Source: Rebecca billardiae RCC1528 (lineage: Eukaryota; Protista; Haptophyta). From it: DNA of 64,000 nt. A program made the position numbers and the translations under genes. Below the pieces are notes generated by a model. That model was given only the letters and a program-made list of their open reading frames with translations, made no database searches and was not told where the DNA came from. The stretch lies in NCBI GenBank assembly GCA_965240325.2, contig OZ251225.1, positions 4,030,001 to 4,094,000 of the forward strand. Direction: 5' to 3'. Shown here in pieces: positions 1 to 64,000 of the stretch. How positions within the stretch are numbered: position 1 is the first letter of the stretch; every line of letters starts with the position of its first letter.

Positions 1-141
1 TTCTCCCCGTTGCACGAGACTGTGCTGCTCCATTGGCAACATGACTGGGTTGTCATTCGTGAGCGTCAGTCAGGGACGTGACATGTGATGACCATGGCCT
101 TAGGCCACTGAGGACGCAAGATCAAATCAGCCACAGGAGTT

Positions 142-985
142 GTGACCTCGAGCGCGAGCGCGCGCGCTCGGCACGCCCCCCGCGCGTGTACCGCATGCCC
201 GAGCCCGCCCTTCAGATGCGCACGGCGCGCGCGCCGACTCGGCGCTTCTCGCTGGCTCTAGCCGCAGCCGCACATCTCCGTAGCCGTTGGTCGTGACACA
301 CCCAGCTCAGCTTGGTCAGATTCGAGCTCGAGCTCTCGCGCGCGCGACAGTAGAGGCGGGCCGCCGGTGCCATGTGTACGCTCATCGGGGCCGTACCTGG
401 CGCTGCGCGCCGCGCCGGCGCGCGCGCGTGTGCGCACGCGCCGCAGCAGCCGTGTCGTTGCTTGAGCCGTGAGGCGCCGGCTGATCGGCAGGTCGTGAGG
501 TCGTGAGATCTGAGCTGAGCCGAAACTCCGGCCGTGGCGGCGGCGCAGGATGAGCGCCGAGCGCGCGCGCGCACCCTCGCGCTCGGCACGCCCCCCGCGC
601 GTGTACCGCGTGCCCGAGCCCGCCCTTCAGATGCGCATGGCGCGCGCGCCGACTCGGCGCTTCTCGCTGGCTCTACCCGCAGCTCTCCGTAGCCGTTGGC
701 CGTGACACACCCAGCTCAGCTTGGTCAGATTCGAGCTCGAGCTCTCGCGCGCACGACGGTAGAGGCGGGCCGCCGGTGCCATGTGTACGCTCACCGGGGC
801 CGTACCTGGCGATGCGCGCCGCGCCGGCGCGCCAGCTTGCGCGCACGCGCCGCAGCAGCCGTGTTGTTGCCTGAGCCGTGAGGCGCCGGCTGATCGGCAG
901 GTCGTGAGGTCGTGTGAGCTGAGCTGAGCCAAAACTCTGGCCATGGTGGTGGCGCGCGGGCAGCTGTGACCTCAAGTGCGGGCGT
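142..985. repeat. Tandem direct repeat, ~415-bp unit, two copies plus the start of a third
   Basis: gcgctcggcacgccccccgcgcgtgtaccgc...gagctgagcc occurs at ~163-545 and ~579-960 with few differences. gtgacctc(g/a)ag(c/t)gcg recurs at 142 and 966. Confidence 0.85.
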
Positions 986-1302
986 GCACGCGCGTCGCAC
1001 AGCCCTGCATCGACGTTACCGGCATCTGGCTCGGTGAAGTCCGTCCCAAACATATGAGCCCCAGCACCATCTCAATGGCTTGGCCGAGCCCGTCGTTCAC
1101 GGAGAGGTCGTGGCGATCATAGGTCGCTGCCATCGCAGTCTTCGATACGCGCTGACCCTTCCTGTATGCCACGGCTAAGCTCAAGTTGGCCATGATCGTC
1201 GGCGCCGCTGCTCGCTGTGCGCATGGTCGCACCGTGGGGCTCTCGGCCGCCGGCGGCGGTCGCCCTGCAGCCATGCACAAGCTGCTTGCCGATTGGTCGG
1301 TT

Positions 1303-2412
1303 CAAGGGTGTCCAGGGTCCGCAACAGCCAGTGCGCAGCGCGGCAGAGGCTGTGACAGAGGCAGGTCGCCGCTCGCCAGTGGCACTCGCCCGCCCGCCGC
1401 CCTGCACGGCGGCGGGGCCGCTCGCGCCGTGCGCTCCTGCGGCCGTCGGATCGGGCTGCGTAGGCGGCGCGCGGCTTGGGCCGTCGGAGAGCCACCCAGC
1501 GCCCCTCTCTGCGCCGCGCGCCTTCCTCGTCCTCGCCTCCTCCGCGCCTTGGAGCAGCACGCACACGCGCGGCGTCGCACAAAGGCAGCCCAGGCGCTCG
1601 CGTGCAAGCGTGCGCGCGCGCAGCGCGACGGGCTCGACTCGGGGCTCGCGCCGCTGCGGGGGCATGCAGCACCATCACATGCGCGCGCGACGCCACCTCG
1701 AGCCTGCGCGTTTGACCGTCAGTGCACGCTGATGCACGTTACAAAATGGTCTGACTTGGCATCATCACACGTGCGACGGAAGCTTCCACAACGGGCCTTG
1801 AGTGCGTCGACGCGATCGATGCGGAGATGGTCATGCTTGCGTGCGCTTCTCTTGTGGTCTCCACGCTTGCTGAGAAGCGCCGCGTACGTAGCTGTCATCG
1901 TGTCTTGCCTAAGAAGTCGTCCTGACGCATGGCAGGTTCTGGTCAGATTGGGCCTACTTCAACACGAGGACGTGTGAGCATTTGGCACGTGACGGTCACA
2001 GCGATGCGCAGGCTCGAGGTGGCGTCGCGCGCGCATGTGATGGTGCTGCATGCCCCCGCAGCGGCGCGAGCCCCGAGTCGAGCCCGTCGCGCTGCGTGCG
2101 CGCACGCTTGCACACGAGCGCCTGGGCTGCCTTTGTGCGGCGCCGCGCGTGTGCGTGCTGCTCCAAGGCGCGGAGGAGGCGAGGACGAGGAAGGCGCGCG
2201 GCGCAGAGAGGGGCGCTGGGTGGCTCAGCGACGGCCCAAGCCGCGCGCCGCCTACGCACCCCGACCCGACGGCCGCAGGAGCGCACGGCGCGAGCGGCCC
2301 CGCCGCCGTGCAGGGCGGCGGGCGGGCGAGTGCCACTGGCGAGCGGCGACCTGCCTCTGTCACAGCCTCTGCCGCGCTGCGCACTGGCTGTTGCGGACCC
2401 TGGACACCCTTG
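1303..2412. mobile_element. Non-autonomous foldback DNA transposon (P/Galileo-like) with ~407-bp TIRs and a 7-bp TSD
   Basis: 1303-~1709 is the near-perfect reverse complement of ~2005-2412. Ends are CAAGGGTGTCCA...TGGACACCCTTG. GTCGGTT lies directly at 1296-1302 and 2413-2419. No transposase ORF. Confidence 0.85.
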
Positions 2413-2834
2413 GTCGGTTACAAGAATCTACTTTTGAATCGCAGCCATCATCCGTCCAAGAGCTCCGGCGACGGCCGCGTGCGGCGCGGTGGCGGCCGCC
2501 TGGGCGACACAGCGCGCGCAGCACCCGGCGTTAGAGCGCAATCGACGCATACAACCTCGAAGAGGCAGCGCTAGTGGGTCGTACTATCGTGGTTTGCAGC
2601 CCTTCTCTCCATGCTCTGCGCATTGCCACCGCCGCGCGCCGCAACGCTTAAGCATCAGCGAGCTCTCGCAAATCACTACGCGCATGGTCTCCTCCTCGCC
2701 CACCAGGGCCGAATGATCGGAGGTCGCGCTGTGGTGGAATATCAACCTAAATATTGTCGTGCGCGTGGTGCAGCCCAGGCGCCTCAGCGCACCCCTGGCA
2801 CCAGCGCACCATTTACCTCTCTTTTATTACCACT

Positions 2835-3646
2835 TAGTACCCCTCAGGTTTAAGCGTTCGCTTCGCTGGCTACGTGATTGCACGCCCGCTCACGCCGTGA
2901 CGAGCGCACCATGGCGGCTCTCTCGCTCGTGGCGCACGGTCGGGGAGCACCCGCGTCTGCGCAGACACACGGCTCGCCCGCAAGTGTGCTGTGTCGCGCA
3001 CGCGCGCGCTCGCGCGGCCGGCCATCGCGCACAGACCTGACTGGTCTCACATGCACCAGCATGGTCGTGCACGCACAGCGCCGCTCCGCGCACGCAATAA
3101 ATTCGAGCGTGGTGCGCATGCACGTACACTCTGTGTCCCTGGTCCACACACAGCGTGTGAGCTCGTGCTTTGACCACGTGCAGGCGCACCACAGACTTTT
3201 GCGCAGCTGCCGCGCCGGGCCGTGCCAGCGGCTCGACAGGCTCAGCTCGTGGGAAGCGCTCGCTCGATTGCATGCTCCTGCCGCGCAGGGTGCCCAGCTT
3301 GCTGCGCTCGGTGTGTACTGGCGCGCTCGGACGGCACCCCGCGTACGCCTCGGGCCACGCGTGGGAGCCTAGCTCCACGCACGGAGGACTCGCAGGCGCA
3401 GGCCGGCGGCTGCCTCACACGGCTTGGTCGGGAGGCCGCCGCGCGGCTACCGTCGAGCTCGCCGATCGGCTGCACCTACTTTCAGCGCACGCTACCGCCG
3501 CCTCGCGCACGACACGGCAAGGTTGAACACGTGACTGTGGGCGGGCATCAGCCCCAAGTACGCAGCCATCAGCACCACGGCCTTCACCTTCAGCGCCGAC
3601 GATAGAGCCGCCGCTTGATTTTATCGCTTAAACTTGAGGGCCACTA
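2835..3646. mobile_element. Non-autonomous TIR element (hAT-like MITE), ~810 bp
   Basis: 22-bp TIR: tagtacccctcaggtttaagcg (2835-2856) vs cgcttaaacttgagggccacta (3625-3646), 19/22 match. The right TIR starts TAGTG (hAT YARNG consensus). Flanks taccact / taccacgt form an imperfect TSD. Confidence 0.65.
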
Positions 3647-3712
3647 TACCACGTCGGTAAAATACCGCGGGGGGAAAAGCTTTTCCCGCCGCCGCCGGGA
3701 CGCCAGGCGGCG

Positions 3713-5077
3713 ATGCGGTCGTCGGCGCTGGTGCTGCTCGCGGTGCTCGCGTGCACGCCCAACGGGTGTGCTGCTGGCGAAGCCGAGGAGTGCGAACGGC
3801 TTCGCGCAGTGCTCGCGCGAGGGCAGAAGCTCGTGATGACGCGCCGCGGTAGTGCGTGCCGGGACCCTCGGAGCACCACGAGCGCGGCGCTCATGGCGCG
3901 GTGCGCGTCCGAGTCGTCGGCAGTGATCCCGGAGGGCCCGCGCGGTGGCTCGCCGTGCATGCAGACGCGCGTGCCGACGTGTGATCTGGAGCGGAATGCC
4001 ATCACGTGCCGATCGCTCGAGTCGCTGCTGCGCCCACACCGAGCGTCGCGGCCCGCGTGCGACCCGAGTGCGCCGGACGCATGCTCTGGCCCGAAGCACG
4101 GGGTGTGCACGCCGGAGGGTCGCTGCGAGTGCGCGCTTCAGCAAGGCGAGCACGCGCCGACGCGCTACGGCGGTGCGGACTGCAGCGTGGACAACGAGCG
4201 CGCGCTGCGCACGCCGAGCAGCACGCGTGCAGACGCGCTGTACGACGTGCGCAAGTACGCGGGGTACTACGCGGACCTGGTGGCGCACGCGCGCAGCAGC
4301 GGGCTGTCTGCGAGTCACGCGTACGGCGGGAGCAACACGTTCTGGACGGGGAGCGGCCCGGGCACCACGCTGCTGGCCACCTTTGGCATCCGCACGGCGC
4401 TGCCCGCCATCGTCGAGGGCCTCGGCATCCGCTCCATCGTGGACGTGCCGTGCGGCGACTTCTCGTACATGCGCAGCCTGCTGCACCGCAGCAGCGGCAC
4501 GCCCGGCGCGGCGAACATGCGCCGGATGGGCGTGCGGTACACGGGGCTGGAAATCGTGCCCGAGCTGGTGCAGGCGCTCGACAGCGTCTTTGGCGAGCCG
4601 GGCCGCATCTCGTTCATGCCGTTCGACGTGGCGAAGCAGGTGCTCTGGCCGGCGGACCTGCTGGTGGTGCGCGACCTGCTCTTCCACTTCTCACCAACGC
4701 GCGTGGCCGAGGTGCTGCGCGCGGTGAACGCGTCGGGCGCCAAGTACTTCCTGTCCACGTTCTTCCCGTACGGCAAGAACAAGAAGTCCGCCAGGCACTT
4801 CGTCCCGGGGCGGGGCTTTGCCTCGTTCTGGCCCGTGAACCTGCTCGACCAGCCGTACGCCTTGCGCCCGCCCATCCTCGCGATCGGCTACGACGGCGGC
4901 CTCTTCAACGAGACGCTGCCGCCCGAGATGCGGCTCGACGTGCAGCAGCCGGGCCCCGCGCCGGATGACCCAGACCCGGACGCAAATCGTTGGCGGTGGC
5001 GGCTGCTCGACCACAGCGCGGCGCGATCGAGCGAGCACTTCATGAGGGTGCTCGGCTTGTGGAAGCTGCCCCTGTGA
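3713..5077 (+). CDS. Secretory-pathway protein with an EGF-like domain and a class I SAM-dependent methyltransferase domain
   Basis: 454-aa ORF with host codon bias. Hydrophobic signal (MRSSALVLLAVLAC), EGF-like CSGPKHGVCTPEGRCEC...YGGADCS, and motifs SGPG, IVDVPCGDF, YTGLEIV, DLLVVRDLLFHF. Confidence 0.75.
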   Translation: MRSSALVLLAVLACTPNGCAAGEAEECERLRAVLARGQKLVMTRRGSACRDPRSTTSAALMARCASESSAVIPEGPRGGSPCMQTRVPTCDLERNAITCRSLESLLRPHRASRPACDPSAPDACSGPKHGVCTPEGRCECALQQGEHAPTRYGGADCSVDNERALRTPSSTRADALYDVRKYAGYYADLVAHARSSGLSASHAYGGSNTFWTGSGPGTTLLATFGIRTALPAIVEGLGIRSIVDVPCGDFSYMRSLLHRSSGTPGAANMRRMGVRYTGLEIVPELVQALDSVFGEPGRISFMPFDVAKQVLWPADLLVVRDLLFHFSPTRVAEVLRAVNASGAKYFLSTFFPYGKNKKSARHFVPGRGFASFWPVNLLDQPYALRPPILAIGYDGGLFNETLPPEMRLDVQQPGPAPDDPDPDANRWRWRLLDHSAARSSEHFMRVLGLWKLPL

Positions 5078-5927
5078 TGCCGACGAGCACGCGGAGGCAC
5101 CGCCGCGCCGTTCGTCAGTCTCAGCCTCAGAGACGCCAGAGACGACGGCGCGGCTGGCGAGTGACGACCGAGTCGTCTGGGAGTTGGACCCGTCTGGCTA
5201 TACTCGAGTCGTCTCCGGCCCGGTACGGGCGCGGACGAGTCGGGCCGGGCGCGCGCGGGCCTCATCGCCGAGCGCCGCAGACTGCCGTCATCCGGGACGA
5301 GTCCGCTGTCGTCCGGACGATCATCCCGCCTACTGCCACTATGAGACGTATATGAGACTGAGACAGTGAGACTGAGTACCGTGCTTGGAGTTGGGATCGG
5401 CCATAATCCGCCCGCGGAGCTAGTCTGGTCAGTCTGCTGTCTGGTCTCTGGACTCTGGACGTCCGGACAGACCGGAGGCGGAGGGCGAGGCGACGCTGTC
5501 ATCGTCACTGTAGTCTCAGCATCATATATCATCCGCCGTGCTAAACTGTCACTACTCACTACTAAGTACTGACGATGCTGCTGATGATGACGATACGAAA
5601 CCCATCGTCGCATCGCGTCGTCATCATCATCGGCGCTCACTACTCACTAGCTCTAGTCCGGCGCCTGCGCGGCACGGCCAGCAGCGGCACGGGGCGCACA
5701 GCCGGCAGCTGCCAGCCGGCGTGCGCGGCCGGGCGCGCGCGCAGTCCGACCTCTCGTCGTCGCCAGCAGCGTTCATACTGTACGTGCGCATGTGGCATCA
5801 TGCGCGGCACAGCATCCACCAGGGCGTGCGCGGGCTGAGTGCCAGCCGGCCGCCCGCCGCGCTGGCCGCCCGGCACGCTGCACTCCGCCGGCCTGATGCG
5901 CGCGGCCGCCGGCGCGCGTGCCCGCGC

Positions 5928-7165
5928 TCATGCCTGCTTCTTCTGCTTGGAGAACTTCTTGAAGTCGCCCGTGGTGTGCGCGAACCACGAGGTGAGCTCG
6001 GTGAAGAAGCACGGGTCGAGCAGCTTGAGCAGCAGCCTGAATATGATCGTGATCGCGCCCTGAGAGCCGCGGGCGCGGCACGCGCGGCAGCGCCAGCCGG
6101 GGATCGCGCAAGTGGGCGCGCGCGAGGCGCGGCGCGCGCGCCCACCGCGCGCGCGGGCGCACCTGGTCGCGCACGACGAAGCGCCCCGCGGAGGAGAAGA
6201 GCACGTCCGCGATCACGTCCGGCCCCTGCGCGATCTTCTTGAAGGCCATCAGCATGTCCAGCCCCTCGCCCGCGGCGAAGAAGTTGGTCGCCATCGGCGA
6301 CGGGTGCACCACCACCACGTCGATGCCGAGCGAGCGCACCTCCGCGGCGATGCTCGAGGCGAAGAGCGTGAGGAACGCCTTGGTGCTCGCGTACAGCGAG
6401 GAGAACGGGTTGGGGAAGAGGCACGCGCTCGAGGACGTGTACGCCAGCAGCCCCTTGCGGCCGGACGACAGCATCCGGTTGAGGAAGTGGTGCGAGATCG
6501 GGATGGCGCACGTCGCGTTGCAGTGGTAGTTGGCGAGCCACTTGCCCAGCGGCACGTCCTGGAAGAAGCCCACGCAGATGAAGCCTGCGCGGCGGCACCC
6601 GGCCACAGCGCCGGCCGCGCGCTGAGGCGTGCGCGCGCTCGCGCGCATGCGCGGCGCGGCGGCGCGCGGCGCGCGGCGCGCGCGCACCGGCGTTGTTGAA
6701 GAGGAGCGAGATGTGGATGTCGCTCGTCGCCTCGATGATCGGCTTCATGTACACGCTCTCGTCCCGCTCGGCGAGCGAGACGCCCACCTTGCGGAACTGC
6801 AGGTGCGGGTGCTGCGCGACGAGCTGCGCGTGGAACTCGTCGAGCAGCTTGTCCTGCAGCGCGACGATGACGACGTTGACGCCCTGCCGGACGAGCTTCT
6901 CGACGATCGCGCGGCCGATCCCCGAGCTCCCGCCCGTCACGAGCGCCCACTGCGCGTCGTACCGCTTGGCGAGGTTGTCGGACATGCACGTGTCGACGAT
7001 CAGGTTCTGCACGAGCAGGATGCCGACGTACGTGAGGAGCGAGAGGAAGCCGACGACGGTGAACGGCGCGAGCAGCGGGTACGCGACGAAGCACGCCCAC
7101 GTCGCACCCCACATCTGGCCCGGCAGCGCGAGCAGCGACGTGACGAGCGCCTGGCCGAGCAGCAT
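5928..7165 (-). CDS. Short-chain dehydrogenase/reductase (17-beta-HSD12/VLCFA 3-ketoacyl-CoA reductase-like), 3 exons
   Basis: Exons 7165-6688, 6584-6163 and 6059-5928 joined by GT-AG introns. Motifs TGGSSGIG, NNAG (spliced) and YASTK, plus N-terminal TM segments. Start could instead be the upstream ATG at 7264. Confidence 0.85.
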
Positions 7166-7396
7166 CGCGACCCCACCGTCGACACGCAGGCCGATGCACC
7201 CGCGAGCGATGACCGTGAGAAGCGCCTTGGATGAATCTGCTGCGTGCGGAAATGAGGCCGCCATCGTGCGCGAGCTTCACCGTTGGCTGCGGCGCGCATT
7301 GACCAGCAGCAACGGAGGGCAAGCGCGGCGCCCAGTTCGAAGTGGGCCCGGCCGCGCGCGCGTGGCGTCGCTGCCCGGAGGCAGGCCGCCCGCGCG

Positions 7397-10300
7397 ATGG
7401 CCGAGGCGGAGACGCGGCGCGAGCTGATGCACGCGCTCCAGTCGCACGGCGTGCTCGACTCGATGAAGGTGCGCGCGCCGCGCGCGCCCGGCCTCGCGCG
7501 CGCGCGCGCGCGCGCTCGCCGCGCCGCGCGGAGCAGCGCGCCGCTGAGCGGGCCGGCGCGCGCGCGCGCCGCCCGACCCCGGCCGGCGCGGGCGCTGTGC
7601 AGGCGCAGCTGCGCGGGCAGCTGATCGAGCACATCCGCGGCACGATGCGCGGCCGCGCCTCGCCCGCGCGCTCGGCGGCCTCCCTCTCGCTGCGCGAGCG
7701 CGCGCTGCTCTCGCTGATCGCCGACTGCCTCGAGGGCCACTTCCGCTGCGAGCACGCGGTCGCGGTGCTGCTGCCGGAGAGCGGGATGGGCGCGGGCGTG
7801 GGCGCGCGGCTGGAGCCCGCCGAGGCGCTCGAGGTGCTCGGCCTGCGCGCCGCCGCGCGCCGCCTCGCGCCGGCCGCGCGCGGCGCGGCGCTCGGCGCGG
7901 CGCTCGGCGCGATCGCCGACGGCCTCGACGCGCCGAGCCGGCCCGGCGGCGGCGGCGGCGAGGCGGGCGGCGTGCTCGGCCCGTCCGCCGCCACCGCCAC
8001 CGCCGCGCTCGAGGCCAAGCTGCGCGCGCTCGACGCGCGCGCCGGCGCGCTGGGCGCGGAGGACGTGCGGCCCGCGGGCGGCGGCACGCGCCAGCCGCTC
8101 GCGTCGGTCGAGCAGCGCATGCTCGCGTTCGAGCGCGGCGCGGAGGCGCGGTACGCGGAGCGGCTGGCGGCGGAGCTCGAGCGCGTGCGCGCCGTCGAGA
8201 TCCCCGCCGCGCGGCGCGAGGCCGCGTCCGACGCCGAGGCGCGCGCGCGCGCGGCGGCGGACGCGGCGGACGTGGCGCGCGCGGCGCGCGCGCGCGACGC
8301 CGCGTCCGCGCTCGCGCGGCGCGCGGAGCAGCTCGACGCGCGCGAGGCGGAGCTCGAGGCGGTGGCGTCGGCGCACCGGCAGCGCATGCTCGCCGAGATC
8401 GACGCGCTCGCGCAGCGCGACGACGACGCGCGCGCGGCCGACGCGCAGCGGCGCGAGGCGGCGGAGGCGGCGCTCGGCGCCGCCGCCTCGACGCGCGCGG
8501 CCGCGGCGGAGCAGCAGGCGAACACGCAGGCGGCGCTCGCGGCGATCGAGGCGCGCGCGGCGGAGGCGGTGGCGGCGGAGAAGCGCGCGCTGCGCCTCGA
8601 GTTCGCCCGCCGCGACGCCGAGCTCACCGCCGCGCGCGCCGCCGTCGAGGCCGAGGGCGCGCAGCTGCGCGACGCGCGCGCCGCGTTTGCGGACGACGTC
8701 GCGACCGCGCGGCTCGCGCGCGCGCAGCTCGCCGACGCGGCGGAGGAGGAGGCGCGGCGGCAGCGGCTGGCGGCGGAGGACGCGGCGCGCGCGCGCGCGC
8801 TCGCCGCCGACGCGGCGGCCAAGGCCGACGAGGCCGCCGCGATGCGCGCGCGCGCGCGCGCCGCCGAGGCGGAGGCGGGCGCGGCGCGCGCGCGGCTGGG
8901 CGGCGCGCAGGACGCGCTCGCCGCCGAGCGCGCCGCCGCCGCCGCCGCCGCCGCCGAGCACGGCGCGGCGCGCGACGCGCTCGGGCGCGAGCTGGCGCGC
9001 GCGCGCGAGGAGGCGGCCGAGACGCGCGCGCGCGCGGAGGGCGCCCTCGCCGCCGCGCGCGCCGAGGCCGCGGGCGCGGAGCGCGCGCTCGCGCTCGCCG
9101 CGGCCGCGGGCGAGCACGGCGCCGCACGCGCGCGCGCCGCACCCGACGCTTCGGCCGCCGCCGCCGCCGCGGAGCCGCCGCCGCCCGCCGCCGCGCACGC
9201 GGAGCAGGCGGAGCCGCGCCGCTCGCTCAGCGCGCCGCCCGCGCGCCCGGGTGCGCGCGAGCCCGGCGACGAGTGGACGGTGCGGTCGGCGCGCGCGCCC
9301 CCCGCGGCCGCGCGCGAGGCGCGCGCGGCCGCGGAGGCGTGGCGCGCGGCCGACAGCTGCGCGGGCGGGCAGAGGCTGGCTGAGCTCGAGCGCGAGCGCG
9401 TCGCCCTCGCCGAGCGCTGCCGGGCCTTCCTCTCCTCCGGCAGAGCAGGGCACGCTCCGCGCGCGCCCATCTCGCACTCCGCCGAGCCGCAGCCGCAGCC
9501 GCAGCCGCAGCCGCAGCCGCAGCCGCAGCCGCAGCCGCAGCCGCAGCCGCAGCCGCAGCCGCAGCCGCAGCCGCAGCCGCAGCCATCGACGGTCGGTGGC
9601 GGGCCGGGCGCGCGGCTGCCTCTGCCCGCGCGGCAGGGCGCGCTGCTGGGCGCGCTGGACGAGCGGCAGCTGCGGCTGCTCGCGCTCAGCACGCGCGAGC
9701 AGACGCGGCCGCCCGCGCGGCACCCGGACGGCGGCCACGGGCGGGACGGCGGCGCGCCCGACGGCGGCGCGCTCGACGACGGCGCGCCCGCGCTGCTGCT
9801 GCGCTCGGCGCGCGACGCGACCGCGCCGCCGCGCGCCGGCGCGGAGGGCGCGCCGCCGCCTGTGCTCACGCGCGCGCCAGACGCCACTGCGCCGCGGGGC
9901 GCGCCCCACCCACGAGCGCTCGGCGCGGACGGCGCCGCGGGGGCGGCGGAGGTGGAGGAGGAGGCGGCGCGCGCGCGCGCCGCCGAGCGCGCGGCGCGCA
10001 CGGCGGCGGCGGCGGCGGCGGAGGCGGCGGACGCGGAGCGGCGGCGCGCGGCCGAGGCGGCTGCGGCCGAGGCGGCGCGTGCGCGCGAGGCGGAGGCGGA
10101 GGCGCGGCGCGAGGCGGCCGCAGAGGCGGAGCGGAGACGGCTCGAAGCGAGCGCGGAGCACGCGCGCGCGCAGGGGGCGGCGCGCGAGGCGGCGGCGCGC
10201 GAGGCGGAGCGCGAGGCGACGCTGCGCGCGGCCGCCGAGGCGGAGGCGGCGGAGGCGGCGCGGCAGCAGCAGCAGCTCGAGGAGGTGAGCGCACTGAGCG

Positions 10301-10773
10301 CACGGAGCGCACGCGAGCGCGCACCAGCGCGCGCGCGCACCGCGCCGACCGCGCGTGCCCGCGCTCACGCGCCGCGCCGCGCGCGCGCGCGCGCAGCTCG
10401 TGGCCGCGCAGCGAGCGGCGGCGGACGCGCGCCGGCTGGCTGCGCGCGCGGAGGCGGAGGCGGAGGCGCGTGCGCGCGCGCAGCGGCTGGAGGACGCGCG
10501 CGCCGCTCGGCAGCGCGAGGTGCGCGCGCGCCCGCCCGCGCGCCTGCGCCGCCGCCGCCGCCGTGCGCGCCAACGACGCTCAGCCGCGCGCGCCCCGCGC
10601 GCCCACGCGCGCTCCGCGTGCGCGCGCAGCTCGAGGAGCGCCGCGCCGCCGAGCCGGCCGCGCCGCCGCCGCCGCCGCCGCGCACGAGCGTGGTGCACGC
10701 GGCCGCCTCCGACTCGGACGCCGGGCTGTCGCTCTCGGCGGGCGAGAGCGAGCAGTCGTCCGGCGGCTGGTAG
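7397..10773 (+). CDS. OFD1: OFD1-like centriolar/ciliary LisH coiled-coil protein (spliced)
   Basis: MAEAETRRELMHALQSHGVLDSMK|AQLRGQLIEHI...LLSLIADCL...AVAVLLPESG resembles the OFD1 N-terminus/LisH. Long Ala/Glu/Arg coiled coil follows. Introns lie after 7468 and in the 10285-10630 region. Confidence 0.65.
9486..9584 (+). repeat. (CAGCCG)n microsatellite encoding a Gln-Pro tract
   Basis: About 16 perfect hexamer units, in frame in the OFD1-like gene. Confidence 0.95.
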
Positions 10774-11469
10774 CCGGGCGCCACCAGCCGCGCCGGCACC
10801 GCGGCCCAGTGCTGCGTCTCGGTCGAGGCTGCGGCCGTGACGAGGCTGATGATCACGCGGGCAGCTGGCGGCCGGCGGCGCACCGCGTCGTCATCCGCCT
10901 ACGACTGACGACAATATGGCGGCGGGCGCGGTGACGTGACGCGTCGTCTGCATGAGGTGAGTTGATCGAGCAGGTCGATCGTCGTCTGCTGCTGCTGCTG
11001 CGCTGATACAGATAGATGCGCGCGCGCTAATTTAACTATATATATATATTATAATTATAAATTATATTATTATTATATAATATACTCATCGGCATCATCG
11101 TATAGCAGTAGCAGCAGCAGCAGTCGTCGTCAGTATAGTCATCTGTATACAGCTGCCACTAGTGGCAGTCAGCCCACTGTGACTGGCAGTGAGGCAGTCA
11201 GTGAGTGAGTGACGACGACGAGTGGCGGCGGCATGCTGTGCTGCACAGATGATCGCGACGCGCGATGATGATGCCGCGCGCAGTGTGCGCCGCGCCCGCC
11301 GAGTGGCGGTCGTGACGAAATCGTCCCGCCGTGGCGCCCAGCAGAAGCGGCCACGCAGGAGCCCAGCAGAAACGCCCGAGTGAGAAACGGCGCGCTCGCG
11401 CACATCGACCTCAGGGCGGGCACCTCAACGCGCGGAGCCGGACGACGGCCCGCCGTGCGCGTGTGCGCG

Positions 11470-14211
11470 TCAGCAGACGGGCTGCGCGCCGCCGTGTCCG
11501 GGTGCGTACTCGTCCGGCAGCAGCCTGGGCATGTCCACAAACGCGCGCACGCACGCGCACAGCCGCCAGTAGCAGAGCAGCGCGTACAGCAGCGCGCACG
11601 CGGCCTGCGCGCGCGCGCCCGCCAGCGCGGGCGGCAGCACCGCCGCCGGGTAGCGCGCACCCGCGCGCTCCGCGAGCGCGCTGCCGACCGCGCCGAGCAG
11701 CCAGTACAGCCCCACGCAGCACAGCACGTAGGTGGCCTGCGCGGTGCGCGCCGCCGCGCGCGCGCGCGCGCGAGAGTGCGCGCGCGCGGCGAGGGGCGCG
11801 CGCGTGAGGGCGAGGGCGGCGGGCGCGCGGCGAGGCGCGCGGGCGCGCGTGTGGCGCGCGCGCGCACAATCGAGCGGCGCTCCGGCCCCCTGAGCACCGA
11901 GCCCTCCCGCTCCGGCGGCGCGGCGGGCGGCGTCCACCGGCCGAGCCACAGGTCGTACGCGTCCTGCTTCACGCCGTCGCGCAGGTTGTTGCGCACCCAG
12001 CGCAGCGCGGAGAGCCGCAGGTCGGTGAGCGCGCCGCCGAGCGTGCGCGCGCCCGTGCGCACGAGCTCGCCCTTCACCGCGGCCGTGCCACTGTACAGCG
12101 CAGAGTGCGCGTCCGCCACGTCCGCCCAGACGGCGCGGCGCTGCGCGTGGAGCACGTTGTGCAGCGCCAGCGTCTCGTGCGCGCCGAGCAGCGACGCGCC
12201 GCGCAGCTGCGCCTGCAGCGCGGCCATGGCGATCGCGGCCTCGAGCACGGAGGTGCGGTCCTGGCAGTCGACGCAGTTGGTGCGCACCACGCCACTCTGC
12301 ACGCGCCCGATCAGCCCGCGCGCACTGCCGTCGCGCGCGGCGGCCGCGCCGGCCGCGCCGCGCGTCCACGGCGGCGGGCTGCCGACGAGCGCGGCCGCGG
12401 CCGCGGCGGCGCTCCCGCTCGACGGCGCGATCTTGACGCCGCCGCCGGCGGCGGCGGTGGCGGCGGCGGCGCCCGCGCCCGCGCCCGTCGCGCCGCCCTG
12501 CGCCGCGCCCGCCTCCGCCGCGCCCGTCGGCGTCGGCGTCGGCGAGGTGGGCTGCTGCTGCGCGAGCGTGCCGTGCGACGCGGCGCGCAGCATGCCGCCG
12601 CTGTCGCCGCCGCCGCCCGCCGCCGCCGCGCCCGTCGCGCCGGCGCCGGCCGCGGCGGCGGCGGCGACGGCGGCGGCGCACGTTGCGGCGGAGCAGCTGC
12701 TGCCGAGCGCGGAGTAGGCACGGTGCTGCCGCGCAGCGCTGCCGCCGACCGCGCCGCCGGCGCTGAGGCTGCCGGCGGCGGCGGGCGCGGGCGGCGCGGG
12801 CGCGGCGCGCGGCGGCGCGGGCGGCGGCAGCAGCTGCTGCTCGAAGCAGCCGTGGCGCTCGAGGTCCTCCTCGAGCTGCGCGCCCACAGAGGCGGCGCGC
12901 GGCGCGCGCGGCGGAGGGCGCGCGCGGCGGAGGGCGCGCGCGGCGCGCGCGTCAGGCGCCCTGCGGCGGGGGCAGGCGTGGTGGGTGCAGCGGCGCCGTC
13001 CGCGCGCACGCGCACGCCCGCGCGCAGCGCCCGCGCGCGCGCGCGCCGCCCACCTCCGCGAGCAGCTCTTTCACGGCGTGGTGCGCGCGCCCCTTGGCCG
13101 TGTGCGCGTGGAAGTCCCACGGCAGGTAGCGCACGCCCACCTCCGCGCACCGCACCACCTCGCGCGCGAGCGCGTGGCCCAGCGCGACCTCGGCGCCCTT
13201 GGTCTGGTTGATGAGCGAGAGCACCACCACCTCGGGCCCGTACTCGTCGAGCAGCGCCGCGAGGTGCTGCGCGCAGCCCTCCTGGCCGCGCCGCCCCTCC
13301 GCCAGCCGCACCGCGCGGTGCGGGTCGAGCGCGAGCAGCGCGGGCGGCTGCTGCCACGCGAGCGGGATGGAGCCGCGGAGCTGCACGTGGGACCAGAGCC
13401 GCCCGCCCGCGACGAGCACCTGCTCCGTCTCCACGAAGTGCGCGACCGACGCCGCGAGCGCCGCGCTGCGCCCGTAGCCGCCGCCGGCCGCGTCGTCGGC
13501 GCCGCACGCCGCGGGCTGCGCGCCGAGCGCGAGCCCGCGCGTGTGGAAGCGCGTGCCGGCCTTGCGCGTGCCGCGGCGCGCGATGGTGATCACGTCGAAG
13601 GGCTGCGCGTTGAGCACGCCCTCGTGGTGGTGCACGTGCCCCTGCATCAGCACGAGGCACCAGCGGTGCGCGCCCGCCGCGCGCAGCGGCGCGTGCGCGT
13701 GCCGGTTGAAGTAGAAGCGCGGGTCTGCGCGCTGCCACAGCGGGAGCGAGCGGTCGACGCGCGTGCCGAGGCGCTGGGCCGAGTGGGTGAGGTCGTGCTC
13801 GTACGAGAAGTACAGCGCGCGGCAGCCGAAGATGTGCTCCTCCAGCGCGGCGAGCAGCGCGCGCTCGTCCGCGCGCGCGCGCGGCGGCAGCGCGGCCGCG
13901 TCGCCGAGCGCCACGAGCTCAAAGCACGTGGCGAGCCAGACGTCGTACCCGCTCGCGCGCGCGACGCGCCGGCGGTTGGTCACGAGCACGAGGAACGCGC
14001 CCGACAGCAGCGGCAGCACGCCCGCGATGCCGTACGCCTCGAGCGCCGGCGCGGCCGCGCGCGGCGCGGCCGCGCGCGGCAGCAGCGTGCACGCGCCGTC
14101 CGGCCGGCGGATGGAGAGGCACTCGTCGTCGTCGGCGCTGAGCGCGCAGACGGTGACCGCCTCCTCGCCCACGTGCACCGAGAGCGCCGTGTGCACGCCG
14201 CCGCTCGCCAT
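11470..14211 (-). CDS. SAC1: SAC1-family phosphoinositide phosphatase (spliced, C-terminal TM helices)
   Basis: Motifs LYFSYEHDLT, ADPRFYFN, AGTRF, HFVETEQ, VQLRGSIPL and WDFH. Catalytic CX5RT is RTNCVDCQDRT, followed by NNLRDGVKQDAYDLWLG and two hydrophobic segments. Introns at ~13053-12877 and ~11868-11737. Confidence 0.85.
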
Positions 14212-14660
14212 CCTCCGCCGCCTGCTCCACCCGGGCAGCCGCGGCCCGGGCGCGCGCCGTCGGCCGCGATGATGACGCGCAGCGGGATGCAAAGCCCGAC
14301 ACAGCCCCACACTGACTGCCTACAGTATGTTCGTGACTCGCTGACTGACCCGCCTCATGAGCAGTACGTACAGGAACAGTAGTGTTCAGCATCGCTCGCC
14401 ATCACCGGGACGTGTCGTCAGGTTTGGGCGCACTTGGGACGACGGGTCCGGGAAGGATCGCCGCGCGGTCGGCGCTGGCGAGCGCAGCGGCGCCGCTCGC
14501 GCGCTTGTGAAGGCCGCTGCCCGGTCGCTCCGCCGCGGGCACTTCTCGGCCGTCAGCAGCGGCGCACACCGCCTCGCAGCGCGCGCAGGCACACGCACCG
14601 CACGCGCGCCCCGACGCACAGCGCGCGAGCGCGCGGGAGGGGCTCTCCGGCCCGGCGGCG

Positions 14661-14757
14661 ATGTCGCGCCCGGGCAGCACGTCCGACTCGTGGCGCAGCG
14701 GCAGGGCGGGCGGCAGCTCGGGGCCGCCACCGCCGCCGCGAGGCGGCGGCGGTGGGA

Positions 14758-14791
<34 letters not shown>

Positions 14792-14794
14792 GTT

Positions 14795-14834
<40 letters not shown>

Positions 14835-17800
14835 TTCGGCCGCCAGCCCCCGCTCGCCCCGCGCCGCCCCTCCGGTGGCCGCGGCAACGGCGGCGGCGCC
14901 GTGCCGGCGTGCGGCGGCGGGGGCTTTGCGCCACTGCAGGAGGGCGTGATCTGCAAGCTGGTGAAGGACAAGGGCTTCGGCTTCATACGCACCGCGGGCG
15001 GCGGCGGCGGCGCGCCGGCCGAGGGGTGCGAGGTCTTCCTCTCGCTGCCCTCCTCGCTGTGCGCCTCGCTGCGCGTGGAGGAGCTGTACGAGGGCATGGG
15101 CGTGCGCTTCAGCACGCAGCCGCAGAGGCAGGGCGCGCACGCCAAGCCGCGCGCGCACGGCGTGGAGAAGCTGGCGCGCGCGCCGCCGCCGAGCAGCGCG
15201 GCGGGGCCGATGTCGCTCGCGCCCTCCTGGGCGCGCGGCGCGAGCGGCGGCGGGCCCGCCGCCGCCTCGAGCGCGCCGGGCGGCGGCGGCGGCGGCGGCG
15301 GCGCCGCCGCCGCCGCCGCCGCCGAGCGCGCGGAGCGGCCGCCGAGCGGCGCGGCGCGCACGCTCGCGCCCGGCGGCGGCGCGCTCGGCCCCGGCTCGTG
15401 GGCGGGCGGCGCGACGGGTGCGGGTGGTGGCGGCGCCGCCGGCGCCGCCGACGCCTCGGCCAACGGCGCCGACGCGCCGGGCGGCGGCGGCGCGGCGCCG
15501 CCCGCGGGCGGCGGCGGCGGCGGCGGCGGCGCGCGCGAGCCGGGCCGCGACGCGGCCGGCGGCGCGCGCGCCGAGGCGGGCCGCGAGGGCGGCGGCGGCG
15601 GCGGCGGCGGCGGTGTGCGCCCGCCGCCGCTCGCCGACCTGCAGGCGGGCGGCCCCGCCGCGCTCGCCGCCGCCTCGCGCTGGCTCGAGCGGCTGCACGC
15701 CGAGCACGGCTCTGCGGCCGAGGGCGCGGTGCACGCGCTGGCCAACTGCCAGCCGCAGCTGGGCGCGACGCTGGCGCTGCTCGGCACGCACCCGCCGCCC
15801 GAGGCGCCGACGCGGCGGCTGCTCGCGCTGGTCGGCGCGGACGCGTTCGCGCGCTCCGTGCTCGGCGAGCGCGTGCGCGCCGTGTACTCGCAGCTGCTGC
15901 GCTCGCCGCTGCTGGGCGGCGCGCGCGGCGGCGGCCCGTGCCCGCTCGAGGCCTACCTGCGCGCGCTGGGCGACAGCGCGCGCGCGCTGCCCGCCGCGGA
16001 GGCGGAGGGCGCGCTGAGCGACGCGCTCGCGCTGCTGCGCCAGCTGCACGCGCGCTGCGCCTCCGGCTCGGACGGCGCGCTGCTGCGCGCGCACCTGCCG
16101 CCCCTCGCCGTCGCGCTGCGCGCCTCCGTGCGGCGCGTGTCGGTGGGGCAGGCGCTCGAGCAGCGCGCAGAGGACGAGCTCGAGCTGCTGCTGCGCACGT
16201 ACACACCCCAGCACGCACCCCAGCACAAGGGCGGCGCGGAGAAGGCGGCGCAGCACCAGCAGGCGGCGGGGGCGCAGCCGCAGCCGCAGCCGCTCGCGGC
16301 GTCGCAGCCGCCGCAGCAGCAGCAGCAGCAGCAGCAGCAGCACGCGCCGCCTGCTGGTGCTGCGCCCGCGTGCGTGCCCTCCGCCTCCTCCGAGGCCGGC
16401 GGAGGCGCCGGGGGCGGGGCCGGGGCGGGCCTGGCGTGGGGCTCGTTCACCTCGCTGCCCGTGTTCCCCACGCGCGCGGAGGTGCTGCGCGCGGGCCCTG
16501 CGGTGCAGCTGCGGCGCAACCGCGTGAGTGGCGTGTACGAGTCGGTGTGGGAGTACATCGGCACGCACTTCTGGCTGCTGCGGGAGGACTGCGTCGCGCC
16601 GCTGCGGGACGGGATCTGCGCGTACAGGGCGGGGAGTCTGGACGCGCGGGACATGCACGTGTACGAGGACGTGGCGCTGGAGGGGCTCGCGCCCTCGCGC
16701 GCGGGCGTGACGTACCGCCTGTCCTTCCGCTCCCCGCCCGGCGTCTCGTGGGGCCTCACCAAGCGGCTCATGTACGGCTCCCTGCTGTGCCTCTCCTCCG
16801 ACGGCTTTACTGACGAGCTGCTGTGGGGCACGGTCGAGGAGCGCGACCCGGACACGTGCTGCGGGCCCAGGCCAACGATCTGCGTCAAGCTGCCGCAGGG
16901 CGGGCTGCACGAGCGGCTGATGGCGGACGGCGCCAGGGGCGTGCGCTACGTGATGGCCGAGTCGCCCGCCTACTTTGAGGTGAGCACACCAAAGCACACC
17001 CGCGCGCGCGCCACGCTGCGCCCGGCGCCACGCTGCGCCCGCCCTGAGCGCCTGCGCCGCCCCGCGCGCCGCGCCCCGTGCGCACAGGCGTACCGGCACG
17101 TGCTCGAGGCGCTGCAGGCGATCGCGCGCCAGGCGGAGGCGGGGCTGGGCGCGGAGCCGCCGCTGCCCTTTGCCGAGACGCTGCTCCGCTGCCGCGCGCG
17201 CGTGGCCCCGCCCGCGTACCTGAGCGAGGGCGGCGCGGACGCGGACCGGTACTCCATGGTGGCGCCCTTCCCCGGCCTGCACGCGGCGCTCGGGCGCACG
17301 GGCTGGCGGCTGCTGCAGCCGTGGCCCGAGCTGGGCGCGGCGAGCACGCTGGACGAGTCGCAGCTCGCCGCGCTGCAGCAGGCGCTCACGCGCGAGGTGG
17401 CGCTCGTGCAGGGCCCGCCCGGCACGGGCAAGACGTACATCGGGCTGCTGGCCATGCGCGCGCTGCTCGCCAACGCGGAGCGGCGGCGCGCCGTGCCTGT
17501 GCTGGTGGTGTGCTACACCAACCACGCGCTCGACCAGTTCCTCGAGGGCGTGCTGCCCTTCGAGGAGCGCCTCACGCGCATCGGCAGCCGCTCGCGCTCC
17601 GAGGCGCTCGAGCGGCTCAACCTCAAGCTGCAGGCGCGGCAGGAGGCGGACGCGGACCCCGAGCGGCAGCGCTCGCGCCGCGCGCTGCACCGGCGGCACA
17701 AGGAGCTGCAGGAGGCGGTGGGCGCGCTGTGCAAGGCGTACGACGCGCCGCTGCCCACGGGCGCGGACGTGTGCTCGGAGGAGGCGGGCGCCGACGCGGC

Positions 17801-19779
17801 CGCGCCGTACGCCGCGCTCGGCGACGACGACGACGTCGCCGGCGGCCCCCTCGCGCCCGACGCCGCCGCCGCCGAGCCCGCCGACTGGGCCGAGTACGGC
17901 CGGCCGCCGCGCGGCGCGGGCGGCGGGCGCAACGGGCGCGCGTGGCTGAGCGACGCGCAGCTGCTCTCGCTGCGCGCCGCGCCGCACGGCTACCTGCCGC
18001 CCGCCGAGGCGCTCGACGCGTGGCTGCAGCCCGTGCGCGCCGCGCGCGCCGCGCGCGCCGCCGCCGCCGAGCGCGACGCGCAGCTCGGCGGCTATGGCGG
18101 CGGCGGCGGCGCCGAGGCCGCAGGCGGCGGCGGCGGCGGCGCGGCGGCGGGCGGCGGCGGCGGCGGCGGCGCCGCCGCCGCCGACGACGAGGACGACGAG
18201 GCGGCGCAGCTCGACGCGGACGGCGCGATGGGCGCGGACCGGCTGCTCGATGACGGAGAAGGGCCCGACGACCAACCGGCACGCGCGCCCACGCCGACGC
18301 CGCCGCGCGCGCCGCCGCCCGCGGGCGGCGGCGCGCTGCCCGCGTGGCGGCGCAGCATGGGCAGCGGCGCGCCCGACGGCGGCGCGCCCGCGCCCGGCGG
18401 CGGCGTGGGCGCGGGCGCGGCGGACGCGGCCGCGCTGCGCGCGCGGCTGAGCAGCGCGCTCGTGCACTGCGACGCGCTCTGGGGGCTGGCCGCCGCGGAG
18501 CGCGAGGCGCTGGCCGCGCTGTGGGTGCAGCGCCGGCGCGGTGCGCTGCTGGGCCCGCTGCGCTCGCTGTGCGAGCGCTACGAGCGGCTGTGCGTCGAGC
18601 GGCGCCAGCTGGACGCGGAGGTGCAGCTGGCGGTGCTGCGCAGGCAGCGCGTGGTCGGCATGACGACCACGGCCGTCGCAAAGTTTGCGCCGCTCATCCG
18701 CCACCTCGGCTGCGAGGTGGTGATCGTCGAGGAGGCGGCGGAGGCGAGCGCGCGCCGCGGCGGCCCGACCCGACGCCCCGCGCACGCACACGCACACGGC
18801 GCGCGCGCCCCGCGCCAGCGCGCCCCCGCGAGGCCTCACGCCCGCCCGCGCCTCCCGCGTTGCGCGCTGCGGCATGCGCGCTGCCTTGGCGCGTGCGCAG
18901 GTGCTCGAGGCGCACATCGTGGCCGCGCTCGGCCCGTGCACGCGGCACGTGGTGCTGATCGGCGACCACCTGCAGCTGAGGCCAGCCACCTCGGTGTACG
19001 CGCTCGCGCGGCACTACTCGCTCGACGTCTCGCTCTTCGAGCGGCTCGTGCACAACGGCGTGGACCACGTGACGCTGCGCACGCAGCGCCGCATGCGCCC
19101 CGAGGTGAGCCGGCTGCTGCACCACATCTACGTGCACCCCGCGCTCGCCGACCACGAGAGCACGCTGCACCGCCCGGCCGTGCGCGGCGTGCGCGCGCCC
19201 GTCTTCTTCGTGCAGCACGAGGCGCTCGAGGGCGGGCCGGGCGAGGCGCGCTCGCACGTCAACTCGCACGAGGCGGCCTTCCTCGCCGCGCTCGCGCGCT
19301 GGCTGGTGGCGCGCGGCACGGCGGCCGAGCGCATCACCGTGCTCACGCCGTACGTGGGGCAGCTGCTCGCGCTGCGCGACGCGTTCGGCGCGCTGGGCGC
19401 GTGCGTGGACGGGTGCGTGCTGCGCTCGGTCGACCAGTACCAGGGCGAGGAGAACGACGTCGTGCTGCTCTCGCTCGTGCGCTCCAACGCGGAGGGCAGC
19501 ATCGGCTTCCTCGGCGTGGACAACCGCGTGTGCGTCGCGCTCTCGCGCGCGCGGAACGGGCTGTACATCGTGGGCAACGCGCGGCTGCTGCGCTCCAAGC
19601 GGCCGCTCTGGGCCAACGTGCTGCGCACGCTCGAGGCGGACGGCGCGACCGGCCCCTTCCTGCCGCTCGCCGCGACGCGCGCGGACAGCGGCAAGCCCGC
19701 GCTCGCCGCGCACGCGGACGACTTTGAGGGGCTCGCGCCCGACGAGGAGGCGGAGGAGGGGGAGGGCGGCGCGCGCTGA
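14661..19779 (+). CDS. ZNFX1/Hrr1-like Upf1-family (SF1B) RNA helicase with an N-terminal cold-shock domain
   Basis: Motifs THFWLLRED, KRLMYGSLL, YFE|AYRHVL, QGPPGTGKT, VCYTNHALDQFLE, EEAAE|VLEAH, LIGDHLQL, SLFERL, VDQYQGEE, NRVCVALSRAR. Introns at 16980-17087 (GT-AG) and 18744-18900 (GC-AG). Confidence 0.88.
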
Positions 19780-20067
19780 CCGACCGCGTGGCGCCGCTGC
19801 GCTCGAGAAGGCGGCTCGACTCTGCCCACCTCGACCGGGCGGCGGACGCGAGGTCGGCCGCGCGCGCCAGTGCCGCGGCCACTCGACGCGATCGCGCGCG
19901 CGACACTGCTACGTCGATCACGACCCGGCGGACGAGCATATATGCTGCCCGCCGGCCCTGATGCCGCCGGCGCAGCCCTGCTGACGGTAGTCACCATGCT
20001 ACGGCGCCGTATACTCGTATATATAGAGTCCGAGTATATTAATATATAATTAATATACATGCAGTAC

Positions 20068-20123
<56 letters not shown>
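20068..20123. repeat. (CA)n microsatellite
   Basis: Perfect dinucleotide run. Confidence 0.95.
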
Positions 20124-20129
<6 letters not shown>

Positions 20130-21147
20130 GCGCGCTCGGCCTGCCTGCCTGCGAGCCTCCATGGATGCGTGCGCGTGGGGCCGGGTTCTGCCACCGTTCA
20201 TTGCCAACAGCAACTGGGCACGGACCTGCGACGAGGCATGCCGCCTTTCCCCACGCGCCCTTCAGGTTGTCCCGGCTCAGCCGGTCGCTTCGGCGGCCGA
20301 CGGGCCCTCGGCCGGCTCCCCCTTCCCGGGGACTCGGTGGGGCACCGCCAGGAGTGTCTCGCGGCGGGCGGGCCGAGCGCGCGGGTCGCCAGCTGACCCC
20401 GCGACGTTCGATTCGACTGCTCTGCGCTGGCACGTGCACGCGGAGATCAACCACACGCAGCGGGTCCGGGATAGGCACTGGCACCCTCTTTCTCCAGCCG
20501 GCCGCCGGCTGCATCGCCTCGGGGGGCGATGCAGCAGGTGGACGCCGCTGCACCCATCTGGCCCTTGGCGCTGGCCTCCTCCGTGCCCCACGCTCCACCC
20601 TAGGTGGGGCAGGGGGTGCGGGGTGTGACGCGCCCGGAGGCCAGGTTCCCCAGCATCAAGCACTGCATCTGCAGCAGCCCGCCGGCGGGCCGGGCTGCGA
20701 CATCGACTACCACCTCATCTGCTTCATCGCCCAGAGCGCGCTAGGCGGCGCGCTCACTCTCCGAGCCCCTCTTCTGCAGCTGCGCGCCGCTTGGCCGGCG
20801 CGCGGCGACGCGTACTACGACCTCATCCTCATCCAGGCGCCCACACGGGCGCACGGGGGCGACAGCCGCGGCTGCCGCTTGCCGGAGCTGCTCGCCGCTA
20901 GGTCGGCGGGCGGCGACATCGACTACGACCTCACCCTCATCCAAGTGCTCCGGAAGGCGCTCGGCCGCGGCGGCATCTGCCGTCGCCGCCGCGTGCCCCA
21001 GGCCGAGGCGGTGCTCCATCCCGGCCCCGCTCCCGTAGGGGGGCAGGGCTGCGGGTGGCGCACTGTCTGACCTGGACGGAAGGCGCGGACGCATTCTATG
21101 TGTCTGTTGCACTCTGAGCCTGACGCTTGTCGGATGCTGCCACGTCG

Positions 21148-21148
<1 letters not shown>

Positions 21149-21234
<86 letters not shown>
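21149..21234. repeat. (TA)n microsatellite
   Basis: Perfect ~85-bp dinucleotide run. Confidence 0.95.
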
Positions 21235-21241
<7 letters not shown>

Positions 21242-21343
21242 TACAGTGAACAAAAACGGGACGACGAATATCATCGCGTTACCGTACGATTCGAGGAATA
21301 ATAGCTTACGTACAAGCAGCAGCAGCATCCGCCGGTCCGAACC

Positions 21344-22858
21344 TCAGTTGCCGCCGCCGCGCTCGGCGTCGTCGCGCATGAGCACGGCGCTCGATCGCCG
21401 GCGCTGAGCGCCGCCGCCGAGCACCGAGCCGGCGGCGGCGCCGCCCTCCGCGTCCGCGTCCGCGGGCGGCGCGGGCGCGCGCTCCTCCTCCTGCGCGCGC
21501 TCCACGTTGACCACGTTGCCGAACGAGGCCATCTGCGCGGCCGAGGCCCACATGTTGCGCATCAGCCGCAGCACGCCCTGCGCACAGCAGGGGGAGGGCG
21601 GGGCGCCGCGCGCGGGCGGTGAGCGCGGCGTGCGCGGCGCGTGCGCGGCGGGCGTGGCGCGCGCGCGCGCACCTCGGTCGTGCGCGTGCACTCGCCCCTC
21701 GCGCGCGCCAGCCGCTCCTCGTCCACCGAGGCCGGGTAGATGCACGGGAAGTACGGGCCCTGCAGCTTGTCGCCGTCCTTGAACGAGTGAGAGCCCAGGT
21801 CGGAGAAGAGCGCGCGGCCCTCGCCGCGGTACGGCGCGTCGCCCACGATGACGGTGCCGCCGAGCACGCGGCGCAGCCGCTTGCCCCAGTCCTGCGAGGC
21901 GGGCCCGTCGATCTTGTGGATGGAGCGCGGGTGCCACACGATCAGATCGCCCGCCTTGGGGCGGAACTCGAGCAGCTCGGGGTAGCGCGGCAGGTCGCCC
22001 TGCGTGCGGTCGACGAAGACGACGTCGTCCTCCACCGACTCGTTCTCGTGCGAGCCCTTGAGGTACACGGGCGCGCCGTGGTCGGGCGGCGTGTCGTCGA
22101 GCGTCACCCAGAAGCGCAGCCCGTGCTCGTGCGCCACCGGCCCGTTCTGGTTGTCCTGGTGCCACTTGAACTGCACGCGCGGGGCGGGGGGGCGCGCGGG
22201 GCGGGGGGAGGCGGCGCGCGTGAGGGCGCTGCGCTGCGCTGCGCTGCGTTGCGCTGCGTTGCGCTGCGCTGCGTGCGCGCACCCCCTTGTTCGGGTTGAC
22301 CATCAGCAGGTCGGTGGAGAGGCGGATCTCGTCCGTGCCAGACAGCTGCGCGAGCGCGGACGCGAGCGGCGAGTGGTAGTAGAAGTTGGCGTACGCCGAG
22401 TTGGTCGACCACACGTTGCGCTGGATGTAGTCGTACAGCCCCGACGCCACGCCGGGCGACGCCCACATGTGCGGGTGCTCGATCTGCCAGCTCGTCGCCT
22501 GCCGCAGGTACTCGAGCCACTCAGCGCTCAGCAGCCCCGGGATGTGCACCACGCCGTCGCGGATCAGCGTCTCGCGCTGCGCGGCGCCGATGCCGTGGAA
22601 GGGCTCGGGCGGCGCGTCGGGCGACGGGCTGCCGGGCACGGCGAGCTCCGGCTCCTGCAGCCCGAAGCCGTACTCGAGCAGGTTGGTCGAGAGCTTCATG
22701 CACGCCGGCGCGCGCGCGGCCGCGCGCGCCGCGCGCCGCGCCGGCGCGAGCGCGCCGCGGCCCGCGGCCGGCGCGGCGGCGCGCGTGGGGGCCATGGCGG
22801 CGCTCGGCGTGGCGGAGAGCACCGTCGCGAGCGCGAGCACGGTCAGCATCGCCCCCAT
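21344..22858 (-). CDS. Phytanoyl-CoA dioxygenase (PhyH)-family Fe(II)/2OG dioxygenase, probably plastid-targeted, 3 exons
   Basis: Motifs RDGVVHIPGLL, FKWHQDN (HxD), WVTLD, KGSH and GDLIVWHPRSIH. Bipartite signal plus transit-like N-terminus. Two GT-AG introns (~22282-22171, ~21673-21579). Confidence 0.8.
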   Translation of the reverse strand: MGAMLTVLALATVLSATPSAAMAPTRAAAPAAGRGALAPARRAARAAARAPACMKLSTNLLEYGFGLQEPELAVPGSPSPDAPPEPFHGIGAAQRETLIRDGVVHIPGLLSAEWLEYLRQATSWQIEHPHMWASPGVASGLYDYIQRNVWSTNSAYANFYYHSPLASALAQLSGTDEIRLSTDLLMVNPNKGVRARSAAQRSATQRSAAQRPHARRLPPPRAPPRPARAVQVAPGQPERAGGARARAALLGDARRHAARPRRARVPQGLARERVGGGRRRLRRPHAGRPAALPRAARVPPQGGRSDRVAPALHPQDRRARLAGLGQAAAPRARRHRHRGRRAVPRRGPRALLRPGLSLVQGRRQAAGPVLPVHLPGLGGRGAAGAREGRVHAHDRGARARATPAAHAPRTPRSPPARGAPPSPCCAQGVLRLMRNMWASAAQMASFGNVVNVERAQEEERAPAPPADADAEGGAAAGSVLGGGAQRRRSSAVLMRDDAERGGGN

Positions 22859-23433
22859 CCCGCCGCGTGTGCGCGTGGCTTGCGCGCGGCCGCGAATCTG
22901 TCGGTGGCCGCCCTCGTCCCGTCCGGGTGCCGCACCAGAGCACCCCTTTGCTTTGGGCGAAATTAACGTCGACCCAAAATCTCATCAATTAGTCGCCGAA
23001 GCGTGACGGGAACTTTGAGGGATCGCGCGGCTTTCATGCAAAACGTTCCGAATAGTCGGCAGGCGCGCGCGGGCAAAGATTCTCATCAAGATCCGCATGA
23101 TTCCCCTGCCGCACTGGAGTGTAATACAGCATGATTATGAGCAGAAAAACGGGCGGCGTATGTAGTTCGCCGTCTGATGCGGGTCACTCGATGTGACCGA
23201 CCGCGCGCGGCCCCGTGACCCGACCGCGCGGGTCACAGAGCAAGGCTGCGCCCCGCAGGCGAAGGAACAAGCTATACACTCCTCTCGTAGCATTCATGCA
23301 CATGTGTCATGCGCGTCGTCAATGTCAATACTGTCAGACACTCCCACCCGCGCCGGCGCGGCACAGCGCACGCCCCGTAAGCGTCGGACGCGGCGCCGTC
23401 CCGCCCGCCGGCGCGGGCCGCCACCGTGCGCGC

Positions 23434-24051
23434 TTAGTTGAACGGCACCGGCGAGCCGAGGAGCGAGTTGATGATGTACGGGTTGCCGTCGAGCTTCTCG
23501 TGCACCATCAGCGCGAGGATGCCCATCTGCGCCGCGCGGCCGTTGTTCAGCTCGATCGCGCGCTTCTGCAGCTTGGTCTCCTCGTCGAACGAGTCCCAGC
23601 CAAAGTCGAGCGCGCCGTTGCGGAAGTCACCGACGAACTCGCCGTCGCCGAGGTCCTTCATGACGGCGAGCTCGAGGAAGCCGACGAACGCGAAGATCTG
23701 CGCGAGGCCCGCCGCCGGCACGACCGAGAGCGCCGCCAGGCCGTTGGGCACGTCAGCGAACGGCAGGCCGTACGCGAGCTCGCCCGGGAGGCGGATGCCG
23801 GCCGACGTCACGACGTGGCCGAGCACGGCGAGCATGCAGATGCGGCCGTGCTTGATCTCGACGAAGCGGAGGCGGTCGAAGCGCTCCTGGTCCGCGCCGT
23901 CGAGGAGGTTGAGCGGGTCGATGAAGCCGAGGGGCGGCTGCGCGCCGAGCTCCGACTCGAAGCCCATCGACACCGCCGCGCGCGACGCCGAGGGCGCGCG
24001 CATGGCCGGGCCGTTGAAGGCGAGGGCGGACACGAGGATCTGGGCGAACAT
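23434..24051 (-). CDS. Fucoxanthin-chlorophyll a/c binding protein (Lhcf-type), 205 aa, intronless
   Basis: MFAQILVSALAF presequence; GAQPPLGFIDPL, FDRLRFVEIKHGRICMLA and KRAIELNNGRAAQMG. Confidence 0.95.
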   Translation of the reverse strand: MFAQILVSALAFNGPAMRAPSASRAAVSMGFESELGAQPPLGFIDPLNLLDGADQERFDRLRFVEIKHGRICMLAVLGHVVTSAGIRLPGELAYGLPFADVPNGLAALSVVPAAGLAQIFAFVGFLELAVMKDLGDGEFVGDFRNGALDFGWDSFDEETKLQKRAIELNNGRAAQMGILALMVHEKLDGNPYIINSLLGSPVPFN

Positions 24052-25610
24052 GACTACTGTGGAGCGCCGGGGGGCGAGGCGGGCGCCGCGGCGGTCAGCG
24101 CGGCGGCGCGGCGCGCGTCGGAGCGGGCGGCGCGCGGGGCGGGCGCGGCGGCGGCACGCACCGAGAGGGGTTTGGATGCTCGTGCGACGGATCGGTCCGA
24201 GGCCCAAATTGACGGCCTTAAATTTCACGCGGCGCCAATTTGCCGATGCGCGAGTCCGGGCGTGGACGTAACCCGCAAGACCGAGCGTCCGGGGCGGCGC
24301 GAGGCGGTGCCTCCGCCGCAGCGCGATGCGCGCCCGCGCCCGGCCGCCGGCCCTCTCTGCCGGCGCTGCTCGCGGGCGGACGCCGCCGTGGGCGCGCCGC
24401 CCCGGACCAGCGCGGCCGCACTGTGCAAGCGCGGGGCCGTACGCGCGCGCGCGCCGTGTTGCAGCGCGCCGACGGGTCGAGCCGTCGTCGCGTGCGACGG
24501 TGTGCGGCAGCGGCACCCATCGCCTTTGCCTCCCACCGCCGAGCGCTGCGGCGGTGGTCGTGTGCCCCAGGTGACGCCCGCGTTGCCCCGGAGCCGCGCG
24601 GCGCCGGCGGCGGGAGACGCGGGGTTCAAGCAGCCAGCCAGCTCCTCCGCATCCGATCTCAGCGGCACGGCTCGAGCGTGGCCCGATACTCGGAGCAGAC
24701 CGCGGCGGGCCGCGCTCGGTCCGCGTCGTGCACGTGTCGGGAGTGCCACGCCGCAGCCGTTGGGCGCGGGGCGCAGGCGCCGCTGCTCCCGTCCCGGAGC
24801 GGGGCCGCCCGCGTGCGCCGCAAGGTGGCAGCACACGGCATCATGGTCGCCTCGCGAGCCGCAGGCCGCCCCAGCCCCGCCGCCCCGCGTGGCTGGGCTC
24901 GCCGGGCCGGCCGTGCGGCCCGGCCATCGCGACTGTGCGCATGCCGCCGCCTCCCGGAGACCCTGCAGCGGCCCGGTGCGCCGATAGGCGGCGAGATCCC
25001 GGCGGACGTGGGCCGGCGCGCGCGGGCAGGAAGAGCGCATCCGCGGCCCGCACGGCGCGCGCCCTTGCCGGGCCGTGTGGTCACCACTCGACTCTGCACT
25101 GCTCGGCCGGAGTGGCCGGGACCGCTGACCCGCGGGGCCACGGGCGCGGCACACGGCCGCGCACTGGCCGACCCGGGGCACCCTCGCCGCGGAATCATCT
25201 GATCTGGTATGAGGATCATCATCATCGTCGTCCGCCCGAGCACTACTTGGGTCCGTCACTCACGGTGCCTGGGGCTCGAAGGCCGCAAGTGCGCTCCGAC
25301 GCGCGGCGGTCCGCCGGTGGCGGGTGGGGTGCTGCAGACTCAGACTCAGAGAGTCTAGAATGAGGCTGCTGAGGGTGAGGGAGGCTTTGCAGCAGCGGCA
25401 GACGGGCCATGGACGGCCAGCGCGGGCCGACCAGCCGACATTGTCGCCCCCGAGCGATCGGCTCGACTCTCTAGATGGGTCGTATCAGTGGATTCAAACA
25501 ACGACAGGGTCGACCGGCGCCGTCACGATTCAGTACTACCAGACTCGATCGTCGCTACCCCATCAAATGCACGCATGAGCGGCCGACCGTTGCGGCAGCA
25601 GGCTGGACGC

Positions 25611-26195
25611 TTAGTTGTAGAGGAAGGGGAGGCCCGTGAGCAGGTTGTTGAGGCCGTCGAAGCCCGGCTGCACGAAGTTCTGCGAGTCGTGGCGGAGCAG
25701 CTCGAGGATCGCGAGCATCGCGAGGCGGCCGTGCTGCAGCTCCTGCAGCGAGCGCTTCTCGAGCTCCGCCGCGTCCAGGTCCGGGATGCCAACCTCCTCG
25801 AACTTGAGGAAGCCGTACACGTCGACCGCGCCGACGAGGAAGAAGATCTGCGCCCAGCCGAGCGACGGGACCACGTCGATCGCCGCCACGCCGTTCGGGA
25901 TGTCCGCGAACTTAAGGCCCGGCGCGATCTCGCCCGGGAAGCGGTACACCTCCTGCACGACGTAGCCCACCACGGCGAGCTGCGCGACGCGGCCGTGCTT
26001 GAGCTCGCACGTGCGGTACTGCTCGAAGGTCGCCTCGTCGATGTTCCGCGTCAGGTCCGCCGGGTCCCAGAACCCCGTCGGCTGGATCACACCCAGCTCC
26101 TTCGACGCATCGAACATCTGCACGCGCGACGACGCCGGGCGCATGAGCGCCGGGCCGTTGAAGGCGAGGGCCGAGACGAGGAGCTGCGCGAACAT
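25611..26195 (-). CDS. Fucoxanthin-chlorophyll a/c binding protein (Lhcq-like subfamily inferred), 194 aa
   Basis: MFAQLLVSALAF; GFWDP, ELKHGRVAQLA, ELQHGRLAMLA and C-terminal GLPFLY. Confidence 0.93.
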   Translation of the reverse strand: MFAQLLVSALAFNGPALMRPASSRVQMFDASKELGVIQPTGFWDPADLTRNIDEATFEQYRTCELKHGRVAQLAVVGYVVQEVYRFPGEIAPGLKFADIPNGVAAIDVVPSLGWAQIFFLVGAVDVYGFLKFEEVGIPDLDAAELEKRSLQELQHGRLAMLAILELLRHDSQNFVQPGFDGLNNLLTGLPFLYN

Positions 26196-29097
26196 GGCTA
26201 CGACGGTGTCTGCGCGGCGCCGAGCGTCGCGCGGGGCGCGGCCCGATCAGCGGCGGCGCGGCGGGCGCGCCGAGCGCGCGGCGGCGGCGGCGACAAGGTC
26301 GTGGCGGTCGGCGAGCGAGCGCGCACCCTTTGTGCGATGCGGCCGATACTCGCGATGCGTGCGCGCCCCTTGCGGCGGCGGCGGCGATCCGGAACCAAGC
26401 CGCAATTAAGATTTACGCGCGCGCTCCCGCGAGCCGGATCGAGACTCGGAGAGCGCGATGAAACGGCGCAGAGCTACCCGGCGGATTACCCGCGCCGAAA
26501 GGGCGAGAAAGGGAGCCGCGTCCGGTGCCGTCGCGTCGGGCCGCGCCGTCACGTCCATTCAAGGAGCGCGTGCGCGGCCCACGAGCTTGCGGGTGCCCCC
26601 GAGCTGCGGGTGCCCGTGGGCACTCTGCGCACGGCAGAGGCGGCACGCGGCGTAGAGTGGCCCGCGTCGCACGCCCCTTGGCAGGTGTTGGCCCGACTGT
26701 CAATGCTGGGAGGCGCTGGGCCCGAGGAGGCAACCTCGGGTTGGGCCCGGGTGACCGGCGTGGGCAAGCGCCGCGCGACTGCGACCGTGGCGCTCGCCGT
26801 CCACCGCGGGGATTGCAGTACGGATGGAGCAGCAGTCGTCGTAGTGGCGGCATGTCACTCCCAATACGGTCACCGGCGCCAACGGCGCGCCACAGCGGCC
26901 GGCTGTGGCCTTGGAGCCGGACCCCTTCCGTGTACGTAGTACGAGTAGGCAGCACTCTTTGCTGCGAGTGACGTCCTCGCAGCGCTGAGGTCCACTGTCT
27001 GGTGCTGCCCAGCAGGCGGGGCGGCCGCCCGGGCCGGCCGTCGGCGCACACGCTGTGTCGAGGCCAGTGCGGGCTACCACTCCGGGCGGCGGAGTCGGCT
27101 CGCGAGCTGTGTGTGTGGCGGCGGTGGGCCGACGGGCGCGGGGCGGACCGGGCCGGTGCCACAAAGGCCGGCCAGGCTGGTCGGTCAGCTGCTCGAAGAC
27201 GGCCAGCGGGCCTACAGCGCCAGCGGGCCACCGGCACTGGGGCCGCCTCTGGACGCCCGCGGTCCCCGTCCGGCGGACGGACGGTCCCAGACCGGCGGTT
27301 GGCAGGCGCCCCATGAGTGAGGCGGTAGTCGCCACGGCAGTATACTGTAGTATGTATCTGGCGGCTCACCAGGCAACGCTTAGAACTCATGCGGCTGCTG
27401 CTGCACTGATCTAGCTCGTCAAGTGATGACACTGCGAGTACGATCTGCATGCACGACGACCGCCGTGGACTGCACGACAGAGCGACGCAGCAGACCGGGC
27501 GCGGTCTGGATGATCGTCATCGAGCGGTGGCGGTCCCCGGCGAATCCGCCTCGCCGCTCGCGGCGGCGTGCCTGCTGTCTCAGCGGCCAGGCACCAGGCC
27601 CACTTGGATCTCCGCCGGGACTTCTGACGTACCGACGTACCGGGTCGGCAGGCGCACGGGCCGCAGGCGCCATCCGCGCGTGCTGCTTGGCAGCGTGAGC
27701 GTGCAGCCTGGAGGAGCTGCTGCTCGTCCTCGGGCGCTACTCTATCTACTGACGGCTGAGGCCGAGCCGCTCGCAATCGCATCACTGGCGAGTTGTATCT
27801 CTACTGCCGTCACTGTGACCGTGCTCCGCAGCACAGCTGCCCGGCCCCGGCACGCAAATCCGATTCCGGCCGGGTGCCAGAGTCACACGGCTGATGCACG
27901 TCCGCCCGAGCAGCGGCCGTTCCGCGCCCCGCCGGCGCCCCGCGCCCGCCGCCGACCGCGCCGGGCGACCGGGCGGCGGGCCGGCCCCGGCGGGCCCGCC
28001 CCACCATCATTCGGATGATCGAATTATTCAGCGCATCGATCATGCAGACGGAATTTATAATATCACTACGTCGCGCCTGCGGCTGATCGAGACTAGTCGT
28101 TATATAGCTGATGAATATAATATATATATATATAATTCATATTTAATTAATACTATATTTTAATGCGGCACTGTGATGATCATGATGATGATGATGCAAT
28201 TTGAATTTATTATAATATATATTGGATTGACCGGTCGTGGCACGTTGGCCCAATCACGCAATCGGGCCAGAGTCACGCGATTCATATTTCAGTCATACTC
28301 GGTTAGATATATTCATTAGTATAATAATAACTAGATTAATCATCGCCATCGGTCTCGGACTGAAATGGACGAATAAATAATTTAATTTAATAATGATGAT
28401 GGATCGGTCCCCTTGTGATCTGGGCGCGGGCCGCGGCATGAATCGATCGACGCGCGCCGTACGGCCGCAGCACATGACACATCACGCGCATCATCATATC
28501 ATGATGACGCAGCATCACTGTTCTAAAGACGATGCGGCGATGCTGGTGCGCCACTGAGCCTGAGGCTCAGTGATTGATGAGGCTCAGTGACTCTCTGTCA
28601 GTCAACGTCACGACTGCGCCCGCACAAAGATCTGCATTCGAAGATCCGGCATCTGCCCGCCGCTGCGAGCGTGCCACCGGGGGACAAGCGGCAGGGCGGC
28701 GCCGTCCGGCGAGCGAGACGTCCCCAATGACCAGGCCTCGCCTTGGCCCCGTCACGGCCAACCCGCCCGAAGACCGACGCGCTGCCAGCTCGCGCGGCCG
28801 GCCGGCCGGCCGGCCGCGCCGCGCCCAGCTCGTGCGCCGCCATCGACGCGGCGCGCTCAGCCAGCCGCACCAGGCGGAGCGCGGGCGCGCCGGCGCCAGC
28901 GGGCACGCCGAGGCGCGGCGTCGCTTCCACTGACTCGAGCGGCCGCAGCGCACCGCGCGCGCGCCGCTCGCCCGCGCCCAGAGCCGCTCGAGCCGCCAGG
29001 CTTGGTGCGCCGCAGCGTGATGGCCGCCGCCGTGCCCTCGCCCGCGCGAGGCGCGGCGGCCATCGCGCCCGAGGACGGGCGCCCTGCGGCCCGCGGC

Positions 29098-29574
29098 CTA
29101 GATGGCCTTACCCGACGCGGTGTACGCCTTGGTCCACAAGCGCTCGACCGCGGCGTCGCCCTCGCCGTTCGCCCGCACAAACCCCGAGAGCGCGATGGTC
29201 GTGCAGTCGCCCGTGAACACGCCGTTGGCGTCTGCGCGCACGCGCGCGCGCGGCGGCGGCGCGGCCGCGGAGCGTCGGCACGGCTGGCGTCCAGGCGGGC
29301 GGCGTGGGCGCGCGCGCGCGCGCGCGCGCTGGAGGGGGCGCGGCTCACGCACCGACGTGGCCGATGTTGAGCTGCACGCTTGCCCGGTCCTTTGCGTGGA
29401 TGAGCCGGTTGGTCGCCGAGCTGCGCGGCGCGCGGCCGAGGGGGCAGGCGCACGTGAGCGGCCGGCGGGCGGGCTGGCAAGGTGGCGATCGACGCGCCCG
29501 CGCCGAGCGAGACGCGCCGCGCACCACTTGCGCGGGATGTACAGGTCGACGTTCTGCCCCTCGTTGTTGATCAT
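29098..29574 (-). CDS. RPS21: 40S ribosomal protein S21 (eS21), 3 exons
   Basis: Exons 29574-29525, 29420-29353 and 29231-29098 give [43 protein letters not shown]...[13 protein letters not shown]. Confidence 0.96.
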
Positions 29575-29957
29575 GGCGCCCTCGCGAGTCCCGCTGGCTG
29601 CGTGGTACGTCGATCGGGCCGGACCGCCGGCGGCACGCCCGGACAGGCCGTTCGACCAGCGATGGCGGACGACGTTACTATCGTAACTGCTGATTATAAC
29701 TTGGGTTGATGGCACTAACTACTTACAGCATCGCCGCGCTTGGGAGTTTGCCCAGCGTTGGGGCAGACTCGGCGCAGCGCGGGGGCGATCTCGACGCGGG
29801 GGCAACGTCCAGGCAGCATCGCGACCGCTCCCGACCAGAAGCCCAGGCTGGGCAGCAGCCGCGCCCTCGGACAGTGACACGGCCCGGTCAGCCGCCAGCG
29901 GCAACATGCCGGAGCCCCCGGGACACCGCGCCGCGCCGGCAAGACGTGCCGGCGGCC

Positions 29958-31186
29958 TCAGCCGTCCGCCTTGAGCCGGCTGGCGCGCTCAATGGCGTCG
30001 GCCTCGCGCAGCAGCGGCCCGTACTTCTTGCGCATGTCGCTGTCCACCGCGCCGCCCTTGGTGAGCAGCCCTTTGAGCTCGACGAGGCACGCCTGCGCCC
30101 AGCAGCAGTGCACAGCGCAGAGGGCGCGCGCGCGCGCACGGCTCAGCGCGCGCGCGAGGGCGCGAGCGCGCGGCGCGGCTGGGCGCGCGCGCGCACCCGC
30201 GCGTCGATCTCGGGCAGCGGCGCGGGCGCCGAGGGCAGCGCGCTCGGCGTGCACGGCTTGGGCGGCAGGTGCGCCGCCTTGTGCGTCGCCCAGTCCTCCG
30301 AGCCCATCACGCCGCACACAAACGCGCCCGCGCCCTCCACGCAGTCCACGTCGAGCGAGCCGGCGTGCACGCGGCAGAAGTGCAGCACGCGCGGCACGAT
30401 GGAGTGGCGCTTGAGCAGGTCCGTCACGCGCGCCTCGTCCAGCGCGTCCAGCTGCTTCACCATCGACGCGAGGTACAGAGGCACGGCGCTCTCCTGCGTG
30501 CGGTTCAGCTCGAGCGAGCCGACCGCGCACGCGCTCGCGGCGTCGAGCACCTCGGCCGCGTGCTCGAGCAGCTCGGGCATGTCGATGGTCTGCAGCGGCT
30601 CGACGTGCTCGAACGCGCACTGCCACGCGCGGCGGCGCGGTTCAAAACGGCCGCTCAGCGCGCGCGCGCGCGCGCGCGAGCGGCGGGCGCGCGGCGCGAG
30701 CGGCGCGCGCGCGCGCGCTCCGCGCCGCACCTTGAGCAGCACGGAGAGCGACTGCTCGAAGACGAGGCAGCGCGCCCCGAGCGCCTTGGCGTCCATGCCC
30801 GCGCGCGAGGCCACCGCCGCCGTCGAGCTCTCGCCGTCGCCGCTCGCGTCCGCGCTGGCGAGCGCGCGCTGCGCCGCCTTGTACTCGTGCATCAGCCTGA
30901 GGCAGAGGTTGAGCTTGCCCTCCTCGAGCAGGAAGCGGACGGTGAGCTCCTCGCCCTCCCACAGCGTCGTCGCCGAGTCCTGCTCGCGCGGCAGCCGGTG
31001 CTCCATCATCGCGATGTTGGAGATGTGCAGCAGCGAGTCGACCATCGCGAGCCACTCCTTGCTGTGCGCGCGGTGCGAGTCGAGCTTGCGCACGTGCTTG
31101 CGCAGGTCGACCGCGAGCTTGCGCGAGAGGTCGTCGAGGGACGAGCCGTCGGCGCTCGCCTCGTACTGCGGCTTGCGGCTGAACAT
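29958..31186 (-). CDS. Hypothetical protein (spliced, helical)
   Basis: Host codon usage and complex sequence (MFSRKPQYE...TLWEGEELTVRFLLEEGKLNLCLRLM). GT-AG introns near 30730-30625 and 30195-30093. Function not recognised. Confidence 0.6.
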
Positions 31187-31383
31187 CGCGCGCCCACCGC
31201 GCCGCGCGCGCGCCGACGAGCACGCGCTCCGCGCCGCTCCCGGCGCGCGTCTGGAGGAGGCCTCCTCCCTACCGCGCGCGCAGCGAGGCACTGGTCCGAG
31301 GGGCGGGCTGGGCTCTCTGTGGATCCGGGCGGCCCTCGCCGCCGGACGCGCCACGCAGCTTTTGGCCGGCCGACGCGAGAGCG

Positions 31384-32520
31384 ATGGGGCCAAACAGGCA
31401 CGGCCGCGCGCTGCTCGCGCTCGTCGCGCTGCTCGCGGGCGCGCGCGGCGCGGGCGGGGCGGTGCACCCGCTCCGCCTCCGCGCGGCCGTGCACGCGCCG
31501 CGCGCGCGCGCCGTCTGCTCCGACGCGCCGCGCCCCGCGCCGCCGGGCGCGCGGCGGCACACGGACGAGTCGCGCGCCAAGATCTCCGCGGCCAACAAGG
31601 GGAAGACGCCGTGGAACGCGGGGCGGCGGCACTCGGCCGAGACGATCGCGCTCATCCGCGTGCGCACGGCGGAGGCCATGGCCGCGCGCCGCCGCGAGCG
31701 CGACGCGTGGCTCGCCGCGCACCCCGAGGAGGCGGCCGCGCTCGCGGCGCGCGCCGAGGAGAAGCGCCAGGCGCGGCTCGAGACGCAGCGCCAGCAGCGC
31801 GCCGCCGCGCGCGCGGAGCGCGCGGCGCGGCGCGAGGCGGAGAAGGCGGCGCGCGCCGCCGCGCGCGCCGCCGCCGCCGCGCGCGGCGAGCCGCTCCCGC
31901 CGCCCTCGCCCTCGCCGCGGCGCGCGCGCGCGCCGCGGCCGCCGCCCTCGCCCGAGGTGCGCGCGCGCATCGCCGCGACGCTGCGCGAGCGCTGGCTCGA
32001 CCCCGCGTACCGCGCGGCGCGCGGGCAGCCCGCGCTGTCCAACGCGACGCGCGCCAAGCTCTCAAGCGCGATGAAGGCGCGCTGGGCCAACCGCACCGCC
32101 CTGGCGCCCGCGCAGGGCGGCGCGGGCCGCGCGCACTCGGCGGAGCGCAGGGTGCGGCGCGGCGCGGCGCCGCGCCGCGCGCGCCGCCGCGCGCGCCGCG
32201 CGCGCGGGCTGGCTCGTCACGCGCCCGCCCGCTCGCGCCGCGCCGCGCGCGCGCAGGCGAAGATCGCCGCGTCGGTGCGCGCGCGCTGGCAGGACGAGGG
32301 CTACCGCAACCGCACGCTCTCGGCGATACGCGAGGCGGCCGCGCTGCGCAGCCCGCGCGCAAAGCGCACCGCGCAGCAGCAGCGCCCCGACCGCACGGGC
32401 GCCGCGCCTCGGCGCGCGCGCGCGGAGCGCGCGCCGCGCGCGCCGCGCGCGCGCGCGTCGTCGCGCGCGCCCAAGCTGGGCGCGCACGGCCTCGCCACCG
32501 CCGCGCCGCCGCCCGGCGCC

Positions 32521-32551
<31 letters not shown>

Positions 32552-33178
32552 GCGCGCGTGGCGGCCTGTCCGCTGCGGACGAGGAGCTGACGGACGCCGC
32601 GTCCCGCGCGCGCATGCGCCTCACGCGCGCGGCCGCGACGAGCGGCGCGGAGGACGCGGGCCCGCCGCGCTCGGCGAGCGCGGGCGCGGCGCCCGCGCTG
32701 GGCGACGCGCTCTCGCCGCCCGCGCCCCTCGCGGCGGGCCAGCCCCAGCCCCAGCCCCAGCCGCCGCCGCCGCCGCAGCTGCAGCCGCGCGGGCGCGGCC
32801 GGCCGCGCGGCTCGGGCAAGGGGCGGGCGGGCGCGGCGCGCGGCCGCGCGGCGGTCGAGGCGGCGCGCACGACGGCGGCCCTGCAGCGCCGGCTGCAGGC
32901 GTCGCTGGCCGAGCTCGACATTGCGCCCACGCACAGGCGGCTCTTCCCGCAGGTGCGCCGGCCGCGCGCCCTCCCTCTCGCGCGCGCCCTCTCGCGCGCG
33001 CGCGCTCAGCCGCGCCGCGCGCGCGCGCGCTCCGTGCGCTGTGCGCGCGCAGGGCGCTCCGGAGGACACCGACTTTGCGCAGACGCTGCTCGCGACGCTG
33101 CTGAGCGGCGCCGAGTCCGCGGCCGTGCACGCGGACGGGGAGGGGCTGGGCGCGGAGCAGCCCCTCGAGCAGGAGTAG
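31384..33178 (+). CDS. NUMOD3-motif protein, probably plastid-targeted (spliced)
   Basis: Signal peptide, then HTDESRAKISAANKGKTPWNAGRRHSAETIALIR plus further 'RAKIS/IAA...RW' repeats. Introns near 32152-32256 and 32953-33052. Confidence 0.7.
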
Positions 33179-34788
33179 CAGTGGGGCTGGCGGCTGCCGA
33201 CCGAGGCGACCGTCCGCGCGTCTTGACTACGGACTGCGCTGCGCTCGATCACGGCTATGTGCGAATCAAGGCCTATATGGTCGGCCATGACCGATGATAT
33301 TGGCCGCTAGTTGGCCGCTAGGCGGCCATGGCCGATGGTTAGCGGTCGACCAGCCATCTCTGGCCGATGGGTATTACTGTTGGCGGCCGATATGGGCCCC
33401 GATATGGCCGTCCGGCGCCACCGGCGGGCCGCGCGGCCCCGCCGGAGCCCGGCGGAGCGGCCGCGCCGGACGGCATGGCCACGGCGACGGTCGTACGGCT
33501 ACGGTCCGAGAGGGCGGCCCCGGGGCTCGGCCGACCCAACTGGTGGCGGACTTGTTGAGCCCCAATGGCGGTCTCGACCGAGCGCGCTTGCTTAGCCGCT
33601 TGGCACAGGTCCGTGTGTATGTGCCTGTCGTGATATATTAGACTACTGATGTAGTGTGTTGGCATATCGTCTGATTCTTATTCTGATTAATAGTATATCA
33701 TCATATCATCATCAATTCATCAGTAATACGACAGACGACTATGTCTCACTGATGATATCGTCGTCCGCTTTATTTTGACGATGCTGTATTCTGGCTCTGC
33801 GCGCCGGCCCTGTGACTGTGTGAGTGTATAGGACGCGAGCCCGGCGATATTGATACTAGGTGCAGGCCGGCGAGCCCGGCGAGACTCCGAGGGCGAGTCA
33901 GCGGCCGCACCCGCGCCCGCGACCGCGCCCACGCCCGCGCCCACGACCCCTACTTCTGCCACGGCTCGCGCTTGCACTGCCAGCAGCGCTGCGGCATCGT
34001 CTGCCCTGAGACGCGGCGACTGCGGCAGCCTCGCGCGGCGAGCAGACCGGAGCGGTGGCTGCCGCAGCAGCACAGACAGTACTCACTCAGTAGTCAGCTG
34101 CAAGCAGCTAGTGCGACGAGATCATGCCCAGACAGAGTCAAGCCGACCTCGTTGGGGTACCATACATTCTGCCCGAGTGGTGATCGAATAACCTTGCGCC
34201 GAAAAAGAAAAAAGGATGAATGAATATATATATCGTCCTTTATTCATTCATTCGTCGTAGTCGGCCACTGGCCGATGAACGGGCGAAAGTGGGCATCCTG
34301 TGGCCGACGGGTTGGCCGACGCCAGTCGAGGCTTGATTCGCACACAGGATCACGGTGATCGGCAGCGGCACACGCGCGTACGTGCTGGCGTACTGATCGA
34401 TCAGCGGAAATCCGGCTGCTGCTGCTGAGTGATGCTGACTGATCTACATATATGCTGCTGGTGGGCCTCATCAGCAGCATGCAGCACGGCAGCTAGAGAG
34501 AGTGACTGAATCGAGCCTGACGGTAAGAGTCAGCAGAGATCGAGATATCTAGCTGATGAGTAGCACTAGCAGCGCGCGCGCTCGCCGATTAATCCGAATG
34601 CCACGAGGCGGACGAGATGAGCGAGTGCGCCGCCGCCTGCGATCGATGCTCAGCAGCGCTGACGAGCCACTGACGCTGATGATGCGCCGCGGCTGATGCT
34701 GCTATCTCCTCACAGTCACCGGCCGAAGGCTGGACTCCCACCCTCCACTCTCCCGGCAGCCTTCGTCAGCACCGTTTTTGCTGTATAT

Positions 34789-35092
34789 GTGGGGTTATTG
34801 GTACAATAACTGATTGTCTAAGAGGACGACAAGAACGCCGGGCGCCAGCGCCGCTCATCAGCCACATCGCCCTCTACCAGACCATCGCCTCAAAGGGCGC
34901 TGCTCCCGGACAAACAGTCTGTCCGGGTTGTTCTGCCGCCCAGGAGATCGATTTCCGGCGCCGGCCTCTGCCGCCTGCTTCGCCAGGCGCGGCGTGCGAG
35001 ATGGCTCCAGCCAAGCTCGTCCTGCGTCGCCGGCGGCGGCGGCTCGCACGCGGGTGGCGCGTCGCGTGCACCGACCAACATCTTTCGGCAAC
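34789..35092 (+). repeat. Direct repeat A1 (304 bp)
   Basis: gtggggttattggtacaataac...tctttcggcaac, identical by eye to 35806-36109. Confidence 0.95.
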
Positions 35093-35611
35093 TCGGCGGT
35101 AAGCAACGCTCCGCATCGCGCCCCCTCGCGCTTCGGGCCACCGCCTCTTCTCTCTCTGTGTGCGTGCGCACCCTGTGGCTCTTCCGCACCCGCCCCGATC
35201 GCACCGTTCCCTCTTCGCCACATGCCTCCTCCTCCGTGGGTGCGCCCCCACGCGGATCGCTGCTCCATCTCTCCCGCCCTGCCTCGGGATCGCCCCGGTG
35301 CCAACGCCAGCCGGCTCCTACACAAGGACCGCTGGCGGCACACCGCGCGCCGGGCCCCGTGCGCACCCGCGGGCCATTCACAGCATCCGCAAAGGCCGTC
35401 TAGCCTTCTCCTGCTTCCGCAGCGCCGCGCCTCGGGGCCGGCTGCCTGCTATCTCTCCTATTCGGGTTCCGTCTCACTCGCACTGCCCCACCTGCCCAGC
35501 CCCCGCTGGCCGGCCCTCGTGCGTGCGCGACTCACACGTGCCTTGCCCCCTTTCCTTCCCATCACTCAATGGGATTCTCCTCCACGCGGTGCTCCCCAAC
35601 ACACCATGAAA

Positions 35612-35805
35612 CGGGATCACTCACGCACCGCGTCTCGTCGACGGCGAGCGGCATGCCCACCGCATCTGCTGCCGCTCGCCAAGGCATGAGGACACGTAAA
35701 TCCCACTGAGTAGGAACACACGCAGCCGCCTCGGCATCGACATGCCAGGCGGCGTGCCCACCTTCGGCCAGCAGTTGGCGTCGGCGTTCACGAGGACGGC
35801 TAGAC
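35612..35805 (+). repeat. Direct repeat B1 (194 bp)
   Basis: cgggatcactcacgcacc...gaggacggctagac, identical by eye to 53213-53406. Confidence 0.95.
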
Positions 35806-36109
35806 GTGGGGTTATTGGTACAATAACTGATTGTCTAAGAGGACGACAAGAACGCCGGGCGCCAGCGCCGCTCATCAGCCACATCGCCCTCTACCAGACC
35901 ATCGCCTCAAAGGGCGCTGCTCCCGGACAAACAGTCTGTCCGGGTTGTTCTGCCGCCCAGGAGATCGATTTCCGGCGCCGGCCTCTGCCGCCTGCTTCGC
36001 CAGGCGCGGCGTGCGAGATGGCTCCAGCCAAGCTCGTCCTGCGTCGCCGGCGGCGGCGGCTCGCACGCGGGTGGCGCGTCGCGTGCACCGACCAACATCT
36101 TTCGGCAAC
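35806..36109 (+). repeat. Direct repeat A2 (304 bp)
   Basis: Second copy of A, directly following B1. Confidence 0.95.
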
Positions 36110-36466
36110 CCGCCCACCCAGGGCCCGTTGGTCTGGTGCTCGGGCGGCGGGATCACAACACCCGCCGTCCGACCGCCCGGTCTTGCGGCGCTGCACTTAG
36201 GGCTCATGTGACCCCCTGCCTCCCAACATGTTGAGCTGACGAGGCCAGGGGCGCGCATCTCAGCAGATGGCGTCGCCGGCGGTGAGTCAGGGCCGGTGCT
36301 GCAGCAGGCAGACCGGCGGCGCAGCTGCTGCAGAGCAGCAGTGCGGATGAACTGGCACAGTCTGGGGCACGCATCTCAGCAGATGGCGTTGCCGCTGGGG
36401 TGTCAGGGCTGGCGCCGCATCAGGCGGGCCGGCAGCAGCAGCTGCTGCGGAGCAGTGGCTGGCAGC

Positions 36467-36650
36467 GTGTGTGGGAGTATACGGTGCCGCCACCCCACCC
36501 CGCCTCCCCAGCCCTCCCCCGAGCCTACGACTCATCATCCCCGGTTCTCAGTCGAGCCACATCGAGCCACATCGAGCCACATCGAGCCACATCGAGCCAC
36601 GTCGAGCCACGTCGAGCCACGTCGAGCCACGTCGAGCCACGTCGAGCCAC
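36467..36650 (+). repeat. Left TIR of the PLV, including 10 x RTCGAGCCAC
   Basis: gtgtgtgggagtatacggtgccgcc...ccggttctca followed by a decamer array at 36551-36650. Reverse complement of 52348-52501. Confidence 0.92.
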
Positions 36651-36805
36651 CCCGCCGCCCCACCCCAACCCCCGCCGCCACCCCACCCCGCCGCCGCCGC
36701 CACCACCGCCGCCCCACCCCAACCCCCGCCGCCGCCGCCACGCCGCCGCCGCGTTTATTTCGGCGCAATATAAAATCTTACGCACGTGTATAATACTGAC
36801 CTATC

Positions 36806-37459
36806 ATGCCCTGGCGTGTGACTTGCGAAGCACGCACCGGAGCACCCGGCTTCGCCGACGACGAGGAATACGAGTCACGCTGGTTCGTGGACCTCACGGA
36901 CGCACTCCGCCACTTGATCCACTTCCACCCTTCTGAGCGCTGGCACTGCGTCCGCCACGCCACGGTGCGCTTCGAGTACTCGGGCGGTCGGGCATGCAAA
37001 TATAGTGACGGACTCATTTTCTACGGCAACAGCCTCAGGGACCTCGGCGTGAGCGAGCGCACCTTTGACGACGCGTTCGAGCAGGCGCTCGGCATCAAGC
37101 CGGTCACGCTGGAGCGGAAGAACAACGTGTTCGTACCAATCGACACGAACGCTTCCTCCGGCCGTCATCGCCTCACGCAAGAGACCATCAAGCAAAAGTC
37201 AAGGCGCTTGCTTCCTCCGGAGGAAGAGTTGGAGGCGCACAGGGAGGAGAACATCGAGTGCTCCGAATGCAACCGCGAGGTGCCATTCGAGCTCTTCGCC
37301 TTCCGCCGCCGCAGAGGCGGTAGCGTGACGCGCACTATGAACTGCTACGAGTGCCACCTCGAGCAGGTGCGCATCCGCCGGGCGCGCTTCGTGAGCAAGG
37401 GCGCATCCTCGGCGGAGCGCGACGCGCAAATAAAATCGGCGGCGCGCGCCGCCGCCTAG
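36806..37459 (+). CDS. PLV hypothetical protein with a C-terminal CxxC...CxxC zinc ribbon
   Basis: 217 aa; CSECN...F...CYEC; viral codon usage; AT-rich upstream motif. Confidence 0.7.
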   Translation: MPWRVTCEARTGAPGFADDEEYESRWFVDLTDALRHLIHFHPSERWHCVRHATVRFEYSGGRACKYSDGLIFYGNSLRDLGVSERTFDDAFEQALGIKPVTLERKNNVFVPIDTNASSGRHRLTQETIKQKSRRLLPPEEELEAHREENIECSECNREVPFELFAFRRRRGGSVTRTMNCYECHLEQVRIRRARFVSKGASSAERDAQIKSAARAAA

Positions 37460-37566
37460 GGAAAAAATCGGCGGCGCGCACCGCCTAGGGAAAAACGTAC
37501 GCGCGTTATTCTGGCGCCAAATAAAAATGTCAACCACCATCATAACACAAAATCCTCGCTTGTAGT

Positions 37567-40500
37567 ATGATGAACGTTGATGAGCTCATCCGAAATGCCC
37601 GCGCGCGCCTCAACGAGCGCACCCCTCGCATCGAAATTCCGATCACGAGCCGCCTAGGCGCTACCGCAGCAGCACGCACGAACTCCATCGCGAGAGCATT
37701 CCAGTCTCCGCCGGGCGCCCCCAGCTCGACGCCAGCCACCGGCCTCCGCTCCACCAGCCGCTCGCTCAGCCAATACACGCAGGAGCAGCTCACGCGCATC
37801 CGCCAGTTCCAAGACGCATTCGAGGGCTTCGGCATGAGTGCCCCGCAAGTCCTCGCCGGCATGCTCTACCAAGATCCGTGGAGCGGTAAGCGGCGCAAGA
37901 TCCCCTCCAACGGCAGGCAGCTCGACGCCCTCGCCGAGCGCGTCGCCAGCAAGATCTCCGGTCCCGCGCCCCGCACGCCCCGCCGCCGCCGCACGCCCGC
38001 CCGCCGCGCGCCCGACCGCGACCGCGCCGCGAGCCTCCTCCAGCGCTTCACTCGCTCCCAGCTCGCAAACCGCCTGACGGACGCCCAGCGCACGCAACTG
38101 GAGGTCGACCGGAACCTCGCCATGCTCTCGACGAGCATGCAGGATCGCTATTTTGAGTTCATCGACCGCAAGCGCTTTATTTTGCCGCTCAAGTGGATTC
38201 TGCACGAGAATCTTGGACTGCTCCTGGAGCAGCAGCTGAACTACACGCCGAGCCAGCATCACCTCGGAGCGATTCTCCAGACGATTAATGCGACTATTGA
38301 CGCTCGCCTGCAGGAGATACCGTACAGCCGGCTCTCGATGCACATTCGACTCGAATCAATATTCGCGCACGCCAAGGTGACGATTAGCAAATCCACCAAG
38401 AACGGAAAGGCCGTCGAGACGTCCGATTTCACCTGGGAGGCGGATCCCTTTGCAGCAACCATGCACGAGGTCGCTCAGCTCAAGACCCGCGAGGAGATTA
38501 GGCTCCACGCGCGCGCATTCAAAAACCAGAACGACCAGTACAATCCGACCGCCTTGAACAAGGGCTTCTACGAGTTTGGCGTGGTCACCGCGGGCGCGAA
38601 GGAGCTCGACAACTCGACGGCGCGCCTGGTCATCGACAAGGGCAACCCCGAGGACGTGCAGCAAGTCAAGACCAAGGTCGCGGAGATACTCGCGCTCGTC
38701 ACCTCCACGAGTAACCCGCAGTACAGCGCGCGGCGATTTGTGGGTCTCCTTAGCTTTGACGTGGACACCTATCCGATCAATGCCGTCCGCCAGCAGGGCT
38801 CGTCTTACGTCAAGCTCCCGCAGAAGTTTGGCGGCGGAAGCAAGGGCCTAATCAATCCCGAGAACAAGACCGACAACAAGTGCTTCCTGTGGGCGTCGCT
38901 CATGCACTTTGCGAACGCAGATGGCGCCAAGAAGCAGGAGCGCACCAGCACGCTCAAGCGCTACGAGTCGATGATCACCTGGCCGGAGGAGGTCAAGTTT
39001 CCGTTCGACTGCACCGACATCCCGCGCCTCGAGGAGGCCAACCCCACCCTCACCTGGAACGTCTTCTCGCTCGAGCAAGTCAAGCGCTCCTCGGAGGACC
39101 ATCACGAGCACCCCGAGGACACGGACGAGTTCAAGTACCCCATCGTGCCGATTCACACGACCACGCCGGAGAAGTACCGCGAGCGCACGCTCATCAACAT
39201 CCTCGCGTACGAGGACCACTACGTCTTCGTCAAGGACCTGGACCGGCTCCTCAGCGAGCGTGCGCACAACTGCGCGCACTGCCCCATCTGCACGCGCCGC
39301 TTCAGGACCAAGGCAATCCGCGATCAGCACACCGCGCAGTGCAACGCCAACTGGCGCCACCTGTTTCAGCCGTGGACGCTCGACGAGATTAAGAGCCAGG
39401 CGAGGACGCCTCAGGAGCTCAAGCGCACCGAGACGGACATCACCTACTCGCAGGACACCTCAGTCGTGTGGAAGCCGGTAGTAGCGGTGGCCGACTTTGA
39501 GGCGGTCAACACGCAAGTCAACGGGGAGACGCATCAGAAGGCGCAGTCGGTGAGCCTCAAGTTTGACTTCCAGGACGGCATGGACGCCCCTGACATGGAT
39601 TGCAGCTTCATGGGTCCGGATGCGGGTGTGCGATTTTTGCACGCGCTGCTCGACGCCACCCCCAAGATCCGCGACGCATGCTCGCGCTACAAGGACGACT
39701 TTTCAAAGGTCACCGCGGCCGACCGCGAGCACTTTGAGGCGAGCGAGACGTGCCACTTTTGCGGCGAGGCTGCCTTCGCCTCGAGCGCGGAGATTGCTCG
39801 CGCCGAAGCGGAGTACGAGCTCAAGTCGAAACTCGCGCCGGAGGAAAAGGACGAGTTGAAGCGCGCGCTCGAGGAGGTCCGAGCCAAGCGCAAGGTGCTC
39901 GACCACTGCCACTGCACGGGCCTCTACCGCGGCGCGGCACACTCGCGGTGCAACCTCAAGCACGGCACGCCGAGTCTCATCAGCAGCATACCGGTCTACT
40001 TTCATAACATGTCCTACGACTCGCAGCTCATCATGCAGGCGCTCTCCGACGTGAGCGTTCAGGCGCGCATCAAGGAGCACAAGGTCCGTATGAATGCAAT
40101 GGTGATCAACTCCGAGCGCTTCAAGACGCTCGAGATCGGGGCCTTCCGCATCCTCGACTCGATGACTTTTCTGGGTGGAAGCTTGGCGGAATCTCTGAAG
40201 AATCTGCCCTCAGAGGACAAGCACTCGCTGCGCCGGGCGGCCAACGAGCACGCCGAGCGCTTCGGCAAGGACCCGGATGCGGTCTTCGAGGCCTTCAAGC
40301 ACAAGCAAGTCTTCCCGTACGAGTTCGATTGGCACCAGCACCTCGACGAGCCCATCAGCGCAGATCCTCAGTTCTTCGGCTCCAAGCTGAGCGAAGGCTA
40401 CGGCAAAACCGACGAGGAGCTGGAGGAGCGCCTGGAGGCCGAGCAAAAGGAGCTCGAGGAGAGCCTGCCCGAGCGCATGAGCCGCCTGCAGGAGGCGACC

Positions 40501-42162
40501 GGCATCATCACGTGGCGTGATCTCCACGATCTGTACCTCAGCATTGACGTCTGCGGGCTCCAAGATTGCATGCGTGCCTTCCGCAAGACCTCGATGAACA
40601 CGTACGGCCTCGATCCGGCGTACTGCATCTCCAACTCGCAGTTCGCGTGGAAGGCCATGCTCAAGCTCACAGGCGTGAGCCTCGAGAGCATCCCCACGAG
40701 CGACCTGTACGAGCACGCCGAGTCCGGGCTCCGCGGAGGCATGTCGATGGCGCGCAACCGCATCGCACGCGCGAACCACCCGGATCTTCCTGAATATGAT
40801 CCCGCCAAAGAATTCTCAGCAATCCACGACTTTGACGCCAACGCACTTTATGCCTCAGTGATGTCGTGGAAGCTGCCAACGGGTGGGTATACGGATGTCG
40901 ATCCGGAGCGCTTCGATGTTAACGATCCGCGCTACGGCGGGCTCCCGACGCGACCGAATCAGCCGTGCGAGGAGTGGCAAGGCGATGTGGGGGCGCTCGT
41001 GACGGTGGACATCGACTACCCTGACCGCTTGCACGACCTGCACAGCGACTACCCGTTACTCCCCGAGGTAATGGAAGTGCCCGACGAGATGCTCTCGCCT
41101 ATGCAGCGGGGCAAGCGCGCCGTAAAGACCACCAAGCTGATTGCGCACCTTGGCTCCCGCAAACACTACACGCTCAACGTCACGATGCTCAAGTTTGCGC
41201 TGGCGCAGGGGCTCGAGCTCACCAAGGTGCATCGGGTCGTCGAGTTCGAGCAAAGCCCGTGGCTGCGCCCGTGGGTGGACCTCAACACGCGGCTGCGCAA
41301 GCAGGGCAAGAATCCTTTCGAGGAGGGGTATTTCAAGCTCATGGTGAACGCGTGCTTCGGCAAGACGATGGAGCGGATCTACCACCACACGCAAGCGCGA
41401 TTCATTGATAACCGAGCGGCATTCACTCGAGCCATGACGAGCCACCGGGCTCTCACCTACAAGCCGATCGCACCCGAGTTTGCGCTCGTGACGATGAGCA
41501 AGCGCGAGTACGTGCGTGACAAGCCCATCTTCGTGGGCGCCTCGATCCTTGACTTTTCGAAGCTGTGGATGTACACGTTTTTGTATAATGTGGTCTACCC
41601 CACCTTCGGACCGAAGAACGCCCGCCTGCTCGGGACTGACACCGACTCGCTCATCATGAATTTCCGGGCGCCCTCGCACGAGGCCTATTTGGAGAAAATG
41701 CTCAGCATCCGCGACGAATGGCTGGACATGAGCAAGTTTCCGGAGGGGCACCCGCTCTTCACGGACGCAAACCGCAAGACACCGGGCTTCTTCAAGGATG
41801 AGCTCGGCGACAATTTGGCTATAGCAGTGGCCTTTGTGCGGGCGAAGACCTACTCGATCAAGACGCTCAAGAGCCTCGAGGACGAGCTTGAGGACGTCCA
41901 CCGAGCCAAGGGTGCCCCCTCCCGCTGCGTGCAAAATAGCCTCACGCACGACGACTACGAGACGACGATTTTGGAGAGTTCGAGCGTCAGCGCGCAGTAC
42001 CACGATCTGCAATATAAAAATCACAACATTGTTTTCAGTCGGCGCGTGAAGAAGGTGCTCGATTGGGTCGACGATAAGGGCTACCATCTCTCGGCCGAGC
42101 GCACAATCGCCCTCAATCACTGGCGCATCAGGGCCGGCGCCCTCGCAGCGGCGATGGACTAG
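37567..42162 (+). CDS. polB: Protein-primed family B DNA polymerase (pPolB), 1531 aa
   Basis: Exonuclease motifs VADFE, FHNMSYD and YLSIDV. Polymerase motifs DFDANALY, KLMVNACFGK and TDTDS. Also DNKCFLWA...DHY (vOTU-like) and DHCHCTGLYRGAAHSRCN (endonuclease VII-like Zn motif). Confidence 0.96.
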   Translation: MMNVDELIRNARARLNERTPRIEIPITSRLGATAAARTNSIARAFQSPPGAPSSTPATGLRSTSRSLSQYTQEQLTRIRQFQDAFEGFGMSAPQVLAGMLYQDPWSGKRRKIPSNGRQLDALAERVASKISGPAPRTPRRRRTPARRAPDRDRAASLLQRFTRSQLANRLTDAQRTQLEVDRNLAMLSTSMQDRYFEFIDRKRFILPLKWILHENLGLLLEQQLNYTPSQHHLGAILQTINATIDARLQEIPYSRLSMHIRLESIFAHAKVTISKSTKNGKAVETSDFTWEADPFAATMHEVAQLKTREEIRLHARAFKNQNDQYNPTALNKGFYEFGVVTAGAKELDNSTARLVIDKGNPEDVQQVKTKVAEILALVTSTSNPQYSARRFVGLLSFDVDTYPINAVRQQGSSYVKLPQKFGGGSKGLINPENKTDNKCFLWASLMHFANADGAKKQERTSTLKRYESMITWPEEVKFPFDCTDIPRLEEANPTLTWNVFSLEQVKRSSEDHHEHPEDTDEFKYPIVPIHTTTPEKYRERTLINILAYEDHYVFVKDLDRLLSERAHNCAHCPICTRRFRTKAIRDQHTAQCNANWRHLFQPWTLDEIKSQARTPQELKRTETDITYSQDTSVVWKPVVAVADFEAVNTQVNGETHQKAQSVSLKFDFQDGMDAPDMDCSFMGPDAGVRFLHALLDATPKIRDACSRYKDDFSKVTAADREHFEASETCHFCGEAAFASSAEIARAEAEYELKSKLAPEEKDELKRALEEVRAKRKVLDHCHCTGLYRGAAHSRCNLKHGTPSLISSIPVYFHNMSYDSQLIMQALSDVSVQARIKEHKVRMNAMVINSERFKTLEIGAFRILDSMTFLGGSLAESLKNLPSEDKHSLRRAANEHAERFGKDPDAVFEAFKHKQVFPYEFDWHQHLDEPISADPQFFGSKLSEGYGKTDEELEERLEAEQKELEESLPERMSRLQEATGIITWRDLHDLYLSIDVCGLQDCMRAFRKTSMNTYGLDPAYCISNSQFAWKAMLKLTGVSLESIPTSDLYEHAESGLRGGMSMARNRIARANHPDLPEYDPAKEFSAIHDFDANALYASVMSWKLPTGGYTDVDPERFDVNDPRYGGLPTRPNQPCEEWQGDVGALVTVDIDYPDRLHDLHSDYPLLPEVMEVPDEMLSPMQRGKRAVKTTKLIAHLGSRKHYTLNVTMLKFALAQGLELTKVHRVVEFEQSPWLRPWVDLNTRLRKQGKNPFEEGYFKLMVNACFGKTMERIYHHTQARFIDNRAAFTRAMTSHRALTYKPIAPEFALVTMSKREYVRDKPIFVGASILDFSKLWMYTFLYNVVYPTFGPKNARLLGTDTDSLIMNFRAPSHEAYLEKMLSIRDEWLDMSKFPEGHPLFTDANRKTPGFFKDELGDNLAIAVAFVRAKTYSIKTLKSLEDELEDVHRAKGAPSRCVQNSLTHDDYETTILESSSVSAQYHDLQYKNHNIVFSRRVKKVLDWVDDKGYHLSAERTIALNHWRIRAGALAAAMD

Positions 42163-42212
42163 TTAGCGCGTTTTTCTCAGCTCAAATAATTTTCTCACGC
42201 ACTAGTATTAAA

Positions 42213-42722
42213 ATGGCCCCCTGCGATTTTGACGTTTCCGCTCGCCACGATTGTCGCTGCCGCGATTGCCGCGATTGCCGCGATTGCCGCGAGATGCGCA
42301 CCGAGTTCGAGAGCCTCAAGGAGCGCGTGGTGGCTCTCGAGCGTGTCGTCGTCGCCAAGCCGCCCAAGCCGAGCGCGCGCCCCGGGTCGCTCACGGTGAC
42401 ATCAATAACCGCCATTGAGAGTCACTTTGGCGGCATCGAAGTGGTCGACGCCAAGTTCTTCAACGAGCACTGCATCGTGGGTAGACTCAGCGAGCCCTTC
42501 GTGGAGGGTCACACTGTACCGCAATCGTTCAAAATTACCCGCAAAATTGTCGCTATCAGCGAGGCGTACGGCGAGCCGGGTCGGGCGCCGATCTCTCAGT
42601 CGGCTACGCCCGCAAGCCTTCGGGACGTGTTGTGGCCGCGCTCGTGGTCACGTCAGCGAGGCGGAGCTTCGCCAAGCGCGCCAAGCGCGCCGATGTTTGC
42701 AGATTCTGATGGTGAGGACTGA
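42213..42722 (+). CDS. PLV hypothetical protein with a Cys-rich (CRD)n N-terminus and a short coiled coil
   Basis: 169 aa, TAAAATG start context, co-oriented with polB. Confidence 0.6.
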   Translation: MAPCDFDVSARHDCRCRDCRDCRDCREMRTEFESLKERVVALERVVVAKPPKPSARPGSLTVTSITAIESHFGGIEVVDAKFFNEHCIVGRLSEPFVEGHTVPQSFKITRKIVAISEAYGEPGRAPISQSATPASLRDVLWPRSWSRQRGGASPSAPSAPMFADSDGED

Positions 42723-42828
42723 CTGGTCTGAGCACCACGCCATCGCACAATGTAGAAGGATCAAAAACACTCGAAGGTGCTCGCTCGGAGCGCTTCCGAG
42801 ATTTTGGCGGCATGATACTATTTCGATA

Positions 42829-43479
42829 CTATTTTGATGGGTTCTTTTTGCGAGCGGACGACCGCACTGATGGCCGCAGTAACCGGATACCCTCGCTGCG
42901 GATACCGGTGATAGGGCCCGTGAATCGCGCGGTGATGACCTGCGCACGGCGATTGGCGTTCGCACGCGTGGTCACGTTCGCGCCGGCGGGGATGACATTG
43001 TTTTGCTCGACGTCTGGGTCGCGCCCGCCTTGGCGCACGACCTTCCCAGCCTTGTCAAACACGTACCATTTTCCGTCGACGGCCCGGCGCGCGCGCGCCA
43101 GTAACCGGGCGACGTTCTCCTCGAGCATTGCCGGATTTGAAATTTGGCGCCACTCTTTATCGAGCGGCGGCTTGACGAATCCAAAACCGGGGTTTGTGAG
43201 CGCGAGCAGACGCTTCTCTGCAGGAAAGACCAAATTCGGAGAGACGACCAAAAACCCGACTAACCTGAACGAATTACCGGGTTTGGCGTAGGGCATCATA
43301 TGGCGATAGCCTTTAAAGGTTCGACTCACGATATTAGCGGTGAGCCCCATTTTGAACAAACGACCGCTCGTATCCCACCCCGGGGCGATTACATATAGGC
43401 CCGCCGCCGGCTTTCCTCCCGGGGCGCGCTTGAGCAAATTGGCGTTTTTCATGGCCTTTTGGAACTGCGATGATTGCAT
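42829..43479 (-). CDS. GIY-YIG-like (T5orf172/MUG113-type) nuclease-domain protein
   Basis: GLYVI...LFKMGLTANIVSR...Y...P...AEKRL...EW pattern. Confidence 0.65.
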   Translation of the reverse strand: MQSSQFQKAMKNANLLKRAPGGKPAAGLYVIAPGWDTSGRLFKMGLTANIVSRTFKGYRHMMPYAKPGNSFRLVGFLVVSPNLVFPAEKRLLALTNPGFGFVKPPLDKEWRQISNPAMLEENVARLLARARRAVDGKWYVFDKAGKVVRQGGRDPDVEQNNVIPAGANVTTRANANRRAQVITARFTGPITGIRSEGIRLLRPSVRSSARKKNPSK

Positions 43480-43494
43480 GACCCTTTAGCCTTT

Positions 43495-43767
43495 TTAGCT
43501 AATTGTTACTCCGATTTTACTCACATTCGTAGCGAGTGACTTGGAGTCGCCCCACAGCAAGTGGCGGCTGTAATAGATGCCAGACTCGGGGTCGTCCCAG
43601 CCCTTATCGTGGCGATGGCGAGCGATCCACGCCGTTTTCTTCGCAGGGTCGCCATGATCGATGTACGTCGACCCGCCACGCGCGCCAAAGTGGAGCGTCC
43701 GACCACCCGGCGAAGTCAGCATGAACCTCTTGTCTTTGCGCGTAGATCGATGTAGGCGGCGAATCAT
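43495..43767 (-). CDS. Tlr6F-like conserved PLV protein
   Basis: STRKDKRF...LHFGARGGSTYIDHGD...WIARH...W...YYSRHLLWG matches the Tlr6F family pattern. Confidence 0.8.
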   Translation of the reverse strand: MIRRLHRSTRKDKRFMLTSPGGRTLHFGARGGSTYIDHGDPAKKTAWIARHRHDKGWDDPESGIYYSRHLLWGDSKSLATNVSKIGVTIS

Positions 43768-43799
43768 ATCTCATGCCTTATTAAAGAGGTCCTTATTAA

Positions 43800-45950
43800 A
43801 TGTCGTCGATTTTCGGCGACTCATCGAGCACCTCCGCGGCCATCGACGGATCCGTCCAGACGGGCGCTGGCGCTGCGGCGTGGTCCGGCGTCGTGCGCAC
43901 CACCATGACCGGTGAAGGCAGCCTGTCGGCGACCTTTGATCCGGCATTGCCTGCCGGTGAATTGACGCTGCGCTTGGCGGGCGATCGCGATGCTTTCAAA
44001 GTGACCAGCGCAACCCTGACGCCGACGACCCTGAGCGTCACGTGGACTCGCCAATATCACGATGAAGTCAACCGCGGGTTCGATGACGAAACCCATCCGT
44101 ACTTTGATGTGCTCCTCGACGGCCACGCAATCACGAGCTTTCCAATTAGCGGGCGGGGCGTGTACTCGCTCGACGGGGCCGTCGTCAATGGTGTCGTGAC
44201 GCAAAGCTATTTTCAAGAGCCGCTCGTGAATTTCCCGCTAAATGCTGATTTGCTGGACACGGCCGACCGGGGGCTCTCCTTGGCTCTGGTCGGGACCACC
44301 GCGTTCGGTAATGAGGCCGTCGAGGCCGCCGCAGATGGGGTGACGCTCACCGTAGATCACCCGGGCCACCACGACGGGAATTTGACCGTGTGCTGCTACT
44401 TGAGGGGCCCACCGGCGCTGGGCACTTCCTACGTGCGCCAGGGTAGCGCGATCGCCTTCGCCGAGTGCCGCCTCGAAGCCCCGACCGCAAATACCATGTG
44501 CGAGACCTCGCTCGAATTTACGTCGGCGTCCAACCAGCTCGACGAGGACAACCGTGACCAGTGGAAGTACGTGGCGCTCGTACAAGATGAGGCAAACACC
44601 CAAATATTCGTCGACCATACATTGGTGCACACCCGCAGCTTGGCAGGAGAGAAGCGGCTTTCACTATTTTACCCCACCAAAATCGGCCTCGCCCAATACG
44701 GCGCTGCTGCGCACCTCGGAGTCTGGCCGCGCGCGCTGGATGCGTCGGAGCGGTTGGCCCACGCCGAGTCGTGGCGGGGTGTTGTCGTGAAAAGAACGTG
44801 GCTGCTCGATGGGGATTTGCTAGAGGTCGATGGAGCCGCCGCCGCGCTGCAGCCCACGGCCGGCGATTACGTGATGACAAGTGGCTATCTCGAGATGCAA
44901 AGTACTAGCACGCTGCACCTGGGCCTCAACGAGATGCCCGACATGCTCGGCGGCGACCGGTTCTCGCTGGCGGCATGGGTGTACCGCCCGAACGATCAAG
45001 ATAGCGTGCGCATGTGGCTCCTCGAGGATGGCGTCACCGATTTCACGTTCGAAATCATCGCTGGCCAGCTGCGCTCGGAGCTCGGCGCGACAGCGTTCCA
45101 GGACTTGGCAGGGCCGGCACACGGCGGATGGCACCACGTTGCGCAAACGGTGGATGGCACAGTCTCCAAAATATATATCGATGGCGTGCTCGTGAGTACT
45201 GCTGCGCTGCCGGCCACTTTTACCCCGCTGCTCAGCATCATTGGACACCGTTTTGCCACCATGCCCGCAGGCGTGCGCCTCTACGCGATGTCGATCGCGC
45301 GCGGTATCATCCACGTGCCGACGGTGATGAATCTGTACTCACCGATGCAAGGTCTAGATCCATTTGCCAGCTGGCCGATGACGGCGAATTTGACCGACGA
45401 TGTGGGTAGCTATGCCTTTACGGTGTCGACTGGGACCGCAACGCACACGAATGGCTATGCGGACCTCAGTAGCGGTCTGGTGATGACTGCACCGGTGCCG
45501 ACTCAGACGATGACGGCTTTCGCCTTCTCGGCGTGGGTGTACGTGGATGACGTGTCGGGCAGCTTCAAGCTCGAATGGCGTAATGCAGGCTCGAAGGTCG
45601 TGCATTTCTACTTGTACAGAAATGGTGTGGGCAACACCGCATTCGGCTTCGACATTACAGGGCAGTCTGGAAACTTGTATGATCGCGTGGATGTGCTGCC
45701 GCTGAACACCTGGTACCACATCGCATGGACGTACACAGTCGGAGGGAACATGGAGGCCTGGTTGAATAAGGTGTCGCTCGGCGCGGAGGCCATGAGCGCC
45801 ACCGCCGTGGGCGACGTCAACGAAATTTACGTGAGCACGCCCCCAAGTGGCGGGCCGTTCAAGTGCGCGGCCGTGCGCTTCTATACTGACGGTGCGCTCA
45901 CCCAGACCGACGTAGATAGCGACTATGACCTCTTCACGCCGCCGCCATAG
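43800..45950 (+). CDS. Concanavalin A/LamG-repeat protein, putative virion fibre or receptor-binding protein
   Basis: Three LamG-like modules (FPLNADLLD...WKYVALV; FSLAAWVY...WHHVAQTVDG..KIYIDG; FAFSAWVY...WYHIAWT). Confidence 0.78.
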   Translation: MSSIFGDSSSTSAAIDGSVQTGAGAAAWSGVVRTTMTGEGSLSATFDPALPAGELTLRLAGDRDAFKVTSATLTPTTLSVTWTRQYHDEVNRGFDDETHPYFDVLLDGHAITSFPISGRGVYSLDGAVVNGVVTQSYFQEPLVNFPLNADLLDTADRGLSLALVGTTAFGNEAVEAAADGVTLTVDHPGHHDGNLTVCCYLRGPPALGTSYVRQGSAIAFAECRLEAPTANTMCETSLEFTSASNQLDEDNRDQWKYVALVQDEANTQIFVDHTLVHTRSLAGEKRLSLFYPTKIGLAQYGAAAHLGVWPRALDASERLAHAESWRGVVVKRTWLLDGDLLEVDGAAAALQPTAGDYVMTSGYLEMQSTSTLHLGLNEMPDMLGGDRFSLAAWVYRPNDQDSVRMWLLEDGVTDFTFEIIAGQLRSELGATAFQDLAGPAHGGWHHVAQTVDGTVSKIYIDGVLVSTAALPATFTPLLSIIGHRFATMPAGVRLYAMSIARGIIHVPTVMNLYSPMQGLDPFASWPMTANLTDDVGSYAFTVSTGTATHTNGYADLSSGLVMTAPVPTQTMTAFAFSAWVYVDDVSGSFKLEWRNAGSKVVHFYLYRNGVGNTAFGFDITGQSGNLYDRVDVLPLNTWYHIAWTYTVGGNMEAWLNKVSLGAEAMSATAVGDVNEIYVSTPPSGGPFKCAAVRFYTDGALTQTDVDSDYDLFTPPP

Positions 45951-45991
45951 ACAGTCCCATAGAGCCAAAAATCAGTGGTACCGGTACCATA

Positions 45992-46636
45992 ATGATGCGA
46001 GCCGTACCCACTGTATCAACCGCCGAAGGCGAAGCGCGCGTCGCGAAAGCGGCCTGGGACGCCGGCGCTACGCTCGCCCGAGATCGCAAGTTCCTCATCG
46101 AGGCAAGCTATATGAGCAAGGCGGCAGCCCGACCGCACCTAGCCAAGCGCGGGTACCGACTTGATGAGCGCCTGTCGGATGAAGCGGACAAAGTAGCCGT
46201 GCACATCGCGAGCGGTCGGCCCGTCGTACTTTTCCGAGGCTCGGCGTCATTCGCCGACTGGGCCGTGTCGGACGTCCTGATCGCGCTGGGATTGAGCGCC
46301 AAGGACCCACGCCACGCGCGCGCGCGCAAGCTGGTGGAGATCGTCAAGCGCAAATACGGGCAGTCCACCGCTGCGGTGGGGCACTCTCTGGGTGGGCACC
46401 TCGCGGAAGAAAGCGGCGCCTCGCAGATTCACACGTCACAAAAAGCGGCCGGCCTAAAAGATATCGGAAAGACTTTGCCGAAAAGCCAATTCGATACCCG
46501 CTCGCCGGGCGATATAGTGAGCGCGCTGTCGGTTACGCAGCGCGGTGGGCGCCGGCAGACCCTCGGGCGTGCCAGCTTTGTGGACGCTCTACATAGTCCA
46601 GCGTTGTTCGCTTTGAATCAGCACCGCGCTCGATAA
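45992..46636 (+). CDS. Class 3 lipase-like alpha/beta hydrolase
   Basis: VVLFRGS, nucleophile GHSLGG, DIVS and a C-terminal His. Lipases are recurrent in PLVs. Confidence 0.85.
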   Translation: MMRAVPTVSTAEGEARVAKAAWDAGATLARDRKFLIEASYMSKAAARPHLAKRGYRLDERLSDEADKVAVHIASGRPVVLFRGSASFADWAVSDVLIALGLSAKDPRHARARKLVEIVKRKYGQSTAAVGHSLGGHLAEESGASQIHTSQKAAGLKDIGKTLPKSQFDTRSPGDIVSALSVTQRGGRRQTLGRASFVDALHSPALFALNQHRAR

Positions 46637-46773
46637 TCCGCGCTCGGTAATTCTGAGCGCTCGGTAATTCTTAGCGCTCGGTAATTCTGAGCGCTCGGTA
46701 ATTCTGAGCGCTCGGTAATTCGCGCTGAGTAATTCTTAGCGCTCGGTAATTCGCGCTCGGTAATTCTTAGCGC
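46626..46773. repeat. Tandem array of ~9 x 14/17-bp GCGCTCGGTAATTC(TKA)
   Basis: Units abut with no spacers and span the gap between two convergent genes. Confidence 0.9.
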
Positions 46774-47060
46774 AAGTAACGATCCGCCCGGCTGGCGGCC
46801 GCGTCCGCGCGTCCGGCGATCTGGCGCCCGCGATTCACCGCTCGCCGCGCGGCTCCAGTGTAGGGGCTGGCGACGTCGCCGAGGCCATCCGTGCGGTCTA
46901 TTTCATTCAAAAATTGGTTTACGTCGCCGCCGATTTTGTCGACGCACGGCTTCAGGTGGTGCGCCGCCGAGCTGATGGGGCGGCCGAGTCGACGCGCTGT
47001 GTTTGCCAGCCCGCCGAGCCGACCGCGAATGCCTCGCGTGAGCCTGCCAAGAAATGACAT
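46767..47060 (-). CDS. Small basic protein with an amphipathic N-terminal helix, downstream of MCP
   Basis: 97 aa, MSFLGRLTRGIRGRLGGLANTARRLG; co-oriented with the capsid genes. Confidence 0.7.
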   Translation of the reverse strand: MSFLGRLTRGIRGRLGGLANTARRLGRPISSAAHHLKPCVDKIGGDVNQFLNEIDRTDGLGDVASPYTGAARRAVNRGRQIAGRADAAASRADRYLR

Positions 47061-47092
47061 ATCGGTGTATAATTATCATATTTTTTTATTTT

Positions 47093-48406
47093 TTACACGG
47101 CGAACTGGAGCTGGTTCTGCGCGACCTCCATCATGACGTCGTGCAGCGCCCAGGCATGCCACGTGAACGGCGCACCGTGGTTGCTATCGGCCTCGAAAAT
47201 GGCGTGCTCCGTGTCCAGACGGCGACCGTCGAAGAGAATGTCGGACTGCGAGAATGCCGACGTGTTGAATGCGATGGCAAAAGCTGAGTTCGCGAAGCGC
47301 GCGCCATTCACCTTGGAAGCGTAGTCGGCGACGCCAAGTGCGTTGAACGCCCGCACGAGCTCCGCGCGCGTCTCGGCAGCGCCATTCGTCGCGCTGACCG
47401 GCTGGTCTGGCACGAGCGTCGAGCCAATGCGCAGCTGCCACTTGGAGATGGCCGCGCGAGTGCGCAGCGTGACATCGCCCGCGTAAGCATTGCTGTTCGC
47501 ATCCGGATAGGCGGCGATGATAATCGTGTTGACGCTCGCGAGGCGGAAGGGCAGCTGCCAGCTCGTCGCGGTGTTGGGCGATACTGAGTGCTGCGCGTGG
47601 AGGTAGCTCATCGACGGAACGTAGAGGTGGTCGAGGCTGCGCGCAATCTTGGTGTAGGCCGAATCCGAGAGCAGCACCGTGCCCAGCTGCATCTTGACGT
47701 CCTGGATCGATGGCATGGCCCCGGGATCAATCGTGTAGACGCCCCAGTCCTTCGTCTGAGCGAGGTGAATGTCCACGCGGAGGCCTTGGTGCAGCTCGGA
47801 GATGGGGATGGCCTTGCCGCAGAGCGCACCGAACACGTACACAAGCGGGAGGCACACAGTGAGCAAAGCGCCATTCGCGATGACCGCACCCTTAGGCACG
47901 TTGAGAGCATTGTTGATCGTCGCCTGCGACAGAGTCGCGGCGGTTACATCATAATCGGCGCTGCCGAGCATCGAGGCAGTGGAGAAGCACGACGAAGGCC
48001 CCGACTGGAAATCCAGCAGGAGATTGTGCAGCAGGCCCGCCTTGCCCGCCGAGGCGATCATCTGAGAGCCGTGATAGGCGTCGATGCGCTCGATGAGGCT
48101 GTAAGCGCTCTGCGAGAGAGTCAGAGAGGTGCCAGAGGTGTTGTTAATCGTGAATTGAACGACGCTTTGACTGGGATCCATCATAGCGCCTGGTGTGCCC
48201 GTAGGCAGATCGAACTGCACCACCTGCCCCGGAGAGAATGTCGACGCCGGTCCGGCATAGACGGTCGTGCGCTTGTACGTGGCACCGACGGCCACGGGCT
48301 TGGGGTTGGCAAAGTCATAATACATCGGTGCCGTCTCCTCCTGCTCAAGCACCATCGCCTCGTCCGCGCGAATGTCGTTCTTCATGTACCGCCCGGCGTA
48401 CGCCAT
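47093..48406 (-). CDS. Double jelly-roll major capsid protein (PLV type)
   Basis: 437 aa, beta-rich. TFSPGQVVQFDLP, DPSQSVVQFTI, SLIERI, PISELHQGLRVDIHLA and WQLRIGSTLVPDQPV. Adjacent to penton and ATPase genes. Confidence 0.85.
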   Translation of the reverse strand: MAYAGRYMKNDIRADEAMVLEQEETAPMYYDFANPKPVAVGATYKRTTVYAGPASTFSPGQVVQFDLPTGTPGAMMDPSQSVVQFTINNTSGTSLTLSQSAYSLIERIDAYHGSQMIASAGKAGLLHNLLLDFQSGPSSCFSTASMLGSADYDVTAATLSQATINNALNVPKGAVIANGALLTVCLPLVYVFGALCGKAIPISELHQGLRVDIHLAQTKDWGVYTIDPGAMPSIQDVKMQLGTVLLSDSAYTKIARSLDHLYVPSMSYLHAQHSVSPNTATSWQLPFRLASVNTIIIAAYPDANSNAYAGDVTLRTRAAISKWQLRIGSTLVPDQPVSATNGAAETRAELVRAFNALGVADYASKVNGARFANSAFAIAFNTSAFSQSDILFDGRRLDTEHAIFEADSNHGAPFTWHAWALHDVMMEVAQNQLQFAV

Positions 48407-48442
48407 TTATGTGTGTGTGTTTGGCTCCGACATTTTTTTTTT

Positions 48443-49204
48443 TTACACAACAACAAATTTGAGCACGACCGAGATTTCGGCGCCGTTGAGATTCACTTCA
48501 GTCATCGTCTCAGAATCGAGGAGGCGCAGATCGAGATTTTGTACTGAGCGGCGGTTCGTCTCGAGGAGGTCGTCTGTTTGGCTCTGGTACGCGAGGACTT
48601 GGCCGAACGCGACCGTATTTTGGATGGTGACGAGAATATTGCTCGTCGAGCCTGAGTTCAAGGTCGAGTCGCGCGACTTTACGTCGAGGCCTTCGCACAC
48701 GAGGTGGTAGCCGCGCGGAATCAGATCGACCACGGCAGGCGCCTCGATGCTCCCAGTCGCTGGCACGATGAGATCCGACTGCGCTAGGCCCAAGACGCGC
48801 GTCGCGGTGGACGAGCCCTTGACCGTGATTGGGTTGGCGCTCGAGTTGGCAAACGTGAATTTACCGCGCGATGCGTCGAAGGTCACCGTGAGCGTGGCGT
48901 TGACCGGCGAGCCTGCAAAGAGCGTGTCCAGCGCGGTGGCGAGCGAAGTGGCTGTGTAATTCTTGGGTGGGATCGTCATAGTGGTGTCGCCCCAATTCCC
49001 GGCGAGACCAATCGAGCCGTTGGAGCCGTCGACCGCATAACGGCACGACGGGAAGCTTACCGACTCGACGGCGACGAGAATGCTCTCATCGTGGGTCGCC
49101 ATGATTGGATGGCTCAGCGTAAAGTCAGCGGCGCTCGTCATCGTGCGCCCCAGCGGGAAGCGGTCCGCCTGAGCCGTGTGCAGGTGAAGCCGGTGAGTCG
49201 TCAT
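48443..49204 (-). CDS. Minor capsid (penton) protein
   Basis: 253 aa; VAVESVSFP, TIPPKNYTATSLA, RVLG, NILVTI, LDLRLLD...VNLNGAEISVVLKF is a typical PLV/virophage penton pattern. Confidence 0.82.
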   Translation of the reverse strand: MTTHRLHLHTAQADRFPLGRTMTSAADFTLSHPIMATHDESILVAVESVSFPSCRYAVDGSNGSIGLAGNWGDTTMTIPPKNYTATSLATALDTLFAGSPVNATLTVTFDASRGKFTFANSSANPITVKGSSTATRVLGLAQSDLIVPATGSIEAPAVVDLIPRGYHLVCEGLDVKSRDSTLNSGSTSNILVTIQNTVAFGQVLAYQSQTDDLLETNRRSVQNLDLRLLDSETMTEVNLNGAEISVVLKFVVV

Positions 49205-49404
49205 TGACAGGGGTGGAGATATTTACGTCGATATTTGGGGCGACGATTGGGTCGATGATTGCGTCGATGATCTCATCGTCCAAGCCAGGACCCATCCGCT
49301 TGCGCGCGATGAATCTGGCGGCCGCCTCCCACGAAAAATCAAACATGGCGGGATCCATTTTTCGATCAAAATGGAGTGTCTATTATCTCTAGAACAGATA
49401 TAAA

Positions 49405-49851
49405 ATGGACGAGGCACCGCCGCCGCCGCCAGCGCTCGCCGTGCCGATCAAGCAGCCCAAAGCACGCACGGCAGCGCAGATCAAAACCACCGAGGTGATG
49501 CGCTTGGCCAAGCTGCGAAACACGTACACCGAGTACGCCCAGCGGTACGCCAATCTCGCGGCCCAAGAGCAAGCCAAAATCGACGAGTTGAACGCTACTG
49601 TGCCAGTGCCAGAGCCCCCGCCAATCAAGCGCATGACCCCGCCGCCGCCGCCGAAGGAGCCCGACGAGGACACGCTGGTGCTCGAAGACGACCAGCCAAT
49701 CGAGTCTACGCGAGCGCCACCACCACCGCGGGCGCCGTCGCGACCGCCGTCGCGAGCGCCGCCGAGGGCAGCGCCTAGTGCGCCACCGAGTGCGCCGCCG
49801 AGGGCACCGCCGAGTGCAGCACCCCCACAAAGAAAACTGAGGTACATCTAG
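49405..49851 (+). CDS. PLV hypothetical Pro-rich/coiled-coil protein
   Basis: 148 aa, TATAAAATG start, upstream of the ATPase. Confidence 0.65.
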   Translation: MDEAPPPPPALAVPIKQPKARTAAQIKTTEVMRLAKLRNTYTEYAQRYANLAAQEQAKIDELNATVPVPEPPPIKRMTPPPPPKEPDEDTLVLEDDQPIESTRAPPPPRAPSRPPSRAPPRAAPSAPPSAPPRAPPSAAPPQRKLRYI

Positions 49852-49866
49852 AAAGCTCTATCTAAA

Positions 49867-50571
49867 ATGCAGATTGCCGAAGAGGCAAATCAAGTCGATC
49901 TGAGACTGCCGCGCATCACGGCGGACAAGCCGTTAAAGGTGGGCCTACCCGAGCCACTGCCCAACCTGACCTTCCACTGGGGCGTGTTTGGTCCGCCACG
50001 CAGTGGCAAGTCGAGCCAGGTGGCGGGCTTGATCACTGGCCCCTACCGAGGCGTTTTTGGAAATGTTATCTGGTGCGCACCGCAGACATCCATGGACTCG
50101 TTCGCCAAATCGCCGCTGCGCGACTTGGAATTTGTGTTTAACGAATTTCATGGCGCGGTCCTGGACGAAATCATCGACATCGCCGAGGAGAATGCCGCCG
50201 GCGGTCGTCCAACGCTGCTGGTGATTGACGATTTCGCGGCCAGCCTGCGCGACGCAAACCTGCAAAAGGCTTACGCCAAGATGGTGCAGAATCGACGGCA
50301 TATCCGGCTTTCGATCATCGTGATCGCGCAAGGCTATATGAGCGTGCCGCTGAATGTGCGCAAGCTTTTTTCAAATATTACCATGTTTCGTCCGAACAAT
50401 TCCCGCGAGCTCACCGCGCTGCACTCCGAGCTTATCCCCATGTCAAAGGTGGACTTTATGGGCGTCTATCACTACATATTCGGAAATGAGCGTCCGCACA
50501 CGTTCATGTTCATGGACGTTGATGGTGGTATTTTGTACCGAGAGTGGAATCGACTGCGCATTAAAAATTAA
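49867..50571 (+). CDS. A32-like (FtsK/HerA) genome-packaging ATPase
   Basis: Walker A GPPRSGKS, Walker B LLVIDD, and the NRRHIRLSIIVIAQ motif. Confidence 0.92.
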   Translation: MQIAEEANQVDLRLPRITADKPLKVGLPEPLPNLTFHWGVFGPPRSGKSSQVAGLITGPYRGVFGNVIWCAPQTSMDSFAKSPLRDLEFVFNEFHGAVLDEIIDIAEENAAGGRPTLLVIDDFAASLRDANLQKAYAKMVQNRRHIRLSIIVIAQGYMSVPLNVRKLFSNITMFRPNNSRELTALHSELIPMSKVDFMGVYHYIFGNERPHTFMFMDVDGGILYREWNRLRIKN

Positions 50572-50588
50572 TCCGCGGTAGCAATAAC

Positions 50589-51377
50589 ATGGCGACTGCA
50601 GTCCATCATCATACCTTCCGCGACACGGTGCCAGCGCGAGTGACTCACTTCACGCTGAACGGCACGCCGTATGCCGGTGCCATGCACCACCGTGGCAAGA
50701 AAGACGGCTGGTGGTCAGGCTTGCATCCAGGTCCAAGCTCGCGCAAGCTCGTGCATCATAAGAAACCCATGATATTGCCTGCGCTGGTCACGATCGCCAG
50801 GCGAGGCCCGCCTACCAAGACCAAGACCAGCTTTGGGCGCGTCGCCCCCGGCGTGTACGACCTCGGCCAGTTCACGACGGATGAGGGCCACTACGATGCG
50901 AAGCACCTAAAATTCCCGCAACGCGATGCCAGCGGTCAGCCAATCTCGCGGCTGGTGGTGCGCTCTCAGCCGGCGCCTACTATGACGAGCTCTGACTCCG
51001 CCAATCGTCCTGCGGGGAGACCCGCGCCCGCAACGCCCGCGAAGATCCTCGTACCCGCGACGCCTTCCCCCGCCGGACCAAGCCGCTCGAGTTCTGTCAG
51101 AGTCCCGCCAGTGCCGGACTCGTCTGGGGGTTCGTCCGTTGATAATGAACTACCTGTGGTCAGAAGCTCCACTCGAACTACTAACAAGAAGATTGCCGAA
51201 GGCAGAATCATATCATACCTCGATAACTTCTTAGCGAGATCTAATCAGCTGGGCTGGACTCCCGAAATTCTAGAGCAGACAATTGCGGCAAATCTAAAGA
51301 TAAGAATAAATCTCGTTCGAGAAATCATGCGAGAGAGGGATGCTGCCGAGGCGCTGGCAGCACTTCGTGGGTCTTAA
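50589..51377 (+). CDS. PLV hypothetical protein
   Basis: 262 aa; His-rich N-terminus, Ser/Pro linker, helical C-terminus. Confidence 0.6.
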   Translation: MATAVHHHTFRDTVPARVTHFTLNGTPYAGAMHHRGKKDGWWSGLHPGPSSRKLVHHKKPMILPALVTIARRGPPTKTKTSFGRVAPGVYDLGQFTTDEGHYDAKHLKFPQRDASGQPISRLVVRSQPAPTMTSSDSANRPAGRPAPATPAKILVPATPSPAGPSRSSSVRVPPVPDSSGGSSVDNELPVVRSSTRTTNKKIAEGRIISYLDNFLARSNQLGWTPEILEQTIAANLKIRINLVREIMRERDAAEALAALRGS

Positions 51378-51397
51378 TTGAAATCTTAGCCGCTCCT

Positions 51398-51511
51398 ATG
51401 TGGTGTGCTCTGCTGTTTGCGCTTGTAGCCGGAACCAGCATTGGCCAGTTCATTTGGATTGCGTTCTTGATGCCTGCTCCTAAGGCGACACCGCTAAAGA
51501 AGCCTTCTTAG
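51398..51511 (+). CDS. Putative 37-aa single-pass membrane peptide
   Basis: MWCALLFALVAGTSIGQFIWIAFLMPAPKATPLKKPS*. Fills the gap between two ORFs exactly and is below the ORF-track cutoff. Confidence 0.45.
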   Translation: MWCALLFALVAGTSIGQFIWIAFLMPAPKATPLKKPS

Positions 51512-51825
51512 CGGAAGTGGTACACGATTACCTTGCCCTTGATGGCCATGCCGCGCACCGCATCGGCTACCTCGAACACAGGCGTATCGTACAGTTTGAT
51601 GTAGGCCTCAGCATCGAGCAGCTCGATGTCGATGAGATCAAAGGTGCGAGTGCGCTGGAGGCGCTTGCTCAGGTAGCCGTCGCGAAGCGTGATGGTCGTC
51701 TTGGTCTTCTTGTTGCGCAGGTCGCTCAGGTACTTACCCGATGGCTTGCGCGCCTCCGTGCGCCGGCCCTCGTCGAGCCACGTCGAGCCGCGGTCGAGCG
51801 GGAGCGAGACCGTTGGGGTAACCAT
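51508..51825 (-). CDS. PLV hypothetical protein next to the right end
   Basis: ~105 aa from the ATG at 51825, with viral codon usage. Confidence 0.5.
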   Translation of the reverse strand: MVTPTVSLPLDRGSTWLDEGRRTEARKPSGKYLSDLRNKKTKTTITLRDGYLSKRLQRTRTFDLIDIELLDAEAYIKLYDTPVFEVADAVRGMAIKGKVIVYHFR

Positions 51826-51837
51826 CGTGCGATGCGT

Positions 51838-52310
51838 GGCTTCGTGGGGCTCCGTGAGCGCGCTTTTCACCTAAGCCGCTTGTCTTTAACTACGAACCGC
51901 CACGGGCTTCGTGGGGCTTCGTGGGGCTCTGTGAGGGCGCTTTTTCACCTAGACCGCTTGTCTTTAACTACGAACCGCCTTCGTGGGGGCTTCGTGGGGC
52001 TTCGTGGGGCTCTGTGAGGGCGCTTTTTCACCTAGACCGCTTGTCTTTAACTACGAACCGCCTTCGTGGGGGCTTCGTGGGGCTTCGTGGGGCTCTGTGA
52101 GGGCGTCCGACGAAACCTTAGTGACGCGGCCAGGACGCAAGTGTTTCGTCGCCAGCCACGAGGGGCCGAGGGAATGCTCAAAAATGAGTTCGGTACGGTG
52201 GGGCTTCGTGGGGCTTCGTGGGGCTTCGTGGGGCGGCTCGGGGCTCGTGGTGGGATGGTGGCTCGTGGGTCGTCGTGGGTCGTCGTGGGTCGTGGTGGGT
52301 CGTGGGCGGG
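51838..52310. repeat. Subterminal arrays: ~80-bp unit x3 plus GGGCTTCGTG(G)/GGGTCGTCGT microrepeats
   Basis: tttcacctag/aaccgcttgtctttaactacgaaccgcc-type unit repeated three times; ggcttcgtgg repeated many times. Confidence 0.85.
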
Positions 52311-52347
52311 GTGGGGCGGCGGCGGGGTGGCGGTGGCGGGGGTCGAC

Positions 52348-52501
52348 GTGGCTCGACGTGGCTCGATGTGGCTCGACGTGGCTCGATGTGGCTCGACGTG
52401 GCTCGATGTGGCTCGACTGAGAACCGGGGATGATGAGTCGTAGGCTCGGGGGAGGGCTGGGGAGGCGGGGTGGGGTGGCGGCACCGTATACTCCCACACA
52501 C
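52348..52501 (-). repeat. Right TIR of the PLV, including 7 x GTGGCTCGAY
   Basis: Reverse complement of the left TIR; ends ...gtatactcccacacac. Confidence 0.92.
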
Positions 52502-52537
52502 CGCGCGTCCAGGACGCGCGCGGCAGCAGACGCGCGA

Positions 52538-52712
52538 GCGCGGAGCAGCGCGGGCGCAGCGGCGCGGGAGCGCGGAGCAGCGCGGGGCGCGCGGAGCAGC
52601 GCGGAGCAGCGCGGAGCAGCGCGGAGCGCGCGGAGCAGCGCGGAGCAGCGCGGAGCAGCGCGGAGCAGCGCGGAGCAGCGCGGAGCAGCGCGGAGCAGCG
52701 CGGAGCAGCGCG
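52538..52712. repeat. (GCGGAGCAGC)n decamer array just outside the right TIR
   Basis: More than 10 decamer units, some degenerate. Confidence 0.9.
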
Positions 52713-53212
52713 GGCGTCATGCTGGTACACTGGATTTGTCCAAGGAAAGCAGGTGAGCAGCACCGGACATGGACGAGAAGCAGTGGTACAAAGTTGAGCG
52801 GCAACAGGACGGACGGTGCGATCGCCGATTGGCTGATCGCGGCAAAATCTGGGTAAGTCGGCACGGCGATGATACTACCGCCCCGAGCCCAGGAGCGATC
52901 GGAGCTCGATCGCTGTTTTGGCCCGGCGCAAGAGCGCCGGAAATAAGGGCCAGGTTCAGAGGCTTGAGAGCTGATGAGATCGCGAGGCATGTGATCCTCG
53001 CGGTGGCGTCCGTCCTGTCGTGCGCGGTGAGCTTTTAGCAGGGCTCGAGACGCTCGGAGCTTGCGGTAATCCCAATATACTCTTAAAAAAATTTTTTTTT
53101 TACGATTGGGTTTTTCAGGTTAGGTCCCCAGCAGTGCTGCTCCCGGGCGGTCAGGTGGAGGTTCAGTCGACGAGTCCGCAGGCGCTCAGCCTTCCGTCAG
53201 CGGACGTCCGCG

Positions 53213-53406
53213 CGGGATCACTCACGCACCGCGTCTCGTCGACGGCGAGCGGCATGCCCACCGCATCTGCTGCCGCTCGCCAAGGCATGAGGACACGTAA
53301 ATCCCACTGAGTAGGAACACACGCAGCCGCCTCGGCATCGACATGCCAGGCGGCGTGCCCACCTTCGGCCAGCAGTTGGCGTCGGCGTTCACGAGGACGG
53401 CTAGAC
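53213..53406 (+). repeat. Direct repeat B2 (194 bp)
   Basis: Copy of 35612-35805, followed by (AT)n. Confidence 0.95.
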
Positions 53407-54291
53407 ATATATATATATACATATCATCGTCTCTTCGTCAGGGCGTTGAGAATGAGATATCGATTCAGCGTCGACTAGCTCGAATTGGGTATACACGATC
53501 TTCATCTGTCACATATGTCACGCCACGGCTTACATGACAGGTAGTAGTAATACGGTCGTCGAAAATCCGAAGCCGTGGCCGATCCGTAACGGGCCGATCC
53601 CACCCTTCCGCATTGCCATTGGCACCTAAGCTGATTTCTGACTAGCTACACATCATGGTGATGGAGGCGCTCTGGTCAGCCAGAAACGCGTGACGATACG
53701 AGTGCAGCGTGGCCAGCAGCTGATGGGGTGGAAGGCTCGACCGCACGCCTGGCAACAGCCCGAACAGGAGCGGGCGCGAGCGACCGCATCACCGGCTCAC
53801 CGCAACCACCGCCCGGCCGCGGCCTGCGCCTCCGCGAGCATTAGGGCCGGCGGAGCTCCTTGAGGTTTGACCTCACGCGTCGCCCTCGGGCTGGGCGTTG
53901 GGTCAGATGTATCTATCCTACCCCCAGCGTCGCGCGCGGGCTCTGATGAGCCGGTTCGCGTCTCAACGGTCTCCTCGTCCGCGCAGGTGTTGCCGCATCA
54001 TCGGCGAGGGAATCACGGCCCGAGAATCGAGATCGGTCGAGCTCGAGCGGGCCAACGGTTCGTCCGCAGATGGCAGCCCATCGGGTCAATCGTCTACCTC
54101 GTCACCCATACCGACCGTACCGACCCTTCCGCTCGCCACTCTGAGCCTTGCGCCGTCGTCAGAGCTCGCGCGCACGGGCGCCATCGCGAAGGGTGGGACC
54201 CCACCCTTCCGGCCCGCCGGTAAAGAGATACGCACTCTGCCGCGCGCCGCCTGCCGCCAGACACTGCCGGAGGGGAGCACCACCCGCACCG

Positions 54292-56699
54292 TCACGCGCG
54301 CGGGCCGCCTGCCACTGCTGCTCCGTCGGCGCCCCGCCCCTCGTCGTCCGCAAGGTCGCCGCTCTCGAGGCCGTGCGCGGCCGCCCACAGCGTGTGCACC
54401 CAGTCGGCCGCCGCGCCCACGCCCTCCGCGCCGAGCGGCACGCACAGCTGGCCGCCGTGCGCCGTTGCGAGCAGCAGCTCAAACTCGCACAGCCCGCGCG
54501 CGCCCGACGAGACGTTGCGGATGTCGCGCAGCAACCGCAGGTCGAGCGAGAGCTCGCCGAGCGCGAGCGCCGCCGCGGCGCGCGCGCGCGGCGCGCCCGG
54601 CGGCGGCGGCGGCGGGTGCGCGCAGCTGAGCACGGGCACGCCGCAGCTCAGCGCCAGCGTGCAGCGGCAGGGCGCGTACGCGCGCGCCCACACCGCGCGC
54701 GCGGCGCCGTCGCCGCCCTCCGTCGCGAGCGCCGGCGCGCGCCACAGCCAGCCGCTCGCGCGCACGCCGTCGGGCAGCGCCGGCGGCGGCGGGTGCGCGC
54801 GCGCGCGGTGCTGGCTGTGCGCGCGCGCGCGCGGCGAGGGCGGCGAGCCCGAGGTGGCGGAGGGCGCGGAGGCGGAGGGCGCGGAGGCGGAGGGTGCGGA
54901 GGACGAGGCGGAGGCGGAGGGCGAGGGCGGCTCCGCGGTCAGCGGCGGCGAGCCGCCCGAGCGGCACGCCGCGGGCGAGTCGGCGGCGGGCGGGGCGACG
55001 AGGACGGGCGCGGGCCGCGGCGTCTCGTCCGGCACCGCGCCGTCTGCGAGCCGCACGTGTCGCCCCTGCCCCCGCCCCTGCGCGTGCGCCCGCGGCTGCA
55101 CGCACACGCACAGCGCGGCCGCGCGCGCGGCGCACCCGTCAGCAGCAGCAGCGCACCCCGCCTTGCGCGCACCGCGGCGGCGCGCGGCGCCGATCAGCGC
55201 GCCGAGCGCGGCCGCGGCGCACAGCACGGCCAGCGCGAGCCACAGCCACCACCAGCGCCACGCCGGCTGCGGGCCGTGCTGCCGCGCCAGAGGCGGCTGC
55301 GGCTCGGCCGGCGGCGCGGCCGACGGCAGCAGCGGCGCGGCCGCGCCCGCCGCGGCGCCGAGCGCGGCGCGGCTGACGACGAGCAGGTAGGCGCACGCCG
55401 CGTCGCGGTCCGCCGAGACCACCTCGACGCGCACGCGGTTCGCCACGCCGGCGCCGAGCTGCCACGCGCACTCGAGCGACGCGCCCGCGGCCGCGGCCGC
55501 GCGCGTGCGCGGCGGCGCGCACGCGCACGCGCCCGCCGCGCCGCCCGCGGGCGGCAGCACGCTCACGCGCGCGCCCGGCGCGGGCGGCGCGAGCAGCAGC
55601 GTGGCCGCGCTCACGTTCGCGCCGACGCGCGCCTCGAGCGTGCGCACGCCGCCGCCGCCGTCCTCCGCCGCCGCCACGAAGGCCGCGCGCCCCTCGCCGC
55701 CGCCGCGCGCGTGCGCGTGCGCGGGCGGCGGCAGCAGCAGCGCGGGCGCGGGCAGCTCGCACGAGCCGCGCCGCTCGCCGCCCAGCCCGACGAGCGTGTA
55801 CTCCTCCTCCTCGCGCGGCTGCGCCGCGGTGGCGCTCTGCCGCGTCACCGCGACGAGCACCGTCGCGCGCGCCGCGGGCGGCGGCAGCTCGAGCACCGCG
55901 CACAGCCGGCGGCGGCACGACACGTGCGCGCCGCCGCCGAGGCGGAGCGCGGGCGCGCGGCCGAGCGACACCCACGCGCCCGGCGGCGGCGCGCTCGCGT
56001 TGGGCGAGGGCGCGGCGGGGAGCACGCGCGCGCGCACGCGCGTGCCGGACGCGCGCGCGCGCGCGCCGAGCGCGAGGCGCAGCCCGCCCTCCGCGCCGCC
56101 GTCCGGCAGCGGCAGCGCGAGCGCGCGCGCGCCGCCCTCGCAGCACGGCGGCGAGAGCGGCAGCGCCGCGCCCGCCCCGTCCCACACGTCCAGCGAGGCG
56201 AGCAGCGGCGGCGGCGGCGGGCGCGGCGGGGGCGGGGGCGAGGGCGGGAACGGCCCGAGCCGCGGCGCGCCCACGCGCACGTCGAGCTCGCCGCCGTCGG
56301 GCGCGAGCGCGAGCGTGTGCGCGCCCGGCCCGTCCGCGCGCGCCGTGCCGATCAGCTGTGCGCGCGCAAAGTCCGAGTCGAGCACGTCGAAGCGGACGGG
56401 CGGCTGGCCGCGCAGGACGCAGCACGTGCCCCACGACGGCGCGGCCGCGTTCGGCGCGACGCCCGTCTCGCACAGGCCCGCGCCGCGCAGCGGCGCGCCC
56501 GTGGTCGGCTCGAGCAGCGTCGCGCGCACGAGCGCGTCGTTCAGGTCGGCGGCGGCGCCGCCGTCGCGCTCGGGCAGGCCGCGCGCGCGGAGGATGCACA
56601 CCTGCGCGCCGCGCGGGGGGGGAGGGGCGAGGGCGCTCAGGCCGTGCTCGCGCGCGCGCACGCGCGGGCGCGGGCGCGCGCGCGCACCCGCGTGGACAT
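54292..56699 (-). CDS. C2-domain single-pass membrane protein
   Basis: ATG TCC ACG CGG|gt...cag|VCILRARGL...NDALV...APSWG...FDVLDSD...LIG (C2-like), beta-sandwich region, TM segment WWWLWLALAVLCAAAALGALIG, and a possible PH-like C-terminus. Confidence 0.55.
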
Positions 56700-56778
56700 G
56701 GCGGCGCCGCTCGCGGCCGCCCAGCTCCCCTTTGGCTTTGGGCGCGCGGACGAAACTCTGATCGACTTGGGCCAACCC

Positions 56779-57468
56779 ATGCTGCTCGCCGAGCACGCGC
56801 CGGCGCTCGCCGCGCTGCGCCTCGTGCTCGCGTCGGGCTCGCCGCGGCGCTCGGAGCTGCTGCGCGAGCAGCTCGGCCTCGCGCACTTCGAGGTGCTCCC
56901 CTCGCGCTTCGCCGAGGACCTCGACAAGGCCGCCTTCGCCACGCCCGCCGAGTACTGCGCCGAGACGGCGCGGCGCAAGGGCGACGAGGTGCTGCGCCGC
57001 TGCTGCTGCGCGGAGGCGGCGGCGGGGGCCGAGCGCCGCGCGCAGCTCGTGATCAGCGCGGACACGGTCGTCTGCCTCGACGGCGCCGCGCTCGAGAAGC
57101 CGCGCGACGCGGCCGACGCCGCGGCGACGCTGCGGCGGCTCTCGGGGCGGCCGCACGAGGTCGTGACCGCGGTCGCGCTCGCGCTGCTGCCCGCGGGCGA
57201 GCGCGAGCCCGGCGCCGCGCGCACGCGCGCGTTCCGCGAGACGACGCGCGTGCGCTTCGCCGAGCTGAGCGACGCCGCGATCGACGCGTACGTCGCGTGC
57301 GGCGAGCCGATGGACAAGGCGGGCAGCTACGGCATCCAGGGGCGCGGCGCGCCGCTCGTGGCCGCGCTCGACGGCTGCTACTTCAACGTGGTCGGGCTGC
57401 CGCTGCACCGGCTCAGCGTCGAGCTCGGCGCGCTGCTCGCCGAGGCGCGCGCGGCGGGTGGCTCGTGA
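56779..57468 (+). CDS. maf: Maf-family dTTP/UTP pyrophosphatase
   Basis: LVLASGSPRR, FAEDL, ISADTVV, LEKP, LSGRPH, EPMDKAGSYGIQG and YFNVVGLP. Alternative ATG at 56698. Confidence 0.93.
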   Translation: MLLAEHAPALAALRLVLASGSPRRSELLREQLGLAHFEVLPSRFAEDLDKAAFATPAEYCAETARRKGDEVLRRCCCAEAAAGAERRAQLVISADTVVCLDGAALEKPRDAADAAATLRRLSGRPHEVVTAVALALLPAGEREPGAARTRAFRETTRVRFAELSDAAIDAYVACGEPMDKAGSYGIQGRGAPLVAALDGCYFNVVGLPLHRLSVELGALLAEARAAGGS

Positions 57469-57623
57469 CGCTGCTCGCTTGCCAGTGGCAGGCCGTGGTT
57501 CGACGATCTGATCTGACGACGAGTCGTATATGGGAGTATGGCGTAACGGGCCGTTATCTAGCTGCTGATGATAGCTATGATAGAGGAGAATCCCGGCGGT
57601 CAAACGGCGCCCAGCACGCCCGC

Positions 57624-59384
57624 ATGGACGCGCGGCTGCCGTGCGCGCGCGCCTCCCCGGCGCGGCGGCTGCGCACGGGGCGCGGCGGCGTCGCGATCGG
57701 CGACGCGGCGCAGCGCGGCGTCACGCTCGACCAGCTCGCCGCCGCGTGCGCCGAGGGCGAGCGCGTCGCGCCCGGCGCGAGCGCGCGCGGCGCGGCGGCG
57801 GCGCTGCTCGGCGGCGCGCGCGGCCGCTCGCTCGCCGAGCTGCTCGCCGACGGGCCGCAGCCGGCGGGCTGGGTGGTGCTCGTCGCGGACGACGCGCTGC
57901 CCCTGGCCGAGCTGCACGCCTGCCTCGCGCAGCACGCCGCCGAGCGCGACCTCCGCGCCGCCGAGGCCGTGTACTGGGTGGCGGCGCTCGCGCTGCGCGC
58001 CGGCGCCGAGGCGGCGAGCGCCGACGCGCCGTCGACGGCGGCGCTGCGCGGCGCGCGCGGCGCGGTCTGCGTCGTCGACGCGCGCGCCGAGGTCTGGCGC
58101 CGCGCGCGGCCCGCCGCGCAGCTCGGCGTCGCGCTGCGCACCGCCGGTCTCGCGGTGGACGCGGTGAGCGCGCGCGCCGACCCGCCGCCGCCGGCGGCAG
58201 CGGCGGCGGAGGAGGAGGACGCTCTGCGCGGCGCGCCGTGCTGCCTGCTCGACCTGCCGCCCGGCGCGGGCTTCGGCCACGACGGCGCGCGCGCGTTCGG
58301 CGCGCTCGAGCGGAGCGCGCGCGAGGCGCGCTTCCCGCGCGCCGCGCTGGGCGCGCTGCTGCGCGCGGACGTGGCGGGCGGCGCGCGCGCCGAGGGCGGC
58401 GAGGCCGCGCTGCTCGCCTGGCTCGGCGGCGCGGACGAGCTCGGCCTCGCGCCCACGCGCGCGCGCGCGCTCGACGCCGCGCTGCGCGCCTTCGGCGCGT
58501 GCCGGCTCCTCTCGAGCGGCCGGCCGCCGCGGTGGCGCTGCCGCGGCGCCGCGGTGCGCGCCGCCGCGGCCGCGCTGCCGCGCTCCGGGCTGCGCGCCGT
58601 GCAGCTGAGCGGCGTGGCGCTGGGCGAGGCGCAGGCGCTCGGCCCGCGCGCGGCCGCGCGGCTGGTACGCGCGCTCCCCGCGTGCGCCGAGCGCGCGCGG
58701 CTGCTCGGGCTCGGCGAGCGCGCCGCGCACGAGCTCGGGCGCGCGCTGCGCGGGCCGCGGCTGCGCGCGCTGCGCTCGCTCGACCTGCGCGCCAACCGCA
58801 TCGGGCCGGCGGGCGCGCGCGCGCTAGCGGAGGGCGTGCGCGAGAGCGCCGCGCTCGCCGCGCTCGAGCTGGGCGACAACGCCGTCGGCAACGCCGGCGC
58901 GCGCGCGCTCGGCGAGGCGCTGGTGGGCGGCGGCGCGCCGGCGCTGCGCGCGCTCGGCCTCGGCCTCAACCGCGTGGGCGACGCTGGCGCGCACCACCTC
59001 GCGCGCGCGCTGCGCACGGGCACGGCGCTCGCCGCGCTCTCGCTCAGGGGCAACTACGTCGGCGCGCGCGGCGCGCGCGCGCTCGCCGCGGCGCTGCGCT
59101 CGGGCGGCAGCGGCGGGCTCCGGCTGCTCGACCTGGCGGGCAACTTTGCGCCGCCGCGCGCGCAGGCGGCGCTCGCGCGGGCGGCGGCCGCGCGCGGCCC
59201 GGCGGATGCCGTCGAGCTGCGGCTGCAGGACAATGACGACGACGGCGACGTGGAGGAGGAGGAGGAGGAGGGGGCCGAGGAGGCGGCCGTCGAGGGCGGC
59301 GAGGCCGCGCTGCGCGCGACGGGGGAGCTGCCCAGCCGAGTCGGACTATTCAGACGGGCCAGCACCGCGCGGCCGTTCGCGTGA
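57624..59384 (+). CDS. Ribonuclease-inhibitor-type leucine-rich repeat protein
   Basis: Repeated LxxLxLxxNxIGxxGAxALA units in the C-terminal half and an acidic tail. Confidence 0.75.
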   Translation: MDARLPCARASPARRLRTGRGGVAIGDAAQRGVTLDQLAAACAEGERVAPGASARGAAAALLGGARGRSLAELLADGPQPAGWVVLVADDALPLAELHACLAQHAAERDLRAAEAVYWVAALALRAGAEAASADAPSTAALRGARGAVCVVDARAEVWRRARPAAQLGVALRTAGLAVDAVSARADPPPPAAAAAEEEDALRGAPCCLLDLPPGAGFGHDGARAFGALERSAREARFPRAALGALLRADVAGGARAEGGEAALLAWLGGADELGLAPTRARALDAALRAFGACRLLSSGRPPRWRCRGAAVRAAAAALPRSGLRAVQLSGVALGEAQALGPRAAARLVRALPACAERARLLGLGERAAHELGRALRGPRLRALRSLDLRANRIGPAGARALAEGVRESAALAALELGDNAVGNAGARALGEALVGGGAPALRALGLGLNRVGDAGAHHLARALRTGTALAALSLRGNYVGARGARALAAALRSGGSGGLRLLDLAGNFAPPRAQAALARAAAARGPADAVELRLQDNDDDGDVEEEEEEGAEEAAVEGGEAALRATGELPSRVGLFRRASTARPFA

Positions 59385-60992
59385 GGCCTCAGCTGACGGC
59401 GAGGCGGCGTCCGCTCTGACAAGCGGCGTGGCTGACCATCGAGGGGGTCAGCTCGGTCAGTCGGAACAAGTCACTAGAGGCCGATCGACCCGGCGCCTCA
59501 ACTCGCTTTGGCGCACTGATGATTTGCGCATGCGCAGCGCGGCGCTAGCGGGCGGGCGGCTCTCTGGCGGTGGTTAGGCGGTGCGACCGCGCTGCGGTGC
59601 GCGTGAGGCCTCGGCTCGCTGCGAGGCGGCATCCGCTCTGACAAGCGGCGTGGCTGGCCGTCGGAGGACTCGGCTCGGTAGGTTGGAATGATGCTGCTTT
59701 TGCGCGAGGCGGATCCAGCCATAGCTCGTCATCTGCCCCCCGCCCGAGCGCACCACTACCGATATTTGAAGCGCGGCGCGCGCCAGCTATGCAGTGCCAC
59801 GACCGTCCGCTGCAGCGCCGCCCCGTGGTGAAAGCTGACCCCGCCCCGGCCCCCCATCTTACTCTTCGTCCAAATTGCACCTGCTTGTGCGCGTAGTGAG
59901 CGGCAACCGTGTGCCGCTCGCCCAGCGCGCGCAAGCTGGATGGCGATCGCCGACCGACGACTGGTGGTTGTCCCCACGCTGCCTCTCATATGCCAAGCAC
60001 GCAGCCGGCGGCAGGGCACGCGCGGCGGATATGCGGTGGAGGGCGCTTGGCCGGGTGCGCACGAGAAGGGTGGCATATACGCGCGCGTCTGACGCGCGAC
60101 AGCCTGCATGGTGCAGGCTTCTCGCCGACTCGCGCCGCGCACGCCGGCAGCACGCGAGCTTGGCGACAATCGGCTGGCCGCTAGCCATCACACGCTGCGG
60201 GGCTGCACAGTGCACCCGCGCCGGGGGCGGCGAGCGTGCACTGAGAGGGGCCGAAGCGCACGCGCGCTGCCCGCACCACACGCGCCTGCCGACCCGTCCT
60301 GAAGCCCACCTCTGCGCCCGGGTGCGCCGCCACGTGCGGTGCAACGCAGGCGTGGGATCGGAACCATCGCCGCACGCGCCAGCGGTGATGATGGCACCAG
60401 CTGACGGCCGCCGGCCAGGCCACGTGCTCTGTCGGGGCCGGCGCGGCGGCGAGTAGAGACGAGGCTTGCCAGGCGCCGGCGGAGAGGCTGACGAGGTCTG
60501 CCACGGCGCCATCGCACACGGACTGCTCTGAGCCAGAGGGCTGCAGCTGCATCATAGCAACGCTGTCAGGGCTTGATGGCAAGTAGTCAGCACAGTGAGC
60601 ACCTCAGACTCTTCCGCTGCAGCAAGGGGGGCGCAGAAGCTCGCGGGCGCTTGGGGCGTCCGCCCAGCGTGCGTCCCGAAGCAAACTACGGCTAGGGGGT
60701 CCAAGCCAGCAGCCTACGGATTTATGATTTTCGACAACCATGCTATGTAGGTGTCTGACGAGCGTGGCACTTGCTGAGGCACCCTCTAATATGACCCACA
60801 GCCCAGCCAAGCCGTCAGAAGCACTTCGCCCACTGTAGATGTGCACCGCGGAGCCACCGCGGCTGCGTGCGGGCTCCGACAGGCTCAGTCTGAGGGGCGG
60901 CGCGGGCACGGGTCAGCACACGCCGTGACGCGGCGCGCGCGTGAGCAGCGCAGCAGCGAGCCTACGCCGCGCGGCAGATCAGCAGCGCCTCC

Positions 60993-63900
60993 TCACGCGC
61001 TCTGCACAGCCGACGCCACCAGCTCGACGAGGAATGCCGGCCCCTTGTAGGTCTCACCGTTGTTGAAGTGCACGGAGGCGATCTCCTGCCGCACGTCGAT
61101 GGAGTCGACCGAGCCGTAGAACCAGCGGTAGCCGGTCGGGTGCTCGTCGGTGATCGGAGGTGCGCCCTCCTTGAACGCCATGCGCACGAGGTCGGTCACG
61201 GCGAGCGGCCGAGATGGCGGCCGCGCCTTGAGCACCTCGTCCGTCGCGCGCGAGAACGTGCGCGCCGCCGGCTCGCCGTCGAGCTGCACAGACACGGTCG
61301 TGCCCGCTGCCGCGCCGACCGTGCCTGTCTCCCAGTCCTCGGCCCCGTCGCGCCGGACGAAGACGCGGTCGCCGTCGACGAGGGGCGCCTCCTCGGCCGC
61401 GCTGCTGGCAGCCAGCATCGCCAGCACGAGCGCGACCTCCTCCGGCGCCACGGCGTCTGCGCGCGCGACCTCGTCGTCGATCTCCGGGTGGATGGCGGGC
61501 GCGCCCGTGTCATCCGTGCCGAGCAGGTCGTCGTGTGAGACGAACGAGTCGGCCTCCTCGCCCCAGCCCAGCCACCGACAGCCGTACAAGCGCTCGAGGC
61601 CGTGCGTGATCGCGCCAGTGACGCACTGGACCTCGTAGTGCGTCCCACCGCGCTTCCCGCCCGCGGGACTCCGCCTCCGCTTGGCAGCCGGCTGGGCCTG
61701 AGCAGCGGAGGCGGCCGTCGCGTCGCCTGCCGACTCGCCGCGCGCCTTCTTGGCCGCCGCCGCCTTGATCGCCGCCGCGCTCACCTTGAGCTTGTAGTGC
61801 CGGACGAGCGCATCGAGGCGCAGCTTCTTCGACGTCATCGCACTGATGCGCCAATCGGCCTTGCCGTCGCACTTCTTCACGCACAGCACCTGCTCGTACA
61901 GCTCCTTCAGCGTCATCCCCTCGAGCTCGCGCCAGGTGCGCACGCGCTTGCGCTCGAGCTCCTCCTTCAGCTCGGCGTCCAACGCCTTCTTCTCCGCGAG
62001 GCACTGCTGGAGCCGCTCGAAGTCGTCCTTGGCGACGTGGCCGGACTTGAGCTTCTGCGCGCGCACGCTGCCGTCAAAAGCAGCGCGGGCTTGCACGAGC
62101 TTGCGAATCGCCTTCGCCATCTCGTACTTCTGCTCGAGAGTCCACGTGCTCCACGTGTCCCGCCAGAACGTGCCCGTGTCGTTCAGCTTGAACATCACCA
62201 TGGCGCAGGTGGAGAAGTCGTTACGCGTGACGGCGGCGTCGATGTAGGACTTGAGGTGCGAGAACGACCGCTCGACCGCCACGTTGCGCGTCGCCACGTT
62301 GGCGCGCTTCTCCTCCTGCCACTCGGCGAGGTTGAGGTTCTTGCCGCCGCACTTCTCCCAATGCGCGCGGTCGGGATCGTCCGGGTCGTCGCTGTGCGGC
62401 GCGGTCATCGTCTCGGCGTGGTGGCGATGGTAGGCGCGCGCGCCGGCGCCGAAGAGGCGCGCAAAGAGCGCCACCGCCTCGTCACTCACGAACCACTTGC
62501 CGGTCATGCTGTCCTGCGAGCAGATCATGAGCTGGATGAGGCGCGCCCGAGGATCGACGCGCTGGTCGGGGAAGATGCGCTCCGCGCCGGTGAGGAAGGG
62601 GCGCGGGTCGACGCGCCACCGGTTGAGGCAGTCGTAGACGCGCTGCGTGATGCTCGCCAGCTCGCGCAGGTGCCCGACGGTCGTGTACGCGTGCATGACC
62701 GGCAGGTAGATGTTCAGGTAGCACACGGCGAGCGCGCAGAGGCACTTGTAGACGGTGTCGCTCTCGAGCATCATGATCAGGTAGTCGCGCGTCTTGCCGC
62801 CCTCGTCGCCCTGCTTCGCCTGCATGTACCGGAGGAACTCGAGGATGCGGTCGCGCCAGAGCACGATCGCGATCGCGTTCTTCTGCTCTCGGCGCACGGC
62901 CGCGCAGCGCGCGGGCGCGGGCGGGGAAGAACGTGAGTGCATGAGCGCGCGTCGCGTGCGCGCGCGCAGCGCGCGAGGTTGCGAGCGCGCGCTCGCGGCG
63001 AGCAAGCGCGCGCTCGGTGCGCGCGCGCGCGCGCGCGTGGGATGCGCGGTGCGCGCACCCAGAACACGCCGTTGCGGGAGCCGTGGATGGCGCTGAAGTC
63101 CTTCATGATCCACTGCTCGTGCTCGCTGAGCTTGCCATTCGCGAGCACCCACTCGATGAACTCGTCGCCCTTGGCCCACGCCTTCTCCGAGAAGGGCGAG
63201 AGGTACACGCACAGCCGGTAGATGAAGTGCCAGATCGGCGAGTCGAAGAGCCAGACGCCCGTGCGGAACTTCTTCGCGTCGGGCGTCTTCACCTTCGTGC
63301 CGCTCTGCAGCGCCGCCGCCTCAGCCAGGAAGGCCGGGCCGAGCGTCTCGGTTGCAAACGCCATCAGCTCCTTGCCCATCGCGTCGAACGTGTTGACGAG
63401 CGCGTGCTCCATGCAGTTGCTCCACATCGTCGTCAGCAGGATGGTGAGCGCGAGGACGCACGTGCCGCGCAGAAGAAATCGGCCGAGTGCGCGGAGGCGC
63501 GGATGGGCGGACCAGTCCGCCCGATCGCGCGCCGCCTCCTCCTCGGGTGTGGATGGCGCGGCCGGCGGCGCGCCGCGGCTGTCGCCTCCGCCACCTCCGC
63601 GGCCGCGGTCATCATCGCCGTCGCTGCCGCCGTCGCTGCCGCCGCTGGCAGCTGGCTCGCCGCGGAGCGTGGCGGCGACGACGAGCAGCGGCGCGCGCGC
63701 GCTCGAGCGCAGAGCCGCGTCGACGCCCGCGCCCAGCAGCTGCGGCAGGCAGGGGAAGTCCGTCCGGTACTTCTCGCGCTCCTCGTCGAGCGTGTGCGCG
63801 TCATCCGACTCGGCGGCGGCGAGCGCGCACCGGCTGCTGTAGCGCGTCGGCACGGCGGTCTCGCCCGAGTCGATCTCCTCGAGCAGCGCGGCGAGCGACT

Positions 63901-64000
63901 CCTCGGCGAAGGTCGGGCGCTCCTCGAGCAGCTGGTCCATCGCGAACGACAGCTTCTCGCGCAGCTCGTGCTCCTTCAGGTACTCCTCGATGCGCGCGTT
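60993..64000 (-). CDS. DDE (hAT-like) transposase-related protein with C-terminal chromodomain and Tudor-like domains; 5' end outside the window
   Basis: The reading frame is open to the window edge. Intron 63058-62883 gives GVFW|KNAIAIV. Motifs NCMEH (CxxH) and ATRNVAVERSFS. YEVQCV...YGCRWLGWGEEADSF is chromo-like, followed by two GDRV/WFYGSV beta-barrel modules. Confidence 0.65.

What the first reader, a model, noticed from the sequence alone, without database searches (positions are those of the whole stretch)
34789..53406. Integrase-less Polinton-like virus carried inside a split-direct-repeat (YR-retroelement-type) shell
Seen: A1(304)-X(519)-B1(194)-A2(304)-357 bp-[16-kb PLV with its own TIRs]-711 bp-B2(194). 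Read on the minus strand this is a-[long body]-b-a-[short unique]-b. Established: that layout, with an internal exact end-to-end junction, is the split-direct-repeat signature of Ngaro/PAT/TOC1 tyrosine-recombinase retrotransposons, whose body normally holds gag/RT/YR. Here the body holds a dsDNA virus genome and no gag/RT/YR. The known Cafeteria virophage-Ngaro association has the opposite topology (Ngaro inside the virus). Inference: either the PLV inserted into a non-autonomous SDR element, or the virus uses the shell's ends and a YR supplied in trans to integrate and excise. The second would be an undescribed virus-retroelement composite. A head-to-tail pair of A...B rolling-circle units is an alternative reading.
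Basis: partly seen in the sequence, partly recalled or inferred. Interest (0 to 1): 0.9.

Follow-up and report, generated by a model that had tools for sequence, protein, structure and literature searches.

The report
Algal virus nested in gene-less retroelement
A complete-looking 16-kb DNA virus with no detectable integration enzyme sits inside a small gene-less jumping element of an alga; it likely landed there once rather than travelling with it, a nesting already reported in another protist, though how such viruses integrate is still unknown.

Summary
The layout is real: A (304 bp) and B (194 bp) are exact repeats, joined B|A at 35805/35806, around a 16,035-bp Polinton-like virus (PLV) with its own inverted ends. 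The virus encodes a double-jelly-roll capsid, protein-primed polymerase and packaging ATPase; no integrase or recombinase was found. The host is a GC-rich alga, likely a Pavlovales haptophyte.

The hitch-hiking reading is not supported. In one public run, shell parts lie at depth 13-35 with no differences, in the ratio a multicopy split-repeat element predicts. Virus pieces lie at 2-7 and many differ. So most shells likely lack this virus. No genome was held, so no empty shell or enzyme-coding partner was seen directly.

The novelty premise also fails: a virophage inside an Ngaro element is reported in Cafeteria (PMC8547959), and integrase-less integrated PLVs in Tetraselmis (PMC9356565).

Verdict: a new PLV nested, probably once, in a young non-autonomous split-direct-repeat element. 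About 10% remains for the virus borrowing the retroelement's recombinase.

The parts
34789..35092 (.). Repeat A1, outer left end of the shell
   Evidence: 304 bp exact to A2; preceded by an AT run; A-like ends at two other flanks in run X1
35093..35611 (.). X, 519-bp unique non-coding spacer
   Evidence: contig 35096-35805 in run X1, depth 19.2, 0 differences
35612..35805 (.). Repeat B1
   Evidence: 194 bp exact to B2
35776..35864 (.). B|A end-to-end junction (35805/35806), with a 7-bp-stem hairpin just inside A and an imperfect 14-bp inverted repeat across it; likely recombination site
   Evidence: 60-bp junction contig at depth 15.6 in X1, 30 letters each side
35806..36109 (.). Repeat A2
36110..36466 (.). 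Y, 357-bp shell body left of the virus, holding a 116-bp-period duplication
36467..36742 (+). Left terminal inverted repeat of the virus, with a 10-mer array
   Evidence: 104 bp exact, 85% over 284 columns
36806..37459 (+). 217-aa ORF with a weak match to endonuclease VII / HNH zinc-binding region
   Evidence: PHROG 1035 E 6e-5; Atlas hits under 0.9
37567..42162 (+). [quoted passage not shown]
   Evidence: PF03175 E 3.5e-7, above cut-off; polymerase motifs; 11 relatives, best 48%
42213..42722 (+). 169-aa ORF, no family
42829..43479 (-). 216-aa ORF, likely T5orf172 (GIY-YIG-type) nuclease
   Evidence: Atlas 0.92 to T5orf172/MUG113 clusters; no Pfam hit
43495..43767 (-). 90-aa DUF5754 protein
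   Evidence: PF19058 E 7e-16
43800..45950 (+). 716-aa LamG-domain protein, likely virion fibre
   Evidence: PF13385 E 1.4e-24
45992..46636 (+). 214-aa lipase-like hydrolase
   Evidence: GxSxGG motif at 130; PHROG esterase/lipase E 0.003
46767..47060 (-). 97-aa basic ORF, no family
47093..48406 (-). [quoted passage not shown]
   Evidence: model pLDDT 86.7; Foldseek to PBCV-1 capsid E 9e-19, TM 0.65; 392 relatives
48443..49204 (-). 253-aa ORF beside the capsid gene, candidate minor capsid protein (by position; not confirmed)
   Evidence: model unusable, pLDDT 37.5; no sequence hit
49405..49851 (+). 148-aa proline-rich ORF, no credible family
49867..50571 (+). A32-like packaging ATPase, 234 aa
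   Evidence: PF04665 E 3e-4, just under cut-off; Walker A and B
50589..51377 (+). 262-aa ORF, no family
51508..51825 (-). 105-aa ORF, no family
52227..52501 (-). Right terminal inverted repeat of the virus
52502..53212 (.). Z, 711-bp shell body right of the virus, with a 10-mer array at 52537-52713
   Evidence: contig 52684-53061 in X1, depth 13.9, 0 differences
53213..53406 (.). Repeat B2, outer right end of the shell, followed by an AT run
   Evidence: B end followed by an AT run in X1

Best explanation
A 16-kb Polinton-like virus with no detectable integrase lies inside a 2.6-kb gene-less element with split direct repeats; the element is likely a multicopy retroelement moved by borrowed enzymes, and the virus likely inserted into this one copy afterwards as an independent event. 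Shown: the repeat layout, the exact B|A junction, 14 open viral ORFs, complete viral inverted ends, no target duplication longer than 1 bp round the virus. Inferred: the shell is copied through RNA by a partner's reverse transcriptase and inserted at T|A in AT runs by its tyrosine recombinase (Ngaro/PAT/VIPER model; partner not found). Inferred: the linear virus genome was then integrated whole, by a recombinase from another virus or by host break repair. The 18.6-kb composite is probably no longer copied as a unit.
For: (1) 0 differences in 498 bp of A and B: the shell copy is young or recently homogenised. (2) Run X1: junction 15.6, Z 13.9, X+B 19.2, start of A 35.2; a unit with two A, two B, one X, one Z and one junction predicts 19.4 for X+B and 31 for A at n=15.6. 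Host flank pieces are at 2-3. (3) Virus: mean depth 1.0 over 23 of 23 bins (max 3.3); single pieces 2.2-7.4, many with substitutions, whereas the long shell pieces have none. Cargo copied with the shell should be as deep and as uniform as the shell. (4) X1 contigs fork exactly at the end of B and the start of A, and other flanks end in the same AT context. (5) A related 1338-bp contig matches Y 36348-36443, then 12 more letters of Y's tail, and runs on into alternating GC like the start of Z, not into the viral end (only 30 loose letters shown). (6) Precedents: virophage inside Ngaro4 (PMC8547959); PLVs nested in host transposons (bioRxiv 10.64898/2026.07.28.741278); integrated PLVs without any integrase (PMC9356565).
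Against: No genome was held, so no empty shell, free-standing virus copy or RT/YR partner was seen directly. The depth argument rests on one run of one sample, contigs only; the tool warns depth is not copy number; 14 of 60 and 8 of 11 pieces were displayed. No joint across the virus was listed. Three details fit less well: the X+B contig does not break at B's start where Z should join, Y 36110-36347 has no cover, and the later part of A is at 12.8, not 31. The junction and the target share no exact crossover core, unlike the 3-bp core of DIRS1-type elements (PMC3266345). X1 may be another strain.
Confidence: 0.7

Rival explanations
1. The virus lineage has no integrase and borrows the tyrosine recombinase of the shell's retroelement family in trans; it would circularise end to end and recombine at purine-pyrimidine runs, sometimes inside shells.
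For: No integrase found; no target duplication over 1 bp and both viral ends complete to the base, as expected of recombinase-type insertion (PMC12220804). The viral ends, if joined, would read AC|GTG, the same five letters as the B|A junction, and both insertions fall in alternating purine-pyrimidine runs.
Against: The match has only about three free letters and was noticed after the fact. The virus target is GC-alternating, the shell target AT-alternating, and one extra C lies at the viral junction. Other resident PLVs could supply a recombinase. In Tetraselmis no integrase was found inside or outside the elements. One site only.
Confidence: 0.1
2. Shell and virus form one mobile composite: recombination between B1 and B2 would release a 17.6-kb circle carrying the virus and one intact B|A junction, which a partner's recombinase could reinsert.
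For: The geometry allows it: 35806-53406 is 17,601 bp bounded by B copies; solo AB repeats, the expected leftover, are described in Cafeteria. Viral ORFs are all open.
Against: Virus depth is several-fold below shell depth and virus pieces are divergent while shell pieces are identical. The virus keeps its own complete ends and polymerase. An RNA route needs an 18.6-kb transcript through genes on both strands, three times the ~6 kb of Cafeteria Ngaros.
Confidence: 0.06
3. The shell is two head-to-tail non-autonomous rolling-circle (Helentron/Helitron2-like) units, A-X-B (1017 bp) and A-Y-Z-B (1566 bp), sharing ends; the virus inserted into the second.
For: A hairpin 5 nt from one end and an imperfect subterminal inverted repeat, 13 of 14 letters with one gap; no clear target duplication; the X+B contig is unbroken at B's start.
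Against: Junction depth equals X and Z depth, so the tandem is the usual form, not a rare one. Against PMC4067079: the subterminal repeat is 16 nt from the 5' end, not 2-4, and the flanks are not TT. The inverted repeat is weak: 53 of 2000 controls and 357 of 692 GC-richer host windows reach its score. Replitron repeats are 6 bp, not hundreds.
Confidence: 0.1
4. The arrangement is an assembly chimera joining a virus copy to repeat copies.
For: No listed contig of X1 bridges either virus-shell junction; arrays lie close to both junctions.
Against: Both viral ends are complete and symmetric; Y's tail and Z's head share a 9-mer motif and look continuous in a relative; host genes continue on both sides. 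Holes in the laid contigs also hit parts of A that must exist, so they prove nothing.
Confidence: 0.04

Closest known systems
EMALE03 virophage inside an Ngaro4 retrotransposon, Cafeteria burkhardae strain Cflag (PMC8547959; section 11 read whole, passages elsewhere; the figure supplement was not seen)
   Same: A TIR-bounded capsid-encoding dsDNA virus nested inside a split-direct-repeat element
   Different: There the virus is a mavirus-like virophage with its own rve integrase and the Ngaros are ~6 kb with RT and YR; here a PLV with no detectable integrase inside a 2.6-kb gene-less shell
Integrated PLVs of Tetraselmis (PMC9356565; passages)
   Same: Endogenous algal PLVs with no rve integrase or tyrosine recombinase detected; mechanism stated to be unknown
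   Different: Different capsid lineage and host; no split-repeat shell in the passages read
VIPER and its non-autonomous SIRE, Trypanosoma cruzi (PMC6681497; passages); PAT/TOC elements (PMC3266345, passages; TOC1 layout recalled)
   Same: A1...B1-A2-B2 repeats of 173/219 bp at 100% identity; SIRE equals the A2-to-B2 part, like the 1017-bp A-X-B unit here
   Different: No coding partner seen here; no shared crossover core; carries a virus
Teratorn, piggyBac-herpesvirus fusion (PMC5601938; search listing and start of abstract only)
   Same: The model for a virus moved by a transposon's ends, which the novel reading would parallel
   Different: Teratorn encodes its transposase and is shown to transpose as a unit; here no enzyme and no second composite copy
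Endogenous PLV capsid genes of Pavlovales
   Same: Named capsid relatives at 32-33% identity in Pavlovales sp. CCMP2436 and Diacronema lutheri
   Different: This capsid is a distinct lineage; the closest protein (75%) is unnamed

Membership tests
Polinton-like virus | [quoted passage not shown] | tested here: met
Polinton-like virus | A32-like packaging ATPase | tested here: met
   PF04665 E 3e-4, 21 bits against cut-off 22.8, plus Walker motifs
Polinton-like virus | Minor capsid protein | tested here: inconclusive
   candidate by position only; searches gave nothing usable
Polinton-like virus | 14-40 kb with terminal inverted repeats | tested here: met
   16,035 bp, TIRs; range from PMC12220804
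Maverick/Polinton in the strict sense | Protein-primed polymerase B | tested here: met
Maverick/Polinton in the strict sense | rve integrase and 5-6-bp target duplication | tested here: not met
Ngaro/PAT/VIPER split-direct-repeat retroelement | A1-body-B1A2-B2 repeat order with exact internal junction | tested here: met
   (minus strand, or circular permutation on plus)
Ngaro/PAT/VIPER split-direct-repeat retroelement | gag, RT/RNase H and tyrosine recombinase, in the element or in a partner with the same ends | tested here: inconclusive
   absent from the element and from 111 of 112 long frames elsewhere in the window; genome not held
Ngaro/PAT/VIPER split-direct-repeat retroelement | Short crossover core identical in junction and target | tested here: not met
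   junction GAC|GTG, target TAT|ATA; the core is described for DIRS1-like elements, not checked for PAT/Ngaro
Ngaro/PAT/VIPER split-direct-repeat retroelement | Interspersed copies with the same ends, no target duplication | tested here: inconclusive
   depth and loose ends in one run fit; a 2- or 4-bp AT duplication cannot be excluded in an AT run
Helentron/HINE | Subterminal repeat 2-4 nt from the 5' end | tested here: not met
   16 nt
Helentron/HINE | Subterminal repeat 38-60 nt from the 3' end | tested here: met
   45-59 nt on the minus strand; statistically weak
Helentron/HINE | Palindrome 8-35 nt from the 3' end | tested here: inconclusive
   hairpin spans 6-22 nt from the end
Helentron/HINE | TT on both flanks | tested here: not met
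   AT-dinucleotide flanks
Replitron | Short (6-bp) terminal direct repeats, HUH Rep | tested here: not met
Teratorn-type virus-transposon fusion | Several copies of the composite with shared outer ends | not testable with these tools
   no genome; indirect depth evidence is against

The most novel reading that the evidence does not exclude
This integrase-less PLV gets into and out of the genome with a host retroelement's tyrosine recombinase: its joined ends mimic the AC|GTG junction, and B1-B2 recombination would free a 17.6-kb virus circle with a ready-made attachment site. That would give a first mechanism for how PLVs without integrases become endogenous.
Probability: 0.1. Interest if true: 0.75.

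Novelty: new member of a known kind. Interest (0 to 1): 0.3.

Why it matters
As most likely read, it is an ordinary nested insertion: it adds a divergent PLV lineage and a miniature split-repeat element for a Pavlovales-like alga, both with clean ends. Its value is as a test site. How integrase-less PLVs integrate is stated to be unknown (PMC9356565), and whether retrotransposons help mobilise them is left open (PMC12721341). A genome-wide count of shells and virus ends in this host would settle that cheaply. If the borrowed-recombinase reading held, it would link a retroelement enzyme to the spread of a DNA virus.

Tried and rejected
A 22-nt pattern from A found 0 matches in metagenome contigs. 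An 18-nt pattern from the viral end found 1 viral contig, a chance match without further likeness. Capsid and polymerase locus searches gave nothing close: 0 loci, and 3 weak loci of which one is a 28% relative; the capsid alignment was too diverse to search with. Runs X2 and X3 held next to nothing; no RNA holder was listed. Uncovered stretches in X1 (Y, both virus-shell junctions) are not counted either way. Rfam: 0 matches. A hidden recombinase: no HxxR...H/W...Y pattern in 14 of 14 viral ORFs (pattern recalled); the polymerase's first 400 aa gave no Atlas hit and carry a motif I read as the terminal-protein/vOTU region described in PMC11071308 (assignment not tested by structure). Minor capsid not confirmed. 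X, Y and Z show no notable likeness to each other (local scores 24-31). PMC9977147 had no TOC1/DIRS passage. No earlier finding existed for this genome or sequence. Literature: 10 searches listed no paper whose title or read passages describe a PLV mobilised by split-repeat ends; the library lacks most subscription papers, and no supplements were read.
Full report
OBSERVATION. A (34789-35092 and 35806-36109, 304 bp) and B (35612-35805 and 53213-53406, 194 bp) have no differences, and B1 abuts A2 without overlap. Between 36467 and 52501 lies a 16,035-bp segment of GC 0.607, bounded by inverted repeats that are exact for 104 bp and 85% alike over 284 columns. Without that segment the shell is 2583 bp. 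Its outer ends lie in an AT run; the virus is flanked only by one C on each side.

THE VIRUS. Fourteen ORFs without stops cover 94% of 36800-51830. The 437-aa protein folds with pLDDT 86.7 and matches the PBCV-1 double-jelly-roll capsid (E 9e-19, TM 0.65). There is a 1531-aa protein-primed polymerase, an A32-like ATPase, a LamG fibre-like protein, DUF5754 and a lipase-like protein, and likely a T5orf172-type nuclease. The minor capsid candidate could not be confirmed. No integrase, recombinase, reverse transcriptase or HUH family was hit in 135 of 135 frames of 75 aa or more or in the 14 ORFs against PHROGs and NCBIfam. Five ORFs have no credible family, so a very divergent enzyme is not strictly excluded. 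It meets the PLV definition, not the strict Polinton one.

HOST. The window holds light-harvesting, ribosomal S21e, SacI and Maf genes. The best named relative of the Maf protein is from Pavlovales sp. CCMP2436 (57%), and the named capsid relatives are from that strain and Diacronema lutheri. The host is likely a Pavlovales haptophyte; the species is not established.

IS THE VIRUS PART OF THE SHELL? No genome was held, so I used the one public run that holds part of the locus (X1, share 0.37, contigs only). Shell pieces there: X+B 19.2, B|A junction 15.6 (30 letters each side, one short of the tool's bridging rule), start of A 35.2, Z 13.9, all with 0 differences; later part of A 12.8. A unit with two A, two B and one each of X, Z and junction predicts 19.4 and 31 for X+B and A. 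Flank pieces are at 2-3. Contigs fork exactly at the end of B and the start of A; B runs on into an AT repeat, and A-like ends occur at two other flanks. The virus averages 1.0 over 23 of 23 bins; single pieces are at 2.2-7.4 and many carry substitutions. If the virus were cargo it should be as deep and uniform as the shell. It is neither. A related contig follows Y's tail and continues into alternating GC, like Z's start, not into the viral end.

LIMITS OF THAT TEST. It is one sample; depth is not copy number; only 14 of 60 and 8 of 11 pieces were shown; no joint across the virus was listed. The X+B contig is unbroken where Z should join B, and Y is mostly uncovered. Uncovered parts also include the end of A, so holes are uninformative. 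The empty shell is inferred, not seen.

WHAT THE SHELL IS. The order matches the A1-[ORFs]-B1A2B2 structure of Ngaro (PMC8547959) and VIPER, whose non-autonomous SIRE equals the A2-B2 part (PMC6681497). It reads so on the minus strand, or as the circular permutation on the plus strand (my inference from the two-junction circle model, recalled), so the strand is open. The junction region folds better than shuffles (z -3.4 on the minus strand and -2.0 on the plus strand for 110 nt; 2 of 8 stretches folded, the others from -0.7 to -3.2), in line with unchecked notes on other genomes. Against membership: no coding partner was seen, and junction and target share no exact core. The rolling-circle rival has a terminal hairpin and a weak subterminal repeat in its favour but fails the 5' position and the TT target of Helentrons, and a tandem that is the usual form fits a split-repeat unit better. 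I file the shell as working like a non-autonomous Ngaro/PAT-type element, membership unproven.

MECHANISM. Likely order: a shell copy inserted at T|A in an AT run using a partner's enzymes; the linear virus then integrated whole between Y and Z. The lack of a target duplication argues against an rve integrase and fits a tyrosine recombinase in trans or break repair (PMC12220804). Retrotransposing the 18.6-kb composite is unlikely, given genes on both strands and three times the usual length. Recombination between B1 and B2 could still free a 17,601-bp circle with one junction; this is geometry, not evidence.

WHAT IS KNOWN. PMC8547959 (section 11 read whole) states that an EMALE03 virophage lies inside an Ngaro4 element, so the topology is in print. 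PMC9356565 (passages) found no integrase in or outside Tetraselmis PLVs and calls the mechanism unknown. In PMC12220804 (passages) cluster C3 has rve in 260 of 305 PLVs and no recombinase, which leaves 45 with neither. The Halocafeteria preprint (passages) reports PLVs nested in host transposons. PMC10120064 says most, not all, elements encode integrases (passages). Also read as passages only: bioRxiv 2022.07.28.501842, bioRxiv 2026.06.19.733378, PMC10288648, PMC12721341, PMC11071308, PMC3266345, PMC4067079, PMC9977147. Teratorn was seen as a listing only. No supplements were read; those of PMC8547959 may detail the nested case.

VERDICT. Real structure, ordinary cause: a new PLV nested in a young gene-less split-repeat element (0.70). 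Borrowed recombinase 0.10, rolling-circle shell 0.10, co-mobile composite 0.06, chimera 0.04. The one hint for the novel case is that the viral ends, if joined, would repeat the five letters of the shell's junction; with about three free letters, noticed after the fact, it is weak. Interest 0.3.

Noticed in passing
window 1303-2412: 1110-bp element with 423-bp inverted ends (96.7%) starting CAAGGG and a 7-bp target duplication; looks like a young non-autonomous DNA transposon, P-element-like by recalled end motif
   Followed up: partly
window 149-955: Two tandem copies of about 400 bp at 91.6% identity
   Followed up: no
window 14511-19779: ZNFX1-like helicase gene (PF25396, AAA_11, AAA_12), a family recalled as antiviral, 17 kb from the virus
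   Followed up: no
window 46625-46773 and 51838-52105: Intergenic arrays inside the virus: 17-bp period about 8 copies, and 83-bp period 3.3 copies near the right end
   Followed up: no
window 53025-53065: Loose ends in run X1 suggest relatives in which a sequence like the start of Z joins directly to 53025, i.e. a shorter shell variant without the viral end (30 letters shown)
   Followed up: no
window 53071-53109: AT-rich hairpin with A and T runs inside Z; possible terminator or assembly break point
   Followed up: partly
window 34330: A piece at summed depth 13.7 in X1 shows another repeat in the left flank
   Followed up: no
window 31384-33297: Host ORF with NUMOD3 motifs just left of the shell
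   Followed up: no
P0006 cluster: Diacronema lutheri carries at least four annotated genes for a related capsid on three contigs, labelled hypothetical
   Followed up: no
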